From: Thermoplasmatota archaeon
Lineage (GTDB): Archaea; Thermoplasmatota; Thermoplasmata; UBA10834
Assembly: GCA_040751795.1 (NCBI GenBank)
Contig: JBFMHR010000001.1
Span: forward strand, 256,001 to 320,000
DNA: 64,000 bases
Direction of reading: 5' to 3'
The notes under the pieces are model-generated. The model was not told the DNA's origin, did not search any database, and worked only from the letters and a program-made list of their open reading frames with translations. Made by a program: the position numbers and the translations under genes. Within the stretch, counting starts at the first letter, position 1, and every line of letters begins with the position of its first letter. This document shows, in pieces, positions 1 to 64,000 of this stretch.

Positions 1-357
1 CGTCAGCGGCAGGACCTCCGCCGAGTTGGCGATTATCGCTGCCTGCTGCGCGAGACCGTCGACATACGTGCCGGGGTACAGGTCCGTCGCGGACACCGTC
101 AGCTCGCTCGGGTCCGCGTATCCGGTCATGTCGAGGACCATTACCTCGATCCGGACGTAGTTGTCTAGCCTCCACTGCGGCGTGTAGACCATGTTGTCCG
201 CGAAGAACACTGCGCAGGGGATGGTCTCTGCTCCGTCGGCGGGCGTCGAAATCATAATCGGCGCGCCCTCGTCCTCCTCGGCCGAGATCACCCATGCACA
301 AGAGGTCAGTACGAACAGCGCGGTCACGGCCATCGCTGATACTCTCTTGTATTCCAT
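1..357 (-). CDS. Secreted/surface hypothetical protein, 3' end beyond window edge
   Basis: Not in ORF track. Open frame from ATG at 357: MEYKRVSAMAVTALFVLTSCAWVISAEEDEG... (signal-peptide-like, then acidic); GGGGAG SD upstream. Confidence 0.7.
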   Translation of the reverse strand, partial: MEYKRVSAMAVTALFVLTSCAWVISAEEDEGAPIMISTPADGAETIPCAVFFADNMVYTPQWRLDNYVRIEVMVLDMTGYADPSELTVSATDLYPGTYVDGLAQQAAIIANSAEVLPLT

Positions 358-577
358 CTGTTGTCTCCCCCAATCCTAGTCGAGACTTCCATAGTGCTGA
401 CTAGTACCCTGGCCGAGCGCTGAACAGGCTTTTTATGGGTCGCATGAAACTGGTTGCACTCGGCGGTTACCGTCGCCGGCCATGCGGGGGCCATCGCCCT
501 GCGCCTGACTTTTCACTGTGAACCGTCGGGGAGGGGCCGGGGGCCGAGCGGCACGGAAGACGGCACTGACCGGGGCG

Positions 578-1606
578 TCACTGCCCCTTCACGAGGTGGC
601 AGGCGACGGAATGCCCCGGCCCGACGAAGACCATCTTCGGCTCCTTGCCCCTGCAATCGGGGACCGCGAGGGGGCACCTCGGGTGGAACCTGCACCCCTT
701 CGGCGGGTCGGTCGGGCTCGGGACCTCCCCCTCTATCCCCTTCCGGTCCTTCCTCATCCTGGGGTCGGGGATGGGGATCGATGCTATGAGGGCCTGCGTG
801 TAGGGGTGCCTCGCGTCCTTTAGGAAGACCTCCGCGGGGGCTAGCTCGACTATCCTGCCGAGGTACATGACGGCGATGCGGTCGCTCATGTGCCCCACGA
901 CCGACAGGTCGTGGGATATGAAGAGGTAGCTCAGGCCGAGCTTCGCCTGCAGCCTCTTGAGGAGGTTGAGGGCCTGCGCCTGAACGCTCACGTCGAGGGC
1001 GGAGGTCGGCTCGTCGAGGACTATGAAGTCCGGGTCGAGGGCGAGGGCCCTCGCGAGGGCGATCCTCTGCCTCTGCCCTCCGCTGAACTCGTGGGGGAGC
1101 CTCGACAGGTGGTCGTGCGACAGGCCGACCTGCTCGATGAGCTCGTGTATCCTCTCCCTCCTCGCGACGTTCGGGTCCCTCGAGCCCTTCGGGGGCCCGT
1201 GGACGGCGAACCCCTCGCCCACTATGCGCTCGACCGTCATCCTCGGGTCGAGGCTCGAGTAGGGGTCCTGGAATACGATCTGCATCTTCTTCCGGATCGA
1301 CCTGAGCTCCGCGGGTGGGAGGGCCCTCACGTCCCTGCCGTTGAACACGATGCGCCCCGCCGTGGGCTCGACGAGCCTGAGCACGGCCCGGCCCACGGTC
1401 GTCTTGCCGCAGCCGCTCTCGCCGACCAGGCCCAGCGTCTCGCCCCTGGTCATGGAGAAGCTGACGCCGTCGACCGCGTGGACGTGGCCCACGACCTTGC
1501 CGAACACCCCCTTCTTCACAGGGAAGTGCTTCACGAGGCCCTGGACGCTGATGAGGGGGGCCTGCGCCCTCGGGGACGGCTCCGCCGCATCGGCCATCTC
1601 AGGCAC
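578..1606 (-). CDS. oppF: Oligopeptide/dipeptide ABC transporter ATP-binding subunit
   Basis: Walker [26 protein letters not shown]-terminal GCRFHPRCP...VACH. Confidence 0.93.
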
Positions 1607-2585
1607 CTCCCCCTGACCATAGGTGGCAGGACACGAAGTGCCCCGGGGAGACCTCGATCCTCGGAGGCCGCTTCTTGGAGCAGACGTCCATCGCCTTCTC
1701 GCACCTGTCCACGAACGGGCACCCGGGGAACGGGTTCATCAGGTTGGGCACCGTGCCCCTGATGACGGGCAGCTCCGGCTTCTTCTCCCCCAGCTTGGGG
1801 AAGGCGAGGAGCAGGCCGGCCGTGTAGGGGTGCTTCGGGTTCTCGAAGAGCTCGAACGTCTCCGCGTCCTCGACGATCCTCCCGGCGTACATGACGCATA
1901 TCCTGTCGCACGTCTCGGCGACGATGCCGAGGTTGTGGGTGATGAGCATCATCGAGCTCCCAGTCGTGGCGACGAGGGCTTTCAGCAGCTTGAGTATCTG
2001 CCCCTGGATGGTGACGTCAAGGGCGGTCGTCGGCTCGTCCGCGATGAGCAGGGAGGGGTGGCACGAGAGCGCGAGGGCGATCATCACCCTCTGCTTCATG
2101 CCCCCGCTGAGCTCGTGGGGGTACATCCTGATGACGTCCTTCGGGGCGGCTATGCGCACGAGCATCAGCGCCTCGATGACCTTCTTCTCGAGGGCGCGCC
2201 TGTCGTATATCCCCTGGTGGAGCGATATGACCTCCCCGAGCTGGTCGCCTATGGTGAACACGGGGTCGAGGGCCGTGGAGGCGTCCTGGAATATCATTGA
2301 TATCTTGGTGCCCCTCACGGAGCGCATCCTGTCCATGTCCAGGGTCGTCAGCTCGTTCCCCTTGTACCTGATGGAGCCGGAGGTGATCCTGCCGGGGTGA
2401 GGGACCAGCCTGAGGATCGAGTACGCGGTCATGCTCTTGCCGCAGCCCGTCTCGCCGACGATGCCCACGGACTCGTTCTCGTATATGGTGAGGTCGATGC
2501 CGTCGAGGGCCGTGACCGTCCCCTCGCGGAGGAAGAACTGGGTCCTCAGGCCCCTGATCTCCAGCACGGGCTTCTTGCCGTTCAT
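1599..2585 (-). CDS. oppD: Oligopeptide/dipeptide ABC transporter ATP-binding subunit
   Basis: C-terminal part of the 616-aa track ORF, starting [13 protein letters not shown]; [26 protein letters not shown]. Confidence 0.93.
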
Positions 2586-3490
2586 CTCCTCAGCCCCTTC
2601 ATGCGCGGGTCCATGACGTCCCTGAGGCCGTCCCCGAGCAGGTTGAAGCCCAGTATGGTGAAGACCATGGCTATCCCCGGGAATGTGGAGATCCACCAGG
2701 CGCTGCTGAGGTGGAGGAGGCCGCTCTGCAGCATCCACCCCCAGCTGGGGGTCGGGGGCTTCGTCCCGACCCCGAGGAAGGCCAGGCTGCTCTCTATGGT
2801 TATCGCGTCCGCGACCCCTATCGACGCCCACACGATGAGCGGGGCCAGGCAGTTCGGGAGCACGTGCGTGAACATGATCCTCCAGTTCTTCGCGCCCAGG
2901 GCCCTGCTCGCCTCGACGAACTGCCTCTCCCTCATCGAGAGGGCCTGGCCGCGCATCAGCCTCGCGAACCCGGCCCAGTACGATATGGATATGGCCAGGA
3001 TGACGTTGAAGAGGCCCGCGCCCAGCGCCGCGGCGAAGGCGAGGGCGAGCAGGAACGGCGGGAAGGTCCAGAACAGGTCGACCATGCCCGTTATGATATA
3101 GTCGACCTTGCCCCCGAAGTAGCCAGCGGTCAGGCCGAGCGTGATGCCTATGACCATCGAGACCAGCACCGCGAGGGTGGCGACCATGAGCGAGACCCTG
3201 GCGCCCCATATCACCCTGCTCAGGACGTCCCTCCCGTTCTCGTCGGTGCCGAACAGGTGCTCCGAGGACGGCGGCTGGAACAGGTCGGAGGACATCTCGG
3301 TGGGGTCCGCCAGCGGCAGCACGGGCGCGAGGAGGGCTATGGACACCATGAACCCTATGAAGATGAAGCCGAGGACGACCATCACGTTCCTGCTGCCCCT
3401 GACCACGATGTCGAGCGCGGTCTGCTTGGCCCCCCCTGACACCTTCCATGCGAGGAGGCGGTCGTTCAGCCCCTTCCTCGGCCGGATCAT
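2582..3490 (-). CDS. oppC: Peptide ABC transporter permease
   Basis: HLFGTDENGRDVLSRVIWGAR, EASRALGA, FNLLGDGLRDVMDPR. Confidence 0.93.
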   Translation of the reverse strand: MIRPRKGLNDRLLAWKVSGGAKQTALDIVVRGSRNVMVVLGFIFIGFMVSIALLAPVLPLADPTEMSSDLFQPPSSEHLFGTDENGRDVLSRVIWGARVSLMVATLAVLVSMVIGITLGLTAGYFGGKVDYIITGMVDLFWTFPPFLLALAFAAALGAGLFNVILAISISYWAGFARLMRGQALSMRERQFVEASRALGAKNWRIMFTHVLPNCLAPLIVWASIGVADAITIESSLAFLGVGTKPPTPSWGWMLQSGLLHLSSAWWISTFPGIAMVFTILGFNLLGDGLRDVMDPRMKGLRR

Positions 3491-4434
3491 CCGAGCCTCA
3501 CCCTCGGGTCGACGTATGCGTAAAGGATGTCAGCCATCAGGTTGCCGGCTATCACGAACATGGCGAGGACGAGGATGCAGCCCCGCACGACGGGGAAATC
3601 GATGTTCTGGATCGACTGGGTTATCAGCATCCCGATGCCGGGCCACGAGAATACCGTCTCGACGACGACTGAGCCGGCCACGAACCAGCCTATGTCCAGC
3701 CCTATGACCGTGATCACAGGCAGTATCGCGTTCTTGACCGCGTGCTTGTAGATGATCTCCTTCTCCGGGAGGCCGCGGGAGCGCAGCTGGGTGATGTAGT
3801 CCTGGCGGATCACCTCGAGCATGCTGGACCGCATCATCCTTGTGGTGAGAGCGGCGTTGCCTATCCCCAGCGTCATGGCGGGGAGGATGATGCTCGCGTA
3901 GCCGCCCGTCGTCCCCCCTAACGGGAGCCATCCGAGGTAGACCGCGAAGAGCCACATGAACAGGATGCCGAGCCAGAACGAGGGCATGGCGTACGCGAGG
4001 AGGGTGAAGACCATCACCCCCCTGTCGCCCAGGGAGTTGTGCCTGAGGGCGGAGAAGATCCCCAGAGGGATCCCCATCGAGTAGGATATGCCCAGCCCTA
4101 TGGCCATGAGCTCCAGCGTCCTCGGGAGCCTCTGGGCGATGAGGTCGCCGACCTCGAGGCCCCTGGTGACGAAGCCGACGGAGGTGCCCATGTCGCCGTG
4201 AACGAGCTGCCACAGGAACAGCCAGTACTGGACGTAGACGGGCTCGTTCAGGCCGTACTTGTCCCTGAGCTCGTCAAGCTCCTCCACCGAGGCGTGCGGG
4301 GGGGCGAGGGCGTTGATGGGGTCTCCCGTCATGTAGAGCATCAGGAAGACGATGAGCGTGGCGAGGATTATGACTGGGATTGCGAGCAGGACCTTCCTTA
4401 TGATGTACGAGATGAGGTCAGCCGTTCCGCCCAC
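3487..4434 (-). CDS. oppB: Peptide ABC transporter permease
   Basis: GLNEPVYVQY, MPSFWLG, VVVETVFSWPGIG, DILYAYVDPR. Confidence 0.93.
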   Translation of the reverse strand: MGGTADLISYIIRKVLLAIPVIILATLIVFLMLYMTGDPINALAPPHASVEELDELRDKYGLNEPVYVQYWLFLWQLVHGDMGTSVGFVTRGLEVGDLIAQRLPRTLELMAIGLGISYSMGIPLGIFSALRHNSLGDRGVMVFTLLAYAMPSFWLGILFMWLFAVYLGWLPLGGTTGGYASIILPAMTLGIGNAALTTRMMRSSMLEVIRQDYITQLRSRGLPEKEIIYKHAVKNAILPVITVIGLDIGWFVAGSVVVETVFSWPGIGMLITQSIQNIDFPVVRGCILVLAMFVIAGNLMADILYAYVDPRVRLG

Positions 4435-4549
4435 CCCTCTCCATTCCGTGCAGAGCCATGCGCACCGATTCCCTTGCCCTTCCCCACCTGAGCCCCGATG
4501 CGGGTCTATATGAAATACGCTAAAGGGTTTTTGAGGGTTTTGCGTTACA

Positions 4550-6277
4550 TCACTTGTCGATGTCGACGTCCACTATGTTGATGACCTGCTCCTGCCCGAG
4601 CGGGTTCACCGCCCAGCCAGGCTCTCCCTGGAAGGTCACGTAGTCGTGGACCGCGAAGATCTGGTGCCAGTAGATCAGCGTGCACCATGCGCCCTGGTCC
4701 TGCAGCCTTATCAGCGCAGCGGTCGCGTTGTCCGAGAACTCCTCCTCGGTCTCCGCGTAGGTCCAGTTGGTCACATAGTCGTCGAACACCGTGTCCATGT
4801 ACCAGCCGGTGTTGGACCCTCCGGCGGCCCATGTCCCGAAGTGCCAATCGAGGATCTCCGCCCTCGGCCACGAGTACCAGAACAGGATGGCCTCCTGGTT
4901 GCCCTCCGACGCCTCGTCCCTCAGCTGGGTCTCTGCGTAGGGGGTCAGCGTGACGTGCACGCCTATGTCCTCGAACTGGTCCTGGACGATCTCGCCCATC
5001 TGGATGTCCTCGCCCTTGTTCGTGGTCCAGAGCTCCAGTGACAGCTCGCCGGTGCTGTTCTCCAGCCACCCGTCGTCGTCGGTGTCGGTGAATCCTGCGA
5101 GCTCGAACAGCTCAAGGGCCCTGTCGACGTCGTAGGTGTAGTTGTACTCGGCCGGGACGTTCTGCGACTCGGGGGTCCACGGGGCGAGGCAGTTGACGCC
5201 CTCCTCGCCGATGCCGTGCCATACGGTGTCGAGGATGTACTCCCTGTCGACCGCGTAGCAGAACGCCTTCCTCAGGTTCGGGTCGTCCCATGGGTCCTTC
5301 TGGCAGTTGAACTCCACGTGGTACGTGCCCTGTCCCCGCTCCGTTATGACGGACACCCCGTCCTCGTCCTGGTACTCCGCGACCTTGCTCGGCGGCACCT
5401 GCTGGAGGACATCGATGTCGCCGCTCTCGAAGCCGGCGAACCTCGTGTTCTGGTCCGCGATGATCCTGTAGATGATCTTATCGATCTTCGCGGGCCCCTT
5501 GTTCTCGTACCACGAGAATCCCCAGGTGTAGTTCGGGTTCTTGACCAGCGTTATGTGGTCTCCGGGAACCCACTCGTCGAGCATGTACGGGCCAGTGCCG
5601 ATCACGGTGCCCGTGGCGGTCCCGTAGGTGTCGTAGCCCTCGTCGAGCGCGTCAGGCCATATCATGGACCCGTACAGGTGCGACAGGTTGAACTCCAGGG
5701 CGACGTCCGCCCAGGTCAGGTTCAGGACCATGTTGTAGTCGTCCTTGCACCAGATCCCCGCGTCCGGCCAGCCGGTCTTGTTCTGGCAGCCGTAGACCGC
5801 CCAGAACTCGTACTGCACCCAGCTGTCGTCCTGCGCGTAGTAGTTGATGATGTTCCTGACGGCCTCGGTGTTGAAGGGCGTCCCGTCGTGGAACGTCACG
5901 CCCTGCCTCAGCTCCAGCTCGAAGTACGGGTGGTCGGGGTCGTCCCTGTTCAGCTCCCAGTCCACCGCGAGCCCGTCCGCGTAGTCGCCGTTGAGGTCCC
6001 TCGTGATGAGGGTCTCGTAGATCAGGCCCGGTGGGCCGTACATGGCGCTCGTCTTGGCCGGGTCCATCGCCTGGACGTCCGAGCTCATCGCGATCACGAG
6101 CACCTTCTCGCCTTCCTCTCCGCCGCCTATCAGCCCGAAGGCCCAGGCCCCGGCGACCGCGGCCACGATCAACACGACCACGATCACCACGGCCAACATC
6201 ATCCTGCTCTTAGGACGCGCCGGCGCGGAGGCGGGCTTCGAGATCTCTTCTTGGCTCTCGCTTTCAGAACTTCCCAA
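4550..6277 (-). CDS. oppA: Peptide ABC transporter substrate-binding protein with N-terminal membrane anchor
   Basis: LRQGVTFHDGTPF, GTGPY, N-terminal hydrophobic helix; TTG start with GGAGG SD. Confidence 0.9.
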   Translation of the reverse strand: MGSSESESQEEISKPASAPARPKSRMMLAVVIVVVLIVAAVAGAWAFGLIGGGEEGEKVLVIAMSSDVQAMDPAKTSAMYGPPGLIYETLITRDLNGDYADGLAVDWELNRDDPDHPYFELELRQGVTFHDGTPFNTEAVRNIINYYAQDDSWVQYEFWAVYGCQNKTGWPDAGIWCKDDYNMVLNLTWADVALEFNLSHLYGSMIWPDALDEGYDTYGTATGTVIGTGPYMLDEWVPGDHITLVKNPNYTWGFSWYENKGPAKIDKIIYRIIADQNTRFAGFESGDIDVLQQVPPSKVAEYQDEDGVSVITERGQGTYHVEFNCQKDPWDDPNLRKAFCYAVDREYILDTVWHGIGEEGVNCLAPWTPESQNVPAEYNYTYDVDRALELFELAGFTDTDDDGWLENSTGELSLELWTTNKGEDIQMGEIVQDQFEDIGVHVTLTPYAETQLRDEASEGNQEAILFWYSWPRAEILDWHFGTWAAGGSNTGWYMDTVFDDYVTNWTYAETEEEFSDNATAALIRLQDQGAWCTLIYWHQIFAVHDYVTFQGEPGWAVNPLGQEQVINIVDVDIDK

Positions 6278-6395
6278 CTAACATTCCTCCTAGTCTCACA
6301 CTATGTGCGACCTCCGCACAGCCCGGGGCCCGATGAAAAACACACGGAAAACCGGGATGCTTCGGTCCCTCTTACCCCGTACCAAAAATACCTTG

Positions 6396-6411
6396 TCTGT
6401 ATATATAACAA
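6396..6411 (-). promoter_or_regulatory. Probable TATA box of the opp operon
   Basis: Minus-strand TTATATATA in GC-rich DNA, ~125 nt upstream of the oppA start. Confidence 0.55.
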
Positions 6412-6517
6412 TGTCATCCGCCGAGAGCGCGACAACCGCCGCGCCCCTCAGCGAGCCAGTAGGCCCCTGCTCCACAGAGTAGTACGTTCATGCACATATG
6501 CTTCGCGCGGCCAGCCC

Positions 6518-7090
6518 TCACCTGCGCCGGGGCCGTCTCCCGCTCGCGGGGAGTTCCAGCCTGAGCAGGACCTCGTCGATGTACTCGGCGCCCTCCTTGG
6601 CAGAGCGGGGTATCCTCGCGTACTCCCTGAAGCCGACCTTCCTGTACAGCGACAGGGCCCGGTCGTTGTAGTCGAACGCCGAGAGGTCCACCGACTCGAT
6701 GCCGCGCATGCGCCTGGCGGCCAGTTCGAGGGTCCTGCGCATCAGGGCCTCGCCTATGCCCTTCCCCCTCGCCTCCCTGACGAGCCCGATCCCGAGCATC
6801 GCCCTGTGGGCGTGCTTCCAGGGCATCCTTCCCACGTCGCAGTTGCCCAGGACCTTCCCGTCGCGCTCGACCGTCAGCATCACCACCTTCCTGGCGCGCA
6901 CATCCGCGATCCGACCCTTCAGCCAGGCCTCCTCCTCCTTGAGCGTGACGCGCTTGTTGATCAGCAGCCCGGACATCGGCTCCCCGACGAACGAGTTGAT
7001 GAACTGCATGTACCTCCTCGCGTCGCCGGGGACCGGCTCCCTGAAGACGTACTCCTCCCCGTCCGGGGCCACGTGCAGGTACCTGACCAT
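6518..7090 (-). CDS. GNAT family N-acetyltransferase
   Basis: Start MVRYLHVAPDG; acetyl-CoA motif ARGKGIGEALM and NDRALSLYRKVGF. Confidence 0.85.
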   Translation of the reverse strand: MVRYLHVAPDGEEYVFREPVPGDARRYMQFINSFVGEPMSGLLINKRVTLKEEEAWLKGRIADVRARKVVMLTVERDGKVLGNCDVGRMPWKHAHRAMLGIGLVREARGKGIGEALMRRTLELAARRMRGIESVDLSAFDYNDRALSLYRKVGFREYARIPRSAKEGAEYIDEVLLRLELPASGRRPRRR

Positions 7091-7187
7091 CGTCCGTCCG
7101 AACGGGATACGTGGAGAAATAGTTGGCGAGCGGGGGGTGGTCGGGCAACAATTAATAGCCGCCACCCGGCTCAGGCTGAGGAGCACG

Positions 7188-7832
7188 ATGCGCCTAGAGG
7201 TCGACCTGCACATCCATTCCCTGCACTCCCCGGACTCCATGTCGAGGCCCGGGAGGATCGTGGGCAGGGCGCGCGAGCTCGGCCTGGCGGCGATAGCGGT
7301 GACGGACCACGGCAGCTGGGACGGGTGGAGGGAGGCCAACGCGGCGTCCGGTGGGGACCCGATCGTGGTCCCCGGTGCCGAGCTGAAGACCTCCAAGGGG
7401 GACCTCCTGGCGCTGTTCGTCGAGGAGCCCGTGCCCGCGACCGACTGGGCGGAGGCGATAGACATGGTCCGCGCCCGCGGCGGGGTCGCGGTCGTCCCCC
7501 ACCCCGCGGAGTCCAGGAGGCTCACCAAGGAGGACATCGCCATGGCCGACGCCCTCGAGGCGTTCAACGCGAAGTGCGGGAGGCGCAGCAACGGGAGGGC
7601 GGCGGCGCTGGCGCGGGAGCTCGGCCTCCCCGGGCTCGCCTCCTCCGACGCCCACATGGTCGCCGCGGTCGGCAACGGCAGGACATCGGTGCCGGAGTTC
7701 CATTCCACGGAGGAGCTGAGGAGGGTGCTCCTGAAGGACCCGGTCATATCGAGGGCGGAGACGACCAACCCGATACTCCACTACGGGAACGCGTCCCTCT
7801 GCTTCGGGCTCAAGGGCGTCTGGAAGAGGTGA
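7188..7832 (+). CDS. PHP-domain metal-dependent phosphoesterase
   Basis: DLHIHSLHSPDS, AVTDH, PHP, SSDAH motifs. Confidence 0.88.
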   Translation: MRLEVDLHIHSLHSPDSMSRPGRIVGRARELGLAAIAVTDHGSWDGWREANAASGGDPIVVPGAELKTSKGDLLALFVEEPVPATDWAEAIDMVRARGGVAVVPHPAESRRLTKEDIAMADALEAFNAKCGRRSNGRAAALARELGLPGLASSDAHMVAAVGNGRTSVPEFHSTEELRRVLLKDPVISRAETTNPILHYGNASLCFGLKGVWKR

Positions 7833-7835
7833 CGG

Positions 7836-8885
7836 CTACCTCGAAGGCCCCTTGGGCCTGCTCAGCTCGGAGAGGTACTGCTCTATCCTCGTGACGCGCT
7901 GGCCGAGGCGCCCCATGTTCTCCCGGACGTCCGCGACAGCCAGGACGACCTCCTTGGAGACGTCGGGCCTGTCCCTGACCCTGGAGACCGACTCCTCGAT
8001 GCCCCTGAGGCGCGCCTCCAGGTCCACTGGCACCTCGCCGGACTGGACCTTGGCGATCCTCTCCTGCAGCTCCGTGAAGCTCTTGTCCATCTTCCTGTCG
8101 GACGAGGAGAGCACCACGGCGAGGCCCTTGCCGACCTTGTCGTCCAGGCTCTTCCCGAACTCGGCCAGGGCCTTGTTTATCGACTGCTCCAGGGCCTCCA
8201 GCCTCTGGTCCTGGGACTCGACCCGCTTTATGACGTCGGAGAGGTCCCCGAGCTCGAGGCACATCTTCTCCAGGAGCGCCTTCTCCTTCTGGTCGATGTT
8301 GACCTCGACCGGGGCGGTGGGGTAGTTCCTCAGCGCGTCGACCATGCCCAGCATGTCGATCTCGGGGCCGGAGTCGGCTATCGCGTCCTTTATCGGCTTG
8401 AGCTTCTCGAGCTGGAGCTCCGCCATCTTCACGACGCTCCTGTTGCCCTTCCCCATGCCCGTGAGCTCCTCGAGTATCTTCTCGAGCTGCACGACCGCCT
8501 TGGCCATGCTTGAGTCCTCGAGCGAGCGTATGTCCCTGACCGCGTCCTTCTTCCCCTTCGCTATCGCGTCGGCGACCGTCGGGCCCTCGTGGGCGTAGAC
8601 CGTCACGAGGTGCGACACCCCCGACATGACCGCGCCCTCTACGAAGGCCCAGTCCTTCTCCTGAACGGTTATGGTCTGCCTGTCCGCGCGCTCGAAGAGC
8701 ATCACGAAGGACTGGTTGGGCATGAGGCAGACCTGTATGCTGTAGGGGGCGTTGCGCGCGAGCGGGGGCACGTGCTCGGGCTTCTCTCGCTCGACCGCGT
8801 TCGCGTACGCGCCCATGTAGGCGCCGGCGTAGTTCTCCAAGGCCTTCTTCGAGGGGAGGTGGGCCTTCGCTGAGGTGTCTTCCAT
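7836..8885 (-). CDS. Hypothetical protein with long C-terminal coiled coil
   Basis: Genome-typical codon usage; heptad-like stretches (LEALEQSINKALAEF, LEARLRGIEESV). Confidence 0.75.
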   Translation of the reverse strand: MEDTSAKAHLPSKKALENYAGAYMGAYANAVEREKPEHVPPLARNAPYSIQVCLMPNQSFVMLFERADRQTITVQEKDWAFVEGAVMSGVSHLVTVYAHEGPTVADAIAKGKKDAVRDIRSLEDSSMAKAVVQLEKILEELTGMGKGNRSVVKMAELQLEKLKPIKDAIADSGPEIDMLGMVDALRNYPTAPVEVNIDQKEKALLEKMCLELGDLSDVIKRVESQDQRLEALEQSINKALAEFGKSLDDKVGKGLAVVLSSSDRKMDKSFTELQERIAKVQSGEVPVDLEARLRGIEESVSRVRDRPDVSKEVVLAVADVRENMGRLGQRVTRIEQYLSELSRPKGPSR

Positions 8886-8970
8886 CCGGCTCGCCCAGGT
8901 GATGTTGGTCGCCGATATTAGCCTTTTTCATCCCGCTAGCGGGAGGCGGCGCCGTCTTTTATCTCGGAAT

Positions 8971-8987
8971 CGGAAAATATTATGTAC
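8971..8987 (+). promoter_or_regulatory. BRE/TATA promoter of the GTPase-led run
   Basis: CGGAAAATATTATGTAC in the divergent intergenic region. Confidence 0.55.
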
Positions 8988-9064
8988 GCAGGGGTTAATC
9001 GGCCCTATCACGGCTGGGCGGGGCAGGCCGCCCGCTCTGGCCGGGTCAGTCAGCTGGTGGTCGT

Positions 9065-9880
9065 CTGAGCATAATCCAGTCAAAGAGGTACATCAAGAAG
9101 ATATCCCTCGTCGGGGACTCCGGCGTGGGCAAGACATCCCTCATCAGGAGGTTCGTGATAGACGTCTTCGACGACAAGTACGTCCAGACCGTCGGGACCA
9201 AGGTCAGCAAGAGGGACGTCGAGTACGAGCTGCCGGACAAGACGGTCTACCTCACCCTCATGGTCTGGGACATCCTGGGCCAGAAGGACTACAGGAAGAT
9301 GAGGGCCCAGGGGATGAGCGGCTCCCACGGCGTCGTGCTCGTCGGGGACCTCACCAGGCCCGAAACAGTCAAGGCGATAGAGGACTTCTGGCTCTCCGAC
9401 GTCGTAGACATACTGGGGACCGTGCCCATAGTGTTCGTGGGCAACAAGGTCGACCTCGTCGACAGGGACTGCGCGGCGGCCCGGCACATCGCGGAGATAG
9501 GCAGGAAGGCCGAGATGCCCGTGATGATGTGCAGCGCCAAGACACGCGAGAACGTGGAGGAGCTGTTCCGGCGGATAGGGGAGATGATGATCTCCGGCGA
9601 CTTCGTCGAGAAGAAGCCCGTCTTCGAGGGCGGCTCCCTCGCGCAGGCGGTGGACGAGATCGTGAGCGACTTCTGCGAGCAGTACGGCGACACGGCCAGG
9701 GCCATGGAGCTCGTCGAGCGCGAGTTCGGGAGGGCCAAGGTCAACATAGGCAAGCCGACGAAGGACAGCCTCCTGATGGCCATCGAGTACCTCTCCGACG
9801 TCGAGAGGGACGTCCACGGGAGGGACGTCTCCGAGGTCAACAAACTCAGGCGCTGGAAGATGATCGACGAGGCGAGGTAG
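9065..9880 (+). CDS. Ras/Rab-like small GTPase with C-terminal helical extension (probable CTG start)
   Basis: G1 KISLVGDSGVGKTS, G2 TVG, G3 WDILGQ, G4 GNKVDL, G5 CSAKT; the track start 9125 lies inside the P-loop. Confidence 0.88.
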   Translation: MSIIQSKRYIKKISLVGDSGVGKTSLIRRFVIDVFDDKYVQTVGTKVSKRDVEYELPDKTVYLTLMVWDILGQKDYRKMRAQGMSGSHGVVLVGDLTRPETVKAIEDFWLSDVVDILGTVPIVFVGNKVDLVDRDCAAARHIAEIGRKAEMPVMMCSAKTRENVEELFRRIGEMMISGDFVEKKPVFEGGSLAQAVDEIVSDFCEQYGDTARAMELVEREFGRAKVNIGKPTKDSLLMAIEYLSDVERDVHGRDVSEVNKLRRWKMIDEAR

Positions 9881-9893
9881 GCCCGGGCGGTGC

Positions 9894-10514
9894 GTGACCC
9901 CATTGGCCCAGGCGCAGATGAGGAGGAAGAGGCTGGAGATCGCCCTCCAGAAGCTCAGGCCCCTCGAGGAGAGGTCGGCGAGGCTGGAGCAGTACCACAC
10001 CCCGGCGCACATCGCCGCCGACGTCCTGTGGGAGGCCTTCGGGCGCGGGGACGTCCACGGGAGGGCCGTGGCCGACCTCGGCTGCGGGAACGGCGTGTTC
10101 TGCATAGGCGCGAAGCTCATGGGGGCCGACAGGGCCGTGGGCATAGACGTGGACCCGAAGGCGGTGAGGGTCGCCGCGGCGAACGCAGCCGACCTCGGGG
10201 TCGAGGTGGAGCTCTTGGAGGGGGACGTGTCCTCCCTCGCGGGGCCGTTCGACACCGTACTGCAGAACCCCCCCTTCGGGGCGCAGACCCGCCACGCGGA
10301 CCGGGCGTTCATAGAGAAGGCCCTGTCCCTCGCCCCGGTGGCCTATTCCCTTCACAACGACGGCACCCAGGGGTTCGTGGAGGGCATGGTCAGGGCCCTC
10401 GGCGGGCGGTCGGAGGCCGTGAAAAGGTATAAATTCGAGATTCCATATGCGTTCGAGTTCCACAGAAAGGCTAACGAGACCATTTCAGTCGTTCTGTTAA
10501 GGCTTGAGAGATAG
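9894..10514 (+). CDS. METTL5-family N6-adenine RNA methyltransferase
   Basis: LEQYHTP, DLGCGNG, NPPFG, FEFH. Confidence 0.88.
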   Translation: MTPLAQAQMRRKRLEIALQKLRPLEERSARLEQYHTPAHIAADVLWEAFGRGDVHGRAVADLGCGNGVFCIGAKLMGADRAVGIDVDPKAVRVAAANAADLGVEVELLEGDVSSLAGPFDTVLQNPPFGAQTRHADRAFIEKALSLAPVAYSLHNDGTQGFVEGMVRALGGRSEAVKRYKFEIPYAFEFHRKANETISVVLLRLER

Positions 10515-11102
10515 GTGATTGGTCTGGCGAGAACCGGCCGCAGGGTGCTGCCTGGAGACGAGGTGGCCATTGCTGAGGAGTACATGTCGGGAGAGGGCAC
10601 ATACGAGTCCGAGGGCAAGATCTACGCGAGCGCCGTCGGCGAGCTCGACCTCGACGCTAGGGAGAAGACCGCAAAGGTGATACTGGACAACCCGCCAGTG
10701 GTCCTGATGGAGGGTGACACCGTGCTCGCGGAGGTCACCGACACCAGGCCCGCGATGGCCATATGCAGCGTCGTGGCCCAGGAGGGGAGGGAGAGACCGG
10801 TGTCGAGCGAGACGCTCGCGTCGGTCCACGTCTCGAAGATCGCTTCCTCTTACGTCGAGGACGCGGGGGATCTCCTCAGGGCGGGGGACCTCATACGGGC
10901 GCAGGTCATACAGGCCGACCCGTCCGTGCAGCTGTCGACGACCGGCCCGCACTTCGGCGTCATAAGGGCGCTCTGCGTGGTCTGCAGGTCCCCCCTCGAG
11001 AGGAGGGGAAGGGACCTGTGGTGCAAGCGCTGCGAGCACAAGGAGACCCGCAAGCTGGCCGACGACTACAGGGACTACGACATGTCCAAGGGAAAGCCCT
11101 AA
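10515..11102 (+). CDS. csl4: Exosome RNA-binding subunit Csl4
   Basis: VLPGDE..EEY..GEGTYE, S1 domain, C-terminal zinc ribbon and ETRKLA; true start may be CTG 10524. Confidence 0.9.
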   Translation: MIGLARTGRRVLPGDEVAIAEEYMSGEGTYESEGKIYASAVGELDLDAREKTAKVILDNPPVVLMEGDTVLAEVTDTRPAMAICSVVAQEGRERPVSSETLASVHVSKIASSYVEDAGDLLRAGDLIRAQVIQADPSVQLSTTGPHFGVIRALCVVCRSPLERRGRDLWCKRCEHKETRKLADDYRDYDMSKGKP

Positions 11103-11146
11103 ATCCGCGCACGCTGATTGAGTCGGACAGGGAGGGGAGGCAGCGA

Positions 11147-11326
11147 TTGACCCAAGGTGAGAAGGAGCTCATTGCCGAGGTGGCGAAGCTCAGGGAGGAC
11201 CTGAGGGAGCTGCGGGAGATCGTGAACGTGCTCGTCAACGTCATAATGGAGGACGAGCTCGAGGAGGAGGAGCAGGAGTTCACGCCCTTCTCCGGGACCG
11301 ACAACAAGTTCAACCTCTACAACTGA
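11147..11326 (+). CDS. Small acidic coiled-coil hypothetical protein (59 aa)
   Basis: TTG after GGGAGG; MTQGEKELIAEVAKLREDLRELREIVNVLVNVIMEDELEEEEQE...; typical codon usage. Confidence 0.7.
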   Translation: MTQGEKELIAEVAKLREDLRELREIVNVLVNVIMEDELEEEEQEFTPFSGTDNKFNLYN

Positions 11327-11366
11327 CGGCCCTTGCGCCGGCCTTCCGGATAGGAGCAGGAACCGC

Positions 11367-12581
11367 ATGAGGAGCAGCCACTTTCTCGACATGATGAGGC
11401 GGCAGGAGCGCTGGAGGCTCGAGGAGTCCGTCAACCTCCTCCCTTCCGAGAACATGGCCAGCCCGCAGCTGAGGGCCCTCCTGTCGTCCGACTTCGGGCA
11501 CAGGTACACCCTGCCGATCGAGGCGGAGTCGGGCGGCGTGTACATCGAGAACGGCTACAGGGGCTCCAGGCTCACGACCCTGGTGGAGAGGGACTGCGAG
11601 AGGGCCGCCTGCGAGGTCTACGGTTCCAGGTACGCCTGCGTGCAGCCCATGGGGGGCCATATCGCGGCGATGATCGCCATCGCGTCGACCACCCAGAAGG
11701 GGGGCTCGGTCTACGCGATACCGGTGGAGAACGGGGGGTACGACGGCTACGCGCAGCCCTACCTCCCGGACATCCTGGGCCTGAAGGCCGGGACGCTGCC
11801 GTTCGACTCCTCCAGGCAGAACATCGACACCGAGGCGACGGCCTCGATGATAAGGAGGAAGAGGCCCGGCCTCGTCATCCTCGGGGCGTCGTTCATACTG
11901 TTCCCCTACGACATGGGCCCGGTCAGGGACGCGTGCGAGGACGCGGGCTCCAAGCTCGCCTACGACGGCTCCCACGTCATGGGCCTCATCGCGGGCGGGG
12001 AGTTCCAGAGGCCCCTCAAGGAGGGCGCGGACCTCCTGTACGGCTCGACGCACAAGAGCCTCTTCGGCCCCCAGGGCGGCATGATACTCACCGACTCCAA
12101 GGCCATCGACGGGGAGGTCAGGAAGAACCTCACCTGGAGGTTCGTGGACAACGTCCACTGGAACAGGGTCGCCGCCCTCGGCCAGGCGATGCTCGAGATG
12201 AGGCGGTTCGGGCCCGCCTACGCCAAGCAGGTCGTCAGGAGCTCCCGGCGCCTCGGGAAGGAGCTCGACGAGAGGGGCTTCCCGATCATGTACCGCGACC
12301 TCGGCTACTCGTCGTCGCACCAGCTCCACATCGACCAGGCGGCGATGGAGGAGAGGTACGGCCTGGACATGAACGGGATGTCCATAAGGCTGGAGAGGAG
12401 CAACCTCATCACCGACTCCGTCGGCAGGCTCGGCACGTCCGAGATCACCAGGCTCGGGGTCAAGGAGAAGCACCTGCCGGAGCTGGCCGACATGTTCGTC
12501 GACGCGGCAAAGGGGAGGCAGGTCAGGAAGAGGGTCAAGGCCTTCAGGGACCGCTTCACCATGGACTACAGGTTCAGGTGA
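11367..12581 (+). CDS. glyA: Serine hydroxymethyltransferase-like PLP enzyme (divergent)
   Basis: NLLPSEN, YDGSHVMGLIAG, PLP lysine STHKSLFGPQGG, RLGT. Confidence 0.8.
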   Translation: MRSSHFLDMMRRQERWRLEESVNLLPSENMASPQLRALLSSDFGHRYTLPIEAESGGVYIENGYRGSRLTTLVERDCERAACEVYGSRYACVQPMGGHIAAMIAIASTTQKGGSVYAIPVENGGYDGYAQPYLPDILGLKAGTLPFDSSRQNIDTEATASMIRRKRPGLVILGASFILFPYDMGPVRDACEDAGSKLAYDGSHVMGLIAGGEFQRPLKEGADLLYGSTHKSLFGPQGGMILTDSKAIDGEVRKNLTWRFVDNVHWNRVAALGQAMLEMRRFGPAYAKQVVRSSRRLGKELDERGFPIMYRDLGYSSSHQLHIDQAAMEERYGLDMNGMSIRLERSNLITDSVGRLGTSEITRLGVKEKHLPELADMFVDAAKGRQVRKRVKAFRDRFTMDYRFR

Positions 12582-12609
12582 GCCCGCCGGGTAGGCATTT
12601 AATACCGCC

Positions 12610-13383
12610 ATGGCAATGCCAACGGCGTTGACGGAGGACAGGTACTCGCGGCAGGTCCTCCTGCCCGAGATAGGCCCCCAGGGGCAGGCGATGCTCGCCA
12701 AGGCCAGAGCGGTGGTCATCGGCTGCGGGGCGCTCGGGACCCACTCGCTGTCCCTCATGGTCCGGGCGGGCGTCGGCTCCGTCACGGTCGTGGACAGGGA
12801 CGTCGTCGAGCTCACCAACCTCCAGAGGCAGACCCTGTTCTCGGAGAAGGACGTCGGGAGGCCCAAGGCCGAGGCCGCGCAGGAGCGGCTCAGGAGGGTG
12901 AACTCGGACGTGGAGGTCAGGGGCGTCGTCGCCGACGTCACCGCCGCCAACGTGGCGGGCTTCATCGAGGGCGCGACGGTGGTGGTCGACGCCACCGACA
13001 ACATGGAGACGCGGTATATCGTCAACGACGCGTGCGTCAGGGCCGGCGTCCCCTGGGTCTACGGCGGCGCCGTGGGCGTCAGCGGCATGGTCCTGGTGGT
13101 CGCCGGCGACGGCCCGTGCCTGAGGTGCGTCTTCCCCAGGCCCCCGAGGCCCGGGATGCTGCCGACCTGCAACACCGTCGGGATCATCAACACCCTCCCC
13201 GGGACGGTGTCCTCGATCCAGGTCACGGAGGCCATCAAGGTGATGACGGGGAAGGAGCACACGCCGGAGCTGATGGCCGTCGACGTCTGGAACCACGACA
13301 TCCACAAGATCAAGGTCACCAGGGACCCCAAGTGCCCGGCCTGCTGCCATGGCGCGCTCCCTCTGCGCAGGGTGCGGGGGTGA
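12610..13383 (+). CDS. ThiF/MoeB/UbaA E1-like adenylyltransferase
   Basis: RYSRQ, IGCGALG, DVVELTNLQRQ, CLRC, PTC, CPAC. Confidence 0.9.
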   Translation: MAMPTALTEDRYSRQVLLPEIGPQGQAMLAKARAVVIGCGALGTHSLSLMVRAGVGSVTVVDRDVVELTNLQRQTLFSEKDVGRPKAEAAQERLRRVNSDVEVRGVVADVTAANVAGFIEGATVVVDATDNMETRYIVNDACVRAGVPWVYGGAVGVSGMVLVVAGDGPCLRCVFPRPPRPGMLPTCNTVGIINTLPGTVSSIQVTEAIKVMTGKEHTPELMAVDVWNHDIHKIKVTRDPKCPACCHGALPLRRVRG

Positions 13384-13387
13384 CCGG

Positions 13388-14014
13388 CTGAAGGGCATCG
13401 TCCTCCTCTCGGGGGGCATAGACTCCCCGGTCGCCGCGCACATGATGGCCAGGCAGGGCATGGACCTGGTCCTCGTCCACTTCGACAACAGGCCCTTCAC
13501 CAGCGACGCGGAGGTGGACAAGGCGAGGAGGCTCATGGGCCAGCTCGACCGCGCCGCCGGCCGGAGGCACGCGAAGGTCCTCGTGCCGCACGGGGCGACG
13601 CAGGCGGAGGTCGCTAGGAGCTGCAGGACCAACATGCAGTGCGTCCTCTGCAGGAGGACGATGTTCAGGGTCGCGGAGAGGCTCGCGCGCCGGTACGGCG
13701 CGGGGGCGATCGTGACGGGGGAATCCATGGGCCAGGTGGCCTCGCAGACCCTCGCGAACATACTTGTCGAGGAGAGGGCGACCGTCTTGCCCGTCCTCAG
13801 GCCCCTGATAGGCCTGGACAAGGTGGAGATCGAGAGGGTTGCCAAGGAGATCGGCACCTACGAGATATCCACGCTCCCCGGGCTGTGCTGCACCATCGCC
13901 CCGAAGAAACCCTCGACCTACAGCGAACTCTCCACCGCCCTCGATGAGGAGTCCAAGGTGGACATCGAGGCGCTGGCCGACAGGGAGGCCGGGGGCGCCG
14001 TGGAGATCGAGTGA
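13388..14014 (+). CDS. thiI: ThiI-like tRNA sulfurtransferase, catalytic domain only (no THUMP)
   Basis: LLSGGIDSPVA, CVLC, TGESMGQVASQTL, RPLIGLDK.EI; CTG after GGGGTGA SD (track start 13349). Confidence 0.8.
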   Translation: MKGIVLLSGGIDSPVAAHMMARQGMDLVLVHFDNRPFTSDAEVDKARRLMGQLDRAAGRRHAKVLVPHGATQAEVARSCRTNMQCVLCRRTMFRVAERLARRYGAGAIVTGESMGQVASQTLANILVEERATVLPVLRPLIGLDKVEIERVAKEIGTYEISTLPGLCCTIAPKKPSTYSELSTALDEESKVDIEALADREAGGAVEIE

Positions 14015-14023
14015 GGCGATGAC

Positions 14024-14509
14024 ATGAAGGGGTTCGTGCTCGACACATCCGTCCTCTACTACGGCAAGGACCTCCCCGCGGGGTACGAGCTCGTGATATC
14101 GCCCGGCGTCGTCAGGGAGCTCGAGAGGGAGGGCATGGCCCAGAGGCTGGAGCTGCTCCTCGCGACGAGGGTGAGGGTGTCGTCCCCGTCGAAGAGGTCC
14201 CTCGCGAAGGTCGAGGCCGAGGCGAGGACCACTGGCGACTCCGCGAGGCTGTCGGAGACGGACAAGGAGATACTGGCGCTCGCGCTCGACCTGGGGTACC
14301 AGCTTCTGACCGACGACTACTCGATCCAGAACCTCGCGACCGTGCTGGGAGTCCCCTACAGGGGCTTCGACCAGAAGGGCATCACGAAGGTCCTCGAGTG
14401 GGAGGCCAGGTGCACGGGCTGCGGCAAGGCCCTGGGCCCGGGAGCGAAGGAGTGCGACGTGTGCGGCTCCCCCGTGAGGATGCGCAGGAAGAAGGTCCTG
14501 AGGCGCTAG
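14024..14509 (+). CDS. nob1: Nob1-like PIN endonuclease with zinc ribbon
   Basis: VLDTS, LSETD, LLTDDYSIQN, CTGCG...CDVCGS. Confidence 0.88.
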   Translation: MKGFVLDTSVLYYGKDLPAGYELVISPGVVRELEREGMAQRLELLLATRVRVSSPSKRSLAKVEAEARTTGDSARLSETDKEILALALDLGYQLLTDDYSIQNLATVLGVPYRGFDQKGITKVLEWEARCTGCGKALGPGAKECDVCGSPVRMRRKKVLRR

Positions 14510-14519
14510 GCCTCCCGGC

Positions 14520-14972
14520 CTACCTCCTGGGCGGGAGTCCGGTCTTCTCGAAGTGCGTCTGCGCAGCGTCGTCGTGGGACGGGGTCGTGTCCGCCGAATC
14601 CGGCCGGGAGTAGATGTCCCTGACCGTCCTCCACAGCATCACGGAGGCGAACGCGAAGAACGCCAGGGAGGCCAGCCCGAGGATGAGCGAGTCGTCGTCG
14701 CCGCTGGTACGCCATTTGTACAGGAAACTGGAGCTGAAGACGGCCCCCACGGCCCAGTATGCGACCATCCCGATCAAACGGTTGGCGCACCCGCCAATCG
14801 CATCGTCCCTGAGCCGCTCATCCTCCTTCTCGCTCGGGTAGCTCTCTGTCCAGTCGACCAACGACGGCTTCGGCTTCGAGTAGTCGACGCCGTCCCTGCT
14901 GAGAGCTCCCTAGCATCCCGAGCAGCGCTCGGCCCCCTCGAGGTTCTCCGACCCACACGCGGGGCACTTCAT
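14520..14972 (-). pseudogene. Zinc-ribbon + two-TM membrane protein interrupted by an in-frame TAG
   Basis: ATG 14972 reads MKCPACGSENLEGAERCSGC*GALSRDG..., in frame with track ORF 14520..14861; TAG at 14910-14912. Confidence 0.6.
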
Positions 14973-15032
14973 GGACCCACTATGACCGGTGGACCGCCCC
15001 GGGGGCTATTAAGCGTTCCCGGGGGTTGCCCC

Positions 15033-16109
15033 TCACAGGAGGAGCCGCCTGCACCTTATTGCCCTGTCGAGCCCGCGCCTGCCCAGCATGAACATCGCCG
15101 CGCCCAGGAGCCTGTCGCTCCCGAAGACCATGTCGGCCATCCTCCTCGTGCGCACAGATGTCCGCAGAGGGGTCTCCATCACCTTCCTCCAGTGCGTCTC
15201 GTACTCCTCCAGCCTGCACGAACCTGACAGGTGCTCCCTGATGGTCCTCCCCGCCGCCCTCCCGGCGATCATGGCCGTGGGGATGCCGCCGCCGTTCGTG
15301 GCCATCACGTGGCCCGCGGCGTCCCCCACGAGGAGGACTTTCCCCTTCACGGTGGACGGGACCGGGCCGGACATGGGGACGATGCCCATGGTCACTCCCT
15401 CGCAGGTGCAGTCCAGGCCCGAGACGAACCGGTCGAACGCCTCCCTCGGCCGGCCCTTGAAGACCTTCGGGTCGAACCCCAGGCCCACGTTGGCGCTCTC
15501 CCCCTTGGGTATGACCCATGCATAGCCGCCGGGGGCGACCCTCCCGAAGAACATCTTGACCTGCGGGTCGAACGACCCCCTGGCCTGGCACGTGACGGCG
15601 GGATACCTGAGGGCGGGGTTCGCGAGGCCGGCGGACCGCGCGGTCCTCGAGTTGGGACCGTCCGCGCCGACGACGACCTTGGCGCTGACCGGGCCGAGGG
15701 TCGTCTCCGCCACCCCCTCCTTCATCCCGAGGAACGAAACGCCCGTCTCAAGCCTCGCCCCGGCCGCGACGGCCAGCTTCGCGAGGTGCTTGTCGAAGGC
15801 CCTCCGGTCGAGTATGTGGGACCTGAAGTCGCAGCGGTAGGTCCTCCCTCCGGGGGAGACGAGGTCCACGTGCTCGCTCTCGCCGTGGACGAGGTGGTCC
15901 GGGACGGTGAAGAGCTCCTCGAGATGCTCGCCCTCCGGGAAGATCGTGTACATCTCCTCGACGTGGGGGAGCAGCTCGCCGCACTGCACGGGGAAGCCGA
16001 CCTCCCTCCGCCTGTCTATGACGAGCACGTCGGTGCCGTCGCCCGCGCAGAACCTCGCCGTGGTGCTACCAGCAGGGCCGGCCCCGACTACGAGGACGTC
16101 GACTTCCAA
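15033..16109 (-). CDS. Geranylgeranyl reductase family flavoprotein
   Basis: DVLVVGAGPAGS, VQCGE, PGGYAWVIPKG, LVGDAAG, GGGI; TTG start. Confidence 0.88.
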   Translation of the reverse strand: MEVDVLVVGAGPAGSTTARFCAGDGTDVLVIDRRREVGFPVQCGELLPHVEEMYTIFPEGEHLEELFTVPDHLVHGESEHVDLVSPGGRTYRCDFRSHILDRRAFDKHLAKLAVAAGARLETGVSFLGMKEGVAETTLGPVSAKVVVGADGPNSRTARSAGLANPALRYPAVTCQARGSFDPQVKMFFGRVAPGGYAWVIPKGESANVGLGFDPKVFKGRPREAFDRFVSGLDCTCEGVTMGIVPMSGPVPSTVKGKVLLVGDAAGHVMATNGGGIPTAMIAGRAAGRTIREHLSGSCRLEEYETHWRKVMETPLRTSVRTRRMADMVFGSDRLLGAAMFMLGRRGLDRAIRCRRLLL

Positions 16110-16819
16110 GGCCTGCTCCCCCTGGTCATCGTCGCGCCCTTCATCCTGAGGAACTCGGTCCCGACCTCCTCGAAGCCCTTCCTCCTGAGCAGCTCCTCGT
16201 ACACCGTCGTGAAGCCGAAGGCCTCGTAGGTGTCGGCGAAGGTCCTGTACGGGTCCCGCTCCAGGCGGTGGTACGCAGCGGGCGATGCGGCGACGCGCGC
16301 GAGCCTGGGCACGACGTGCCTGACGTGCATGTCCAGGAGCTTCGCCCACGGTCCGGGGGGCGGCTTCGCTATGTCCACGATGAACGCCTGTCCCCCGTCC
16401 TTCAGCACCCTCAGCATCTCGGACACGCCCGCTGGCTTGTCCAGGAAGTCCCTGAAGGAGAAGACGCAGAACACCTTGTCGACGGAGCGGTCGGCCAGGG
16501 GTATCCTCTCGCCCAGCCCCTGGAGGAGGGTGACCCTGTCCCCGTCGATGACGTCCTTGGAGAACTCGGCCAGCTGCCTCGAGGGCTCGAGGCAGTAGAT
16601 GTGCTTCGACGCGAGCCTCCTGGCGAAGGAGCCAGGGCCCGAGCCGATCTCGAGCACGACGTCGTCAGGGCCTGCCTTCGCCGCGGCCTCCGCGCGCCAC
16701 CTGTCCACCATGCCGAACGTGATGAGCGAGTTGACCCTGTCGTAGTCGGGGGCGAGCTCCTCGATCGCCCCGACGACCTCCGACCATCTCCTGCCAGACA
16801 TGCCGTTGGGATCCATCAT
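16088..16819 (-). CDS. UbiE/MenG-like SAM methyltransferase
   Basis: YDRVNSLITFGMVDRWR, LEIGSGPG, EMLRVLKDGG; adjacent to prenyl genes. Confidence 0.8.
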   Translation of the reverse strand: MMDPNGMSGRRWSEVVGAIEELAPDYDRVNSLITFGMVDRWRAEAAAKAGPDDVVLEIGSGPGSFARRLASKHIYCLEPSRQLAEFSKDVIDGDRVTLLQGLGERIPLADRSVDKVFCVFSFRDFLDKPAGVSEMLRVLKDGGQAFIVDIAKPPPGPWAKLLDMHVRHVVPRLARVAASPAAYHRLERDPYRTFADTYEAFGFTTVYEELLRRKGFEEVGTEFLRMKGATMTRGSRPWKSTSS

Positions 16820-16828
16820 GCACACCGC

Positions 16829-17821
16829 CTAGGAGTCCCTGTTGAGGACCTTCCCGACCAGCTCCCTCAGCGACCTGCTGTAGACCGTGTCGGGCAGCGA
16901 GCCTATGTGCTGGAGGGCCTCGAGGGCGTAGTACTCGCCCATGCCCTTCGCCTTCTCGACGGCGCCGGAGCCGATCACCATGGAGACGCACCTCCGGAGC
17001 TCGTCGGCCGATGGGCTCTCCTCCCTGACGACCCTGAGGACCTCCTTCCTGACATCCTCCGAGCCCTTCATCGCCAGGAGGGACGGCAGGGTGAGGTAGC
17101 CCTCCTTGATGTCCATGCCCGTCGGCTTGCCGGTCCTCCTCTCGTCCCCGACGAAGTCCAGCACGTCGTCTATGATCTGGAATGCGATGCCGAGGTTCAT
17201 CCCGTAGGCCCCCAGCTCCGACACGAGCTCCGGGGCGCCGTGGGCGAGGTAGGCGCCTATCATCGCGCCCGCGCGTATCGGCTCGGCCGTCTTCCTCTCC
17301 ATGACCTTGATGTAGGTGTCGACCGTCATCTCGTTCGTGTGCCTGTACCTGTTCTGGAGGACCTCGCCCTCGGCGAGCCTCGCGCAGGCGTCGGCCGTGG
17401 TCTGCACGACCATCTTGTCGAACTTGCCGCCCAGCGAGAACGCCTTCACGAACAGGAAGTCCCCGGTCACGATCGCGCTGTGGAGGCCGTACTTCTTGTA
17501 GACGGTCTCCCTGCCCCTCCGCGCGAGCCCCCCGTCGTTGATGTCGTCGTGGATCAGGGTGGCGGAGTGGATGAGCTCGAAGGCGGCGGCGACATCGACT
17601 ATCTTCTCGGTGTCCTCACCCCCGAGGGCCTTGTAGGAGAGGAGGGTCACCGTCGGCCTCATCCTCTTGCCCCCGGCCTCGATGACGTGGAGGGAGGCGT
17701 CGGTGAGCGTCCGCTCCTCCGAGGCGACCATCTCCCGGAGCTTCTCGTCGACCATCTTGAGCTCCCTGTTGACGCCAAAATCCCATGGGGCGGTGGTCAT
17801 CGAATCTCGCATATAACCCAA
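16829..17821 (-). CDS. Trans-polyprenyl diphosphate synthase (long-chain-like)
   Basis: GGKRMRP, HSATLIHDDIND, RRG, KTA, FQIIDDVLD. Confidence 0.92.
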   Translation of the reverse strand: MGYMRDSMTTAPWDFGVNRELKMVDEKLREMVASEERTLTDASLHVIEAGGKRMRPTVTLLSYKALGGEDTEKIVDVAAAFELIHSATLIHDDINDGGLARRGRETVYKKYGLHSAIVTGDFLFVKAFSLGGKFDKMVVQTTADACARLAEGEVLQNRYRHTNEMTVDTYIKVMERKTAEPIRAGAMIGAYLAHGAPELVSELGAYGMNLGIAFQIIDDVLDFVGDERRTGKPTGMDIKEGYLTLPSLLAMKGSEDVRKEVLRVVREESPSADELRRCVSMVIGSGAVEKAKGMGEYYALEALQHIGSLPDTVYSRSLRELVGKVLNRDS

Positions 17822-17949
17822 TCGCTACTTAACTCTGATGGTTGCTGGCTCGAAACGCGGCGACGGCCAGCATCGCCGGCGGGAGTCCCTCCGGGGGCCC
17901 CCGCGGGTGCGCATGGTTTATATGCACCCTCCCGCAGTGGAGGGGCGGT

Positions 17950-18879
17950 ATGATGACCGAGGAGAGGCCTCCGAAACTCAAGATATGGTTGGCCGAGCTC
18001 AGGGCGCCGTTCTTCACGGCGTCGCTCGTGCCCGTGCTGCTCGGCGCTGCGTTCGCGTACGAGGCCGAAGGCGTTTTCGATCCGCTGCTGTTCGTGCTCA
18101 CCCTCGCCGGGGTGGTGTTCGCGCACGCGGGCACCAACGTCGTGAACGACTATTTCGATTTCAAGAGCGGGACGGACATGGCGAACAAGAACAGGACGCC
18201 CTTCAACGGCGGGAGCCCGTTCCTGATAACGGGGCTGCTCACCCCGAAGGAGGTCTACTGGGGCGCCATGACGTTCTTCGCCCTCTGCGCCGCCATCGGC
18301 TTCTACCTGTCGTACGCCGTCACTTACTGGATAGTCCCGCTGGGCCTCATCGGCATCGGGCTCGGGTACTTCTACACCTCGCCGAGGCTGAACCTCGCGG
18401 CCCTGGGGGTCGGGGAGTTCGCGGTGGGGCTCGGGTTCGGACCGCTCGTGGTAGCCGGCGCATACATGGTCCAGACCGGGGACCTGAGCGCCGCGGCGCT
18501 CCTGGCCGGCCTGCCCGTCGCGTTCCTCATCGGCCTCGTCCTCTTCATCAACCAGTTCCCTGACATGGAGGCCGACGGGAGCGTCGGCAAGAACCACTGG
18601 GTGGTGAGGATGGGGCTCAGGAAGGCCTCGTACTGGTACGCGGGGCTGGTGGCCGCCACCTTCGTCACCGTGGCCGCCCTCTGGGCGGCCGGGGTGTACC
18701 CGGCGTGGTCCCTCGTCGCCCTCGCCCCGGCCGTCATTGGGGTCAAGGCGATCCGTACCGTGCTCGGGAAGTACGCGAGCTTCAGGGAGCTCGTCCCGGC
18801 CCAGGCGATGACGGTCCAGATGCACCTCACGGTGGGGCTCCTGATATCGGCGGGGCTCGTGGCCGCGGGGCTCCTCTGA
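17950..18879 (+). CDS. menA: UbiA-family prenyltransferase, MenA-like
   Basis: LRAPFF, NVVNDYFDFKSGTD, NQFPDMEAD..GK; multiple TM helices. Confidence 0.85.
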   Translation: MMTEERPPKLKIWLAELRAPFFTASLVPVLLGAAFAYEAEGVFDPLLFVLTLAGVVFAHAGTNVVNDYFDFKSGTDMANKNRTPFNGGSPFLITGLLTPKEVYWGAMTFFALCAAIGFYLSYAVTYWIVPLGLIGIGLGYFYTSPRLNLAALGVGEFAVGLGFGPLVVAGAYMVQTGDLSAAALLAGLPVAFLIGLVLFINQFPDMEADGSVGKNHWVVRMGLRKASYWYAGLVAATFVTVAALWAAGVYPAWSLVALAPAVIGVKAIRTVLGKYASFRELVPAQAMTVQMHLTVGLLISAGLVAAGLL

Positions 18880-18882
18880 TCC

Positions 18883-20370
18883 TCAGATGCCCGAGGGCAG
18901 GCCCGCGAACGCCTCGGCCGCCCTCACGCAGAGGTCGACCGTCGCGTCGAAGAACAGGCCGAGGAATATCGTCATGAAGAGCGCGACGGCTATCGCGGCC
19001 GTCGTCCACCGCGGCGCCCTGACCCTCTCCCCGCTCCCCTGGTCCATGTACATGCACTTGATGACGCGAGCGTAATAGTAGAGCGAGAGGGCGCTGTTCA
19101 GGACTCCAGCCACCGCGAGCCATATGAGCCAGCTCGGCCCGGGGTCCATTGACCCGTACACCGCGGATGAGAACAGGACGAACTTGCTGGCGAAGCCCGC
19201 GAGGGGCGGGATCCCAGCGAGGGACAGCAGGAACAGCGTCATGGATATGGCGAGGAACGGGGAGCGCCTCGCGAGGCCCTTGAAGTCTTCGAGCCTCTCG
19301 CCCACCGCCGCGGCGCCCATGCCCGCGACGACCATGAACGCGCCGGACTTCATGAAGGCGTGGGTCATCACGTGGAACAGGGCACCCGCGACCGCGTACT
19401 GCGTGCCCACGGGGAGCGCTATGAGGATGTACCCCGCCTGGGCGACGGACGAGTAGGCGAGCATCCTCTTGATGTTGGTCTGGGAGACCGCTATGAGGTT
19501 GCCCACGGTCATGGTCACTATCGCGAGGAGCGCTATGGCCGCCTCCCAGTCCGTCTTGGTGACCATGAGGCCGACCAGGAAGACCTTGATGAACGCGGCG
19601 AAGCCCATCTTCTTCGACGCCGCGGCCAGGAGGCCGGACACCGGCGTCGGGGCGCCCTCGTACACGTCCGGCGCCCACATGTGGAACGGGACGGCGGCCA
19701 CCTTGAATCCGAGGCCCGCGATGATCAGCACCGTCGCCAGCGCCGCGACGGAGTCGGAGCCCTCGAACGAGGAGAACATGCCCTCCATCGCCGGGCCCAT
19801 GGCCGATATGCTCGTCGTGCCCGACACCCCGTAGAACAGGGATATGGCGAAGAGCGTGAGGGCGGACGAGAACCCGCCGACTATGAAGTACTTGGTCGCC
19901 GCCTCGGAGGACCGCTTCTCCCTCTTCCTGAACCCGGAGAGGGCGAAGGACGAGATCCCCGCGATCTCCAGCCCGACGAACATCACGAAGAGGTCCGCGG
20001 CCTCGGCCACCAGGGTCATGCCCGTGACGGCCAGGAGTATGAGGGCGTAGTACTCGCCCTGGTTCCTGTCACCGCGGACGAAGTCCGCCGATGTGAGCAC
20101 CACTATGACGCCCACCGAGAGGAACACGAGGGTGAACAGCCCCGAGAAGAGGTCGATCTCCACGAGCGGGACGCTGCTCGCGGGCGGGGTCCACGCGTCG
20201 AAGAACATCCACGCCACGACGGCCGCTGCCACGCCCACCAGGGGCATCAGCGCCGCCGCCGCGACGAGCCGCTTGTCCCTGAACAGGTAGTCCAGGGCCG
20301 GCACGATCAGCGCGAACAGCACCAGCACGAGCTGCAGCATGAAGGGCTCGAGCATGCTCAGGACGGTCAA
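18883..20370 (-). CDS. nuoN: Complex I/Fpo-like subunit N
   Basis: EAATKYF, GFKVAAVPFHMWAPDVYEGAP, KRMLAYSS. Confidence 0.93.
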   Translation of the reverse strand: MTVLSMLEPFMLQLVLVLFALIVPALDYLFRDKRLVAAAALMPLVGVAAAVVAWMFFDAWTPPASSVPLVEIDLFSGLFTLVFLSVGVIVVLTSADFVRGDRNQGEYYALILLAVTGMTLVAEAADLFVMFVGLEIAGISSFALSGFRKREKRSSEAATKYFIVGGFSSALTLFAISLFYGVSGTTSISAMGPAMEGMFSSFEGSDSVAALATVLIIAGLGFKVAAVPFHMWAPDVYEGAPTPVSGLLAAASKKMGFAAFIKVFLVGLMVTKTDWEAAIALLAIVTMTVGNLIAVSQTNIKRMLAYSSVAQAGYILIALPVGTQYAVAGALFHVMTHAFMKSGAFMVVAGMGAAAVGERLEDFKGLARRSPFLAISMTLFLLSLAGIPPLAGFASKFVLFSSAVYGSMDPGPSWLIWLAVAGVLNSALSLYYYARVIKCMYMDQGSGERVRAPRWTTAAIAVALFMTIFLGLFFDATVDLCVRAAEAFAGLPSGI

Positions 20371-20371
20371 C

Positions 20372-21877
20372 TCATCCACCTCCGAAGAGCCTGAGGACAA
20401 TCTCCACGGCCGAGTCTATCCTGGAGAACACGAGGCCGGGGAACACCCCGAAGACGGCTATCAGCGCCACGAGCACCCCGACGGGCACGTACTCGTACCA
20501 GTCCATGTCCTTCAGGTGGGACGTGTCTATCTTCTCCGTCATCGGGCCGAACACGGACCTCTGCAAGGCCCACAGGTAATAGGCGGCGGTTATCGCGACC
20601 GCGGATATCGGCACCAGCACCCACAGGGCCCACTTGTCGAAGGTGGCGTAGAGGACCATGAACTCGGCGGCGAAGCTCACCAGGCCCGGCAGGCCCAGCG
20701 AAGCGAGGAACCCCACCGTCATGAGCGTGGCTGCGATCGGGATGCGCTTCGCGAGCCCTCCCAGGAGCGGGATCATCCTCGTGCCGCACTTGTGCTGCAC
20801 GACGCCGCACATCATGAAGAGGACCGCGGTGACGAGGCCGTGGGCGAACATCTGGAAGACGCCGGCGACCACGCCGACCTCGCTCAGGGTCGCGTAGCCC
20901 AGGAGCACGAAGCCCATGTGGCTTATCGAGGAGTAGGCGACCATCTTCTTGAGGTCCTTCTGGGCGAGGCAGACCATGGCGCCGTAGACTATGCTTATGA
21001 CGCCCATCACGGCCATGAGTACCGAGAGGTCGCTCGCCCCCTCGGGCAGCGACGGGATCGCGACGCGGATTATGCCGTACCCGCCCATCTTCAGCAGGAG
21101 GCCCGCCAGGAGGACCGAGCCCGCGGTCGGGGCCTCCACGTGCGCGTCGGGCAGCCACGTGTGGAAGGGCACCATGGGCAGCTTGACCCCGAAGCCGAAG
21201 AACATCGCGGCGAATATGCCCACCTGCATCGCCCTCGCGAACCCGACGCTCTCGGCGGCGATGGCCTCCATGCTGAAGGTCTGCAGCCCCGCCTCGAAGT
21301 ACATCGCCATTATGGCGATCAGCAGCGCCAGGCTCGCGACGTGGGTGTATATGAAGAACTTGATGGCGGCGTAGTCCTTCCTCGGGCCGCCCCATATGCC
21401 GATGAGGAAGTACATCGGTATGAGGACGACCTCCCAGAACACGTAGAACATGAAGTAGTCCAGGGAGACGAACACGCCCAGGACGCCCACCTCGAGGATG
21501 AGCATCAGGCCGAAGTACTCCTTCGGGCGCTTCTCGGTGTCCCAAGAGAACAGCACGGAGAGCATGCAGAGGAGCGTCGTGAGGACGAAGAGGGGGAGGC
21601 TGATGCCGTCGATGCCCACGATGTAGCTCACGCCGAGGGTCTCGATCCACTCGTACTCCTCGTAGAACTGGTAGCCGTTGTGGTAGCCCGTCGCCTCCGA
21701 CGTCGGGTCCGTTGCGAACTCGTAGGTCACCAGGAGGGAGAGCGCCAGGGCCGCCGCGGAGAACGCGAGGGCCACGACGCGCGCGTGCTTCCCGTGCCTG
21801 CCGAGCCCGAGCGTGACGAAAGCGCCGATGAGCGGCAGGACTATCACGAGGGACAGGACGGGAATTCCTTCGAGCAT
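20372..21877 (-). CDS. nuoM: Complex I/Fpo-like subunit M
   Basis: FYVFWE, PFHTWLPDAHVEAP, LLKMGGYG, YSSISHMG. Confidence 0.95.
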   Translation of the reverse strand: MLEGIPVLSLVIVLPLIGAFVTLGLGRHGKHARVVALAFSAAALALSLLVTYEFATDPTSEATGYHNGYQFYEEYEWIETLGVSYIVGIDGISLPLFVLTTLLCMLSVLFSWDTEKRPKEYFGLMLILEVGVLGVFVSLDYFMFYVFWEVVLIPMYFLIGIWGGPRKDYAAIKFFIYTHVASLALLIAIMAMYFEAGLQTFSMEAIAAESVGFARAMQVGIFAAMFFGFGVKLPMVPFHTWLPDAHVEAPTAGSVLLAGLLLKMGGYGIIRVAIPSLPEGASDLSVLMAVMGVISIVYGAMVCLAQKDLKKMVAYSSISHMGFVLLGYATLSEVGVVAGVFQMFAHGLVTAVLFMMCGVVQHKCGTRMIPLLGGLAKRIPIAATLMTVGFLASLGLPGLVSFAAEFMVLYATFDKWALWVLVPISAVAITAAYYLWALQRSVFGPMTEKIDTSHLKDMDWYEYVPVGVLVALIAVFGVFPGLVFSRIDSAVEIVLRLFGGG

Positions 21878-21881
21878 GTGC

Positions 21882-23843
21882 TCACCACCCTCCCCACGGT
21901 ATCACGTACAGAACGAGTATGAGCAGGAGGCATATCCCGACGACTATCAGGCCGGTGTAGCGCTGGACGTTGCCGTTCTGGAGCCTCCTGATGAGGTTCC
22001 CGGTGTTCCCGCCCAGGTAGGCGAAGCCGTTCACGATGCCGTCTATGACGTGCCTGTCGAACGCGTCCGCCACGAGCGACAGGGCGTACACGACCTTCAC
22101 CGCGAGGTCGTCGTAGAACTTGCTGATGTACCACCGGTTCTCGAGGGCCCTCTGCAGCCTCCCGTTGACGCCCTTCGCGAACACCGAGCGGTCGAATCCG
22201 GGCACGTAGTAGACCTTCCAAGCCAGGAGTATGCCGCCGACGGCCAGGGCGAGGGTCAGGTAGGTGAGCGGGTCCGTGAATATGCCGACCGCGAGGTCCG
22301 CGAGGCTCCCGTGCTCGGCCCCGTGCAGCAGGCCGTGTATCGAGCCGGCCATGAAGGACTCGAACCCCTCCCCTATGAAGAGTGCGAAGCCCGAGCCGAT
22401 CGCCAGGCCCGCGAGTATCATCAGCGGGACGGTCATGATCCGCGGGCTCTCGTGCGCGTGGTAGGCCGACCTCGGCTGGCCCGCGAAGGTCATGAACCAC
22501 ATCCTGAACATGTAGAACGCCGTGAGGAAGGCGGTGGCCATCCCCATGAGCCATAGCACGAAGAACACCGGGTCGAAGTCCCCGGCGTGCCAGACGGCCG
22601 CCAGCACCTCGTCCTTGCTCCAGAAGCCCGACAGAGGCGGCACCCCCGCTATCGCCAGGGAGCCGATCAGCATCGTGAGCGAGGTGACCTTCATCACCTT
22701 GCCCAGGCCGCCCATGAGCCGCATGTCGTTCGTGCCCACGGCGTGTATGACGCTGCCGCCGCAGAGGAACAGGAGGGCCTTGAAGAACGCGTGGTTCATC
22801 AGGTGGAACGTGGCCGCGGAATAGCCCGCGGCGGTGTCGGCGTGTATCACGAGGTAGCCGCCGGCGCCGAGGCCCAGGGTCATGTACCCGAGCTGGCTTA
22901 TGGTGCTGTACGCCAGGACGCGCTTGATGTCGTTCTGGGCCAGCGCTGCGGTCGCCGCCACCAGGGCGGTGATGCCGCCGATGCACGCGACGAAGACGAG
23001 GCTCTCGGGCGCCTGCACCAGGAGCGGGTAGGACCTGGCAGTGAGGTACACCCCCGCTTTGACCATCGTCGCGGCGTGGATGAGGGCCGACACCGTCGTC
23101 GGGCCCTCCATGGCGTCGGGGAGCCACTCGTGCAGCGGGAACTGGGCGCTCTTGCCTATCGCGCCGCCGAATATCAGCGCGGTCGAGAGGACCATCATGT
23201 CCGTTGGCACCGCCGACGTCCCGGTCCCGTGGAACAGCTCGGCGAAGTCGAGGCTGCCGACGTACTTGAACAGGATTATGATGCCCGCCATGAACATGAT
23301 GTCGCCCACGCGGGTCACTATGAAGGCCCTCTTGGCGGCGCTTGCGGCCGACGGCCTCTCGTACCAGAAGCCTATCAGCAGGTAGGAGCACAGGCCGACC
23401 AGCTCCCAGAATATGAACATCAGGAGGTAGTTGTCCGCTATGACGAGCCCGTACATCACCGATATGAAGAGGCAAATCTCGGCGTAGTACCGTCTCCTGG
23501 TCTCGCCCTCGCCGTGCATGTACCCGCCCGAGTAGAAGACCACCAGGGTGCCGACGATCGACACGACCACGAGCATGAGGGCCGACAGCTCGTCGATCCA
23601 TATCCCGAAGGTGAGGCTGAAGTCACCGACGACGAGCCACTCGAACCTCTGCGAGCCGTCCGTGAGGGTGTTGCCCATCAGCACGTCCCACACGACGAGG
23701 AACGACAGGCCCATTGCGCCGAGCGCGCCTCCGATGGCGTAGACCGCGCCGTCCTCCCACCACAGAGTGCGCTTGGGCATCAGCGCTATGAGCATGAACG
23801 CGACGAAGGGGAAGACCGGGATGAGCCATGCGTACTCGAGCAG
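21882..23843 (-). CDS. nuoL: Complex I/Fpo-like subunit L (probable CTG start)
   Basis: GKSAQFPLHEWLPDAMEGPT, HAATMV, HAFFKALLF; in-frame CTG gives N-terminal helix MLEYAWLIPVFPF. Confidence 0.93.
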   Translation of the reverse strand: MLEYAWLIPVFPFVAFMLIALMPKRTLWWEDGAVYAIGGALGAMGLSFLVVWDVLMGNTLTDGSQRFEWLVVGDFSLTFGIWIDELSALMLVVVSIVGTLVVFYSGGYMHGEGETRRRYYAEICLFISVMYGLVIADNYLLMFIFWELVGLCSYLLIGFWYERPSAASAAKRAFIVTRVGDIMFMAGIIILFKYVGSLDFAELFHGTGTSAVPTDMMVLSTALIFGGAIGKSAQFPLHEWLPDAMEGPTTVSALIHAATMVKAGVYLTARSYPLLVQAPESLVFVACIGGITALVAATAALAQNDIKRVLAYSTISQLGYMTLGLGAGGYLVIHADTAAGYSAATFHLMNHAFFKALLFLCGGSVIHAVGTNDMRLMGGLGKVMKVTSLTMLIGSLAIAGVPPLSGFWSKDEVLAAVWHAGDFDPVFFVLWLMGMATAFLTAFYMFRMWFMTFAGQPRSAYHAHESPRIMTVPLMILAGLAIGSGFALFIGEGFESFMAGSIHGLLHGAEHGSLADLAVGIFTDPLTYLTLALAVGGILLAWKVYYVPGFDRSVFAKGVNGRLQRALENRWYISKFYDDLAVKVVYALSLVADAFDRHVIDGIVNGFAYLGGNTGNLIRRLQNGNVQRYTGLIVVGICLLLILVLYVIPWGGW

Positions 23844-23844
23844 C

Positions 23845-24165
23845 CTACCACCTCAGTATGTTGATCTTGTCGACGTCCACCGTCTGGTACCGCCTGTACA
23901 CGGACAGTATGATCGCCAGCCCGACCGCGACCTCCGCCGCCGCGATCGCTATCGAGAACAGCGCGAACGCCTGCCCCGACGGGTCCACCGAGATGTGCAG
24001 CGTGGAGTGGTACGAGCTGAACATCACCAGGTTGACGTTCGCCGCGTTGAGCATGATCTCGATGCACATCAGCACGACGATGGCGTTCCTGCGGGTGAGG
24101 ACGCCGTACGCCCCGACCACGAAGAGGAGGGAGCTGAACACCAGCCAGTACTCGATCGGTATCAT
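23845..24165 (-). CDS. nuoK: Complex I/Fpo-like subunit K
   Basis: RRNAIVVLMCIEIMLNA, AAAEVAVGLA. Confidence 0.93.
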   Translation of the reverse strand: MIPIEYWLVFSSLLFVVGAYGVLTRRNAIVVLMCIEIMLNAANVNLVMFSSYHSTLHISVDPSGQAFALFSIAIAAAEVAVGLAIILSVYRRYQTVDVDKINILRW

Positions 24166-24407
24166 TCCCTCTCCTCCTTTGCGAGGAACACCCCGCCGAG
24201 TATGGCGACGAGCAGGAGCAGGCCTATCATGAACACGACGAGCGAGTACCCGGAGGTCCACTCGTCGCCCAGCATTGCCCTGGAGACGTCGTCGTTGGAT
24301 ATCGCGTCCATGTCCCCGTCAGGCCAGTCGACGCCCGTGACCACCAGGACGAGCAGCAGCGCCAGGAGAACCAGGGAGGCCCCCTTGAGCAACCCCCCGC
24401 GCCTCAT
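24162..24407 (-). CDS. nuoJ: Subunit J, C-terminal half (split gene)
   Basis: Two TMs ending LLLVAILGGVFLAKEE; between J-N and K. Confidence 0.8.
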   Translation of the reverse strand: MRRGGLLKGASLVLLALLLVLVVTGVDWPDGDMDAISNDDVSRAMLGDEWTSGYSLVVFMIGLLLLVAILGGVFLAKEERE

Positions 24408-24667
24408 CTGCCCTCACTCTCCATGATCTCGCGCTTGGTGAGCATGATGCCGAAGAGGATGACCACGACCACGGCCCCGACGTACACCAGTATCTGCACT
24501 ATGGCCACGAACTCCGCGTTGAGCATTATGTACAGGCACGCGACGGAGACGAAGCATGTCGCGAGGGCTATCACGCTGTGCATTATCTCCCGCGCGCGCA
24601 CCACCATCAGCGCGGACACGAGCGCGCCCGCGGCGAGCATCAGGAACACTACGAGCTCCCAGGTCAC
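24404..24667 (-). CDS. nuoJ: Subunit J, N-terminal half (split gene)
   Basis: LNAEFVAIVQILVYVGAVVVVILF. Confidence 0.88.
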   Translation of the reverse strand: MTWELVVFLMLAAGALVSALMVVRAREIMHSVIALATCFVSVACLYIMLNAEFVAIVQILVYVGAVVVVILFGIMLTKREIMESEGR

Positions 24668-25578
24668 TTCCGCACCCCCGGCATCTCTATGGCCTCGAAC
24701 TTGCAGGCCTTGAAGCACCTTCCGCAGCCGACGCACTTCTCGAGGACGAACACGGCCCTCTTCTTGGGCTTGCCCTTCTTGCCGTCCTTGAGCACCTTCT
24801 CGGTCCCCGGCATCTCGAGCATGTATATGGCGTCCGCGGGGCACGCGCGCGCGCAAGCGCCGCAGCCCGTGCAGCTGTCGAGGACGAGCTTCGGCTCGGG
24901 CATCTCGAAGTAGGACTCGTACACCTCGACCATGGTGAGCGCCTTCTCGGGGCAGGCCGCGGCGCACTTGCCGTGCGAGTTGCACTTGGAGAGGTTGATC
25001 TCGGGCTTCTTCTTGCCCACCTTCTCGATGGGCATCATGGCGATGCACATCTCGGGGCACTCCCCGGCGCACTTCTCGCAGCCCGTGCACTTGGACATGT
25101 CCAGCATCGGCAGGAGCCGCTTCCTCCTCTCCTCCTTGAACGTGGCGGCGAAGGCGTCGTCCCTGATGGCCTGCGGGCCGAGCCTGAACGCCTCGCGGTC
25201 CCTCCCCGCGAGCTCGAACTCGGTCGTCATGTGCAGGGCGCACGTCGGGCACACCTCGGCGCAGAAGCCGCAGAAGAGGCACCGCCCGAGGTCGACGCCC
25301 GGCCGCTCTATCTTGCCGAGCTCAGGGTCCTCGACCTTCTCGAGCCACATGCAGTCGTTGGGGCATATGGCGACGCAGTTCCCGCAGCCGATGCACTTCT
25401 TGAAGTCGAGCGTGTGCTTGCCGCGGTAGACCTGCGGGAGCACCAGCTTCTGGTGTGGGTAGAGGACCGTGTTGGGCTTGCCCAGGATGAGGGAGCGCAC
25501 GAGCTGCTTCCCCGTCCTCATCATCGGCCTGACGACGTACCCTATGAAGCTGACCTTGCCCCTCTCGGCCTCCGCCAT
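24664..25578 (-). CDS. nuoI: Subunit I with polyferredoxin extension (six 4Fe-4S motifs)
   Basis: TVLYP..YRG, CIGCGNC, CLFCGFCAEVCP plus four further ferredoxin motifs. Confidence 0.9.
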   Translation of the reverse strand: MAEAERGKVSFIGYVVRPMMRTGKQLVRSLILGKPNTVLYPHQKLVLPQVYRGKHTLDFKKCIGCGNCVAICPNDCMWLEKVEDPELGKIERPGVDLGRCLFCGFCAEVCPTCALHMTTEFELAGRDREAFRLGPQAIRDDAFAATFKEERRKRLLPMLDMSKCTGCEKCAGECPEMCIAMMPIEKVGKKKPEINLSKCNSHGKCAAACPEKALTMVEVYESYFEMPEPKLVLDSCTGCGACARACPADAIYMLEMPGTEKVLKDGKKGKPKKRAVFVLEKCVGCGRCFKACKFEAIEMPGVRK

Positions 25579-26706
25579 TCAGAACCACCCCATGGTCTTC
25601 ATCGCGGCGGCGATGAGCAGGTTCACCATCGCGAGCGGGAGGAGCCTCTTCCACCCCAGGTTCAGGATCTGGTCCACCCTGACCCTCGGCAGGGACCACC
25701 TCATCCACTCTATTACAACGAAGACGCAGTATGCCTTGATCAGGAACCATATCTCCCCCGGGACCGGGTCGGGGCCGTTCCACCCGCCCAGGAACAGGGC
25801 GGTCGCCAGGGCGCCTCCCGCGTACCCCCTCAGGTAGGAGGTCATCATGAAGAAGCCGAAGCGCATGCCGCAGTACTCGGTCGTCCACCCCTCGACCAGC
25901 TCTGCCTCGGCCTCGGGCAGGTCGAAGGGCGTGACCTCGACCTCGGCGGCCATGCACACGAGGAAGACGATGAAACCGATGAACAGGGGGATGGCGTACC
26001 AGACGTCCTCCTGCCCCTCGACGACGCCGACGAACCCGAAGTCGCCCGACAGGAGGAAGACGCTCGCGACGGCCAGGAGGAGCGGTATCTCGTAGCTCAT
26101 CATCTGGGCCGCGGACCGCATCCCGCCGATGAGGGTGTACTTGTTGTTCGAGGACCAGCCCGCCAGGAGTATGGAGAAGGGCGCTATGGCGAAGGCCGCG
26201 AAGGCGAAGAGCGCGCCCGCGGGGACGAGGTCCCCGTCGATGTTGGTCGCTATGCCGAAGTCCGGGCTCAGGGGTATGGTCGCGAGTATGAGGAAGGACG
26301 AGCTGACGAATATGACCGGGGCCAGGATGAAGCCCAGCCGGTCCGCGTCCTTCGGGGTGATGATCTCCTTGACGAACAGCTTCATCCCGTCCGCGATGTT
26401 CTGGAGCCACCCGCCGATCCTGTAGCCGACGTAGTACGGCCCGTAGAAGTCGAATATGCGCCCGCTCAGCTTCCTGTCGAGCCAGATGAAGTTGAGGACG
26501 TTCACTATGGCGACAATCAGGACGACCAGTACCTCGAGGAGGATGGTCATCACCGCTATGTGGCTGTCCGAGGCGGCGAAGTCGCCCACGTCCGTGAAGA
26601 ACCCGCCGAGGCCGCCAGGCAGCAGGTCGCCGAGCCAGTACCACAGGTTGTTGACGAGGTCCACGAGCCAGACGATTATCCCGTTGCAGAACTCGTACAG
26701 GTTCAT
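25579..26706 (-). CDS. nuoH: Complex I/Fpo-like subunit H
   Basis: ADGMKLFVKE, SNNKY, PFDLPEAEAELV, PRVRVDQ. Confidence 0.95.
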   Translation of the reverse strand: MNLYEFCNGIIVWLVDLVNNLWYWLGDLLPGGLGGFFTDVGDFAASDSHIAVMTILLEVLVVLIVAIVNVLNFIWLDRKLSGRIFDFYGPYYVGYRIGGWLQNIADGMKLFVKEIITPKDADRLGFILAPVIFVSSSFLILATIPLSPDFGIATNIDGDLVPAGALFAFAAFAIAPFSILLAGWSSNNKYTLIGGMRSAAQMMSYEIPLLLAVASVFLLSGDFGFVGVVEGQEDVWYAIPLFIGFIVFLVCMAAEVEVTPFDLPEAEAELVEGWTTEYCGMRFGFFMMTSYLRGYAGGALATALFLGGWNGPDPVPGEIWFLIKAYCVFVVIEWMRWSLPRVRVDQILNLGWKRLLPLAMVNLLIAAAMKTMGWF

Positions 26707-26710
26707 GGCC

Positions 26711-27802
26711 TCACCTATCGTTCTCCCCGATGCACATGTCGAGGCCGCCCATTATGGCCACGACATCGGCGACCTTGTACCCGACCAGGAACTTGGGCGC
26801 CGCTGAGACGGTCACGAATATCGGGCTGCGGATCTTGAGCCTGTAGGGCCTGTCGGTCCCGTCGCCGACGACGTACATCATGCCCTCGCCCCTGGGGTCC
26901 TCGACCCTGCCCATGCCGGTCCCGGCGGGGGCGTTCCTCGGCGCGACGACCCTGAAGTCCCCCTTGGGCATCCCCTTGACCGCCTGCCGGATGATCCTGC
27001 AGCTCTCCCACATCTCGTCCATCCTGACGCGGTACCGGGCGAAGCAGTCCCCCTCGGGCCTAGTGCACACCTCGAAGCGCATGTCCGGATAGGCCTCGTA
27101 GGGGTTGTCCCTCCTGAGGTCGCACCTGGCGCCGCTCCCCCTGAGGGGCGGGCCGGTGACGCCGAGGTTCATGGCGAGCTCCTTCTTCAGTACGCCCACC
27201 CCCTCGTTCCTCATCATGAATATCTTGGAGCCCTCGTAGATGTCCTCGTACTCCTTCAGCCTCTTCTCCATGTAGTCGCACGCGCGGAGGGCCTCCCTGT
27301 CCCAGTTCGGCGGGAGGTCGTGCGCGACCCCGCCTATGCGCGGGTAGTTGTAGGTCAGCCTCGAGCCGGTGAGGCTCTGGAGCAGGTCGACGAAGACCTC
27401 CCTGTCCCTCATCCCGTAGATGAAGCCCACCATCATCCCCAGGTCGGCCGCGTACGCCGCGAGCCACATCAGGTGGGAGGCGATCCTCTGCATCTCGAGG
27501 ACGGCGACGCGGATGTACTGCGCCCTCGGGGGGACCTCGACGCCCATCAGGTCCTCGACCGTCCTGCAGTACAGGTGGCTCCAGCTCATGGACGAGCCGT
27601 AGCAGAGCCTGTCGGTGATGGGGATGACCTGGGTGTATGTCCTGTTCTCGCAGAGCTTCTCGATGCCCCTGTGGAGGTAGCCCACCTCCGGCTCGGCGTC
27701 GACGATGGTCTCGCCGTCGACCTTTATGCGGAGGTTCCACAGCCCGTGCGTCATCGGGTGCTGCGGGCCCATGTTGATCCACATCTCAGCCGTGCCATTC
27801 AC
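26711..27802 (-). CDS. nuoD: Complex I/Fpo-like subunit D
   Basis: NMGPQHPMTHG, GYLHRGIEK, DRLCY; no NiFe CxxC pairs. Confidence 0.93.
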   Translation of the reverse strand: MNGTAEMWINMGPQHPMTHGLWNLRIKVDGETIVDAEPEVGYLHRGIEKLCENRTYTQVIPITDRLCYGSSMSWSHLYCRTVEDLMGVEVPPRAQYIRVAVLEMQRIASHLMWLAAYAADLGMMVGFIYGMRDREVFVDLLQSLTGSRLTYNYPRIGGVAHDLPPNWDREALRACDYMEKRLKEYEDIYEGSKIFMMRNEGVGVLKKELAMNLGVTGPPLRGSGARCDLRRDNPYEAYPDMRFEVCTRPEGDCFARYRVRMDEMWESCRIIRQAVKGMPKGDFRVVAPRNAPAGTGMGRVEDPRGEGMMYVVGDGTDRPYRLKIRSPIFVTVSAAPKFLVGYKVADVVAIMGGLDMCIGENDR

Positions 27803-28290
27803 CCCCTGAAGTCCTTCCGGAGCGGGTGGTAGAGCGTGTCCTTCAGCATCAGTATGCGCTCCAGCTTCGGATGCCCCTTGAACGTGATGCCCATCAGGTC
27901 ATACGCCTCCCTCTCCTGCCAGTTGGCCCCGCCCCAGATGTCGGAGACGGAGTCGACCGTCGGGTCGTCCTTCGGCGTCGCGGTGATGAGCTCGACCGTG
28001 AGGTTGCCCTGGTAGCTGGAGACGTGGTACACGACCTCGAACCTGTCAGGGTAGTCGACCGCGGAGATCATCGACATGTGCTCGAAGCCGAGGTCGTCCC
28101 TGAGGAGCCTGCAGGCGCGGTAGAGGTCCTCCCTCCTGACGCGCGCGCGCAGGAGGCCTGGCCTGACGCGCTCCGCGTCCGACACCGACGAGGGGAAGCC
28201 CTCCCTGAGCCCCCTGAGGACCCTCTCCTCCGGGTCCCCCCCTATGCGCGTCGGAGCCTTCTCGAGCTCCCCCTGTCCCCCTCCGACCAT
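27799..28290 (-). CDS. nuoC: Complex I/Fpo-like subunit C
   Basis: ANWQEREAYDLMGI.F.GHP, HPLRKDF. Confidence 0.92.
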   Translation of the reverse strand: MVGGGQGELEKAPTRIGGDPEERVLRGLREGFPSSVSDAERVRPGLLRARVRREDLYRACRLLRDDLGFEHMSMISAVDYPDRFEVVYHVSSYQGNLTVELITATPKDDPTVDSVSDIWGGANWQEREAYDLMGITFKGHPKLERILMLKDTLYHPLRKDFRG

Positions 28291-28310
28291 GTCATCTCCC
28301 CCCGGTGCCC

Positions 28311-28880
28311 TCACCTGCCCGTCAGCAGCCCCCGCTTCTCCTCCTTGATCTTCCTCTGCAGCTTCAGGAAGCCGTCGATGAGCGCCTCCGGCCTCGCCGG
28401 GCACCCTGGAATGTATATGTCGACGGGGATGAACTGGTCGACCCCTTTGACGACGTTGTAGCTGTCGTAGAACGGCCCGCCTGACACCGCGCACTCGCCC
28501 ATGGCGATGACCCACTTGGGCGAGGGCATCTGGTCGTAGAGCCTCCTGAGGGCGGGCTGCAGCTTCTTGCTGACCGGCCCGTTCACCAGGAGTATGTCGC
28601 ACTGCCTCGGGGTCGACCTGTATATCACTCCCATCCTCTGCGCGTCGAAGCGCGGGGCCGAGGAGACGGCCATCTCCAGGGCGCAGCACATGATGCCGAA
28701 GTGGAGGGGGTACATCGAGTTCCTGGTCGCCCAGTTGAAGAAGTCCTTGAGGACGTAGTCGAGCGCCCCGCCGACGGGCGAGCGCTTGAGGACGACGCCG
28801 AGGGCCTCGTCCGACCACTCGATGAAGTCCTTCGAGCGGAGCATCATGACCTGGCCCAGGGACTGCCCGTCCCCCTTCAT
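28311..28880 (-). CDS. nuoB: Complex I/Fpo-like subunit B
   Basis: CCALEM, MGECAVSGG, YIPGCPARPE. Confidence 0.94.
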   Translation of the reverse strand: MKGDGQSLGQVMMLRSKDFIEWSDEALGVVLKRSPVGGALDYVLKDFFNWATRNSMYPLHFGIMCCALEMAVSSAPRFDAQRMGVIYRSTPRQCDILLVNGPVSKKLQPALRRLYDQMPSPKWVIAMGECAVSGGPFYDSYNVVKGVDQFIPVDIYIPGCPARPEALIDGFLKLQRKIKEEKRGLLTGR

Positions 28881-29236
28881 ATCCAGATTATCTCCTCCTT
28901 CTTCAGGGCGTACACGACGCCGACGAGGAGCACGCCGAGGAACATGAACATGAAGACCTTCGCGAGGTCGCCCAGGCTGTCGAAGGTCAGGGCCCACATG
29001 AGGACGAAGACCGTCACCAGGTCGAAGGCCACGAAGAGGATCGCGTACATGTAGTACTGGAAGTGGAACTGGATCTGCGCCTTGCCTATCGGGACCTCGC
29101 CGCACTCGTAGGTCGTCTCGCCCCTGGGGTCGTGCTTGTCGGGGCGGAAGTACCTCGAGAGCAGGAAAACTAGCGGCGGTATGAGGAGCGCTAGGAGGGC
29201 GAAAATCGCTACCCCCATGTAGTCCTCTGCTAGCAT
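28877..29236 (-). CDS. nuoA: Complex I/Fpo-like subunit A
   Basis: YECGE, FQYYMYAILFVAFD. Confidence 0.92.
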   Translation of the reverse strand: MLAEDYMGVAIFALLALLIPPLVFLLSRYFRPDKHDPRGETTYECGEVPIGKAQIQFHFQYYMYAILFVAFDLVTVFVLMWALTFDSLGDLAKVFMFMFLGVLLVGVVYALKKEEIIWI

Positions 29237-29255
29237 CGCCCTCGGATTCACAACG

Positions 29256-29272
29256 GAGTATTAAGTCCTTTC
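29256..29272 (-). promoter_or_regulatory. TATA-like element of the nuo/fpo-like operon, probably leaderless
   Basis: Minus-strand GAAAGGACTTAATACTC ~25 nt upstream of the nuoA ATG. Confidence 0.5.
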
Positions 29273-29401
29273 AGTGGAAAGAGAGGGCCGCCCGAGCAGG
29301 TCAGTATCGAAGAATCTTCGAAAAGCGGGGGCAGGGGTCGCAAGGCGTCGGGCCTGGAGAAGACGGATGGGGTTTGGAGGGGTTTGGGCCGCGGGACGGG
29401 C

Positions 29402-30004
29402 CTACTTGTACCGCGTGCCGCACCGGGAGCAGAACGCGGCGTTCGGGTCGAGCATCGTCCCGCAGACTGGGCAGTGCCCGGTCGCCATCGCCTGGGCCGC
29501 CATCGGCGCCTGCATGCCCGGAGCGGGCGGGGCCGGGGCCTTCCGGCCGCCCATGACCACGACCACCACGACTATGACGACCACTGCGACTATGACTATG
29601 GCCGCGATGATGAGCGCCCAGGTCATGAACGATATGGCCTCCTCGGCCTCCGTGAAGGCGCCGGAGACGTCGAACTCGAGGTGCGCGACGGTCAGCCCGG
29701 GGTTCTCCCAGGTCAGGGTGTAGGTGCCGGACATGTACGAGGGCAACCACCCCGTCCCGGAGTAGGCGCCCGTCTGGCTGATGTACTCGGTGCCGTCGGG
29801 GTCAATCAAGGCGAAGTCCAGCGGCACGTCGCTGCTCCACGAGTATTCGGATATATCGAATATCTCGAGCTCCACCTGGATGGAGTACGAGTCGCCGGCC
29901 AATATCGCCCGCTCCTCCGCGGAGACGTTCGCGGAGAGGGCGAGCGCAGACACGATGCACAGCGCGAAGAGCGCCGGGAAGATCCTGGTCCTCATGAAGG
30001 TCAT
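29402..30004 (-). CDS. Type I membrane protein: signal peptide, beta-rich ectodomain, TM helix, cytoplasmic zinc ribbon
   Basis: Hydrophobic N-terminus, DFALIDPDG/GTYTLTWENP, Val/Ile-rich TM, CPVCG...CSRCG. Confidence 0.8.
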   Translation of the reverse strand: MTFMRTRIFPALFALCIVSALALSANVSAEERAILAGDSYSIQVELEIFDISEYSWSSDVPLDFALIDPDGTEYISQTGAYSGTGWLPSYMSGTYTLTWENPGLTVAHLEFDVSGAFTEAEEAISFMTWALIIAAIVIVAVVVIVVVVVVMGGRKAPAPPAPGMQAPMAAQAMATGHCPVCGTMLDPNAAFCSRCGTRYK

Positions 30005-30112
30005 CCTCCCGGGCACAATCGCGCTGCACTGGATATTATACTTGCGCGTTGCCGGCGCCCCGTGGCCGTAACTGAAAAGCATTTATGAGGGGCGCGGGGG
30101 TTCCGAGTCAGG

Positions 30113-31819
30113 ATGGCCCGACCGGATCTCGTCCTCCTGCACCCCCCGAGCGTCATGGACTTCAGGGAGAGGGCGATCCTCGCAGGGCCCGTCAGCGACC
30201 TCATCCCGTCGACCCCGGTCTTCGAGATGTACCCCATAGGCTTCACCACGATAGCGTCGCACCTCGAGTCGGAGGGGTACGAGGTCCGCATCGTGAACAT
30301 CGCCAACAAGATGCTCATGTCGGGGAGGTTCGACCCCTCGAGGTTCGTGAAGGGGCTCGACGCGGCCATGTTCGGGATCGACCTCCACTGGATGCCCCAC
30401 GTCCAAGGCGCCCTGGAGCTCGCCAAGGTCGTCAAGGCTCACCACCCCGGCGTGCCCGTAGTGATGGGCGGGTTCAGCGCGTCCTACTACCACAGGGAGC
30501 TGCTCTCCAGGTACCCCCAGGTCGACTTCGTCCTCAGGGGCGACTCGACGGAGCTGCCCACCGAGATGCTCCTCGGGGCGGCCGAGGCCGGCAAGGGCCT
30601 GGGGGAGGTCCCCAACCTCTCCTGGAGGAACGGGGGGAAGGTCAGGGAGAACCCGCTCACCCACGTCCCGGAGACGCTCGACGACATAGTCATCGACTAC
30701 GGGCTGATGGTCCGCAAGGTGCTCAGGTACCGCGACCTCTCGGGCAACATGCCCTACAGGAACTGGAAGGCCAACCCGATGTCGATCGCGGTGGGCGTCA
30801 GGGGGTGCACCCACAACTGCTCCAACTGCGCCGGCTCGTGCGACTCGTTCGCGAGGAACTTCGGGCGGAGCAAGCCGGCGTACAGGTCCCCCGAGCTCCT
30901 GGCCGAGGACATATCCAGGGCGGAGGAGTACATCAAGGGGGCGACCTTCGTCGTGGGCGACTTGCGGCAGGCGGGCAAGGCGTACGCGGACAGGTTCCTC
31001 TCCGAGCTGAAGGCCAGGGGCGTCGGGAACGAGGTCGTGATAGAGCTGTTCACCCCCGCCGGGAAGGAGTTCGCCCAGCAGGTCGCCAGGAGCGTCGACC
31101 GGTTCAGCGTCCAGATGTCCCCGGAGACGCACGACGACGATGTCAGGAAGGCGCAGGACAAGCCCTACACGACCTCCGGCCTCGAGAAGTCCGCGCAGGC
31201 GTTCCTCGACGCGGGCTGCAACAGGTTCGACATGTTCTACATGATAGGGCTGCCCACGCAGACCAGGGAGTCCGTCGAGGGGACGGTCAAGTACACTCGC
31301 ACGCTCTACGAGCGCTTCAAGGGCGGCCGCCTCTTCCCGTTCATAAGCCCGCTGGCGCCGTTCCTGGACCCCGGGGGCAACTCCTTCGAGAGGGCGGACG
31401 AGCTCGGCTACAGGCTCTTCGCGTCCACCGTCGAGGACCACGTCAGGCTCGCCACGATGCCGAGCTGGAAGTACGTGCTCAACTACGAGACCGCGTGGAT
31501 GACCAGGGACGCGATAGTCGAGTCCACGTACTCCGCGGGGCTGGGGCTGAACGCCATCAAGAGGGACATGGGCCTGATAGGCGAGGACGCGGCGGAGAGG
31601 GTCGAGCGCAGGATCCTCGGGGCGTCGGAGATGATGAAGAGGATAGACGGGATGGTCGCGAGGGGGAAGACCACCGACTCGGACCTCGAGCAGCTGAGGG
31701 AAGTGGCATCGAGGCTCAGCGAGTCGACCGTCTGCGAGAAGGAGGAGCTCGACTGGTCCGAGAGCTCCATATACGCGAGCATCCCCCGGATGGTGGGGGC
31801 GCTCCTCCGGGGCAGGTGA
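30113..31819 (+). CDS. B12-binding-domain radical SAM protein
   Basis: DLVLLHPPSV, FEMYPIGF, IDLHWMPH, RGCTHNCSNC, PFLDPG. Confidence 0.88.
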   Translation: MARPDLVLLHPPSVMDFRERAILAGPVSDLIPSTPVFEMYPIGFTTIASHLESEGYEVRIVNIANKMLMSGRFDPSRFVKGLDAAMFGIDLHWMPHVQGALELAKVVKAHHPGVPVVMGGFSASYYHRELLSRYPQVDFVLRGDSTELPTEMLLGAAEAGKGLGEVPNLSWRNGGKVRENPLTHVPETLDDIVIDYGLMVRKVLRYRDLSGNMPYRNWKANPMSIAVGVRGCTHNCSNCAGSCDSFARNFGRSKPAYRSPELLAEDISRAEEYIKGATFVVGDLRQAGKAYADRFLSELKARGVGNEVVIELFTPAGKEFAQQVARSVDRFSVQMSPETHDDDVRKAQDKPYTTSGLEKSAQAFLDAGCNRFDMFYMIGLPTQTRESVEGTVKYTRTLYERFKGGRLFPFISPLAPFLDPGGNSFERADELGYRLFASTVEDHVRLATMPSWKYVLNYETAWMTRDAIVESTYSAGLGLNAIKRDMGLIGEDAAERVERRILGASEMMKRIDGMVARGKTTDSDLEQLREVASRLSESTVCEKEELDWSESSIYASIPRMVGALLRGR

Positions 31820-31876
31820 GCCGGAGGGCGGCTCAACTTATTTCTCCCCCCTGCCCGATTGCGGTCCGGCGAGGAC

Positions 31877-32602
31877 ATGATACTGGGCGTGTACGGCTAC
31901 CAGGACTCGGGCAAGACGACGATGGTCGAGGCGCTCGTCGCGGCCCTCGTGGAGGACGGCCTCAGGGTCGCGTCGGTGAAGCACTCAGGCCACGCCGACG
32001 CATCCGACCTCCGCGGCAAGGACACATGGAGGCACGCGGAGGCGGGCAGCGACCCGGTGGTGCTCTCCACCGCGAAGGGCACCGTGTTCTGGGTGCGCAG
32101 GGACATGCCCGTCGAGAGGGTCGTGGAGGTGCTGCAGGCGTCGTTCTCGCCGGACGTGGTCATAGTCGAGGGGCTGAAGGGCAGCCCCTACCCGAAGGTG
32201 GCCCTCGGCGACATCGAGCCCAGGAAGGGGACGGTGCTCTCCAACCCGTCGCTGAAGGAGCTCACGGCCTACGTCAGGAGGGAGGTCGACGTCGGGAGGG
32301 CGCTGGCGTCGCTGCCCGGCCTGGACTGCAACAAGTGCGGCCTCGACTGCGCCGCGATGGCGAGGGCCGTCGCGGAGGGGAGGAAGGCGCTGGACGACTG
32401 CAGGGAGCTGCCCTCCCGCGACGTCTCTATAACGGTCGGCGGGAAGAGGATCGCCGCGGGCACCTTCGTGTCCGAGATAGTCGACGACACGATAAGGGGG
32501 ATGCTTGGGAGCCTCAAGGGCTACGAGCCCGGGAAGGACGTTGAAATCCGTCTCAGGGCTAAGAGAGGGGCGTCGAAAAAGCGCCCGGCCAAGGGGCGCT
32601 GA
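31877..32602 (+). CDS. mobB: Molybdopterin-guanine dinucleotide biosynthesis protein B with C-terminal FeS domain
   Basis: GYQDSGKTT, VKH, GKDTWRH, VEG, LPGLDCNKCGLDC. Confidence 0.85.
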   Translation: MILGVYGYQDSGKTTMVEALVAALVEDGLRVASVKHSGHADASDLRGKDTWRHAEAGSDPVVLSTAKGTVFWVRRDMPVERVVEVLQASFSPDVVIVEGLKGSPYPKVALGDIEPRKGTVLSNPSLKELTAYVRREVDVGRALASLPGLDCNKCGLDCAAMARAVAEGRKALDDCRELPSRDVSITVGGKRIAAGTFVSEIVDDTIRGMLGSLKGYEPGKDVEIRLRAKRGASKKRPAKGR

Positions 32603-32723
32603 AGGGGCTTCGAACGCCCGTCCGGCCGTTCTGCGCTAGGTTTATCAACACCGAAGATATCATGAGAGCCAGGCGCTCGCAGGGCCACGGGGGAGCGACA
32701 GGCGAAGGCATCCGGTGACACTC

Positions 32724-33881
32724 ATGCGGAACATCTCTGAGATCGAGAAGGACCTAGACGCGTGCCTACAGTGCGGGTACTGCAGGGACCCCTGCCCCGT
32801 CTACAAGACCATAGGGTGGGAGTCAGCCACGCCGAGGGGGAAGGTCTACCAGCTGAAGCAGATCAAGAACAGGAGCCCGATAGACACCCTCTTCAGGAGG
32901 AACGCGAAGGTCGACGACAAGTTCGTCGAGCGGATATTCCAGTGCACCTCCTGCGCCGCCTGCGAGCACAACTGCCACGTCGAGATCGACTTCGCCCACC
33001 TGTGGGAGGAGGTCAAGGAGTGGCTCATATCCCAGGGGTACCAGCCACCGGAGGCCCACAGGAAGATCAGGGAGAGGGTCGTCCAGAAGCGCAACCCCTA
33101 CGACGAGCCGAAGGAGAAGAGGCCGGCCTGGCTCCCGAAGGAGGTCAAGCTCTCGGAGGACCCGGAGGTGGTCTTCTTCACAGGCTGCACCGAGGCGTAC
33201 AGGATGACGCCCCTCGCGGTCGCCACGGCCAAGCTGCTCGACAAGGCGGGCGTGAAGTTCACGATCATGGGCGAGGAGGAGTGGTGCTGCGGCTCGCCCC
33301 TTCTCAGGACAGGGCAGAAGGCGCCCGTGAGGGACGAGCTTGCACCGCACAACGTCCGGGAGATGGAGCGCCACGGCTGGAAGACCATGGTCACGGCCTG
33401 CGCGGGCTGCTACAACACAATAAAGAACGACTACCCGAAGATGGTCGGGAAGCCCTCGTTCGAGCTCTACCACATAACCGAGTACCTGGACAGGCTCGTC
33501 AAGGACGGGCGGCTCAAGTTCACGAAGGAGTTCAAGAAGAAGATCGCCTACCACGACCCGTGCCACCTGGGGAGGCACGCGAAGGTCTACGACCCGCCGC
33601 GGGACATACTGAAGGCCATCCCGGGGGTGCAGGTCGTCGAGATGAGGCACGAGAGGGAGGACTCCCAGTGCTGCGGGGCGGGGGGCGGCTTCAAGAGCGC
33701 ATTCAACGACATGGCCGAGACCGTCGCCGCGGACCGCGTCCGCGAGGCGGTGGACGCCGGCGCGGAGCTGATAGTCACGTCGTGCCCGTTCTGCCAGGTG
33801 AACCTGATCGCGGGCGCGAAGAAGGCTGGCATCGACATCAAGACGATGGACGTCGTCCAGGTCGCGCTGCAGGCCGTCTAG
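32724..33881 (+). CDS. HdrD/GlcF-like FeS protein (2x 4Fe-4S + two CCG domains)
   Basis: CLQCGYCRDPCP, CTSCAACEHNC, WCCG, YHDPCHLGR, CCGAGGG, CPFC. Confidence 0.88.
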   Translation: MRNISEIEKDLDACLQCGYCRDPCPVYKTIGWESATPRGKVYQLKQIKNRSPIDTLFRRNAKVDDKFVERIFQCTSCAACEHNCHVEIDFAHLWEEVKEWLISQGYQPPEAHRKIRERVVQKRNPYDEPKEKRPAWLPKEVKLSEDPEVVFFTGCTEAYRMTPLAVATAKLLDKAGVKFTIMGEEEWCCGSPLLRTGQKAPVRDELAPHNVREMERHGWKTMVTACAGCYNTIKNDYPKMVGKPSFELYHITEYLDRLVKDGRLKFTKEFKKKIAYHDPCHLGRHAKVYDPPRDILKAIPGVQVVEMRHEREDSQCCGAGGGFKSAFNDMAETVAADRVREAVDAGAELIVTSCPFCQVNLIAGAKKAGIDIKTMDVVQVALQAV

Positions 33882-34554
33882 ACGCGAGGCGCCTCTGGAC
33901 GGCCTCGCCCCTGAGCTCCCTCAGCGCGTCGGCGGCGACCCACCTCGCGGCCTTCGAGTCCTTGCGGGAGATCCTCAAAGCGGTTGCCACGGCTGCCTTG
34001 TTCAGGCGGAGGTTCCTCTTGCCGACCTGCCTGAGCGCCCAGTTCACGGCCTTCCTGACGTACGGCCTCTCGTCGGTGGACTCCCGCGCCATGACCGGAA
34101 GCCATGCGAGGAACACGGAGTCGGGCGCCTCCTTGTCGTGCACTGCCAGGACCGCCATGAGGGCGAAGCCGGCCCTCTTGACGAACTCCTCGTCCCTGGC
34201 CGTCCACTCCAGGGCCTTGCCGTGTGCGAACCTGGTCCTGTCGAAGAGGTGTAGGCAGGTGCCGTCGCAGATCGCCCAGTTGTCGAAGTCCCCGGCCCAG
34301 CGCTCCATCTGCGCCTCCGTGACCTTGTCCGGCTCGTCGACGAGGACCGCCAGGTGCCTCGCCTCGTAGACGCCCGTCCTCCAGAGCGCGAGCGCAAGCC
34401 TGTGGTCCTTGCCGATCCTCCTGGCGAGGGCGACGAGGTCCGGGGTCCTCACGCCCAGAATGACCTTGGACCTGATGCCGTACCGCGCCATCCCGTCGAG
34501 GTCGCACGGCCTAGCGAGGCGCCTCAGCTCCGAAAGGGCCCCGTCGGCGTCCAT
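33838..34554 (-). CDS. DNA alkylation repair protein (AlkD-like)
   Basis: FDNWAICD, EEFVKRAGF, DERPYVRKAVNWALRQVGKRN. Confidence 0.85.
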   Translation of the reverse strand: MDADGALSELRRLARPCDLDGMARYGIRSKVILGVRTPDLVALARRIGKDHRLALALWRTGVYEARHLAVLVDEPDKVTEAQMERWAGDFDNWAICDGTCLHLFDRTRFAHGKALEWTARDEEFVKRAGFALMAVLAVHDKEAPDSVFLAWLPVMARESTDERPYVRKAVNWALRQVGKRNLRLNKAAVATALRISRKDSKAARWVAADALRELRGEAVQRRLASRRPAARPGRRPSS

Positions 34555-34561
34555 GGGAGCC

Positions 34562-35080
34562 TCAGATGCCCGTCCACGGGACGCCCTTGTGGGCGCTCAT
34601 GACGATCTGCGTGTCGGTCTCCTTGACGCCGTCGATCTTGAGGAAGGTGTCTATGAACTCCTGCAGCTCGGTCATGCCGACGAACAGCGCGACCACGAGG
34701 AGGTCGTACTCGCCCGTGACCCTGTACACGGCGACGACCCTGTTGTGGTTGACGACGTGGTCCACGACCTTGTCGAGCTTGTCCGTGACGGTCTTGAGGT
34801 GGATGTAGGCCTTGACGGTGTTCTCTATGAGCCTGTAGTCTATGTGTATTGAGAACCGCATGATGATGCCGTTCTCGATGAGGTTCTTGATGCGCCGCCT
34901 GACCGTCGCCTCCGTGACGCCGAGCTTCTTGGCGATCTCGGAGTTGCTCATGCGGGCGTTCTCCCTCAGCTCGCAGAGTATGCGGATGTCCGTCCTGTCG
35001 ATGGGCAGGAGCTTGAGGTCTAGGCCCTTCCACCGGTCGAGTATCTCGCAAGGGAACTGGCTCTGCTGAGGCGTGTTCAT
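34562..35080 (-). CDS. Lrp/AsnC transcriptional regulator
   Basis: NARMSNSEIAKKLGVTEATVRRRIKNL, VTGEYD. Confidence 0.92.
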   Translation of the reverse strand: MNTPQQSQFPCEILDRWKGLDLKLLPIDRTDIRILCELRENARMSNSEIAKKLGVTEATVRRRIKNLIENGIIMRFSIHIDYRLIENTVKAYIHLKTVTDKLDKVVDHVVNHNRVVAVYRVTGEYDLLVVALFVGMTELQEFIDTFLKIDGVKETDTQIVMSAHKGVPWTGI

Positions 35081-35219
35081 GTCATCCCAGGGCCCTGTAG
35101 ATGCACGGGGTACTTCAATCTAACGGAATCCAATCAACAACGCGTCCGTTTGGTGCCTTTTTCGTACAACGCGCGGGCCGAATGCAACGAATGTTGCCAC
35201 GGGAATCGGCGAAAAACGG

Positions 35220-36008
35220 TCATCTCCCGTACCGGCGGACCCTCTGCTGGTAGGACCTCACCGCCCTCAGGAAGTCGATCTTCCTGAAGCCCGGCCAGTA
35301 CACGTCGGAGAAGTAGAGCTCCGAGTAGGCGAGCTGCCACAGGAGGAAGTTGGAGATCCGCTCCTCGCCGGAGGTCCTCAGTATTAGGTCGGGGTCTGGG
35401 AGGTCGGACGTGTAGAGGTAGTCCGCGACGACCTTCTGGGTTATGTCCTCGACGTCGAGGGAGCCGCCCTTGACGGCCTCGGCCAGCTTCTTGATCGCGT
35501 GGACGATCTCCTCGCGCCCCCCGTAGCCGACCGCGATGTTGAACGAGTAGGAATCGTACCCCTTGGTCCTCTCCTCGGCGTAGGCGATGGCCTCCTGGAC
35601 CTCGTCGGGGAGGAGGTCCTTCTGGCCGAGCACCCTCACGCGTATCTTGTGCCTGTGGACCCTCTCGTCGTCCCCCAGGCTCCTGAAGTTCTTCACGAAC
35701 ATGCCCATGAGGGTCTCGACCTCGTCCCTGCCCCTGCCGACGTTCTCCGTCGAGAACGCGTACACGGTCAGGACCCTTATCCCGAGCTCGAGGCACCACT
35801 CGAGCATCTCCTCGAGCTTCTGCTTCCCCTTCTCGTGCCCCTCCGAGACGACCAGGCCGAACTCGTTGGCGTACCGCCTGTTGCCGTCCATTATGACGGC
35901 CACGTGGTGCGGCACCGGCTGTGCCATGACCTCTTTGAGGAGCCGCTTCTCGTAGGTCTGGTAAGCGGTGCCGGATATGGCCTTCGATATCTCGCCAGTC
36001 ATGTCCAA
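35220..36008 (-). CDS. uppS: cis-prenyltransferase (undecaprenyl diphosphate synthase family)
   Basis: HVAVIMDGNRR, YAFSTEN, RTSGEERISNFLLWQ, RRYG. Confidence 0.95.
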   Translation of the reverse strand: MDMTGEISKAISGTAYQTYEKRLLKEVMAQPVPHHVAVIMDGNRRYANEFGLVVSEGHEKGKQKLEEMLEWCLELGIRVLTVYAFSTENVGRGRDEVETLMGMFVKNFRSLGDDERVHRHKIRVRVLGQKDLLPDEVQEAIAYAEERTKGYDSYSFNIAVGYGGREEIVHAIKKLAEAVKGGSLDVEDITQKVVADYLYTSDLPDPDLILRTSGEERISNFLLWQLAYSELYFSDVYWPGFRKIDFLRAVRSYQQRVRRYGR

Positions 36009-36039
36009 CCGAGCCTCTATGCGCGATTCGGATTTAAAA

Positions 36040-36996
36040 CTATACGTGCCGGAAGTCCTCGGGGAGGCCGGCGCTGTAGAGCCCCAGGTCGACGCAGCCT
36101 ATCGCGGCCACCGCCCCTATCGCCCCCCGCCTCCCCGTCACCTCGTGTATCGATATGCCCGACCTGGAGGCCGCGTGCTCCGCGTCGTGTATAGATAGTA
36201 TAGTGTCTTTGGCCTCCGCCCCGAACCGGACGGCCGTCGCGGGTATGTCCAGGCCCTCGTAGGAGGCCAAGACCGTCTCCCCGGAGAAGGTGTTCTCCGC
36301 GACGAACTTCCTCGCCCACTCGACCGCCCTCCCCGCCTCCTGCGGCAGGACCGCGAAGGCCACGGCCGTGGATGCGCAGTTGGTGGTCTTCTGGGGGGCG
36401 TTGGGGTTGAGCTGCACGATCTTGTGCGCCAGGAAGACCGCGTGGGGCATCTGCCTCCCCAGGTTGAGGCCCAGTACCCACGTCGCGCCCTTCTCCTTCG
36501 TGTCCGTGTCGTCTATGCCGATCACGAGCCTCCGGTGGAGGGGGGTGGTTATGCGGACCTCGACCTGCCTCGAGCCCCCGACCTCCTCGTCGCTGAGGAA
36601 CTCGGCCTTCTCTACCCCCTCTGCCTGGGGGAGGCACGCGCCCACGCCCACGCTCGCGCCCGCGATGCCCATCCAGGTGGTCTCGACCTTGTCGCCCTTG
36701 ACGATCAACGACCTCAGAGCCTGCCCGCCGGTCTCCTTCGACGCGGCCCCGAACCGGACCTCGCCCTCGCCGACCCTCGCGTCCATGTGCAGGGTGGTGC
36801 CCTGGACCTCGACGTGCTCCACGACGCCCCCGGCCCTCAGCCTGTTGACGGCGTCCCACTCCACGGGGCCCTGCGCGCAGCACTCCTCGAATACCCTGGC
36901 CCTGCCCGTCCGCTCGTCGACCATCGTTATGAGCCTCCTCGCGAAGAGGGGCCCGTGCCTCTGCCTCAGCTCGACAGGCGTGACGACCCTGGCCAT
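36040..36996 (-). CDS. Methanogenesis marker protein 11-like (TiaS-N-like IGIDDTD domain)
   Basis: IGIDDTDTKEKGATW, VQLNP..PQKTTNCAST, GAIGAVAAIG; no TiaS OB/zinc-ribbon region. Confidence 0.65.
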   Translation of the reverse strand: MARVVTPVELRQRHGPLFARRLITMVDERTGRARVFEECCAQGPVEWDAVNRLRAGGVVEHVEVQGTTLHMDARVGEGEVRFGAASKETGGQALRSLIVKGDKVETTWMGIAGASVGVGACLPQAEGVEKAEFLSDEEVGGSRQVEVRITTPLHRRLVIGIDDTDTKEKGATWVLGLNLGRQMPHAVFLAHKIVQLNPNAPQKTTNCASTAVAFAVLPQEAGRAVEWARKFVAENTFSGETVLASYEGLDIPATAVRFGAEAKDTILSIHDAEHAASRSGISIHEVTGRRGAIGAVAAIGCVDLGLYSAGLPEDFRHV

Positions 36997-37002
36997 CTCA
37001 CA

Positions 37003-37683
37003 TCAGACTTCCAGCACCTCGCCCGGCGCCATTATCCTGACCTTCGCCTTGGACTGCTTCTTGACGAGCCTCTCGAACTCCCTCGGGTCCTGCTCGATGG
37101 GGGGCCATGTGCTGTAGTGCATCGGGACGACCACCTTCGGGCCGATGAGCTTGGTCGCGAGCGCGGCCTGCGCCGGGTCCATGGTGTAGAACCCGCCTAT
37201 GGGGAGGAGTGCCACGTCCGGGCTGTGCATCTCGCCCACGAGCGCCATGTCGCCGAAGACGGCCGTGTCTCCGGCGTGGTAGACGACCTTGCCCGAGTCG
37301 ATGACCATCCCCGTCGCCATCGCCGCGGAGAACTCGAGCCCGGGGGCGCCGATGCTGGAGGAGTGGAACGCGGGGACCATCGACACCTTCGTGTCCTTGA
37401 TCTTGACCGTCCCTCCGATGTTGAACCCGGTCGCTTTGACCGAGCACTTCTCCAGGTAGAGCGACATCTCGACTATGCACGCGACCTCCGCCCCCGTCCT
37501 CCTGGCGATCGCGACGGCGTCGCCAAGGTGGTCGAAGTGCCCGTGCGTTATGCAGATTATGTCGCAGTCGACGTCCTCGGGCTTCGCGGCGGCCTTGGGG
37601 TTGCCCGTCAGGAACGGGTCGATCAGCACCTTGTCCTTCCCGTGCAGCAGGAACGCAGAGTGTCCGAGCCACTGTATCTTCAT
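37003..37683 (-). CDS. UPF0173 metallo-beta-lactamase-fold hydrolase
   Basis: WLGHSAF, THGHFDH, YHAGDT, PMHY. Confidence 0.9.
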   Translation of the reverse strand: MKIQWLGHSAFLLHGKDKVLIDPFLTGNPKAAAKPEDVDCDIICITHGHFDHLGDAVAIARRTGAEVACIVEMSLYLEKCSVKATGFNIGGTVKIKDTKVSMVPAFHSSSIGAPGLEFSAAMATGMVIDSGKVVYHAGDTAVFGDMALVGEMHSPDVALLPIGGFYTMDPAQAALATKLIGPKVVVPMHYSTWPPIEQDPREFERLVKKQSKAKVRIMAPGEVLEV

Positions 37684-37739
37684 TCAGACCATCCCAGACT
37701 CATCAACGAGTCCGGGCTATTTGTTGGTTTTGAGCCGCC

Positions 37740-38615
37740 TCACTGGCCCGGCCTGTCGACGAACCGGGCCACCAGGTCGGGCATGCTCAGGGCCCGCAGG
37801 CCCTGGGACTCGTAGACGAGCCACTTGCCCTTGACCCCGACGAAGCGGCCCCTGTGGACGCCCTCAGTCCCCTGGAGGCGCGGGGCGCTCTGCAGCGGCT
37901 GGGCGAGCGGGTACCCGTCCAGGAACTCCAGTCCGCCGAAGGACACGCCCTCCCGGCCCTCCAGGAGAGACCCGAGGCGAGCGTGCTCCGCCTCGACTGC
38001 GGAGCGGTCCACGGGCCTCGACAGCATGTCGAGGATGTCCTGCTGCCTGTGCCACTGCGGCAACCCCGTCGAGCTGGATATCTCCGCCTCCGCGAGCCTC
38101 GCCGCCCTCCTGTTCGGGAACGTCCCGATGAACGCGAAGGCGTCCGCCCCCTGCTCGACCAGGCGCTCCCTGATCCGCCTCGAGGAGCTCATGCCGATCT
38201 TCGGGCGGTCCTGGTAGAATGCCAGGTAGAGCATGTGCTCCCGCCTGCAGAACTCGCTCGGTGCGCCCCCGCTCTTGGGGCTCAGGCACGAGGAGCCGTC
38301 GCACTTGGGGTCGAAGACGCACTCCTGGTCCCAGATGTAGGACTCGCCCGCGCAGGCCTCGCACTGCGAGTGGCCCTCGACGTGGACCTCGTTCGGGCAG
38401 GGGATGTGCCTCCCGCGCTCGAAGCGGCCCACGCACCTCCTCGCCCTGCCCACAGAGATGTCCGCACGGTCGACGGGCTCCTCGGTCTCCCTGTCATCCG
38501 TCTGGCCGCGCCACACGAGCCTCGGCTCGAAGCCCTTCCAGTAGAACTCGAGTACGTGCAGGGAGCGCCTCTGGTCGATCCCCTGTATGAGGATGTCGTC
38601 GGCCCTCTCGAACAT
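37740..38615 (-). CDS. DUF2797-like Cys-rich hypothetical protein
   Basis: RCVG, QCEAC, FCRREHMLYLA, KIGMS, RLVEQGA, GVKGK. Confidence 0.65.
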   Translation of the reverse strand: MFERADDILIQGIDQRRSLHVLEFYWKGFEPRLVWRGQTDDRETEEPVDRADISVGRARRCVGRFERGRHIPCPNEVHVEGHSQCEACAGESYIWDQECVFDPKCDGSSCLSPKSGGAPSEFCRREHMLYLAFYQDRPKIGMSSSRRIRERLVEQGADAFAFIGTFPNRRAARLAEAEISSSTGLPQWHRQQDILDMLSRPVDRSAVEAEHARLGSLLEGREGVSFGGLEFLDGYPLAQPLQSAPRLQGTEGVHRGRFVGVKGKWLVYESQGLRALSMPDLVARFVDRPGQ

Positions 38616-38678
38616 CTGCAGGTGCTTTGTCCCGCTAGATGATAATGATTTCCACGGGCAGGGCGGAACTGGGGCGGC

Positions 38679-39383
38679 CTACTTGTCCTCGCCTTCCTGC
38701 GGCTCCTCCCTCTCACGGGGCGGGGCCTGGGGCGGGAACTCCGACAGGTCGACCTCCATCCTCTTGAGGTACTGCGGCGGCACATCGGTGGTGAGGTAGA
38801 CCGTCTTCCCGGCCCTCTGGATGACGATGCCGTCCTCGGCCGCGGCCTTGGAGTCCACCTCGAGGATGATCGGTTCGGCGGTCCTGACCCGGCCCGCGTT
38901 GACGGCGTCGCCGACGGTCTTGCTGAGATGCACCTTCTTCCTGTCGGAGGGCTTGAGCCCGACCTCCAGGACGATGTCGACCTCCTCGGCGGTCGTCGGG
39001 TAGTAGAGTGTGTCCGGGGCACCGACCGTCTCCGTGTCGAGCTCTATCTCGAAGGAGTGCGCGTAGGTCGCCCTTATCATCCCGTCCCTGTGCTCGTACC
39101 TGCCCTTGTCGTCCGTCTCGATGATCGCGACTATGTGATGCGGGCGCAACCAGTGGTACCGCCTCTGCTTGCGGTGGAGCGCGTCCACGAACGCCTTGAG
39201 GTCGACGAAGCCGTGCCTGTCGACCCGGAGGTCGAACCTCTCCGGGAAGTGCCTCAGCACGCCTGCGAGGGTCCTGCTGAGCCTGTCCAGCTCCTCATCG
39301 TTCATCAGGAACCGGCCTTCGTCCCCGCAGACCGGGCAGAACTCGGCCCGGAAGTAGCCGTGGTTGACGCACTCCTTCAGCAT
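38679..39383 (-). CDS. kptA: RNA 2'-phosphotransferase Tpt1/KptA
   Basis: LRHFP, KGRYE, IRATYAHS, RKKVHLS; N-terminal C..HGYFR...CPVCG. Confidence 0.9.
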   Translation of the reverse strand: MLKECVNHGYFRAEFCPVCGDEGRFLMNDEELDRLSRTLAGVLRHFPERFDLRVDRHGFVDLKAFVDALHRKQRRYHWLRPHHIVAIIETDDKGRYEHRDGMIRATYAHSFEIELDTETVGAPDTLYYPTTAEEVDIVLEVGLKPSDRKKVHLSKTVGDAVNAGRVRTAEPIILEVDSKAAAEDGIVIQRAGKTVYLTTDVPPQYLKRMEVDLSEFPPQAPPREREEPQEGEDK

Positions 39384-39486
39384 GTGTACGACCTCTGAAT
39401 GCACTTCGAGAACGTGGTTTATGATTTAGCCTTTTTGCTGTCCTCGGGGGACACCGGGCACCGGACCGGCCAGTCGCCGCGTGCGG

Positions 39487-39500
39487 CGAAACCTTAACTA
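39487..39500 (+). promoter_or_regulatory. BRE/TATA promoter of the hdrA-mvhD-fdh operon
   Basis: CGAAACCTTAACTA, ~130 nt upstream of the first hdrA-like gene. Confidence 0.55.
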
Positions 39501-39629
39501 CCGGTTCGCGTTACCGGTTCCAAAGGTTGCTGCGGAGGTTACAGGGGGCCTCTGGCAGCGCGACGGACCGGCCGTGTTACCGGTGGCATTGGCGTTCGCC
39601 GGCCACCAGGACCACATCCGCTAGCAGGG

Positions 39630-40937
39630 GTGAGCGCGGTGGAGAAGGTAGTCGTCATCGGAGGTGGCATCGCAGGGATACAGGCATCCCTGGACCTCGC
39701 GGACAGGGGGTTCGAGGTCCACCTCGTTGAGAGGAGCCCGTCCATAGGCGGCCACATGGCGCAGCTCGACAAGACCTTCCCCACGAACGACTGCTCCATG
39801 TGCATCCTGTCGCCCAAGATGATCATGTGCGCCGACCACACGAACATCAAGCTCCACACCTACTCCGAAGTCCAGGCGGTCACGGGGGACTTCCCGAGGT
39901 TCAAGGTCGCGATCAGGGAGAAGGCCCGCTTCGTCGATGTCAAGAGGTGCACCGGCTGCGGCGACTGCATAGCCAAGTGCCCCGTGAAGGTGCCGTGGGA
40001 GTTCGAGGAGGGGCTGGCCCAGAGGAAGGCCATATACCTCCCGTTCCCCCAGGCCGTCCCGAGGAAGGTCACGATTGATGGCGAGCGGTGCCGCATGATA
40101 CAGAGCAAGAAGTGCGGCGTGTGCAAGAAGGTCTGCCAGGCCGGGGCGATCGACTACGACCAGAAGGACTCGGTGGTGGAGGTCGAGGCCTCGGCGATAG
40201 TGGTGGCCGCGGGTTTCGAGCTCATGGACGCCACCGTGATGTCGCAGTATGGCCTCGGCGCGTGCAAGGACGTCGTCACCTCCCTGCAGCTCGAGAGGAT
40301 CCTGTCCGCGTCGGGCCCGACCGGGGGGCACCTCGCCAGGCCCTCGGACCACAAGGAGCCCAGGAAGCTAGCCTTCGTCCAGTGCGTAGGCTCCAGGGAC
40401 GCGCACTCCCACGGCTACTGCAGCAGCGTCTGCTGCATGTACGCGACGAAGGAGTCCATACTCGCCAGGGAGCACGCGCCGGGCCTCGAGACGGCCATAT
40501 TCTACATGGACATGAGGGCGACGGGCAAGGGCTTCCAGGAGTTCGTCTCCAGGGCGAGGCAGAACTACGGCGTAAGGTACATCAGGTCCAGGCCCGCCAG
40601 GGTGCAGTCCGCGGCGGACGGCACCGGGGTCCTCGTCAACTACGAGACCAGCGGCCTCACGGGAGAGTCCGTCACCGAGGAGTTCGACATGCTCGTGCTC
40701 TGCCCAGCGTTGATACCGCCGAAGGGTGCGAAGGAGCTCTCCGCCCTGCTGGGGGTCGCCCTCGACGAGGACGGGTTCATCGACACCCCCGACATCTCCA
40801 GGCCCGTGGACACCTCCAGGAAGGGGGTCCTCGCCTGCGGGTTCGTCAGCGGCCCCATAGACATCCCGGACTCGGTCTCTCAGGCGTCCGCCGCCGCGGC
40901 CAGGGCCGCGGAGCTCATCGAGGGGGGTGCGAAGTGA
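39630..40937 (+). CDS. hdrA: HdrA-like flavoprotein 1 (FAD domain + inserted 2x 4Fe-4S; lacks HdrA N- and C-terminal domains)
   Basis: IGGGIAG, AQLDKTFPTNDC, CTGCGDC, FVQCVGSR, CSSVCCMYATK. Confidence 0.88.
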   Translation: MSAVEKVVVIGGGIAGIQASLDLADRGFEVHLVERSPSIGGHMAQLDKTFPTNDCSMCILSPKMIMCADHTNIKLHTYSEVQAVTGDFPRFKVAIREKARFVDVKRCTGCGDCIAKCPVKVPWEFEEGLAQRKAIYLPFPQAVPRKVTIDGERCRMIQSKKCGVCKKVCQAGAIDYDQKDSVVEVEASAIVVAAGFELMDATVMSQYGLGACKDVVTSLQLERILSASGPTGGHLARPSDHKEPRKLAFVQCVGSRDAHSHGYCSSVCCMYATKESILAREHAPGLETAIFYMDMRATGKGFQEFVSRARQNYGVRYIRSRPARVQSAADGTGVLVNYETSGLTGESVTEEFDMLVLCPALIPPKGAKELSALLGVALDEDGFIDTPDISRPVDTSRKGVLACGFVSGPIDIPDSVSQASAAAARAAELIEGGAK

Positions 40938-42628
40938 TGGCCAGGGTGGGCGTGTTCGTCTGCCACTGCGGGCACAACATCGCCTCGACGGTCGACGTCG
41001 AGGCGGTAGTGGAGTTCGCGAAGGGCCTCCCTGGAGTGGCCTACGCGGGGCACAACCTCTACTCCTGCTCCGAGGAGGGCCTCGGCTCGATAAAGAGGAG
41101 CATCGCCGAGAACAAGCTCGACCGGGTCGTGGTCGCGGCGTGCACCCCGAGGACGCACGAGCCCCTCTTCAGGCGCGCGTGCGAGCAGGCGGGCATCAAC
41201 AAGTACCTCTTCGAGTTCGTCAACATACGGGAGCACTGCTCCTGGATACACACAAAGGAGCCCAGGGAGGCGACCGAGAAGGCCAAGAAGCTCGTCGCCA
41301 TGGGCGTCGCCAAGGCGGCCCTCCTCGAGCCGCAGACCGAGGGGGAGTCCGCGGTCCTTCCGGCGGCGGTGGTCATCGGCGGCGGCGTCTCCGGGCTGGC
41401 GGCCGCGGCCTCTCTCGTGGACCAAGGGATCGAGACGCACCTGGTCGAGGCCTCCGACAGGCTGGGCGGGTTGCTCGCCGAGGTGACGACCATCGGCCCC
41501 GAGAGCACCGAAGCGCGCGAAATCATACGCGGCATCGTCAGGAGGCTGGAGGCGTCCCCCAAGGCACACATCCACCTGAGGTCGAGGGTCGCGGAGGCCA
41601 AGGGCTTCGTCGGCAACTTCGAGGTCACAGTCCGCGGCTGCGACAGCGACCTCAAGGTCCCAGCGGGCGCGATCGTGGTCGCGACGGGGACCAAGGAGCT
41701 CGACCCGACGGGCGAGTACGGCTTCGGCCAGAGGCCCGAGGTGGTGACCCAGCTCGAGCTGGAGCGCAGGCTCGCCAGGGGAGAGAGGCCGCGGAGGGTC
41801 GTGTTCATCAACTGCGTCGGGAGCAGGCAGCCCGGGAGGGAGTACTGCTCCAGGGTGTGCTGCAACGTCACCCTGAAGAACGCGCTCATGCTCGCGAAGG
41901 CCTCCCCCGACTCCAGGATACATGTCATACACAGAGACATCATGAGCAGCGGCACCGCGGCGGAGAGGCTGTACAAGGAGGCATCGGAGAGCGGGGTGAA
42001 GTTCCTCAGGTACGGGCTCGAGAGGGTCCCGGAGGTCGTGGCGGGCGGGGACGGGGTGGAGGTCCATGTCTACGACGAGACGCTCGAGGAGACCGTCCAC
42101 CTGGGCGCCGACCTGGTCGTGCTGGCCGTGCCCATGGTCCCTCCGGGGGACTCGGAGGCGACGGCCAAGCTCCTGAAGGTCCCGAGGGACAAGTTCGGCT
42201 TCTTCCTCGAGGCTCATGTCAAGCTCAGGCCCGTCGAGTTCGCCACCGACGGCGTCTTCATCTGCGGCTCGGCGAGGTGGCCGGTCAGCGCAAGGGAGTG
42301 CATCTGGCAGGGAATGGCCGCGGCCGCCAAGGCGTCCATACCCATCAAGGAGGGCAGGGTCGTCATACAGGCCATCACCGCCGAGGTCGACCCCGACAAG
42401 TGCGCCGCGTGCGGCAACTGCGTCCTCGCCTGCCCGTACGAAGCCATCGAGGTCGTCGAGCAGGACGGGCGCAGGGCGGCCAAGGTCAACGAGGCGCAGT
42501 GCAAGGGCTGCGGCACCTGCGTCGCCGCGTGCCACAACGACGCCGTGAGCCAGAAGGGCTTCACGAGCGGTCAGCTCAGCGCGATGGTCGACGCCCTCGT
42601 CAAGGCGGCGCTGGAGGTGCCGAGATGA
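40937..42628 (+). CDS. hdrA: HdrA-like flavoprotein 2 (N-terminal Cys domain, FAD domain, C-terminal 2x 4Fe-4S)
   Basis: VGVFVCHCG, ACTPRTHE, NIREHCSW, GGGVSG, CVGSR..CSRVCC, CAACGNC, CKGCGTC. Confidence 0.88.
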   Translation: MARVGVFVCHCGHNIASTVDVEAVVEFAKGLPGVAYAGHNLYSCSEEGLGSIKRSIAENKLDRVVVAACTPRTHEPLFRRACEQAGINKYLFEFVNIREHCSWIHTKEPREATEKAKKLVAMGVAKAALLEPQTEGESAVLPAAVVIGGGVSGLAAAASLVDQGIETHLVEASDRLGGLLAEVTTIGPESTEAREIIRGIVRRLEASPKAHIHLRSRVAEAKGFVGNFEVTVRGCDSDLKVPAGAIVVATGTKELDPTGEYGFGQRPEVVTQLELERRLARGERPRRVVFINCVGSRQPGREYCSRVCCNVTLKNALMLAKASPDSRIHVIHRDIMSSGTAAERLYKEASESGVKFLRYGLERVPEVVAGGDGVEVHVYDETLEETVHLGADLVVLAVPMVPPGDSEATAKLLKVPRDKFGFFLEAHVKLRPVEFATDGVFICGSARWPVSARECIWQGMAAAAKASIPIKEGRVVIQAITAEVDPDKCAACGNCVLACPYEAIEVVEQDGRRAAKVNEAQCKGCGTCVAACHNDAVSQKGFTSGQLSAMVDALVKAALEVPR

Positions 42629-43044
42629 CCGAGTTCAGCCCGACCATACTCGCATTCTGCTGCAACTGGTGTTCCTATGCGGGAGCTGACCTGGCGGGGG
42701 TCAACAGGCTCCAGATGCCGCCGAACGTCCACGTAATAAGGGTCATGTGCAGCGCGAGCGTCAAGCCCGAGTACGTATTCAAGGCGATATCCCAGGGGAT
42801 CGACGGCGTCCTCATCCTCGGGTGCCACATCGGGGACTGCCACTACCTCACGGGCAACCACAGGACCGCGAAGCGCATCCCAGTCGCCAAGAGGATACTC
42901 AGGGACGCCGGGATCGACGACAGGCGCGTCAGGCTCGACTGGGTCAGCGCGGCCGAGGGGGAGAAGTTCCAGCAGGTCATCACCGAGTTCGTCGGCGAGG
43001 TCAAGGCCTTGGGGCCCAACCCCCTGAGGGAGGTGAGGATGTGA
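42625..43044 (+). CDS. mvhD: MvhD/FlpD [2Fe-2S] subunit
   Basis: FCCNWCSYAGADLAG, RVMCS, GCHIGDCHY..GN, WVSAAEG. Confidence 0.93.
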   Translation: MTEFSPTILAFCCNWCSYAGADLAGVNRLQMPPNVHVIRVMCSASVKPEYVFKAISQGIDGVLILGCHIGDCHYLTGNHRTAKRIPVAKRILRDAGIDDRRVRLDWVSAAEGEKFQQVITEFVGEVKALGPNPLREVRM

Positions 43045-43841
43045 ACGACCTCGCGCGGAGGCTCGTCACCATCGCCTTCGAGGAGCGCGGGGCGGACCGC
43101 CTCCTCCTCATGGCCGAGCGCCACGGGAACGTGGGCCCGGTGATGGTGGAGAAGGGCCAGGACCCGGGCGACGCCAGGGTCGACGTGCCCTACCAGCTCG
43201 TCAACATACTGAGCAACCTGATACCGTTCGTGGGAAGGGCGAAGGTCGCCGTGGTCTGCAGGAGGTGCGACGAGAAGGCCCTGGCGGAGCTCGCGAAGAG
43301 GGGCATCGTCGACGACGCCAGCATCGTCAGGATCGGGCTGGCCTGCACCAAGGAGCAGGTCGAGAGGTGCAGGTGCTCCGACTGCGTCCCGAGCAGGGTG
43401 GACATCGGAGAGCCGGCCGAGCCGTGCCCCGAGGACACCCTCGCGTCCGAGCTCTCGTCGATGGGCACCGAGGAGAGGTCCGCGTTCTGGATGCGCCAGT
43501 TCCGCAAGTGCAACAAGTGCTTCGGCTGCACCCTGAACTGCCCGGTCTGCTTCTGCGACGACTGCGTGCTCGAGGAGAGGACATACACGCCCGAGGAGGG
43601 CATCCCGCCCGGGCCAGCGTTCCACCTCATCAGGTCGTTCCACCTGGCGGACAAGTGCGTCGAGTGCGGGGAGTGCGAGCGCTCGTGCCCGGCGGACATA
43701 CCGCTGCTCACGTTCAGGAAGATGGTGAACAGGGACATGAGGGACCTGTTCGGCTACACGGCCGGCGACAGGGAGAGGAGGAGCCCCCTCCTGACCACGC
43801 TGGACGACCAGCCCCTGGAGGATGACGGCCATGCGTGTTGA
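43041..43841 (+). CDS. Short FdhB-like iron-sulfur subunit
   Basis: VCRRCD, CNKCFGCTLNCPVCFC, FHLIRSFH, CVECGECERSCP. Confidence 0.78.
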   Translation: MNDLARRLVTIAFEERGADRLLLMAERHGNVGPVMVEKGQDPGDARVDVPYQLVNILSNLIPFVGRAKVAVVCRRCDEKALAELAKRGIVDDASIVRIGLACTKEQVERCRCSDCVPSRVDIGEPAEPCPEDTLASELSSMGTEERSAFWMRQFRKCNKCFGCTLNCPVCFCDDCVLEERTYTPEEGIPPGPAFHLIRSFHLADKCVECGECERSCPADIPLLTFRKMVNRDMRDLFGYTAGDRERRSPLLTTLDDQPLEDDGHAC

Positions 43842-45867
43842 GCACGTCCTGACCACATGCCCCTACTGCGGGACCGGCTGCAGGTTCTACCTGCAGGTGG
43901 TGGACGGGAGGCTCGTCGGCGTCGTCCCGTGCAAGACGGACGAGATCAGCCAGGGGCGGCTGTGCATCAAGGGCTACAACGCCCACGCGTTCGTGCAGCA
44001 CCCGGAGAGGCTCACTCACCCCATGGTCAGGGAGGGCGGGCAGCTCAGGAGGGCGACCTGGGACGAGGCGCTGGACAGGGTCGTGTCAGAGGTCAGGAGG
44101 ATCTCCGCCGAGAACGGCCCCGACTCCGTCGTCGTGCTCGCGTCCGCGAAGTGCACCAACGAGGAGAACTACCTCTTCCAGAAGCTGGCCAGGGCGGCGA
44201 TAGGCACCAACAACGTCGACCACTGCGCCAGGCTATGCCACGCGTCCACCGTCGCGGGGCTCCTGATGTCCTTCGGGAGCGGCGCGATGACCAACACGAT
44301 CCCCGAGTTCGAGGGGGCGGACTGCGTCCTGGTGACCGGCTCGAACACCCTCGAGGCGCACCCCATCATAGGCGCGCGCATGCTCCGCGCGTACGACAGG
44401 GGGGCGAAGGTCATCGTCGTGGACCCGAGGGACACGCCCCTGTCGAGGATCGCGTATAGCGCCCTCCACCAGCAGCCAGGCACCGACATCGCCTGGATAA
44501 ACGGCATGATCAGGGTCATCATCGAGGAGGGGCTCCACGACGAAGCGTTCATCGCCGAGCGCACCTCCGGGTTCGAGGAGCTCAGGAGGACCGTCGAGCC
44601 CTACACCCCCGAGAAGGTCCAGGAGATCACCCAGATACCCAAGGAGAGGCTCGTCGACGCCGCGCGCACCTACGCGAACGCCGAGAGGGCGATGATCGCC
44701 TACGCGATGGGGGTGACGCAGCACAGCAACGGCACCAACATAGTGCGCGCGCTAGCGAACCTCGCGATGGTCACGGGCAACATAGGGAGGGAGTCGACAG
44801 GCGTGAACCCGCTCAGGGGCCAGTGCAACGTCCAGGGCGCGTGCGACGCCGGCGGGCTCCCCGACCTGTTCCCCGGCTACCAGAGGGTCGAGGACGCTGA
44901 GGCGAGGAAGAAGTTCGAGGCGGCCTGGGGCAAGGCTCTCCCGCCGACCAAGGGCACCACCCTGACCTGCGCGATCAAGGATGCGCTCACGGGCAAGGTC
45001 AAGGCCATGGTCATATTCGGCGAGAACCCGATGCTCTCCGATCCCGACCTCGCCCACGTCCAGGAGGCGATGGAGGAGCTCGAGTTCCTCGCCGTCGCCG
45101 AGATATTCCCCACGGACACGACGAGGCTCGCCGACGTCGTCCTCCCCGGCGCATGCTACGCGGAGAAGGACGGGACGTTCACCTCGACCGACAGGGCCAT
45201 CCGGCCGGTCCACAAGGCGGTCGACCCGCCGGGCGAGGCCAGGCCCGACTGGGAGATCGCGTGCGAGCTGGGCCGGAGGCTCGGCGGGCAGGGCTTCGAC
45301 TTCGGGTCGCCCTCCGAGGTGATGGACGAGATGGCGAAGCTCGCGCCGCAGTACGGCGGCGTCAGCCACGAGAGGGCGGACAGGCAGGTCCTGAGGTGGC
45401 CTTGCCCGAACAAGGAGCACGCGGGCACGCCGGTGCTGCACGTGGGCGGGTTCAAGATGGGCAGGGGGGTCCTGGTCCCGGTCGACCACGCGCCCCCCGC
45501 GGAGGAGACCTCCGATGAGTACCCGCTGATACTGACGACCGGGAGGAACCTATTCCACTTCCACACCGGCACGATGACCAGGAGGTCTCCGAAGCTGGAG
45601 CGGGAGGCCCCTTCGCCGTACGTCGAGGTCTGCCCCGCCGACGCTCAGAAGCTCGGCGTGTCGCACGGCGACCGCGTTCGCGTGGCCTCCAGGAGGGGCG
45701 AGATAACCCTCGAGGCGAGGGTGACCGGCTGGATCATGCCGGGGGTCGTGTTCATCCCGTTCCACTACGCCGAGGCGGCCGCGAACAGGCTGACCAACCC
45801 CGCCCTGGACCCCGTGGCGAAGATACCGGAGTTCAAGGTCTGCGCGGTCAGGATGGAAAAGGCGTGA
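43831..45867 (+). CDS. fdhA: Formate dehydrogenase alpha subunit (Mo/W-bisPGD, Cys ligand, cytoplasmic)
   Basis: CPYCGTGC, LCIKG, DHCARLCHASTV, LRGQCNVQG, PEFK; no Tat signal. Confidence 0.93.
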   Translation: MRVEHVLTTCPYCGTGCRFYLQVVDGRLVGVVPCKTDEISQGRLCIKGYNAHAFVQHPERLTHPMVREGGQLRRATWDEALDRVVSEVRRISAENGPDSVVVLASAKCTNEENYLFQKLARAAIGTNNVDHCARLCHASTVAGLLMSFGSGAMTNTIPEFEGADCVLVTGSNTLEAHPIIGARMLRAYDRGAKVIVVDPRDTPLSRIAYSALHQQPGTDIAWINGMIRVIIEEGLHDEAFIAERTSGFEELRRTVEPYTPEKVQEITQIPKERLVDAARTYANAERAMIAYAMGVTQHSNGTNIVRALANLAMVTGNIGRESTGVNPLRGQCNVQGACDAGGLPDLFPGYQRVEDAEARKKFEAAWGKALPPTKGTTLTCAIKDALTGKVKAMVIFGENPMLSDPDLAHVQEAMEELEFLAVAEIFPTDTTRLADVVLPGACYAEKDGTFTSTDRAIRPVHKAVDPPGEARPDWEIACELGRRLGGQGFDFGSPSEVMDEMAKLAPQYGGVSHERADRQVLRWPCPNKEHAGTPVLHVGGFKMGRGVLVPVDHAPPAEETSDEYPLILTTGRNLFHFHTGTMTRRSPKLEREAPSPYVEVCPADAQKLGVSHGDRVRVASRRGEITLEARVTGWIMPGVVFIPFHYAEAAANRLTNPALDPVAKIPEFKVCAVRMEKA

Positions 45868-45912
45868 AAGGGCGGGCGCGCGCACGCGCATGCCCGCCTG
45901 TTTGGTGGAGTT

Positions 45913-47184
45913 TCACTTCTTCTGCGGCGGCCTTATGACCACAGCCATCGCGAATGTCACCAGCGAGGCGACGCCCACGGCGACGAACACCCAGGCGAAG
46001 CCGCCGCCCTCGGACCCTGCGAGCAGGCCCGGGATGAGCGAGCCCAGTATGCCCGCGGCGCCGTAGCCCGTGAACACCAGCCCGTAGTTCACGCCGAGGT
46101 TCTTGGTGCCGAAGTAGTCAGCCGTCGCGGACGGGAACAGCGCGAAGTTGCCGCCGAAGGTGAAGCCGATCGCGGATGCGAACGCCGTCAGCCCCGCGAA
46201 CTGCACTATCTCGCCCTCGGGCTTGGCCCATACGAAGGCGGCCGCGCCGAAGAGGATGAGCGCCTGGACCAGGAACACTATCCTCATGGTCTTGTTCCTC
46301 CCCAGGTGGTCGGAGACCTTGCCCCAGCCGATCCTGCCCGCGCCGTTGAAGAGCGCGAGTATGCCGGCGATGGTCTGCGCCTGCGCCACCACGAGCATCG
46401 ACTTCGTCGGGTCCAGGTACGCGGCTACGTTGCTCACGTTCCCGATCATCATCAGGCCGGCCGTGGCGGACAGGAGGAACATCAGGTTCAGCAGGATGAA
46501 CGGCCTCGTCTTCACCATCTCGTGCCAGTCGTAGTCCACGGAGTGGCCGTTGTGCCTCGAGTTGGGGTTGAACCCCTTGGGCAGCCATCCGGCAGGCGGG
46601 TTCCTCAGCAGCTGCGCCCCGACGACGACCATCGCGATGAAGATCAGGCCCATGTACAGGAACGAGTTGGAGAGCCCGTCGTCAGAGGCGTTGATTATGT
46701 ACTTGCCCACCTGCGTGAATATGAACGCGCCTGCGCCGAAGCCCGCGACGGCTATGCCGCTCACGAGCCCCTTCTTGTCCGGGAACCACTTGACCACGGC
46801 CGCCAGAGGGCAGACGTAGCCCAGGCCCAGGCCGAGGCCGCCTATCACGCCGTACGACAGGTACAGCATGGCGATGTTCTCCGTGAAGAACGAGGCGACG
46901 ACGTAGCCGGCGCCGAACACGAGGCCGCCGATGGTCGCCACGACCTTCGGGCCCTTCCGGTCCTGGAGCCGGCCCGCGAATATCGTCGTCACGGCGAACA
47001 CGGCCAGCGCGGTCGCGAATATCCCCAGTATGTAGAACGAGGTCCTCGAGTAGCCCAGCGTCTCCGAGAGCGGGCCGGTGAATATCGAGAACGCGTAGAC
47101 GGAGCCCAGGGCGAGCTGTATCAGCAGCGCGCCCACGACGGGCACCCATCTGTTCGGTGTCTTCCCCTCACTTGCGGTTTCCAT
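45913..47184 (-). CDS. MFS transporter, oxalate:formate antiporter (OFA)-like
   Basis: LGSVYAFSIF, KWFPDKKGL.SG..VAGFG, FNGAGRIGWG, FGTKNLGVNYG. Confidence 0.85.
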   Translation of the reverse strand: METASEGKTPNRWVPVVGALLIQLALGSVYAFSIFTGPLSETLGYSRTSFYILGIFATALAVFAVTTIFAGRLQDRKGPKVVATIGGLVFGAGYVVASFFTENIAMLYLSYGVIGGLGLGLGYVCPLAAVVKWFPDKKGLVSGIAVAGFGAGAFIFTQVGKYIINASDDGLSNSFLYMGLIFIAMVVVGAQLLRNPPAGWLPKGFNPNSRHNGHSVDYDWHEMVKTRPFILLNLMFLLSATAGLMMIGNVSNVAAYLDPTKSMLVVAQAQTIAGILALFNGAGRIGWGKVSDHLGRNKTMRIVFLVQALILFGAAAFVWAKPEGEIVQFAGLTAFASAIGFTFGGNFALFPSATADYFGTKNLGVNYGLVFTGYGAAGILGSLIPGLLAGSEGGGFAWVFVAVGVASLVTFAMAVVIRPPQKK

Positions 47185-47225
47185 CTTATCTCTCCGGATT
47201 CTCTTGTGTGTGACCATTCTCAGCT

Positions 47226-47783
47226 TCAGACGAACTTCACGGCCCCGGTGCGCAGGTCATACATCACGCCGTACACCGAGAGCCTGCCCTTCTTGACCGC
47301 ATCCCCGATCACGGCGCTGCCGTTCACGAGGCGCCTCATCTGGACTCTGACGTTGCACTCCGCGACCTTGTCGAGGTCCTTCGCGTCGAGGCCCTTCAGT
47401 CCCTTCCGCGCGGAGTCCATGTCCCCGAGCACCCCGCCGAGGTTGTCGATGTCGCAGCAGTCGCACGACGCCTTGACCGCGCCGCAGCCTGTGTGGCCCA
47501 TCACGACCAGGGCCTTGACGCCGAGGTGGGCGGCCGCGTACTCGAGGCTGCCCAGGACGGTCGGGTCCGCCGCGCAGTTGCCCGCGGTCCTCACGACGAA
47601 CGCGCTCCCCAGGGACAGGTTGAAGACCTTCTCCGGGTCGACGCGCGAGTCGGAGCACGCGAGTATGGCGACGAACGGCTCCTGCTTCTCCGATAGCCTG
47701 GCCAGCATGCAAGGGTCGGCGGCCTTGCTGAACACGTTGTTGCCGTCCAGCAGCCTCCTCCTGACATCCTCCGCATGGTCCAT
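47226..47783 (-). CDS. Beta-class carbonic anhydrase
   Basis: CSDSRV, RTAGN, GSLEYA, GHTGCGAV. Confidence 0.92.
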   Translation of the reverse strand: MDHAEDVRRRLLDGNNVFSKAADPCMLARLSEKQEPFVAILACSDSRVDPEKVFNLSLGSAFVVRTAGNCAADPTVLGSLEYAAAHLGVKALVVMGHTGCGAVKASCDCCDIDNLGGVLGDMDSARKGLKGLDAKDLDKVAECNVRVQMRRLVNGSAVIGDAVKKGRLSVYGVMYDLRTGAVKFV

Positions 47784-47820
47784 CGGCTCTCACTCCTCGC
47801 ACTGGTTGGGAACTGATACC

Positions 47821-47860
47821 GGAGGGGCCGGGCCCCTCCGTGGAAAAGAAAGGGGTTTGC
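47821..47860 (-). terminator. Putative terminator after acsA (T-tract followed by GC hairpin)
   Basis: Minus strand GCAAACCCCTTTCTTTT, then stem GGAGGGGC/GCCCCTCC. Confidence 0.45.
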
Positions 47861-49615
47861 CTAGTCTTCCAGGGTGGAGACGTCGCCTATCGGGAGGCCG
47901 AGCTCTCTGGCCCTGAGCAGCCTCCTCATGATCTTGCCGCTCCTGGTCTTGGGGAGCGTCTTGACGACCTCGATCTCCCTCGGGTACGCGTGCCCTGCGA
48001 GCTTGCTCTTGACGTGCTTCTGTATGTCCGCCTTGAGGGCGTCGCTCTCCGTGTAGCCAGGGGTCAGGACGATGAACGCCTTGATGATGTTCCCCCTGAG
48101 CTGGTCGGGCTTGCCTATGACGCCCGCCTCGGCGACCGCCTCGTGCTCGATGAGGGCGCTCTCGACCTCGAAGGGGCCGACGCGCTCGCCCGCGGTCTTG
48201 ATGACGTCGTCGGCGCGGCCGACGTACCAGAAGTACCCGTCCCTGTCGATCTGGGCGGTGTCACCGGTGTAGTACCAGCCGTTGCGCATGTACTCGTTGT
48301 ACTTCGCCGGGTTCTTCCAGATCTGCCTCATCATGGACGGCCATCCGGGCCTGATCACCAGGTTGCCCTCCTCACCCTGCTCCAGGACGTTCCCGGCCTC
48401 GTCGACGATCGCGGCCTCGACGCCCGGCAGGGGCTTCCCCATCGAGCCCGGCTTGATGGGCATCTCGGGGAAGTTGGTGATCAATATGCTGCCCGTCTCC
48501 GTCTGCCACCAGGTGTCGTGGAAGGGCTTGTTGTCGAAGACGTCCAGCGCCCACTTGACGCCCTCGGGGTTCAGCGGCTCGCCCACGGAGTAGAGCGCCC
48601 TGAGGCTCTCCAGCTTGTACTTCTTCGGCAGGTCGTCACCCTTCGCCATCAGCATCCTGACGGCCGTCGGGGCGGTGTACCAGATGGTGATCTTGTGATC
48701 CTGGATGGTCTTGTACCACCTCTCCGGGTCGAACCTCCCGCCGAGGCCCACCTGCGTGACGCCGTTCGACCACGGGCCGAGGACGCCGTAGACGACGCCC
48801 GTGACCCAGCCGAGGTCGGCCGTGCACCAGTAGACGTCGTCGCTGTGGATGTCGAGGACCCAGTTGGCCGAGAGGTGGGCCTGCACTATGCCCTTGTGGG
48901 CGTGCACCACCCCCTTCGGCTTGCCGGTCGAGCCGGAGGTGTAGAGGAGGTACATGAACTCCTCGGGGTCCATCGGGACCGTGTCGAACTTGTCGGAGGC
49001 CGCGGCCATCTCCTTCTCCCAGCTCAGCTCGCCGGGGGCGACATCCTTGCCGACTATGATCGTGTGCTTGAGCTCTGGTAGCTGGTTCTTGACCTCGTAG
49101 TACCGCTTCTTGAGGTCGCTGTCAGTCACGAGGCAGACCGCGCCGCTGTCCAGGAGCCTGTCCCTGATGGCGTCCGGGCCGAACGCGGGGAACATCGGGC
49201 TCGAGATGGCGCCGCACTTGATGGCCCCGAGGAAGCCGGCGTAGAGCTCCGGGGACCTCTGCAGGAAGAAGAAGACCCTGTCCTGCCTCTTGACGCCCAG
49301 CTTCTTCAGCACGTTCGCGAACTTGTTCGTCTGCTCGTAGAGCTCCTTGAAAGTGACCTTCTGAACGTTGCCCTCGCCGTCGTCGTAGATGAGCGCGACC
49401 TTGTTGGCCCCCGGTCCCTTCGCGTGCCTGTCCACCACATTGTAGGCGGCGTTGATCTTGCCACCAGGGAACCATTCGACCATCTTGTCGGCGTCGGACC
49501 ACTTGAAGGTCTTCCTCAGCTCGTCGTACCCCTGGAGGTTGGGCTTCAGCCTCAGCTTCGCAGGGTCCTTCTTGATGATTCCACCGCTAATCAGTTCTGT
49601 GCTCTTCTCTGCCAT
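47861..49615 (-). CDS. acsA: AMP-forming acetyl-CoA synthetase
   Basis: YTSGSTGKPKG, WCTADLGWVTG, DTWWQTETG, LPKTRSGKIMRR. Confidence 0.9.
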   Translation of the reverse strand: MAEKSTELISGGIIKKDPAKLRLKPNLQGYDELRKTFKWSDADKMVEWFPGGKINAAYNVVDRHAKGPGANKVALIYDDGEGNVQKVTFKELYEQTNKFANVLKKLGVKRQDRVFFFLQRSPELYAGFLGAIKCGAISSPMFPAFGPDAIRDRLLDSGAVCLVTDSDLKKRYYEVKNQLPELKHTIIVGKDVAPGELSWEKEMAAASDKFDTVPMDPEEFMYLLYTSGSTGKPKGVVHAHKGIVQAHLSANWVLDIHSDDVYWCTADLGWVTGVVYGVLGPWSNGVTQVGLGGRFDPERWYKTIQDHKITIWYTAPTAVRMLMAKGDDLPKKYKLESLRALYSVGEPLNPEGVKWALDVFDNKPFHDTWWQTETGSILITNFPEMPIKPGSMGKPLPGVEAAIVDEAGNVLEQGEEGNLVIRPGWPSMMRQIWKNPAKYNEYMRNGWYYTGDTAQIDRDGYFWYVGRADDVIKTAGERVGPFEVESALIEHEAVAEAGVIGKPDQLRGNIIKAFIVLTPGYTESDALKADIQKHVKSKLAGHAYPREIEVVKTLPKTRSGKIMRRLLRARELGLPIGDVSTLED

Positions 49616-49818
49616 CTCTTCACATCCAGTGTCGGCCCGACCCGTTCCTGGGACATCTCACGGGCCTTTCTCGCGACTTGGGCTGCCTCGTGCCTATGAC
49701 TGCATGCGCGACGCTGATGCCCGTAGATCGCGCATCCGTCGATGCGGCCGCGCGCGCGCTTCACCGAAGCCCGCGCGCTGGCCGACGAGGCTCATCCCGG
49801 CGACGGCATTTGTGCTTC

Positions 49819-49835
49819 CCTTATAAGGTTTTTCG
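49819..49835 (-). promoter_or_regulatory. BRE/TATA promoter of acsA
   Basis: Minus strand CGAAAAACCTTATAAGG ~205 nt upstream of ATG. Confidence 0.6.
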
Positions 49836-49897
49836 ATGCGACAACGGCGATTTCACACACTCTCATATTTGCCTAATCGCGCACCGTCCGATGCCGA

Positions 49898-49914
49898 CTG
49901 ACGATATTCGTCAG
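49898..49914. promoter_or_regulatory. Palindromic operator candidate
   Basis: CTGACGA-TAT-TCGTCAG perfect inverted repeat. Confidence 0.5.
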
Positions 49915-50022
49915 AATACGACGAAAAGCGAATCGAAACGGGCATCGGCCCCGGCCTGCGGGCACCTTGTCGTCCGCGGGCCAACGCAAACCGGAGCCGC
50001 CGGCGGTTTGTGTACCCTGGCC

Positions 50023-50913
50023 TCAGCCCTTCCAGCCGTGGTGGATCTTCGCGGCCTTGACCGTGTTCTTCATCAGCATCGTTATGGTCATCGGGCCGAC
50101 GCCGCCGGGGACCGGGGTTATCGCCTTGGCCTTCTCCTTGACGGACTCGAAGTCGACGTCTCCCACGAGGCGGCAGCCGCCCTTCGCGCTCGGGTCGTTG
50201 ATCCTGTTGACGCCCACGTCTATGACGACGACTCCCTCCCTCACCATGTCCGCCTTCACGAAGTTGGGCACGCCCATCGCCGCGATGAGGATGTCCGCCT
50301 GCCTCGAGAACTTGGGCAGGTCCTGCGTGCGCGAGTGGCATATGGTCACGGTCGCGTCGGCCCCCGCCGCCTTCTGGAGCAGTATGTTGGTGATGGGCTT
50401 GCCGACGATGTTGCTCCTGCCCAGGACGACGACGTGCTTGCCCTTGGGGTCGTTGCCGCTCCTCACGAGGAGCTCCTGTATCCCCGCCGGGGTGCATGGC
50501 AGATAGGACTCCGCCCCGACGACCATCCGTCCCACGTTCATCGGGTGGAAGCCGTCGACGTCCTTGCCGGGGTCGATCCTGAGCAGCACCTTCTCCTCGC
50601 TGATGTGCTTCGGGAGCGGGAGCTGGACGAGTATGCCGTCGAACCTCTTGTCCGCGTTGTACTTGTCTATCATCGAGAGGAGCTCCGCCTCCTTGGTGTC
50701 GGCCGGGAGGCGTATCGTCTCGGAGTGCAGCCCGAGCTCCTGGCACGCCTCGCCCTTCTTGCGGACGTACACCTGCGACGCGGGGTCCTCCCCGACTATG
50801 ATCACTACCAGGCCCGGCGTCACGCCGCCGGCCTTCATCCTGGAGACCTCCTCCTTGAGCTCGGCCCGGATGCTCTTCGCCACCTCGTTCCCGCTGATGA
50901 CCTGCGCAGACAT
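50023..50913 (-). CDS. folD: Methylene-THF dehydrogenase/methenyl-THF cyclohydrolase
   Basis: YVRKK, ILVQLPLP, KDVDG, PCTP, GRSNIVGKP, PGGVGPMT. Confidence 0.96.
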   Translation of the reverse strand: MSAQVISGNEVAKSIRAELKEEVSRMKAGGVTPGLVVIIVGEDPASQVYVRKKGEACQELGLHSETIRLPADTKEAELLSMIDKYNADKRFDGILVQLPLPKHISEEKVLLRIDPGKDVDGFHPMNVGRMVVGAESYLPCTPAGIQELLVRSGNDPKGKHVVVLGRSNIVGKPITNILLQKAAGADATVTICHSRTQDLPKFSRQADILIAAMGVPNFVKADMVREGVVVIDVGVNRINDPSAKGGCRLVGDVDFESVKEKAKAITPVPGGVGPMTITMLMKNTVKAAKIHHGWKG

Positions 50914-51061
50914 TCCCAACGCCTCCTGAGACGGGATGCACGCGATTTACTTAAGGTTTCGCGGGCCGGGGACGCGGTCCGGCCTGGCGCGTCGGCGGCG
51001 CATCGGATTTCCGAAAGGCTTTATTACGCAGTCATTATACCCCCTTAAAAGGGGGCTCAAA

Positions 51062-52780
51062 ATGGCGATGAAGCCAGACATAGAGATTGCTCAGGAGGCG
51101 AAGGTACAGCATATCGAGAAGATCGCGGAGAAGGTAGGTCTCTCCCGCGACGACCTTGAATTCTACGGGAAGTACAAGGCCAAGGTCCCCCTCGAGGTGC
51201 TCAAGAAGTTCGACAAGAACAAGGATGGCAAGCTGATACTCGTCACTGCCATCACCGCCACGAAGGCGGGGGAGGGCAAAACCGTCACGTCCATCGGCCT
51301 GTGCCAGGGCATGGGCAAGCTGGGGAAGAAGGTCATGCTGTCCCTCAGGGAGCCGTCCCTGGGCCCGACCTTCGGGATCAAGGGCGGCGCGACCGGCGGA
51401 GGATACTCCCAGGTATACCCCATGTGGGACATCGACCTGCACTTCACCGGCGACATACACGCGGTCGGCACGGCGCACAACCTGCTGAGCGCGCTCGTCG
51501 AGAACCATGTCGCGAAGAAGAACCCGCTCAACATCGACCCGACCAAGATCGTCCTGGGCAAGGTCATGGACATGAACGCCAGGGAGCTGCGGCAGATCGT
51601 CGTCGGCCTCGGCGGAAGGTCCGAGGGCGGGGTCCCGCACGAGAGCAGGTTCGACATCACCGTCGCCAGCGAGATCATGGCCATCCTCGCGCTGGCCAAG
51701 GACCTCAAGGACCTCAGGGAGAGGCTCGGCAAGGTCGTCGTCGCGTACACCTACGACAACAAGCCGGTCTACGCGAGCCAGCTCAACGGCGTCGGCGCGA
51801 TGTGCCTCCTGCTCAAGGACGCCATCATGCCCAACCTCGTCCAGACGCTCGAGGGGCAGCCCGCGCTCATCCACGGCGCACCCTTCGCGAACATAGCCCA
51901 CGGGAACAGCTCGATCATCGCGACGAAGTACGCGCTGAAGATGGCCGACTACGTCATCACCGAGGGCGGCTTCGCGGCCGACCTGGGCGCCGAGAAGTTC
52001 TACGACATCGTCTGCAGGACCGGCGGCTTCAAGCCCGACTGCACCGTGCTCGTCGCGTCCATCAGGGCGCTCAAGATGCACGGGGGCATGACCGAGGAGG
52101 AGCTGAACGCGATCCTGAAGAAGCACGTCCCGACCAAGGAGGAGGAGAAGAAGCACCTCCAGTACCTGGAGAAGGGCTTCGCCAACCTCGACAAGCACAT
52201 CGAGAACATGAAGAAGTTCGGCGTGCCGACCGTGGTCGCCATCAACAGGTTCCCGACCGACACGGACGAGGAGCTCAAGCTGACGGCCGAGCACTGCAAG
52301 AAGGTCGGCGCCAGGTTCGCCAAGTCCGAGGTCTTCGCCAAGGGCGGCGAGGGCGGCGTCGAGCTGGGCAAGGCCGTGCTGGACTGCCTCGAGAAGGAGA
52401 AGGCCAACTTCAAGGTGCTCTACGAGGTCGACCTGCCCATCAAGAAGAAGATCGAGATCCTCGCCAAGGAGATATACGGCGCGGACGGCGTCGTCTACAC
52501 CGGCACCGCACCCGCGGACATCGCTGCAATCGAGAAGGCCGGGAACGACAAGCAGCCGCTCTGCATGGCCAAGACCCAGCACTCGCTGACGGACGACCCC
52601 GCGAAGAAGGGGGCCCCGAAGGGCTGGGTCCTGACGGTGAGGGAGGTCAGGCTGAGCAACGGGGCCGGCTTCATCGTGCCCCTGACGGGCAAGATGATGA
52701 CCATCCCGGGGCTGCCGACCGTGCCCGCGGCCGAGAGGATCAACATCGACGACAAGGGCTACATCACCGGCCTGAACTGA
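51062..52780 (+). CDS. fhs: Formate-tetrahydrofolate ligase
   Basis: YGKYKAK, GEGKT, GIKGGATGGGYSQ, HFTGDIHA, PFANIAHG, CMAKTQ. Confidence 0.96.
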   Translation: MAMKPDIEIAQEAKVQHIEKIAEKVGLSRDDLEFYGKYKAKVPLEVLKKFDKNKDGKLILVTAITATKAGEGKTVTSIGLCQGMGKLGKKVMLSLREPSLGPTFGIKGGATGGGYSQVYPMWDIDLHFTGDIHAVGTAHNLLSALVENHVAKKNPLNIDPTKIVLGKVMDMNARELRQIVVGLGGRSEGGVPHESRFDITVASEIMAILALAKDLKDLRERLGKVVVAYTYDNKPVYASQLNGVGAMCLLLKDAIMPNLVQTLEGQPALIHGAPFANIAHGNSSIIATKYALKMADYVITEGGFAADLGAEKFYDIVCRTGGFKPDCTVLVASIRALKMHGGMTEEELNAILKKHVPTKEEEKKHLQYLEKGFANLDKHIENMKKFGVPTVVAINRFPTDTDEELKLTAEHCKKVGARFAKSEVFAKGGEGGVELGKAVLDCLEKEKANFKVLYEVDLPIKKKIEILAKEIYGADGVVYTGTAPADIAAIEKAGNDKQPLCMAKTQHSLTDDPAKKGAPKGWVLTVREVRLSNGAGFIVPLTGKMMTIPGLPTVPAAERINIDDKGYITGLN

Positions 52781-52793
52781 TCAGTCCAGGCGA

Positions 52794-52830
52794 TGGGGGC
52801 GGCGGTGCCGCCCCCGCCCGAAACCCTTTG
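52794..52830 (+). terminator. Hairpin + AAACCCTTT downstream of fhs
   Basis: GGGGCGGC-GGT-GCCGCCCC stem followed by GAAACCCTTT. Confidence 0.45.
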
Positions 52831-52906
52831 ACCGTATCACCCAGTGGCGGCCTCTTTCCGTCCGCTGGACCATGCCCTTCAGGCACAACCGGAAGGAGGG
52901 GGAAGC

Positions 52907-54145
52907 GTGACCAACGAAGTCCTCGTGATTGGAGGGGGGCCCGCCGGCCTCACGGCGGCGAAGGCCCTCGTTGACAGGGGAGCGAACGTCGTGCTCGTCG
53001 AAGGCTCCGAGTCGCTCGGCGGGATGGCCAGGGAGCTGACGTGCAAGGGCCTCGCCGAGTGCAGGGACTGCGGCGCGTGCTTCGCCATCGACAGGGCGGC
53101 CGAGGTGCTCAGGGAGCCGTCCGTCGAGGTGCTGCTCCTCTCCGAGGTCACGTCCGTGAAGGGCGGGGCCGGCTCCTACGAGGCCAGGATCAAGGTCTCC
53201 CCCAGGTACGTGACCGACGACTGCATCGGATGCGGCAGGTGCGTGGAGGCGTGCCCGGCCGAGGGCAAGGCTATATTCCCGCCCAAGGGCACCGGCCAGC
53301 CCAGGCTCCACTGGATCGACAGGCAGAGGTGCCTCCACTTCAGGAAGGGCGGGTGCGAGAAGTGCGCCGAGGTATGCCCGACGAAGGCCATCGACTTCGA
53401 CGACAGGGCGACGAACGTCACCAGGAAGGCGGGGTCCGTCGTCTACGCCACGGGGATGGAGCCCGTGGACGCCTGCGAGGTGAGGAGGCTCGGCTGCGGC
53501 ACCCTCCAGGACGTGGTGTCGAGCGTCGACGCCGAGAGGATGCTCAACGAGAGGGGGAGGCTGCACCGCCCCTCGGACGGCGCCGCCCCGAAGAAGGTGG
53601 CGGTGATGCAGTGCGTCGGCTCCAGGTCCGTGAAGAACGGCGTCGACTACTGCTCCAAGTTCTGCTGCAAGTACGCAACGAAGATCTCCCAGCTCATCAT
53701 GGACGCAGACCCGGAGGTCGCCCTGGACTTCTACTTCATGGACCTGAGGACGCTCTACGAGCCCCAGGACGACTTCAAGAGGTGGGCCAAGGACCGGAAG
53801 ACGGTCCGGCTCATCAGGAGCATGCCCGCGGTGGTGCAGCCAGGGAAGGACGGGAAGCTCGTGGTCAAGGCCGCGACCGAGACGGACACCGAGGTCCAGG
53901 AGAACGAGTACGACATGGTCCTCCTGTCCGTGGGGATGAGGCCCAAGGGGGCCTCGGACGAGCTCGCCAAGGCGCTGGGAATATCCACCGACGAGAGGGG
54001 GTTCGCCGAGGCCGGCCCCGGGCTGGCGGAGAAGGGTGTCCACGTCATCGGCGCCGTCTCGGCGCCCATGGACATAGAGGAGGCCGCGGTCAGGGCTCTG
54101 GCCGAGGCTTCCAGGGTGAGGCTCACGAAGGAGGTGGCGCGATGA
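52907..54145 (+). CDS. hdrA: HdrA-like flavoprotein 3 (FAD domain + inserted ferredoxin)
   Basis: IGGGPAG, CIGCGRCVEACP, CEKCAEVCP, MQCVGSR, CSKFCCKYATK. Confidence 0.85.
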   Translation: MTNEVLVIGGGPAGLTAAKALVDRGANVVLVEGSESLGGMARELTCKGLAECRDCGACFAIDRAAEVLREPSVEVLLLSEVTSVKGGAGSYEARIKVSPRYVTDDCIGCGRCVEACPAEGKAIFPPKGTGQPRLHWIDRQRCLHFRKGGCEKCAEVCPTKAIDFDDRATNVTRKAGSVVYATGMEPVDACEVRRLGCGTLQDVVSSVDAERMLNERGRLHRPSDGAAPKKVAVMQCVGSRSVKNGVDYCSKFCCKYATKISQLIMDADPEVALDFYFMDLRTLYEPQDDFKRWAKDRKTVRLIRSMPAVVQPGKDGKLVVKAATETDTEVQENEYDMVLLSVGMRPKGASDELAKALGISTDERGFAEAGPGLAEKGVHVIGAVSAPMDIEEAAVRALAEASRVRLTKEVAR

Positions 54146-55719
54146 AGGCCAGGATACAGGTCGTCGCCTGCAGGTGCTGCACCGAGATGCCGCCCCTGCT
54201 GGACATGTCGAGGCTCATGGGCGTCGCCTCGGAGAGGGAGCTGGTCGTGTCGTCCCTCCTGGTCGACCGCGTCTGCGACGGGAAGAGCATCAAGCAGGTG
54301 GTCGCGGAGGCGAAGGAGCGCGAGGTGGACAGGGCCATGATCCTCGCGTGCCAGAGGAAGGACGTGAACCCGGCGCTCCTGTCCGCGTACGTGAAGACGG
54401 GCGTCAACGAGTTCCTGGTCGAGTACGTGGACCTGAGGGACGAGGTCGTCCTGCCGCACCTGGGCGACGCGAAGAGGGCCCAGGCCAAGGCAGAGGCCAA
54501 GGTCCGCGCCGGGCTCGACAGGCTCACGATGCTCGCTCCCCTGGAGAAGGCCCGCGAGGAGATGAGGACGGCGAACGTCGTCGTCCTCGGCGGGGGCGCG
54601 TCGGGGCGCAGGGCGGCCGAGGTCGCGGCCGCGCAGGGCGCGCACACGGTCATAATAGAGAAGGGGGTCAAGGACTACAAGGCCCCGGGCGTCATCATGC
54701 CACACTCCACTCTGGCGGGAGCTAAGGGGTACGGGGGCAACTTCGTCCTCACCGTCAAGGCCGGCGAGAAGCTCGAGGAGCTGGAGTGCGCGGCGGTCGT
54801 CGTCGCCACCGGCGGAGGGTGGGCCGAGCTGAAGGGCCCCCTCGCCAAGGCGTGCAAGTCCGCGGTGCCGCTCTACAGGCTCCACGAGCAGATGGCCGCG
54901 GGCGGGGTGCCCAAGGGCCCGGTCGTCATAGTCGACACGCCGGACCCGGCGGGGAAGGGCCTCGCCGTGATGGACTTCGCGTGGGACGAGAGCCTCGAGC
55001 TCGCCTCCGAGGTCAAGAGGAGGGCGCCCCAGGAGGAGGTCTATGTCATATTCCAGGAGATGCGCGCGTTCGGCCTCTCAGAGCTCGCGTACAAGGACGC
55101 GGCCGAGCTGGGCGTCAGGTTCGTGAGGTACGACAGGTCGGGCGGGCCCAAGATAGATCCCAAGGAGCCGAGCAAGCTCACGGTCAAGGACCTCTCACAG
55201 GGAGAGGTCCTGTCCATACCGTTCGGCTCGCTCGCCTTCGCCGCGATCCCCGCCAACAGGGACAACGAGGGCATCGCGGACGCGCTGAGGATACCGATGT
55301 CCCCCGAGGGAGGCGTGAGGAGGGGGAGCATCCAGAGGTGGCCGGTGAGCACCCCCAGGCCGGGGGTGTTCGTCTGCGGCTCGGCGATGTTCCCGAAGTC
55401 GAGGGAGATGGCCGAGGCGGAGGGCGAGGCGGCTGGCCTCATGGCCGGCAGGTTCGCCATGCAGGGCGCGATAGAGTACGGGGGCGCCGTCGCCGAGGTC
55501 GCGCAGGAGAAGTGCTCCGCGTGCCTCACATGCGTCAGGACCTGCCCGTACGAGGCGCCCTACATCGGTGCGGCGGGCAAGATCGAGATCCGCGCCCAGG
55601 CGTGCCAGGGCTGCGGGATGTGCGTGGGCATCTGCCCCAGCAAGGCGCTGGAGCTCCGCGGGTCCACGGACGACCAGATCGCGCAGGAGACGCGGACCAT
55701 GCTCGGGGGTGACTTCTGA
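54142..55719 (+). CDS. Degenerate HdrA-like protein 4 with C-terminal 2x 4Fe-4S
   Basis: VVACRCC N-terminal domain, GGGASG, PGVFVCG, CSACLTCVRTCP, CQGCGMCVGICP; central CVGSR/CC motifs absent. Confidence 0.8.
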   Translation: MKARIQVVACRCCTEMPPLLDMSRLMGVASERELVVSSLLVDRVCDGKSIKQVVAEAKEREVDRAMILACQRKDVNPALLSAYVKTGVNEFLVEYVDLRDEVVLPHLGDAKRAQAKAEAKVRAGLDRLTMLAPLEKAREEMRTANVVVLGGGASGRRAAEVAAAQGAHTVIIEKGVKDYKAPGVIMPHSTLAGAKGYGGNFVLTVKAGEKLEELECAAVVVATGGGWAELKGPLAKACKSAVPLYRLHEQMAAGGVPKGPVVIVDTPDPAGKGLAVMDFAWDESLELASEVKRRAPQEEVYVIFQEMRAFGLSELAYKDAAELGVRFVRYDRSGGPKIDPKEPSKLTVKDLSQGEVLSIPFGSLAFAAIPANRDNEGIADALRIPMSPEGGVRRGSIQRWPVSTPRPGVFVCGSAMFPKSREMAEAEGEAAGLMAGRFAMQGAIEYGGAVAEVAQEKCSACLTCVRTCPYEAPYIGAAGKIEIRAQACQGCGMCVGICPSKALELRGSTDDQIAQETRTMLGGDF

Positions 55720-56138
55720 TGTCCGAGAGGAGGCCGAAGGTCGTCGGGTTCTGCTGCGAGAGGCACGGGCTGGACGCGGCCGTGCTCGCCGCGAGGTCCG
55801 GCAAGGGCTGCGACGCCGGCGTGAGGATCATCAAGGTGCCGTGCAGCGGCAGGGTCGACGGGCTGCACATACTGCAGGCTCTCGAGGACGGCGCGGACGC
55901 AGTGTTCGTCCTGGGCTGCCTCGAGAAGAACTGCCACTACGACACCGGCTCGATCGAGGGGAGGAAGCGCGTCGAGTACGTGAAGTCCACACTCGAGGGG
56001 CTGGGCATCGAAAAGGAGAGGGTCGAGATGTTCAACGCCTCCTCCACGATGGCCTGGCGGTTCCCGGAGATCGTGTCCAGGATGGTCGAGGTCGCCAAGC
56101 GCCTCGGCCCGATAGGCAAGGGGGGCGGTGACCGATGA
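55719..56138 (+). CDS. mvhD: MvhD/FlpD [2Fe-2S] subunit (divergent)
   Basis: GFCCERH, KVPCSGRV, GCLEKNCHY..GS. Confidence 0.85.
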   Translation: MSERRPKVVGFCCERHGLDAAVLAARSGKGCDAGVRIIKVPCSGRVDGLHILQALEDGADAVFVLGCLEKNCHYDTGSIEGRKRVEYVKSTLEGLGIEKERVEMFNASSTMAWRFPEIVSRMVEVAKRLGPIGKGGGDR

Positions 56139-56839
56139 TAGTCGCGAAGAGGAAGCCGATGGCGGAGATAGCCGAGATGGTCGCCCCGTACAAGAGGGTC
56201 AAGGTCATAGGCTGCAGGAGCTGCGTCGCGATATGCCTCGCCGGGGGCGAGAAGGAGGTCAAGGCGCTCGCGTCCGCCCTCAGGCTCAAGGCCAGGAAGG
56301 AGGGCAGGAGGCAGGAGTTCGAGGGCCTCGTCGTCGAGAGGCAGTGCGAGAAGGAGTGGGTCAAGGAGGTCGAGGACAAGGTGATGGACTCCGACCTCGT
56401 CCTCTCGATGGCCTGCTCGCTCGGCGCCCAGACCATCGGCGACATGTACCCCAAGAAGCTCGTCTTCCCCGCCCTGAACACCGGCATATTCGGGGTCCCC
56501 GAGGAGCAGGGCGTCTGGTCGGAGAAGTGCGTCGGCTGCGGCAACTGCGTCATACACACCACCGGCGGCATCTGCCCGATAGCCAGGTGCGCCAAGAGCA
56601 TGCTCAACGGGCCGTGCGGCGGCTCCTCGAACGGCAAGTGCGAGGTCAACCTCGAGGTCGACTGCGCGTGGTACGCGATACACGAGAGGCTGAAGCTGCA
56701 GAACAGGCTGGAGCTGATCGAGCAGGTCTCGCCCCCGAAGGACTGGTCCACCAGCCACTCGGGCGGGAGGAGGGTCTACGTCCGCGAGGACGCTAGGCTG
56801 ACGCAGCACCAGAAGAAGGGCAGGGAGGCGGTGAGATGA
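56135..56839 (+). CDS. metV: Methylene-THF reductase small subunit MetV
   Basis: GCRSCVAICLAGG, RQCE, CVGCGNC, GICPIARCAKSMLNGPCGG, CAW. Confidence 0.9.
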   Translation: MIVAKRKPMAEIAEMVAPYKRVKVIGCRSCVAICLAGGEKEVKALASALRLKARKEGRRQEFEGLVVERQCEKEWVKEVEDKVMDSDLVLSMACSLGAQTIGDMYPKKLVFPALNTGIFGVPEEQGVWSEKCVGCGNCVIHTTGGICPIARCAKSMLNGPCGGSSNGKCEVNLEVDCAWYAIHERLKLQNRLELIEQVSPPKDWSTSHSGGRRVYVREDARLTQHQKKGREAVR

Positions 56840-57756
56840 AGGCGGGCAGCAACCTCGAGAAGGTATTCGAGTCGGGCAGGTTCGCCGTCACCGCGGAGAT
56901 AGGACCGCCCCAGTCAGCCAACCCCGACCCGCTCGTCCACCACGCCAAGATGCTCAGGGGAGCGGCCGATGCGTTCAACCTCACAGACAACCAGACCGCG
57001 GTCGTCAGGCTCTCCAGCATCGCGAGCGCGGTGCTCATAATGAGGGAGGGCATCGAGCCCGTCATACAGATGACCTGCAGGGACAGGAACAGGATCGCGC
57101 TGCAGAGCGACCTCCTCGGCGCGAGCGCGCTCGGGATCAGGAACGTGCTCTGCCTCACCGGCGACCACCAGACCTTCGGGAACGAGAAGGGGGCGAAGAG
57201 CGTCTTCGACTTCGACTCGATATCCGAGCTCCAGGTCTTCGACAGGCTGAGGCGCGAGGGGAAGCAGCCCGGGGGCCAGGAGATCAAGGACCCGCCGAAG
57301 GTGTACCTCGGCTGCGCCGAGAACCCCTTCGCCACCCCCTACGAGTGGAGGGCGGCCAGGCTCGCCAAGAAGGTGGCGGCCGGCGCCGACTTCGTCCAGA
57401 CCCAGGCCATATTCGACATGGACATGTTCGAGAAGTGGATGGACGAGGTGAGGGCGAGGGGCCTCGACAAGAAGGTGCACATCCTCGCAGGGGTCATACC
57501 GATGAAGACCGCGGGCGCCGCCAGGTACATGAAAAACAAGGTGCCCGGGATGATAGTCCCCAACCACATCATAGACAGGATGAAGAACGCGAAGGACGCC
57601 AAGGAGGAGGGGATCAGGCTCTGCATCGAGCAGATCGAGACCCTCAAGAACATCAAGGGCGTCCACGGCGTGCACATCATGGCGGTGATGTGGGAGGAGA
57701 TGGTCCCGAGGATAGTCCAGGAGGCCGGGCTGATGCCCAGGCCCTCCTTCGAGTGA
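56836..57756 (+). CDS. metF: Methylene-THF reductase
   Basis: VTAEIGPP, TDN, CRDRNRIALQSD, LTGD, QTQ, GVHIM. Confidence 0.94.
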   Translation: MKAGSNLEKVFESGRFAVTAEIGPPQSANPDPLVHHAKMLRGAADAFNLTDNQTAVVRLSSIASAVLIMREGIEPVIQMTCRDRNRIALQSDLLGASALGIRNVLCLTGDHQTFGNEKGAKSVFDFDSISELQVFDRLRREGKQPGGQEIKDPPKVYLGCAENPFATPYEWRAARLAKKVAAGADFVQTQAIFDMDMFEKWMDEVRARGLDKKVHILAGVIPMKTAGAARYMKNKVPGMIVPNHIIDRMKNAKDAKEEGIRLCIEQIETLKNIKGVHGVHIMAVMWEEMVPRIVQEAGLMPRPSFE

Positions 57757-57768
57757 GAGGACGGAACG

Positions 57769-59433
57769 ATGGCCTCGGCGGAGTTCGGAGCGCTCAACGA
57801 CGCGATGGTCAGGGAGCTCTTCAGGCTGAACCCTGACGCCGGCACGAGGTTCGGGCTCCACGACCCCTACGACGGGATGCTGCCCCACGGCGGGTTCCGG
57901 CGCCTCGAGAAGACGGCCGACCTCTTCACCGAATGGCTGAGGAGGGCGGAGAAGGCCGCCTCGTCCGAGGAGCTCGACTTCGATGAGAGGACCTCGATGG
58001 AGGTCCTCAGGATGACCGAGGGACTGGTCAGGTTCGCGAGGGACGACTACCCCCTCTGGCAGATCTACCCCGAGGCGACGGAGGTCCCCGGGGCCGCGCT
58101 GCTCCTGATGCTCGCGAGGGACTACGCGACCCCCGGCGAGAAGGCGGCGTGGGTCTCGTCCAGGATCGGGGAGGTCCCGCGCTACCTGGAGGAGTACAGG
58201 ACCAGGTTCAGGCCCGGCAGGCCCGCGAAGGAGTGGGCGTCCATGGCGGCCGAGGCCGCCAAGGGCTTCCCGCAGTTCCTCGAGTACCTGGGGAAGCACT
58301 ACGCAGGCGACGCCGCTGGGCGCGTCGGGGCCGAGCTCTCGAAGAACGTGGCCCGGGCCGTCGAGGCCATGGACGAGCACCTGGAGTGGGTCGTGAGCCT
58401 CGAGGAGCACGCCTCTCCAGGGTTCGCGATGGGACCCGAAAGGCTCGGGAAGCTCCTAAGGCTGAGGGGGTTCGGGTCCACGCCCGAGCAGGTCCTGGCG
58501 TTCGGGGAGTCCTCGCTCAGGCAGCTCAAGGCCGAGAGGGACCGCGTCGGCTCCGAGATGGCGCGGGGAGGGCCGCTGGAGGACGCCGTGGAGGTGATAC
58601 GGTCCGACTCCCCGCCCGACTTCGACGCGGCGTTCGCGGAGACCAGGGCGGAGGTCGAGAGGGCCAAGAGGTTCGTCATCGACAACGACATCGCGACCCT
58701 CGACTACGACGCGCGGCTCCACGTGCTCGAGACACCCAGCTTCATGGCCAGCACGGTCACCTCGGCCGCGCTCGAGATGGCGGCGCCGTTCGAGGAGAGG
58801 CAGCAGGGCGTGCTGATGCTCACGAGGGTCTCCGGGGAGGCGCTAAGGGACCAGTACTCCAGGGCGTCGATAGGCAACCTGGCGGTGCACGAGGCGTTCC
58901 CGGGCCACTTCCACCAGGGGGTCATGTCCAACCGGATGCCGTGGATGCACCAGCTCTCTCTGATGCCCATCGAGCCGGACACCATGGTCCCCTCCTGGGA
59001 GACACAGGAGGGGTGGGGGATGTACTGCGAGAAGATGATGCTGGACCGCGGGTTCAGGACCTCCCCCTCTGACACCCACGCGATGCTCGACTACGCCATA
59101 TGGAGGGCATGCAGGATCGTCTACGACGTCAAGCTCGCGAGGGGCGACGCGACCGTGGACGAGATGGTCCGGATGTTCGAGAGGGAGACAGGCTCGCCGC
59201 ACGACGTCGTGAGGGCGGAGGTCCTCGGCTTCTCAAGGAACCCCGGCTACGGGCTATCGTACCTCACGGGCCGGCAGATGGTCTTCGACCTGAAGAGGGA
59301 CCTGGTCGGGGAGCTCGGGGGCTCCTTCAGCGAGAAGCGGTTCCACGACCTCGTGGCCCTCAACGGCAACCTGCCCTTCCACCTTGCGGGCAGGGCGGTC
59401 AGGCGCGGGTTCGGGCTGGCCGCGGGCGCCTGA
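57769..59433 (+). CDS. DUF885 family protein (putative metallopeptidase)
   Basis: GLHDPYD, HEAFPGHFHQ, EGWGMYCE, WRACRI, PGYGLSYLTG, FHD. Confidence 0.82.
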   Translation: MASAEFGALNDAMVRELFRLNPDAGTRFGLHDPYDGMLPHGGFRRLEKTADLFTEWLRRAEKAASSEELDFDERTSMEVLRMTEGLVRFARDDYPLWQIYPEATEVPGAALLLMLARDYATPGEKAAWVSSRIGEVPRYLEEYRTRFRPGRPAKEWASMAAEAAKGFPQFLEYLGKHYAGDAAGRVGAELSKNVARAVEAMDEHLEWVVSLEEHASPGFAMGPERLGKLLRLRGFGSTPEQVLAFGESSLRQLKAERDRVGSEMARGGPLEDAVEVIRSDSPPDFDAAFAETRAEVERAKRFVIDNDIATLDYDARLHVLETPSFMASTVTSAALEMAAPFEERQQGVLMLTRVSGEALRDQYSRASIGNLAVHEAFPGHFHQGVMSNRMPWMHQLSLMPIEPDTMVPSWETQEGWGMYCEKMMLDRGFRTSPSDTHAMLDYAIWRACRIVYDVKLARGDATVDEMVRMFERETGSPHDVVRAEVLGFSRNPGYGLSYLTGRQMVFDLKRDLVGELGGSFSEKRFHDLVALNGNLPFHLAGRAVRRGFGLAAGA

Positions 59434-59488
59434 AGGCGTCGTCGCAAACATCATGCACCCCTACCGCATGTCCCGTCACGGTGTTCGC

Positions 59489-61147
59489 ATGGCAGTAGAC
59501 GCCTTCGACGAGCTCAACGAGCGCATGTTCAAGAGGCTGCTGGACCTGAAGCCGGAGGTCGGCACGGTCATCGGCCTGCACGACCCGTACGACATGCTCA
59601 TGCCCCATGGCGGACTGGAGGACCTTACCGGCGCGTACGACCTTCTCAGGGAGTGGCGCTCCGCCGCAGCCGAAGTCGCATCCAGGCAGGAGCTGTCGCT
59701 GGACCAGTCGCTGTCGATGAAGATACTCGACGCCTCGATCGAGATGCTCAGGTTCGCGATAGAGGACCACCAGATGTGGAGGATGTACCCGAACGCCGTC
59801 GACGGCATCGGGGGCCTCGCGTTCATCATGTTCTCGAGGGAGTACGCGCCCGTCGAGTCCAGGGCGAGGGGCGTCGCGGCGAGGCTGAAGCTGGTGCCCA
59901 AGTACCTCAAGGAGTTCGAGTCCAGGTTCGAAGACGGGAGGCCCGTCAAGCTCTGGACCGAGGAGGCGATCGACTCGTGCGACCAGGTCCCCGCGTTCCT
60001 GACGTTCATCGAGTCCGCGTGGAAGGGCCAGGTCTCCCCCGGGACGGCGAGTGACCTGGGCGAAGGGGTCCGTGCGGCGAACGAAGCCATCAAGGCCCAC
60101 AAGGAGTGGCTGCAGGGGCTGCTCAGGACCGCCGCCCCCGACTTCGCAATGGGGCGCGAGAGGTTCGAGAGGCTCCTCAAGGTGAGGGGCCTCGGCATGA
60201 CGGGCGACGAGATACTCCGCCTTGGCGAGAAGTACCTCCACGACCTCAAGGCCGAGCGGGCCGCGGTCGCGGACAGGATCTCAGGGGGCAAGGGGCTGGA
60301 GGAGGCCAAGAGGATCGTCGAGGCCGACTGCCCCAGGACCTTCGAGGAGGGGCTGGAGGCCACGAGGCGGGAGATGGAGTCGGCGAAGAGGTTCATCATC
60401 GAGAACGAAATCGCCACCGTCGACGAGAGCGGCGTCCTGAAGGTCGTCGAGACGCCCGACTTCCTCAGGCCCCTGTTCCCCTATGCGGCCCTCATGATGT
60501 CGTCCAAGTTCGACCCGGTGCAGGAGGGGGCCTACATCGTCACGAGGCCAGAGGACCCGAAGGACCTGGCCAAGCACCTCAACCACGCATCCATCATCAA
60601 CACCGCCGTGCACGAGGCGTTCCCGGGGCACTTCCACCAGGGCGTGCGCTCCAACAAGAGGCACTGGATGCTGCAGCTGCACCACATGGTGAGCGGGAAC
60701 GACACGATATCCACCTCCGCCGAGACGGTCGAGGGCTGGGCGCACTACTGCGAGAAGATGATGTTCGAGCGCGGGTACAAGGCAACCGACGCGGCCGCGC
60801 TCGAGACGCTGAACGGGGCGATATGGCGCGCGTACAGGATCATCGCCGACATCAAGCTCGCGCGGGGCGAGGCGACGGTCGAGGAGATGGTCCGGTTCGG
60901 GATGGAGGAGGCCGGGATGCCGAGGGCGGCCGCCGAGGCCGAGGTGAAGAGGTACACCCACACCCCCGGGCAGGCGCTGTCCTACCTCGTAGGCAGGCAC
61001 ATGCTCATAGAGTTCAGGAAGGACATGGAGCGCGAGCTGGGGGCGGCGTTCGACGAGAAGAGGTTCCACGACCTCGTCGCGGGCTACGGCTACCTGCCCA
61101 TGCCACTGATGATGGAAGGCGTCAGGGCGGGGATGAAGCAGGGCTGA
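59489..61147 (+). CDS. DUF885 family protein, paralog 2
   Basis: GLHDPYD, HEAFPGHFHQ, EGWAHYCE, PGQALSYLVG, FHD. Confidence 0.82.
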   Translation: MAVDAFDELNERMFKRLLDLKPEVGTVIGLHDPYDMLMPHGGLEDLTGAYDLLREWRSAAAEVASRQELSLDQSLSMKILDASIEMLRFAIEDHQMWRMYPNAVDGIGGLAFIMFSREYAPVESRARGVAARLKLVPKYLKEFESRFEDGRPVKLWTEEAIDSCDQVPAFLTFIESAWKGQVSPGTASDLGEGVRAANEAIKAHKEWLQGLLRTAAPDFAMGRERFERLLKVRGLGMTGDEILRLGEKYLHDLKAERAAVADRISGGKGLEEAKRIVEADCPRTFEEGLEATRREMESAKRFIIENEIATVDESGVLKVVETPDFLRPLFPYAALMMSSKFDPVQEGAYIVTRPEDPKDLAKHLNHASIINTAVHEAFPGHFHQGVRSNKRHWMLQLHHMVSGNDTISTSAETVEGWAHYCEKMMFERGYKATDAAALETLNGAIWRAYRIIADIKLARGEATVEEMVRFGMEEAGMPRAAAEAEVKRYTHTPGQALSYLVGRHMLIEFRKDMERELGAAFDEKRFHDLVAGYGYLPMPLMMEGVRAGMKQG

Positions 61148-61149
61148 CC

Positions 61150-62355
61150 ATGGACAAGGGGACGAGGACGATCGTCGTCATAGCGGGCCTCACGTTCCTG
61201 GCCATGTTCAACCTCACGTTCATAGTGCCCTCGCTGAAGGAGTTCATCATCGACGGCTACGACTCCACCCCCACCATGGCCTCCCTCTTCGTCACCGTCG
61301 AGATGCTGGCTTACGTGATATTCGGCGTGGTCTGGGGGGCGGTCTCCGACCGGCGCGGGGAGAGGCGCATATTCATCGTGATCGGGTTCTTCGGCTCCGC
61401 CCTGCTGTACTACACCATGAGCCTCGCGCCCGACATAGGCGCCCTCATGGCGCTGAGGTTCGCGCAGGGTGCCCTGACGGTGATGGCCTGGTCCCTCCTG
61501 ATGACCCTCGCCCTGGACATCGCGCACGCGCGCAGCATCGGCGCGGCCATGGGCATAGTCGGCAGCGGGCTCGCCCTCGGGATAGGCTTCGGCGCCCCCA
61601 TCGGCGGTTTCGTAGGCGACATCGGGCCGCTCTACCCGCTGTACGTGGCCTCGGGGCTGTTCGTCGCCGCGGCAGTGGCCGCCTTCGTCCTCCTCGAGGA
61701 CGTCCCGATAAGGAACAGGCCCGAGTCGATCGTGGTGTCGTTCCGGTGCATCGCCAGGGACAGGCGCGCCCTCCCGCCGTTCCTCTTCGGGTTCGCCGAG
61801 AGGTTCAGCGCCGGCTACCTCGTCTTCCTGCTGCCCCTGTACCTCGCCTACGAGTTCGGCGCGGAACCCTCCGAGAGGGGCATGTACCTCGCGGCGTTCC
61901 TCCTGCCCTTCGCGATACTGCAGTACCCATTCGGGAAGCTCTCGGACAGGCACAGCAGGACCAGGATGCTCGCCGTCGGGGGGTTCGCCTACGCCGCGAT
62001 GCTGGCCCTCCTCGGCTACACCAGCCAGGCGGGGATGGTCGTCCTGATGGCGACGTCTGGCGCCCTCGCGGCGATGCTGCTCCCTGCGAGCCTGGGCCTG
62101 CTCGGCGAGCTCGCCCCCAAGGGGGAGCACGCGACCTACATGGGCGGGTTCAACGCGATGGGCTCCCTGGGGTTCGCGGTCGCCCCGCCGCTCGCGACGG
62201 TGCTCTCCGAGTGGGGGGGATACCCCCTCTCCCTCGCCGTCGGAGGGGGCGTGGTCGCGGCGACCGTCGCTCTCTCCCTGCCGTTCATGGGGTCCCTCCG
62301 CGGACCGGGCCGACCGATGGACCAGGAGGGGCACACGCGGAAGGCGCACCGCTAA
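61150..62355 (+). CDS. MFS transporter
   Basis: ~12 hydrophobic helices, GAVSDRRGERR, LRFAQG, GKLSDR. Confidence 0.88.
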   Translation: MDKGTRTIVVIAGLTFLAMFNLTFIVPSLKEFIIDGYDSTPTMASLFVTVEMLAYVIFGVVWGAVSDRRGERRIFIVIGFFGSALLYYTMSLAPDIGALMALRFAQGALTVMAWSLLMTLALDIAHARSIGAAMGIVGSGLALGIGFGAPIGGFVGDIGPLYPLYVASGLFVAAAVAAFVLLEDVPIRNRPESIVVSFRCIARDRRALPPFLFGFAERFSAGYLVFLLPLYLAYEFGAEPSERGMYLAAFLLPFAILQYPFGKLSDRHSRTRMLAVGGFAYAAMLALLGYTSQAGMVVLMATSGALAAMLLPASLGLLGELAPKGEHATYMGGFNAMGSLGFAVAPPLATVLSEWGGYPLSLAVGGGVVAATVALSLPFMGSLRGPGRPMDQEGHTRKAHR

Positions 62356-62366
62356 CCCGTCAGTAA

Positions 62367-62384
62367 GGAAAACGGTTATAACGG
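62367..62384 (+). promoter_or_regulatory. BRE/TATA promoter of purH
   Basis: GGAAAACGGTTATAACGG ~85 nt upstream of ATG. Confidence 0.55.
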
Positions 62385-62463
62385 TCCAACCGATACCTTC
62401 GCCGCACACCCGATGCCCGTTGCGGAAAGGGATGCGCAATAGGTACGATGGAGCGTATACCGC

Positions 62464-64000
62464 ATGAGCAAGATCAAGAGAGCCCTGGTCAGCGTTTCTG
62501 ACAAGACAGGCCTGGTCGAGTTCGCCAAGGGCCTTTCGGAGCTGGGGGTAGAAATACTCTCGACCGGAGGGACCGCCACCCTGCTCGAGAAGAGCGGCGT
62601 CCCGGTGATGGGCGTCTCGGAGGTCACCAAGTTCCCCGAGATGCTCGACGGGAGGGTGAAGACCCTGCACCCGGCCATCCACGGCGGGCTGCTGGCGATG
62701 AGGGAGAAGCCGGAGCACATGGAGGCCATCAGGAAGCACGGCATAGAGCCGATCGACATGGTCGTCGTCAACCTCTACCCGTTCGAGTCGACCGTGGCGA
62801 AGGCGGGCGTGAAGCTCGAGGACGCCATCGAGAACATCGACATTGGCGGCCCGTCCATGATCAGGTCCGCGGCGAAGAACCACTCGTCCGTGGCCGTCGT
62901 CGTGAACCCGGCCCAGTACGGGCAGATCCTGACCGAGCTGAGGGAGAACGACTGCAAGCTCTCCCACGAGACCAGGACCATGCTGGCCCTGGAAGCGTTC
63001 CGCGCCACCGCGAGGTACGACTCCGCCATTGCCTCGTACCTTGGCAAGCAGTTCTCGACGGAGCTGTTCCCCAGGAACCTCACCCTGTCGTTCGAGAAGC
63101 TCAGCGACCTCAGGTACGGCGAGAACCCGCACCAGAAGGCCGCGTTCTACAGGGACCTGTTCGAACAGACCCCGCTCAGCGTCGCCGCGGCCGAGAAGAT
63201 GCACGGGAAGGAGATCTCCTACTGCAACGTCCTGGACCTCGACGCCGCGCTGGCGATCGTGTCGGACTTCGAGAAGCCCACCGTCGCGGTCATCAAGCAC
63301 ACCAACCCCTCGGGCGTCGCGAGCGCCGCGACCATGGCCGAGGCGTTCAGGGTCGCGTACAACGCCGACTCGCTCAGCGCCTTCGGGTGCGTCGTCGGCC
63401 TCAACAGGCAGGTCGACCTCGAGACCGCGAAGGAGATCGCGAGCCACTTCGTCGAGGCGGTCATCGCGCCAGGGTACGACCCGGACGCGGAGAAACTCCT
63501 CGAGGAGAAGAAGAGCATCAGGCTCCTCAGGACCAACATGCCCATCAGGCGCGAGGAGGGCAGGAGGTTCATGGCCAAGGTCAAGGGCGGCCTCCTGGTC
63601 CAGACGGACCCCTACGCCGACCTCGACCCGTCGAAGCTGAAGGTCGTGACCAAGCGCGTGCCGTCCAAGGAGGAGCTCGAGGCGATGGTCTTCGGGGCGA
63701 AGGTCTGCAGGCACATCAAGTCCAACACGATCCTGCTCGTCAAGGGCGAGAGGACCGTCGGCGTCGGGGCCGGCCAGATGAGCCGGGTCGACGCGACGAC
63801 CATAGCGGGCATGAAGGCGGGGCCGGAGGCGAAGGGCTCGATACTCATCTCGGACGCGTTCTTCCCGTTCAGGGACGGCGTGGACGCGGCCGCGAAGGTC
63901 GGGGTCTCGGCCATCGTTCAGCCCGGCGGGTCCGTGAGGGACGACGAGGCGATCGCCGCGGCGGACGAGCACGGCATGTCGATGGTCTTCAGCGGGCTGA
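62464..64000 (+). CDS. purH: Bifunctional AICAR transformylase/IMP cyclohydrolase, 3' end beyond window edge
   Basis: Not in track. MSKIKRALVSVSDKTG, STGGT, GRVKTLHP, IDIGGP, RYGENPHQ, KHTNP, SDAFFPF. Confidence 0.95.
   Translation, partial: MSKIKRALVSVSDKTGLVEFAKGLSELGVEILSTGGTATLLEKSGVPVMGVSEVTKFPEMLDGRVKTLHPAIHGGLLAMREKPEHMEAIRKHGIEPIDMVVVNLYPFESTVAKAGVKLEDAIENIDIGGPSMIRSAAKNHSSVAVVVNPAQYGQILTELRENDCKLSHETRTMLALEAFRATARYDSAIASYLGKQFSTELFPRNLTLSFEKLSDLRYGENPHQKAAFYRDLFEQTPLSVAAAEKMHGKEISYCNVLDLDAALAIVSDFEKPTVAVIKHTNPSGVASAATMAEAFRVAYNADSLSAFGCVVGLNRQVDLETAKEIASHFVEAVIAPGYDPDAEKLLEEKKSIRLLRTNMPIRREEGRRFMAKVKGGLLVQTDPYADLDPSKLKVVTKRVPSKEELEAMVFGAKVCRHIKSNTILLVKGERTVGVGAGQMSRVDATTIAGMKAGPEAKGSILISDAFFPFRDGVDAAAKVGVSAIVQPGGSVRDDEAIAAADEHGMSMVFSGL

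What the first reader, a model, noticed from the sequence alone, without database searches (positions are those of the whole stretch)
39630..57756. 18-kb archaeal C1/acetate island: THF methyl branch with two parallel HdrA-HdrA-MvhD modules and no HdrBC
Seen: fdhA, fhs, folD, metV and metF (CO2/formate to methyl-THF on tetrahydrofolate, not methanopterin) are clustered with AMP-forming acsA, beta-carbonic anhydrase and an OFA-type antiporter. The same three-gene cassette (short HdrA, long HdrA, MvhD) occurs twice, once before fdhB/fdhA and once before metV/metF. Established: characterised HdrA complexes (HdrABC-MvhAGD, HdrABC-MvhD-FdhAB, Moorella MetFV-HdrABC-MvhD) include HdrB/C; none is in this window. 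Inference: the two modules may couple formate/CO2 and methylene/methyl-THF redox, possibly by flavin bifurcation without a heterodisulfide. acsA plus a formate-type antiporter would suit the oxidative (acetate- or methyl-consuming) direction, but direction cannot be read from sequence.
Basis: partly seen in the sequence, partly recalled or inferred. Interest (0 to 1): 0.85.

Follow-up and report, generated by a model that had tools for sequence, protein, structure and literature searches.

The report
Split HdrA modules in folate pathway
An uncultured archaeon carries a conserved gene island for a folate-based acetate pathway in which formate dehydrogenase and methylene-folate reductase are each wired to a two-piece version of a known electron-splitting flavoprotein, a variant of systems already predicted in bacteria and other archaea.

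Summary
The genes are real and lie at the stated coordinates: fdhA, acs, beta-carbonic anhydrase, an MFS carrier, folD, fhs, metV, metF, and two paralogous cassettes of short HdrA, long HdrA and MvhD (26-35% identical).

Three details need correction:
- "fdhB" is a 266-aa mini-FdhB without the flavin domain.
- The carrier fits the SfMCT lactate-carrier model better than the oxalate/formate model.
- The window does hold a CCG protein of the HdrD/TfrB type (32715-33881). The genome also has canonical HdrABC and 10 CCG proteins in all.

The short and long HdrA have complementary parts. Short has Cys197 and the inserted ferredoxin domain. Long has the N- and C-terminal domains. This is the pattern proposed for heterodimeric HdrA in ANME, and it matches the two halves of the fused HdrA of bacterial Hdr-type methylene-THF reductase.

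The island is conserved in its Thermoplasmata order (cassette 2 in 44 of 49 genomes, mini-FdhB in 33 of 49). No HdrB/C lies within 10 kb in 0 of 25 archaeal loci, against 37 of 55 mostly bacterial loci.

Verdict: a new split, HdrBC-less archaeal variant of a known kind. Bifurcation "without heterodisulfide" is possible but not shown. Interest is moderate.

The parts
39630..40937 (+). Short HdrA 1 (435 aa): FAD (TrxR-like) domain with inserted ferredoxin domain. It has no N-terminal and no C-terminal domain. It keeps the Cys194/Cys197 motif, the TrxR-domain 4Fe-4S motif, E356 and K409.
   Evidence: Matches HdrA of 5ODC at chain 143-563, E 3.3e-140. Matches HdrA2 profile positions 138-563. Paralog alignment.
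40934..42628 (+). Long HdrA 1 (564 aa; start GTG 40934 or ATG 40937): N-terminal cluster domain, FAD domain without inserted ferredoxin, and C-terminal ferredoxin domain. It has no Cys194/197. It keeps the TrxR-domain cluster motif, E356 and K409.
   Evidence: Matches 5ODC chain 5-234 and 318-649, skipping the inserted ferredoxin domain..
42625..43044 (+). MvhD 1 (139 aa)
   Evidence: Pfam FlpD, 174 bits. Matches HdrA2 profile 647-774.
43041..43841 (+). Mini-FdhB (266 aa from GTG 43041; searches used 43044-43841): an iron-sulfur subunit related to FdhB but lacking the FrhB-type flavin/F420 domain.
   Evidence: No FrhB_FdhB Pfam hit. Matches 7BKB_E only at 94-130 and 275-379, E 9e-25. Model pLDDT 81.9. 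Best fold matches are 7bkb_E and 8rvu_E, TM 0.72/0.48. The family has a uniform length of about 260 aa.
43822..45867 (+). FdhA, molybdo/tungstopterin formate dehydrogenase catalytic subunit (681 aa), Cys type
   Evidence: TIGR01591, 825.6 bits against cut-off 666.25. Pfam Molybdopterin, Molydop_binding and Molybdop_Fe4S4. The Cys at the position of the Sec of E. coli FdhH is read from the sequence; the motif is recalled.
45913..47217 (-). MFS monocarboxylate carrier of the OFA/SfMCT group (434 aa)
   Evidence: NF049980 SfMCT, 385.6 bits against 320. TIGR00890 and TIGR04259 score below their cut-offs. Pfam MFS_1.
47226..47783 (-). Beta-class carbonic anhydrase (185 aa)
   Evidence: Pfam Pro_CA, 127.7 bits
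47861..49615 (-). AMP-forming acetate-CoA ligase (584 aa)
   Evidence: NF003313, 845 bits against cut-off 729
50023..50919 (-). FolD, methylene-THF dehydrogenase/cyclohydrolase (298 aa)
   Evidence: Pfam THF_DHG_CYH and THF_DHG_CYH_C. NCBIfam FolD models.
51062..52780 (+). Fhs, formate-THF ligase (572 aa)
   Evidence: Pfam FTHFS, 842.8 bits. NF010030, 815.5 bits against 652.
52907..54145 (+). Short HdrA 2 (412 aa from GTG 52907; the ORF opens at 52844): FAD domain with inserted ferredoxin domain. It keeps Cys at the 194/197 site, the TrxR-domain cluster motif, E356 and K409.
   Evidence: Matches HdrA2 profile 137-556. Start judged from orthologs. Invariant Cys listed. Alignment.
54142..55719 (+). 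Long HdrA 2 (525 aa): N-terminal domain, Rossmann FAD motif and C-terminal ferredoxin domain. It has no inserted ferredoxin, no Cys194/197, no TrxR-domain cluster motif and no K409.
   Evidence: Matches 5ODC only at chain 4-174 and 412-634. Alignment. The family is 62-95% identical and always 525-527 aa.
55719..56138 (+). MvhD 2 (139 aa)
   Evidence: Pfam FlpD, 128.3 bits. Five invariant Cys in 16 orthologs.
56135..56839 (+). MetV (234 aa), FeS/Zn subunit of methylene-THF reductase
   Evidence: Pfam DUF5981 (MTHFR C-terminal), 122 bits. 13 invariant Cys. No relative in the PDB by sequence.
56836..57756 (+). MetF (306 aa), methylene-THF reductase
   Evidence: Pfam MTHFR, 143.8 bits
32715..33881 (+). 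Context, not in the operons: HdrD/TfrB-like protein (ferredoxin domain plus 2 CCG domains, 388 aa), behind a B12-radical-SAM gene and mobB.
   Evidence: Pfam CCG x2 and Fer4_8/17. Best NCBIfam match is TfrB at 252.8 bits, below its cut-off of 385. The block is kept upstream of cassette 1 in 10 of 15 fetched loci.
18883..28818 (-). Context: Fpo/Nuo-like membrane complex (three antiporter-like subunits, NuoK, an extended NuoI, NuoH, NuoD, NuoC). No NuoEFG genes were seen among the ORFs scanned.
   Evidence: Pfam hits. NCBIfam NuoD and NuoI.

Best explanation
WHAT IT IS
The stretch is a conserved island of a non-methanogenic Thermoplasmata archaeon. It encodes the methyl branch of a bacterial-type tetrahydrofolate Wood-Ljungdahl pathway. 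Two operons each encode an asymmetric HdrA pair plus MvhD.
- The short HdrA has the FAD domain, the inserted ferredoxin domain and Cys197.

Shown: the two subunits carry complementary parts.
Inferred: they form a heterodimer that keeps one complete copy of the electron path of the methanogen HdrA homodimer.

One operon continues with a flavin-less mini-FdhB and FdhA. The other continues with MetV and MetF. They are split-gene archaeal counterparts of bacterial HdrBCA-MvhD-FdhBA and of the Hdr-type methylene-THF reductase HdrCBA-MvhD-MetVF.

HOW IT LIKELY WORKS (inferred)
- MvhD is the adaptor that wires FdhB'A or MetVF to the HdrA flavin.
- The inserted ferredoxin domain of the short subunit is the ferredoxin port.
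- The complexes link CO2/formate and methylene/methyl-THF to ferredoxin by flavin-based bifurcation or confurcation.
- No CCG subunit (HdrB/D type) is encoded in cis. The short subunits keep the FeS site that feeds HdrC in methanogens, and the E356/K409 signature. I therefore think a third branch exists and is supplied in trans by one of the genome's 10 CCG proteins.
- A heterodisulfide-free mechanism is therefore not established.
For: DOMAIN COMPLEMENTARITY
- Cys194/197 and the inserted ferredoxin domain occur only in the short forms (5 of 5 in this genome).
- The N-terminal and C-terminal domains occur only in the long forms.
- This is the pattern proposed for heterodimeric HdrA in PMC9012536 (section 15).

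MATCH TO THE FUSED BACTERIAL HdrA
- It has the same two halves as the fused HdrA of S. ovata and M. thermoacetica. E/K is conserved only in the extra N-terminal TrxR module of S. ovata (PMC9430772 section 5), as in cassette 2 here.
- In a tree of 43 HdrA halves, short halves and long halves form two groups (SH-aLRT 86 and 93). Split and fused forms are interleaved in parallel in both groups.

OPERON AND CONSERVATION
- Tight operons with overlapping start and stop codons.
- Conserved in 44 of 49 and 33 of 49 genomes of the order.
- Cassette 1 is complete in 14 of 15 fetched loci.
- A FlpD (MvhD) hit precedes the metV hit in most of the 68 of 80 loci that show a MetV hit, by eye. Exceptions include L049 (metVF upstream of HdrA) and L095 (metV directly after a fused HdrA).

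PATHWAY CONTEXT
- A fused CooS-AcsB, CFeSP, RACo and AcsE are present.
- No McrA and no FTR were found.

CANDIDATES FOR A TRANS PARTNER
- 10 CCG proteins and a canonical HdrACB-MvhD operon.
- On contig C23 the same cassette type is followed by an HdrD-like gene or by a NiFe hydrogenase.
- Invariant TrxR-cluster Cys in short HdrA 2 orthologs.
Against: - No CCG gene lies in either operon, nor within 10 kb, in 0 of 25 archaeal loci, while 37 of 55 other loci have one. This conserved absence can equally mean that no CCG partner is used.
- The canonical HdrBC sits in its own operon with a full-length HdrA.
- The window's HdrD-like gene lies beside an Fpo-like complex. It may belong to that complex, as proposed for Methanomassiliicoccales (passages of the preprint 10.1101/2020.03.09.984617).
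- Long HdrA 2 has lost the TrxR cluster motif and K409, so half of the pair may be only a scaffold.
- No expression data, no interaction data and no biochemistry exist for this lineage.
- E356 in the long subunits cannot be aligned with certainty.
- Where MetV docks (on MvhD or at the HdrC site) is not known.
Confidence: 0.5

Rival explanations
1. HdrBC-free bifurcation. The five operon-encoded subunits are complete in themselves apart from a donor. MetVF takes the place of HdrBC as the high-potential acceptor. MvhD docks a donor module made elsewhere, either the MvhAG hydrogenase of contig C23 or FdhB'A. H2 or formate would then reduce methylene-THF and ferredoxin together, with no thiol/disulfide involved.
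For: - No HdrB/C/D hit in 0 of 25 archaeal loci, against 37 of 55 others.
- MvhD is kept although no hydrogenase is in the operon.
- Short HdrA 2 keeps the exit cluster and E/K.
- A NiFe hydrogenase follows another cassette of this type on C23.
- The potentials allow it: about -414 mV (H2) for the donor, against -200 mV (methylene-THF) and about -500 mV (ferredoxin) for the acceptors. The -200 and -414 mV values are quoted in PMC9430772 and PMC9586279. The ferredoxin value is recalled.
Against: - Bacterial loci with a single TrxR-cluster motif in the fused HdrA (L078, L080) still carry HdrC, HdrB and MetVF. There MetVF cannot sit at the only HdrC site.
- In nearly all loci with both genes, mvhD comes just before metV. 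This suits docking through MvhD.
- Cassette 1 would still lack an acceptor.
Confidence: 0.2
2. Linear, non-bifurcating wiring. The HdrA pair and MvhD only carry electrons between ferredoxin and MetVF or FdhB'A, with the flavin acting as a one-electron/two-electron gate. This would give a ferredoxin-dependent methylene-THF reductase and a ferredoxin-dependent formate dehydrogenase/CO2 reductase.
For: - No third partner is encoded in cis.
- MetVF-type enzymes use reduced ferredoxin in vitro, and non-bifurcating HdrA homologs exist (PMC9430772).
- Formate and ferredoxin are close in potential.
- Long HdrA 2 is degenerate.
Against: - The E356/K409 signature and the exit cluster are conserved in short HdrA 1 and 2 and in long HdrA 1.
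- MetVF alone already accepts ferredoxin electrons, so three extra subunits conserved in 44 of 49 genomes would be hard to explain.
- Reducing methylene-THF with ferredoxin alone wastes about 300 mV.
Confidence: 0.15
3. A mainly biosynthetic C1 unit. The cassette with MetVF serves folate-dependent anabolism (methyl groups, purines, serine/glycine) rather than catabolic acetate formation or oxidation.
For: - The same arrangement of split cassette, MetVF, FolD and Fhs occurs in 5 Methanomassiliicoccales-labelled genomes. Four of them have McrA. Two of those four show no CdhC.
- GlyA (11367-12581) and PurH (62464-64000) lie in the same window.
- Folate enzymes are read as anabolic in Methanosarcinaceae (PMC9012536 passages).
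Against: - This genome has a full CODH/ACS, CFeSP, AcsE and RACo cluster and a dedicated Fdh cassette.
- The island also holds acs, a carbonic anhydrase and a carboxylate carrier.
- Completeness of the five compared genomes is not given.
Confidence: 0.1

Closest known systems
Hdr-type (fourth type) methylene-THF reductase HdrCBA-MvhD-MetVF of Moorella thermoacetica and Sporomusa ovata (PMC9430772; sections and passages read)
   Same: - A MetV-MetF core directly behind mvhD.
- An HdrA with two TrxR-type FAD modules. The module with the N-terminal and C-terminal domains lacks the inserted ferredoxin domain.
- In S. ovata the E/K signature is found only in the extra N-terminal module, as in cassette 2.
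   Different: - Here the two HdrA modules are separate genes.
- The short one carries an inserted ferredoxin domain. The S. ovata module is described without one.
- There is no GltD/NAD(P)H insert.
- No hdrC or hdrB lies in the cluster.
- The host is an archaeon.
metVF-hdrA-mvhD cluster of type I Acetothermia, with hdrBC and mvhAG encoded together elsewhere (PMC9586279; passages read; its Fig. S5 and Dataset S2 not seen)
   Same: MetVF is colocalised with HdrA and MvhD but not with HdrBC. HdrBC and a group 3c hydrogenase are encoded elsewhere in the genome.
   Different: - It is bacterial.
- From the passages I cannot tell whether its HdrA is split or fused.
- No paired Fdh cassette is described in the passages read.
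Tandem or fused HdrA paralogs of ANME archaea, proposed to form heterodimers (PMC9012536, section 15 read)
   Same: [quoted passage not shown] The other has Cys197 but no N-terminal domain. The C-terminal ferredoxin domains are also complementary. FdhAB-like genes lie in some clusters.
   Different: - The ANME clusters are discussed in the context of CoM-S-S-CoB and often include HdrBC or HdrD.
- They are not linked to MetVF cassettes in the text I read.
- The ANME FdhA homologs are described as very distant from characterised enzymes, whereas this FdhA passes the TIGR01591 cut-off.
Methanogen FdhAB-MvhD-HdrABC complex (PDB 7BKB) and Elp-Hdr complex (PDB 8RVU)
   Same: The chain FdhA, FdhB-type iron-sulfur subunit, MvhD, HdrA. 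The mini-FdhB model finds 7bkb_E and 8rvu_E as its only strong fold matches.
   Different: - The FdhB here lacks about 110-145 residues, including the FrhB-type flavin/F420 part.
- HdrA is a short/long pair rather than one full-length protein.
- No HdrBC lies in the operon.
QmoAB of sulfate reducers (resemblance recalled from memory; only a search listing seen)
   Same: A short HdrA-like flavoprotein next to a long one that is associated with an MvhD-like module.
   Different: No QmoC-type membrane subunit and no aprBA lie next to the cassettes. The partners here are FdhB'A and MetVF. No sequence comparison with Qmo proteins was made.

Membership tests
Hdr-type methylene-THF reductase (HdrCBA-MvhD-MetVF) | Adjacent metV and metF | tested here: met
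   Pfam DUF5981 and MTHFR; the genes overlap by 4 nt
Hdr-type methylene-THF reductase (HdrCBA-MvhD-MetVF) | mvhD directly upstream of metV | tested here: met
   FlpD, 128 bits, at 55719-56138. The same order is seen in the related loci.
Hdr-type methylene-THF reductase (HdrCBA-MvhD-MetVF) | HdrA with two TrxR-type FAD modules; the one with the N- and C-terminal domains lacks the inserted ferredoxin domain | tested here: met
   Met, but spread over two genes. The description of the family feature comes from PMC9430772 section 5.
Hdr-type methylene-THF reductase (HdrCBA-MvhD-MetVF) | hdrB and hdrC in the same cluster | tested here: not met
   None in the operon. Found in 0 of 20 and 0 of 5 archaeal loci, against 37 of 55 other loci.
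Hdr-type methylene-THF reductase (HdrCBA-MvhD-MetVF) | E356/K409 signature in at least one FAD module | tested here: met
   Short HdrA 2 has both. Long HdrA 2 lacks K409.
Hdr-type methylene-THF reductase (HdrCBA-MvhD-MetVF) | Physical association of MetVF with the Hdr/MvhD subunits | not testable with these tools
   No verdict could be drawn from modelling (see Tried and rejected). It needs a pull-down or co-purification.
Heterodimeric tandem HdrA (as proposed for ANME, PMC9012536) | One paralog with the N-terminal cluster domain but without Cys197 | tested here: met
   Long HdrA 1 and 2
Heterodimeric tandem HdrA (as proposed for ANME, PMC9012536) | Partner paralog without the N-terminal domain but with Cys197 | tested here: met
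   Short HdrA 1 (motif NDCSMC aligned to chain 192-197 of 5ODC) and short HdrA 2
Heterodimeric tandem HdrA (as proposed for ANME, PMC9012536) | Complementary presence of the C-terminal ferredoxin domain | tested here: met
   Present only in the long forms
Heterodimeric tandem HdrA (as proposed for ANME, PMC9012536) | The two proteins actually form a heterodimer | not tested
Natural fusions of short and long forms (C23, 1011 and 1012 aa; 51 of 55 other loci) are indirect support.
Methanogen FdhAB-MvhD-HdrABC | FdhA of the formate dehydrogenase alpha family | tested here: met
   TIGR01591, 825.6 bits against 666.25
Methanogen FdhAB-MvhD-HdrABC | FdhB with FrhB-type flavin/F420 domains | tested here: not met
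   No PF04422/PF04432 hit at E up to 0.01. The alignment skips chain 131-274. TM by target length is 0.48.
Methanogen FdhAB-MvhD-HdrABC | HdrB and HdrC subunits, and one full-length HdrA | tested here: not met
   The operon has a short and a long HdrA and no CCG protein
QmoABC | QmoC-type membrane subunit and aprBA neighbourhood | tested here: not met
   The genes next to the cassettes are FdhB'A, MetVF, Fhs and Tpt1. The definition of Qmo is recalled.
QmoABC | Sequence membership of the short and long HdrA in the QmoA and QmoB families | not tested
   No Qmo reference sequence or model was used
Bacterial-type tetrahydrofolate Wood-Ljungdahl pathway | Fdh, Fhs, FolD, MetF, AcsE, CFeSP and CODH/ACS all present | tested here: met
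   Window genes. Contig C45 holds a fused Prismane plus CdhC protein of 1380 aa, two CdhD-type proteins, RACo and a Pterin_bind protein.
Bacterial-type tetrahydrofolate Wood-Ljungdahl pathway | No methanopterin branch and no MCR | tested here: met
   FTR and MCR_alpha: 0 matches in a 92.78%-complete genome. Only these two markers were searched.

The most novel reading that the evidence does not exclude
The five-subunit complexes are complete HdrBC-free bifurcating enzymes. MetVF (methylene-THF, -200 mV) replaces the heterodisulfide branch. MvhD docks an interchangeable donor (the MvhAG hydrogenase or the flavin-less FdhB'A). The short subunit reduces ferredoxin. The genome's five short-long-MvhD cassettes, followed by FdhB'A, MetVF, an HdrD-like protein or a NiFe hydrogenase, would then form a plug-in hub that couples each redox step of an archaeal folate Wood-Ljungdahl pathway to ferredoxin without any thiol/disulfide carrier.
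Probability: 0.2. Interest if true: 0.75.

Novelty: new variant of a known kind. Interest (0 to 1): 0.45.

Why it matters
How the strongly exergonic methylene-THF reduction is coupled to energy conservation is still open, and so is how methyl-THF oxidation is driven in the reverse direction. [quoted passage not shown]

A naturally simplified version may be easier to reconstitute. It has two smaller HdrA genes, no HdrBC in the operon and no NAD(P)H insert. It is highly conserved: 62-95% identity in the 120 best clusters for the long subunit.

The complementary domain losses also give a clear structural prediction, namely one working bifurcation unit per heterodimer.

For ecology, it refines the gene-inventory descriptions of sediment Thermoplasmata that carry a folate Wood-Ljungdahl pathway.

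Tried and rejected
1. First ORF choices were wrong frames in this 65% G+C DNA. They gave no Pfam hit, or a hit only at one end: 40927-43044, 42747-43841, 53041-55719, 49678-51048, 49853-50941, 46306-47916, 51301-52974, 54174-54725, 54786-55712 and 43265-43825. Frames were re-called from translations and GC3.

2. The Pfam GA-like hit on the mini-FdhB (25.1 bits against cut-off 25) is taken as chance.

3. Complex prediction with short HdrA 2, MvhD 2 and MetV as the partner gave: VERDICT no answer. The score was 0.47. The control with chain 1 replaced scored 0.30. The two controls with the partner replaced scored 0.00. This counts neither for nor against binding.

4. The look-up of sequencing runs, kind rna, on 52844-57756: no RNA holder was listed. 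Read laying was therefore not used, and there are no expression data.

6. E356 in the long subunits. MAFFT places H, K or G in that column with an E one column later, and phmmer does not align this part of long HdrA 2. I make no claim for E356 there.

7. The phylum-wide sample for the mini-FdhB gave 53 of 401 genomes with a match, G000 among them. Only 4 other genomes match over nearly the full length (37-39% identity). The rest match only the C-terminal cluster part, as ordinary FdhB/FrhB-type proteins would. This count is therefore not a count of the mini form.

8. The idea that the window's HdrD-like gene is a subunit of the cassettes was considered. It is kept upstream in 10 of 15 loci, but so is the whole neighbourhood. 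It is in another transcription unit and lies next to an Fpo-like operon. I leave it open.

9. The QmoAB likeness is recalled and was not tested.

10. Literature searches for the exact architecture in Thermoplasmata found gene-inventory descriptions only: PMC11264602, PMC9239135 and the preprint 10.1101/2020.03.09.984617, of which passages were read. The supplements of these papers and of PMC9586279 and PMC9012536 were not seen, and they may show the clusters.

Full report
WHAT IS THERE

The window is G000:C1:256001-320000, from a genome of 2.05 Mb in 53 contigs, 92.78% complete. Its G+C content is about 65%, so many long ORFs are spurious. Frames were fixed from Pfam hits, translations and GC3.

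Between 39630 and 57756 lie three gene groups:
- Operon 1 (+ strand): short HdrA, long HdrA, MvhD, an FdhB-like protein and FdhA.
- A block on the - strand: an MFS carrier, a beta-carbonic anhydrase, an AMP-forming acetate-CoA ligase and FolD.
- Operon 2 (+ strand): Fhs, short HdrA, long HdrA, MvhD, MetV and MetF, followed by two DUF885 genes.

Family assignments are well above curated cut-offs for FdhA, Acs and Fhs. They are clear by Pfam for FolD, the carbonic anhydrase, MvhD, MetV and MetF. Neighbouring genes in both operons overlap by 1-20 nt.

The two cassettes are old paralogs, not a recent duplication. Identities are 35% (short), 26% (long) and 32% (MvhD).

CORRECTIONS TO THE OBSERVATION

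The "fdhB" gene.
- It encodes a 266-aa protein starting at GTG 43041.
- It has no FrhB/FdhB Pfam domain.
- It aligns to FdhB of PDB 7BKB only at chain residues 94-130 and 275-379 (E 9e-25).
- An AlphaFold model (pLDDT 81.9, pTM 0.80) has only two matches with E up to 0.001. These are FdhB of 7BKB and of the Elp-Hdr complex 8RVU. The TM-score is 0.72 by query length and 0.48 by target length.
- It is therefore an FdhB that has lost roughly the flavin/F420 part.
- The short form is a family of its own. In one search, 140 clusters scored E up to 1e-10. The 120 listed are mostly 240-270 aa long, and none carries a FrhB Pfam domain. Sources name them ferredoxin, 4Fe-4S protein or formate dehydrogenase beta.

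The carrier. It passes the cut-off only for the SfMCT lactate-carrier model and not for the oxalate/formate models.

HdrB/C in the window. The window is not free of Hdr-type CCG proteins. At 32715-33881 lies a protein with a ferredoxin domain and two CCG domains. Its best match is TfrB, below the cut-off. It sits behind a B12-radical-SAM gene and mobB, next to an Fpo/Nuo-like operon at 18883-28818.

ANATOMY OF THE HdrA PAIRS

Measured against HdrA of PDB 5ODC:
- Short HdrA 1 covers chain residues 143-563. This is the FAD domain with the inserted ferredoxin domain.
- Long HdrA 1 covers 5-234 and 318-649. [quoted passage not shown] It skips the inserted ferredoxin domain.
- Long HdrA 2 aligns only at 4-174 and 412-634.

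By my count on the printed alignment, the motif NDCSMC of short HdrA 1 is Cys194/Cys197. Both long forms have no Cys there.

In an alignment of all 13 HdrA modules of this genome:
- Every short form (short HdrA 1, 2 and 3, and two fused N-halves) has this Cys pair and the inserted ferredoxin domain.
- The five long forms paired with a short one lack both. These are long HdrA 1, 2 and 3 and the two fused C-halves. They have the N- and C-terminal domains.
- The unpaired long form at C1:90 kb has Cys at this site.

The TrxR-domain cluster motif (CVGSR...CxxxCC), E356 and K409 are present in short 1, long 1 and short 2. Long HdrA 2 has neither the motif nor K409. In 12 orthologs of short HdrA 2 these Cys are invariant.

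In the MetVF-linked pairs of 3 Thermoplasmata and 5 Methanomassiliicoccales-labelled loci that I inspected, the long partner again lacks the motif. Where the short ORF is whole (3 and 3 loci), the short partner has it.

COMPARISON WITH WHAT IS KNOWN

PMC9012536 (section 15 read).
- It describes tandem or fused HdrA in ANME. [quoted passage not shown] The other has Cys197 but not the N-terminal domain.
- It proposes heterodimers, because in the solved enzyme Cys197 of one protomer completes the N-terminal cluster of the other.

PMC9430772 (section 5 read).
[quoted passage not shown] There is an extra N-terminal TrxR module.
- In S. ovata only that extra module keeps E and K.
- Cassette 2 is thus the same thing in two genes.

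My tree of 43 HdrA halves (366 columns, quick IQ-TREE, SH-aLRT only).
- All long halves fall in one group (support 93).
- All short halves fall in another (86), next to the canonical HdrA.
- The order inside is parallel: cassette 1 type, fused type, cassette 2 type.
- The short/long pair therefore looks old. On this unrooted tree, with some weakly supported forks, split and fused forms seem to have interconverted.

SURVEY OF RELATED LOCI

A profile of the long HdrA 2 family found 488 related stretches in species-representative genomes. The best 80 were kept with 10-kb flanks. They were annotated with ORFs and local BLASTP against this genome's proteins.

- 20 loci are from Thermoplasmata-type MAGs (55-81% identity).
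  - Every one that reaches upstream of the long HdrA shows a separate short-HdrA ORF there. Every one that reaches downstream shows MvhD. Several loci are cut by contig ends.
  - 19 have MetV and 18 have MetF. The missing ones are cut by contig ends.
  - None has a stop-to-stop HdrA ORF of 850 aa or more.
  - 0 of 20 show any HdrB, HdrC or HdrD-like hit.
- 5 loci are labelled Methanomassiliicoccales. They show the same picture, and 0 of 5 have an HdrB/C/D hit.
- 55 other loci are mostly Chloroflexota, Thermoleophilia and Desulfobacterota, plus one uncultured archaeon.
  - 51 have a fused HdrA ORF of 850 aa or more.
  - 44 have MetV and 39 have MetF.
  - 37 have HdrB/C(/D) in the locus.

The split, HdrBC-less form is therefore typical of this archaeal class. 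HdrBC-less clusters also exist in bacteria (for example L048, L073, L085 and L094-L097). They are in print for type I Acetothermia, where hdrBC and mvhAG lie elsewhere (PMC9586279, passages). An HdrBCA-MvhD-FdhBA cluster is in print for Chloroflexi and Desulfobacula (PMC5736913, passages).

CONSERVATION IN THE ORDER

Among the 49 genomes of the order, G000 included:
- Long HdrA 2 is found in 44 at E up to 1e-100 (12 of 12 high-quality genomes). Excluding G000 that is 43 of 45 in family f1 and 0 of 3 in family f52.
- The mini-FdhB is found in 33 at E up to 1e-30 (9 of 12 high-quality genomes).
- 28 other genomes have both, and in 19 both are on one contig.
- In 16 of those 19 the two lie 10.4-11.3 kb apart in the window's order.
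- The three exceptions are one inverted arrangement, one 25 kb apart, and one with the two cassettes in a single co-directional array.

Of 15 stretches fetched around the mini-FdhB:
- 14 show the whole of cassette 1.
- In the fifteenth, the short HdrA is not seen beside a 100-N run.
- 10 keep the upstream block with the HdrD-like gene.

Named relatives include MAGs that papers place in Ca. Gimiplasmatales (UBA10834). These papers describe them, by gene inventory, as non-methanogenic with a folate Wood-Ljungdahl pathway, HdrA-D and MvhAGD (PMC11264602 passages; preprint 10.1101/2020.03.09.984617 passages). I saw no description of the cassette architecture in the passages read.

REST OF THE GENOME

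- McrA and FTR were not found.
- A glycine-cleavage T protein is present.
- On contig C45 lie a fused Prismane-CODH/AcsB protein of 1380 aa, two CFeSP subunits, RACo and an AcsE-like pterin-binding protein.
- An Acd-like ATP-grasp protein is present, and acetate kinase was not found.
- There are 8 MvhD genes and 10 proteins with two CCG domains.
- Contig C23 holds a long array on one strand: canonical HdrA, HdrC, HdrB, MvhD, a fused short-long HdrA (1011 aa), MvhD, an HdrD-like protein, short HdrA, long HdrA, MvhD, a fused short-long HdrA (1012 aa), MvhD, a 127-aa ORF, the NiFe hydrogenase small and large subunits, and a HycI protease.

The genome thus holds five short-long-MvhD units. They are followed by FdhB'A, MetVF, an HdrD-like protein, another cassette, or a hydrogenase.

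HOW IT MOST LIKELY WORKS

Shown:
- The two HdrA of each cassette carry complementary parts.
- They are fused in relatives.
- They stand in operons with MvhD and a substrate module.

Inferred:
- They form a heterodimer with one complete path. The parts are the C-terminal ferredoxin domain and the N-terminal cluster from the long subunit, and Cys197, the FAD, the exit cluster and the inserted ferredoxin domain from the short subunit.
- MvhD is the adaptor for FdhB'A or MetVF. This follows from the solved Fdh-MvhD-Hdr complex, and from the gene order seen in most loci, where mvhD comes just before the partner genes.
- Ferredoxin binds at the inserted ferredoxin domain.

The third branch remains open. 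I give these odds:
- 0.5 that a CCG protein made elsewhere completes a three-branch bifurcating or confurcating enzyme.
- 0.2 that the complexes bifurcate with no CCG partner, with MetVF as the high-potential acceptor and a donor docking at MvhD.
- 0.15 that they are linear ferredoxin-linked enzymes.

A mainly anabolic role (0.1) is raised by the same cassette in Methanomassiliicoccales-labelled genomes. Four of five have McrA, and two of those show no CdhC. Direction cannot be read from the sequence.

VERDICT

The interpretation overstates both the absence of Hdr-type CCG proteins and the novelty. It is a new split, HdrBC-less archaeal variant of Hdr-type formate dehydrogenase and methylene-THF reductase modules. 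The flavin-less mini-FdhB and the degenerate long HdrA 2 are its most distinctive parts. Interest is moderate (0.45).

Noticed in passing
G000 contig C23, about 270386-290680 (loci L115, L116): One-strand array of Hdr genes. In order: canonical HdrA, HdrC, HdrB, MvhD, a fused short-long HdrA (1011 aa), MvhD, an HdrD-like protein, a split short and long HdrA, MvhD, a fused short-long HdrA (1012 aa), MvhD, a 127-aa ORF with no family, NiFe hydrogenase small and large subunits, and a HycI protease. Split and fused forms of the same pair therefore coexist in one genome.
   Followed up: partly
window 18883-28818 (-): Fpo/Nuo-like complex: three antiporter-like subunits, NuoK, a 304-aa NuoI with extra ferredoxin clusters, NuoH, NuoD and NuoC. 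No NuoEFG genes were seen among the ORFs scanned. An HdrD/TfrB-like gene lies 4 kb away. This recalls the Fpo-like plus HdrD scheme proposed for Methanomassiliicoccales.
   Followed up: partly
window 30113-33881 (+): A B12-binding radical SAM protein, a MobB with an FeS domain, and the HdrD/TfrB-like CCG protein stand in a row. The block is kept upstream of cassette 1 in 10 of 15 related loci. MobB could serve the pterin cofactor of FdhA.
   Followed up: partly
window 57769-61147 (+): Two tandem DUF885 genes (554 and 587 aa) directly follow metF. In locus L112 they lie between the two cassettes. Their function is unknown.
   Followed up: no
window 11367-12581 (+) and 62464-64000 (+): An SHMT-family protein (GlyA; weak Pfam score of 92.7 bits) and PurH (AICARFT/IMPCHase) are further folate-dependent enzymes in the same window.
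   Followed up: no
window 9125-9880 (+): A Ras-family small GTPase (Pfam Ras, 100 bits) in an archaeal genome.
   Followed up: no
G000 contig C45, 60097-64239 (locus L113:4097-8239): A single 1380-aa ORF joins a Prismane/CODH domain with the CODH_A_N, CdhC and ACS_CODH_B_C domains, that is, CooS fused to AcsB. Two Methanomassiliicoccales-labelled genomes show open frames of similar length (1369 and 1382 aa) at their CdhC match.
   Followed up: no
G000 contig C34, 81508-84780 (locus L114): A strong pterin-binding protein (286 bits) lies next to an HdrD-like CCG protein and a LarA-type lactate racemase homolog.
   Followed up: no
loci L037, L050, L058, L067, L081: Methanomassiliicoccales-labelled MAGs carry the same split short HdrA, long HdrA, MvhD, MetV and MetF cassette. 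FolD and Fhs lie nearby in L037 and L050, and Fhs in L067; L058 and L081 start inside the cassette. Four of the five genomes have McrA. Two of those four show no CdhC.
   Followed up: partly
locus L112 (G405:C3:32000-51900): In one relative the two cassettes lie in one co-directional array: Fhs, cassette 2, MetVF, two DUF885 genes, cassette 1, FdhB'A. The acs, carbonic anhydrase and carrier block is not between them.
   Followed up: no

Follow-up and report, generated by a model that had tools for sequence, protein, structure and literature searches.

The window analysed here is a 64,000-nucleotide stretch of DNA from an uncultured Thermoplasmata archaeon. Five translationally coupled genes, hdrA1-hdrA2'-mvhD-metV-metF, lie at positions 52907-57756 of its plus strand, 3' of fhs, with open reading frames at 52907-54145, 54142-55719, 55719-56138, 56135-56839, and 56836-57756. 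The overlapping stop and start codons described in the initial annotation are borne out by these coordinates and by the four gene junctions, which read ATGA, TGATG, ATGA, and ATGA in order, with a GGAGG-like stretch 5' of each. The start codon of hdrA1 is GTG, with GGAGGGGG upstream. Formate-tetrahydrofolate ligase, the step preceding the cluster, is encoded by fhs (51062-52780, plus strand; PF01268, E 1e-253), and folD (50023-50919, minus strand; PF02882 and PF00763), divergent from fhs, is kept in related loci. Among 21 related loci, the gene order is the same in every one that is sufficiently long (21/21), and fhs is found 5' of hdrA1 wherever the DNA reaches far enough. The cluster had been placed directly downstream of fhs; the position holds, but a 126-nt spacer intervenes between the end of fhs at 52780 and hdrA1, containing a GC-rich hairpin at approximately 52789-52818 of the plus strand (RNAfold, -24.8 kcal/mol for 52781-52830). 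Given this spacer and hairpin, the cluster is perhaps transcribed apart from fhs, and co-transcription of the two may be absent.

The product of hdrA1 (412 amino acids) consists of the thioredoxin-reductase/FAD core of HdrA and an inserted 2x[4Fe-4S] ferredoxin. In the alignment to solved HdrA that had been proposed as a check, 5odc_A matches both HdrA proteins, with E 8e-73 for HdrA1 and E 5e-33 for HdrA2'. Residues 1-406 of HdrA1 correspond to 142-563 of 5odc_A, and both this alignment and NCBIfam place HdrA1 without the N-terminal HdrA domain and without the C-terminal ferredoxin; the match to the NCBIfam HdrA2 model covers positions 138-556 of 777 and scores 284 bits, below the cut-off of 1100. 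The cluster motif CVGSRS...CSKFCC followed by K259 (53612-53683, plus strand) has C236, C249, C253, and C254 at the positions of C386, C399, C403, and C404 of 5odc_A, while E210 (53534-53536) corresponds to E356 and K259 to K409. None of these six residues varies across 16 aligned sequences, in agreement with the earlier reading that the first HdrA keeps both the CVGSR/CSxxCC cluster ligands and the Glu and Lys associated with the bifurcating flavin. According to the parts of Kremp et al. 2022 (PMC9430772) consulted, a signature of the E356/K409 type separates bifurcating from non-bifurcating HdrA flavins. The inserted ferredoxin (53222-53377, plus strand; Fer4_7, E 7e-13, residues 106-161) has eight cysteines (106, 109, 112, 116, 142, 150, 153, and 157), all invariant. 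HdrA1 also has a four-Cys loop, C46-x5-C52-x2-C55-x2-C58 (53042-53080, plus strand), in which C55 and C58 fall at the positions of C194 and C197 in solved HdrA and all four cysteines are invariant in the 16 sequences.

[quoted passage not shown] Its residues 3-174 and 289-505 correspond to 4-174 and 412-634 of 5odc_A, which is also the best Foldseek match (E 2e-37) of its predicted model (pLDDT 79.8); the NCBIfam score is 176 bits, while the cut-offs for true HdrA are at least 1100. Cysteines 10, 13, 45, and 70 of the N-terminal domain (54142-54546, plus strand) are invariant, as are all eight of the C-terminal ferredoxin (C458, 461, 464, 468, 488, 491, 494, and 498; Fer4, residues 451-504; 55495-55656, plus strand), distant relatives included. 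The thioredoxin-reductase-like domain has neither the inserted ferredoxin nor the four-Cys [4Fe-4S] motif CxGSRD...CxxxCC that is present in HdrA1, and the protein lacks a Cys197 equivalent. No conserved cysteine was found between residues 70 and 412 in 19 sequences (C216 is kept in 58% and C238 in 53%), and the reported loss of the central Cys motifs is thereby upheld. Residues 175-288 cannot be aligned to solved HdrA by sequence with HMMER; manual reading of this region gives E249 as an equivalent and no Lys at the K409 position.

The initial annotation regarded HdrA2' as degenerate, keeping a GxGxxG remnant and the C-terminal ferredoxin. The ferredoxin stands, but the dinucleotide-binding motif VVVLGGGASG...IIEK (54577-54663, plus strand) is intact rather than a remnant, since G150, G152, G155, E173, and K174 are invariant in the 19 sequences of its own family. 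Nor is HdrA2' merely degenerate, as it carries the N-terminal and C-terminal cluster domains that HdrA1 is without. That HdrA2' is a decaying duplicate without function has next to no probability: its cluster motif and inserted ferredoxin are gone, its thioredoxin-reductase domain has no similarity to that of HdrA1 by BLASTP, and its gene is the fastest-evolving of the five, yet the median dN/dS against the window copy is about 0.20 for hdrA2' (18 pairs), which indicates purifying selection, compared with 0.18 for hdrA1 (16 pairs), 0.13 for mvhD, 0.10 for metV, and 0.08 for metF. Full-length matches (residues 1-525) are present in nearly all relatives, the best 120 database relatives are 522-527 amino acids long, and 12 Fe-S cysteines are invariant. 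The decaying-duplicate reading is thus contradicted by selection, by full-length relatives, and by invariant cysteines, and the pseudogene that the initial annotation had named as a refuting outcome is not what is found. At E <= 1e-100, 38 of the 39 genomes in the archaeon's own family have an ortholog, against 0 of 262 sampled genomes from other families.

In the numbering of solved HdrA, HdrA1 spans residues 142-563 and HdrA2' spans 4-174 and 412-634, and NCBIfam agrees. Neither chain has all four HdrA domains that the methanogen type holds in one chain, while the pair together has all of them, and none of the predicted ligands varies among the aligned orthologs (16 HdrA1 and 19 HdrA2' sequences). 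Because HdrA2' supplies the N-terminal domain and C-terminal ferredoxin absent from HdrA1, each protein appears to need the other, a complementarity apparent from the two sequences that the initial annotation overlooked. In complex predictions, the HdrA1/HdrA2' dimer has ipSAE values of 0.88, 0.88, and 0.89, against 0.48 for the best of three controls, an unrelated protein; 58 of 80 solved complexes and 2 of 110 mismatched pairs attain the mark applied. Contacts agree to at least 91% among runs, and partner pLDDT is at least 86. The predicted interface sets HdrA1 residues 52, 54-56, and 58-59 against HdrA2' residues 11-18, 42-46, and 73-78, of which 11-12, 15-18, 42-46, and 73-78 contact the HdrA1 Cys loop. 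In this prediction, the Cys197 loop lies against the N-domain cysteines, which is the expected shared-cluster site. The heterodimer is a prediction, and as it resembles solved HdrA homodimers, the high score may reflect that likeness alone.

The genome encodes at least seven other HdrA-like genes, eight MvhD domains, and about ten CCG proteins, and other HdrA-like or CCG proteins might be the real partners. Together with the 0.48 reached by an unrelated control, this abundance speaks for an arrangement in which the two HdrA are not mutual partners, each pairing with paralogs or HdrBC-like proteins encoded elsewhere, so that adjacency reflects shared regulation only. Such an arrangement is very improbable, as the two domain sets complement each other exactly, the reading frames share an ATGA overlap, the pair is kept in 38 of 39 family genomes and is a single fused polypeptide in nine loci of other families, and the predicted interface coincides with the expected shared-cluster site. 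The two proteins are also colinear with the fused 949-amino-acid HdrA P0127, HdrA1 with residues 15-365 (E 1e-26) and HdrA2' with 409-932 (31% identity, E 1e-64).

Pairs of this kind have been described in part elsewhere. Chadwick et al. 2022 (PMC9012536), in the sections consulted, propose heterodimers for HdrA copies, in tandem or fused, whose N-domain and Cys197 are complementary, and count the Moorella HdrA as of that kind; the ANME HdrA5/6, 12/13, 3, and 4 are complementary tandem or fused paralogs read as symmetry-breaking heterodimers, and metFV-hdrA-mvhD clusters are noted in 'Ca. Syntrophoarchaeum'. The adjacent genes hdrA1 and hdrA2' show the same complementarity of N-domain and Cys197 and, likened by description, the pair matches the asymmetric heterodimers proposed for ANME archaea. 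Those pairs differ in being described in methane or alkane oxidisers, mostly with HdrBC or other partners, and the consulted sections of that account make no mention of a four-Cys loop, a cluster-less second module, or a linked MvhD change (PMC9012536).

The MvhD subunit (139 amino acids; PF02662, E 2e-37) is divergent. It scores 128 bits, above the PF02662 cut-off of 22.3 bits, while six of the seven other FlpD domains of the genome score 172-191 bits and the seventh, which is incomplete and lies within a fused HdrA-like frame, reaches 70 bits. In alignment with solved MvhD chains, the motif C12-C13-E-R-H16 (55752-55766, plus strand) replaces C-C-N-W-C, so that the N-terminal CxxC pair of MvhD/FlpD is absent, its second Cys being His; the CCERH reported earlier is accordingly confirmed. 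C12, C13, H16, C42, C67, and C72 are invariant in 21 sequences, and CNWC or CTWC stands in all six of the genome's other full-length MvhD domains. With these ligands changed, the [2Fe-2S] cluster could be modified or missing. The last two genes encode MetV (234 amino acids; PF12225, E 8e-36), the Fe-S subunit of MetVF-type reductases, for which a search by sequence found no solved relative, and MetF (306 amino acids; PF02219, E 9e-42), a methylene-THF reductase and the single PF02219 match in the genome, which is 92.8% complete. The genome has a single MTHFR, CdhC, and pterin-binding methyltransferases, with fhs, folD, and an FdhA-like gene within the window, a context that fits a THF-type Wood-Ljungdahl pathway. 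The five-gene cluster has neither a CCG gene (hdrB) nor hdrC, and modules for NAD(P)H, F420, H2, or formate are likewise absent. The closest gene with CCG domains lies at 32715-33881 of the window, and tblastn with ten CCG regions of the genome gave no match in the 21 related loci at E <= 1e-5.

Mock et al. 2014 is reportedly the source for the HdrCBA-MvhD-MetVF reductase. This Hdr-type ('type IV') MTHFR is known from Moorella thermoacetica and Sporomusa ovata (PMC5861303, PMC9430772), and by gene content the cluster appears to be a split, HdrBC-less variant of it. The consulted parts of these papers give two FAD for the Moorella HdrA (PMC5861303) and, for S. ovata, two TrxR modules with the E/K signature in the first only and interaction of MvhD, HdrA, MetV, and MetF in pull-downs (PMC9430772). 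Both systems have the order mvhD-metV-metF and two thioredoxin-reductase-like HdrA modules, here two genes colinear with fused P0127; as far as the bacterial enzyme is described in those parts, the N-terminal domain is in both systems absent from the first module and present in the second, which also has the C-terminal ferredoxin but no inserted one. The window differs in having separate genes for the modules, no hdrB, hdrC, or GltD-like NAD(P)H domain in the cluster, a second module without the [4Fe-4S] motif, an MvhD without its third Cys, and an archaeal host. Its first module also has an inserted ferredoxin, a domain that, according to the sections of PMC9430772 consulted, both bacterial HdrA lack in their methanogen-like C-terminal part. 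The arrangement is a split form of the fused two-module HdrA known from Sporomusa, Moorella, and ANME archaea.

Both forms occur among 20 MetV loci from other families of class Thermoplasmata, 16 of which have an hdrA1-like gene, an hdrA2-like gene, and mvhD directly 5' of metVF, nine fused and seven split. The canonical MvhD motif CC(N/H)(F/Y)C is kept throughout the nine fused loci; hdrCB is present in at least four of them, and a GltD-like NAD(P)H module in three, all of one family (f4). In all seven split loci, HdrA2' is without the cluster motif, no CCG gene (hdrB) is adjacent, and the third MvhD Cys is lost. The four-Cys loop is present in all five split loci with an aligned HdrA1, and the form C-K-G-x3-C-x2-C-x2-C is found in split-type HdrA1 of three other families, while fused HdrA has DKTFPTxDCxMC at this position instead. 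The dinucleotide motif of HdrA2' is degenerate in its split-type relatives of other families, which favours a mainly structural or wiring role for the second HdrA module. The initial annotation had inferred one active flavin and one scaffold or wire subunit; the joining of MetVF to an HdrA pair in which only HdrA1 has the E356/K409-type signature stands, but the scaffold or wire label is overstated, the motif GxGxxG...EK being invariant in the archaeon's own family, where HdrA2' may therefore still bind a flavin.

Wagner et al. 2017 is said to be the source for the solved methanogen complex (5odc). HdrA of that MvhADG-HdrABC complex shares with the pair its fold, four domain types, FAD signature, cluster ligands, and MvhD adaptor. 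As described in the consulted parts of PMC5861303, PMC6019823, and PMC9012536, methanogen HdrA is a homodimer of complete subunits with two cofactor sets and a heterodisulfide acceptor reached via HdrBC, whereas the window pair would have one cofactor set over two unlike subunits and, as proposed, methylene-/methyl-THF as acceptor or donor. The five gene products probably form one soluble bifurcating or confurcating complex in which MvhD connects MetVF to an asymmetric, obligate heterodimer of HdrA1 and HdrA2', with each HdrA cofactor domain present exactly once in the pair. HdrA1 would contribute the FAD with the Glu/Lys signature, the [4Fe-4S] cluster of the thioredoxin-reductase domain, the Cys197 loop, and the inserted ferredoxin, which would correspond to the ferredoxin-binding arm of methanogen Hdr. 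HdrA2' would contribute the N-terminal cluster domain, completed across the interface by the Cys197 loop of HdrA1, a C-terminal ferredoxin equivalent to the MvhD-receiving site of methanogen Hdr, and another thioredoxin-reductase-like body, devoid of a cluster, by which the dimer would be preserved. The methylene-/methyl-THF couple (about -200 mV) would most likely be linked to ferredoxin by bifurcation or confurcation at the HdrA1 flavin, in the direction of either reductive acetogenesis or methyl oxidation in vivo. [quoted passage not shown]

With HdrBC and any NAD(P)H, F420, H2, or formate module missing from the cluster, bifurcation would proceed without an evident third substrate, and any third redox partner is a putative one. 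The introduction of PMC9430772 states that MetVF alone reduces methylene-THF with reduced ferredoxin in vitro, which would make bifurcation chemically dispensable, and other consulted parts note that non-bifurcating HdrA homologs exist. These points are consistent with a non-bifurcating wire, in which electrons would enter at the inserted ferredoxin and be carried one way by the HdrA pair and MvhD from reduced ferredoxin to MetVF, the HdrA1 flavin acting as a one- to two-electron converter with no third partner or energy coupling. This is unlikely, given that the E210/K259 signature of HdrA1 is invariant and that conservation extends to three distinct electron terminals, namely the inserted ferredoxin, the cluster of HdrA1, and the C-terminal ferredoxin together with MvhD; a simple wire would need neither three terminals nor five genes where MetVF alone suffices. 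For the bifurcating complex, a more specific and tentative possibility is that the split form works on its own as a minimal bifurcase with three terminals, methylene-THF replacing the heterodisulfide and MetV replacing either HdrC or MvhG. The four-Cys loop, enlarged in HdrA1, would then give a new or re-ligated cluster at the subunit interface, and the Cys/His-altered [2Fe-2S] site of MvhD would be retuned for the -200 mV methylene-THF couple. If so, the joint loss of the HdrA2' cluster, HdrBC, and the third MvhD Cys would be a natural experiment that maps the HdrA terminal feeding HdrBC in all Hdr-type enzymes. The two half-equipped HdrA together seem to form one complete electron-splitting module, and an archaeal methylene-THF reductase coupled to them would be a stripped-down version of the enzyme type of acetogenic bacteria.

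Unlike HdrA-related flavoproteins are also encoded side by side in sulfate reducers, as QmoA and QmoB; in QmoB an MvhD domain is fused to the chain, and the partners of the pair are a membrane subunit (QmoC) and APS reductase, with linkage to aprAB. Another HdrA pair in the window, at 39630-43044, appears closer to this architecture than hdrA1 and hdrA2' are.

The hdrA1-hdrA2'-mvhD-metV-metF cluster encodes an Hdr-type methylene-THF reductase with an asymmetric HdrA; its new traits are that this HdrA is split, that HdrBC is missing, and that there is a single cofactor set. The five genes lie downstream of fhs (51062-52780, +) on the same strand: hdrA1 (52907-54145, 412 aa), hdrA2' (54142-55719, 525 aa), mvhD (55719-56138, 139 aa), metV (56135-56839, 234 aa), and metF (56836-57756, 306 aa). 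Neighboring genes overlap at all four junctions from hdrA1 to metF (ATGA, TGATG, ATGA, and ATGA, in order), and a GGAGG-like stretch precedes each start codon of the cluster. Because the gap between fhs and hdrA1 is 126 nt and holds a GC-rich hairpin (-24.8 kcal/mol), the cluster may or may not be co-transcribed with fhs; the sequencing runs listed for positions 51000-58000 include no RNA run, being of DNA or unclassified and sharing no more than 0.37 of the words. The closest relatives of the window's genome (2.05 Mb, 53 contigs, 92.8% complete) in public collections are Thermoplasmata archaeon MAGs. The neighborhood is kept in 21 of 21 related loci, to the extent of each contig, with acs and folD on the opposite strand followed by fhs, hdrA1, hdrA2', mvhD, metV, metF, DUF885, and purH. 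Directly 3' of metF the window has two tandem DUF885 genes (57769-59433 and about 59480-61147, +), and one or two copies occupy the same site in related loci.

The reference for comparison is the HdrA of Methanothermococcus thermolithotrophicus (5odc_A, 654 aa), for which residue numbering and cluster roles follow secondary descriptions of the solved enzyme. HdrA1 1-406 corresponds to 5odc_A 142-563 (E 8e-73) and contains only the thioredoxin-reductase/FAD core and the inserted ferredoxin domain. HdrA2' 3-174 corresponds to the N-terminal domain (5odc_A 4-174; overall E 5e-33) and HdrA2' 289-505 to the end of the core plus the C-terminal ferredoxin (5odc_A 412-634), while the middle (175-288), some 110 residues short of its HdrA counterpart, gives no sequence alignment. 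The NCBIfam HdrA2 model shows the same domain split, scoring 284 bits for HdrA1 and 176 bits for HdrA2' against a cut-off of 1100. In HdrA1, C236, C249, C253, and C254 are equivalent to C386, C399, C403, and C404 of 5odc_A, and C55 and C58 to C194 and C197; by published description, Cys197 of one HdrA serves as a ligand for the partner's N-terminal-domain cluster (Chadwick et al., PMC9012536). HdrA1 E210 and K259 match E356 and K409, the pair used to separate bifurcating from non-bifurcating HdrA flavins (Kremp et al., PMC9430772). HdrA2' has the N-domain cysteines C10, C13, C45, and C70 and the eight of the C-terminal ferredoxin, but its aligned orthologs share no conserved cysteine between 70 and 412, so it has no equivalent of the cluster motif. 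The two proteins therefore supply each HdrA cofactor domain once, together with a second, cluster-less flavoprotein body. The motifs that the initial annotation described in HdrA1, HdrA2', and MvhD all proved correct when aligned to solved HdrA and MvhD and compared for conservation among orthologs. Its reading of one active HdrA and one scaffold holds as to the flavin signature, which is at HdrA1, but HdrA2' is better described as a complement, adding the N-terminal domain and the C-terminal ferredoxin. In BLASTP the match between HdrA1 and HdrA2' is confined to the ferredoxin motifs (E 9e-5), and the flavin domains are too diverged for the duplication to be dated.

Structure prediction is consistent with a heterodimer. 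Three runs of the HdrA1/HdrA2' complex gave ipSAE values of 0.88, 0.88, and 0.89, while the best of three controls gave 0.48; of 80 solved complexes 58 attain the mark applied, as against 2 of 110 mismatched pairs. At least 91% of contacts are common to the runs, with partner pLDDT of at least 86. The confident part of the predicted interface comprises HdrA1 residues 52, 54-56, and 58-59, facing HdrA2' residues 11-12, 15-18, 42-43, 45-46, 73-74, and 76-78, and this predicted interface coincides with the expected site of the shared cluster. Since HdrA homodimers have already been solved, passing the mark shows likeness to them but does not prove that the two proteins bind. Modelled as a single chain (pLDDT 79.8), HdrA2' has HdrA chains as its first Foldseek matches (5odc_A, E 2e-37), with thioredoxin reductases lower.

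The initial annotation allowed that the second HdrA might be a decaying pseudogene. Synteny, the invariant cysteines, the substitution pattern, and the distribution of orthologs rule this out. Median dN/dS against the window copy is 0.20 for hdrA2' (18 pairs) and 0.18 for hdrA1 (16 pairs), with 0.13 for mvhD, 0.10 for metV, 0.08 for metF, and 0.12 for fhs, all rough values since synonymous differences are near saturation. A survey of 301 genomes from the class detected HdrA2' orthologs (E <= 1e-100) in 38 of the 39 further members of the window's family and in none of 262 genomes outside it. The 120 matches listed in homologous protein searches for each of HdrA2' and MvhD are all close Thermoplasmata orthologs and include nothing from bacterial MetVF clusters. 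Among 1.84 billion cluster representatives there is one other full-length HdrA2' relative more than 50% identical, and the next is at most about 37% identical. The best 150 related representatives include 88 longer than 900 aa, which are fused forms, and 29 of 450-620 aa; by a simple pattern count 17 of these 29 are without both cluster motifs, so cluster-less stand-alone HdrA2'-type proteins are common in metagenomes.

The principle of an asymmetric HdrA is already in print, and the difference here lies in this particular reduced form. HdrA1 matches residues 15-365 of P0127, a fused HdrA of 949 aa, at E 1e-26, and HdrA2' matches 409-932 (31% identity, E 1e-64), so that the two halves of P0127 are colinear with the two proteins. 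P0127 has the architecture reported for Sporomusa ovata HdrA (942 aa), in which an extra TrxR-like module with the sole E/K signature (E160, K216) comes first, then an N-terminal-type domain, a second TrxR-like module that has no inserted ferredoxin, and a C-terminal ferredoxin (Kremp et al., PMC9430772). The S. ovata gene belongs to an hdrCBA-mvhD-metVF cluster, and Moorella HdrA (1487 aa) has an additional GltD-like NAD(P)H module (PMC9430772) and two FAD (PMC5861303). Tandem complementary HdrA genes have been proposed to form heterodimers, with Moorella HdrA classed as the fused kind, and 'Ca. Syntrophoarchaeum' has metFV-hdrA-mvhD clusters (Chadwick et al., PMC9012536). Hdr-MetVF clusters of Chloroflexi (PMC5736913) and Actinobacteria (PMC7325909) include hdrB/hdrC. 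No description of a split, HdrBC-less HdrA-MvhD-MetVF cluster was found in the article texts searched, although supplements may list some; nothing on MetF or MetV was found in PMC7886697 (Bathyarchaeia), and the available portions of the literature on these sediment Thermoplasmata clades mention neither MetF nor the cluster. MetV has no sequence match among solved structures at E <= 0.01.

Both forms occur within Thermoplasmata, although the families compared are related and the counts are not of independent events. MetV (PF12225) is present in 68 of the 301 genomes, and 20 MetV loci were fetched, all from families other than the window's. In 16, hdrA1-like, hdrA2-like, and mvhD sequences lie directly upstream of metV-metF; three have none of these (L055, L056, and L058), and L051 has a polyferredoxin-like gene and mvhD only. 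Nine of the 16, from families f4, f15, f21, and f29, have a fused HdrA (1004-1471 aa) and seven are split (f2, f26, f30, and f33); with the window's own family, the split form is found in five Thermoplasmata families of this sample. Fused loci retain a canonical DKTFPTxDCxMC loop, their MvhD motif is CC(N/H)(F/Y)C (9/9), and at least four of the nine have hdrC and hdrB directly upstream (one Pfam-confirmed). In all seven split loci the HdrA2' cluster motif is missing, as in the window, and the third MvhD cysteine is lost; no CCG gene (HdrB-type cysteine-rich domain) was found in the DNA fetched for these seven or for the 21 loci from the family of the window. The HdrA1 loop C-K-G-x3-C-x2-C-x2-C is present in the window and in five of five aligned split loci. 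The HdrA2' dinucleotide motif and acidic residue are intact only in the window's family and degenerate in f2 and f26. Split-type MvhD motifs are CCERH in the window's family, VCENH (f2), CCEKM (f30), CCSYG (f33), and CCSRS (f26). An extra first Cys or a His occurs whenever the second CxxC cysteine is missing (L040, L041, L046, L050, L052, L054, and L059; window 55752-55766); with VC..H in f2 and CC without His in f26, f30, and f33, one might guess that C12 or H16 substitutes for it.

Several fused loci resemble bacterial clusters. The f4 loci L044, L048, and L053 have a GltD/NfnB-like NAD(P)H module (Fer4_20 and Pyr_redox_2), which is either inserted in a HdrA that resembles Moorella's (about 1470 aa) or encoded by its own upstream gene, in each case preceding mvhD-metV-metF. 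In f15 and f21 (L045 1601-2994 and L047 1639-3032), a fused HdrA of 1085 aa, with an inserted ferredoxin of its own in the second half, is directly preceded by an hdrC-like gene (about 186 aa) and an hdrB-like gene (about 276 aa, two CCG); these archaeal loci show the hdrCBA-mvhD-metVF order of bacteria.

For Hdr-type reductases the coupling of methylene-THF reduction to energy conservation is unsettled, and the archaeal split form bears on this question; according to PMC5861303 and PMC9430772, the Moorella and Sporomusa enzymes still lack an assigned second acceptor and coreductant. By analogy with the methanogen enzyme (PMC9012536, PMC6019823, PMC5861303), bifurcation would take place at the HdrA1 FAD. 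Electrons would pass from the cluster shared by the HdrA2' N-domain and the HdrA1 Cys-loop to the inserted ferredoxin and on to free ferredoxin. The two other terminals would be the core cluster of HdrA1 and the route that leads from the C-terminal ferredoxin of HdrA2' to MvhD. MetV would occupy one of these two, and the chances lean slightly toward MetVF sitting on MvhD, since mvhD directly precedes metV in all 16 Hdr-linked loci, the same order is reported for the Moorella, Sporomusa, Chloroflexi, and actinobacterium clusters, and S. ovata MvhD pulled down MetF (PMC9430772). With MetVF on MvhD, the other terminal would need a partner encoded elsewhere; candidates are a Mvh-type [NiFe] hydrogenase whose genes on contig C23 adjoin further Hdr genes, an FdhA-like gene with its own HdrA pair (39630-45867), and about 10 CCG proteins of the window's genome. 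Since split forms lack both the HdrA2' cluster and HdrBC, it may be that HdrBC attaches at the cluster of the second module in fused enzymes, and such linked trait changes between fused and split forms yield testable predictions on which HdrA terminal serves which partner. With neither HdrBC nor an NAD(P)H module, and one cofactor set over two small proteins, the split form has fewer possible electron paths and is thus easier to approach by expression, cryo-EM, and assays than the fused bacterial HdrA of 100-160 kDa. Given the single MTHFR, the CdhC, and the pterin-binding methyltransferases of the genome, the complex serves a Wood-Ljungdahl pathway of the THF type, and the cluster bears on how the widespread sediment Thermoplasmata run it.

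Other redox loci were seen in the genome. A second unlike HdrA pair (in the locus 39630-45867, +) consists of an HdrA-like flavoprotein without ferredoxin domains (39630-40937, 435 aa), which overlaps the start of another HdrA-like protein (40927-43044, 705 aa) that has an MvhD domain fused at its C-terminus; we take the architecture of the pair to be QmoA/QmoB-like. An FdhA-like molybdopterin oxidoreductase (43822-45867, +) follows after a small ORF, and the locus resembles one for a formate dehydrogenase or CO2 reductase linked to HdrA. The CCG gene nearest the operon encodes an HdrD/GlpC-like protein (32715-33881, +, 388 aa, Fer4_8 and two CCG) and adjoins genes for a MobB-FeS protein and a B12-binding radical SAM enzyme (30113-32602). 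Contig C23 of the window's genome (G000) has a large Hdr/Mvh supercluster at about 271000-292000, with a [NiFe] hydrogenase large subunit (271017-272294), four canonical MvhD domains, two fused double HdrA (about 1011 aa), more HdrA genes, and CCG proteins; the gene calls there come from a crude GC3-based caller, with several genes mis-framed, and serve as a map only. The genome's best match to the pterin-binding family PF00809 (E 2e-85) is a methyltransferase-like gene on contig C34 (81568-83080), adjoining a CCG-domain (HdrB-like) gene.
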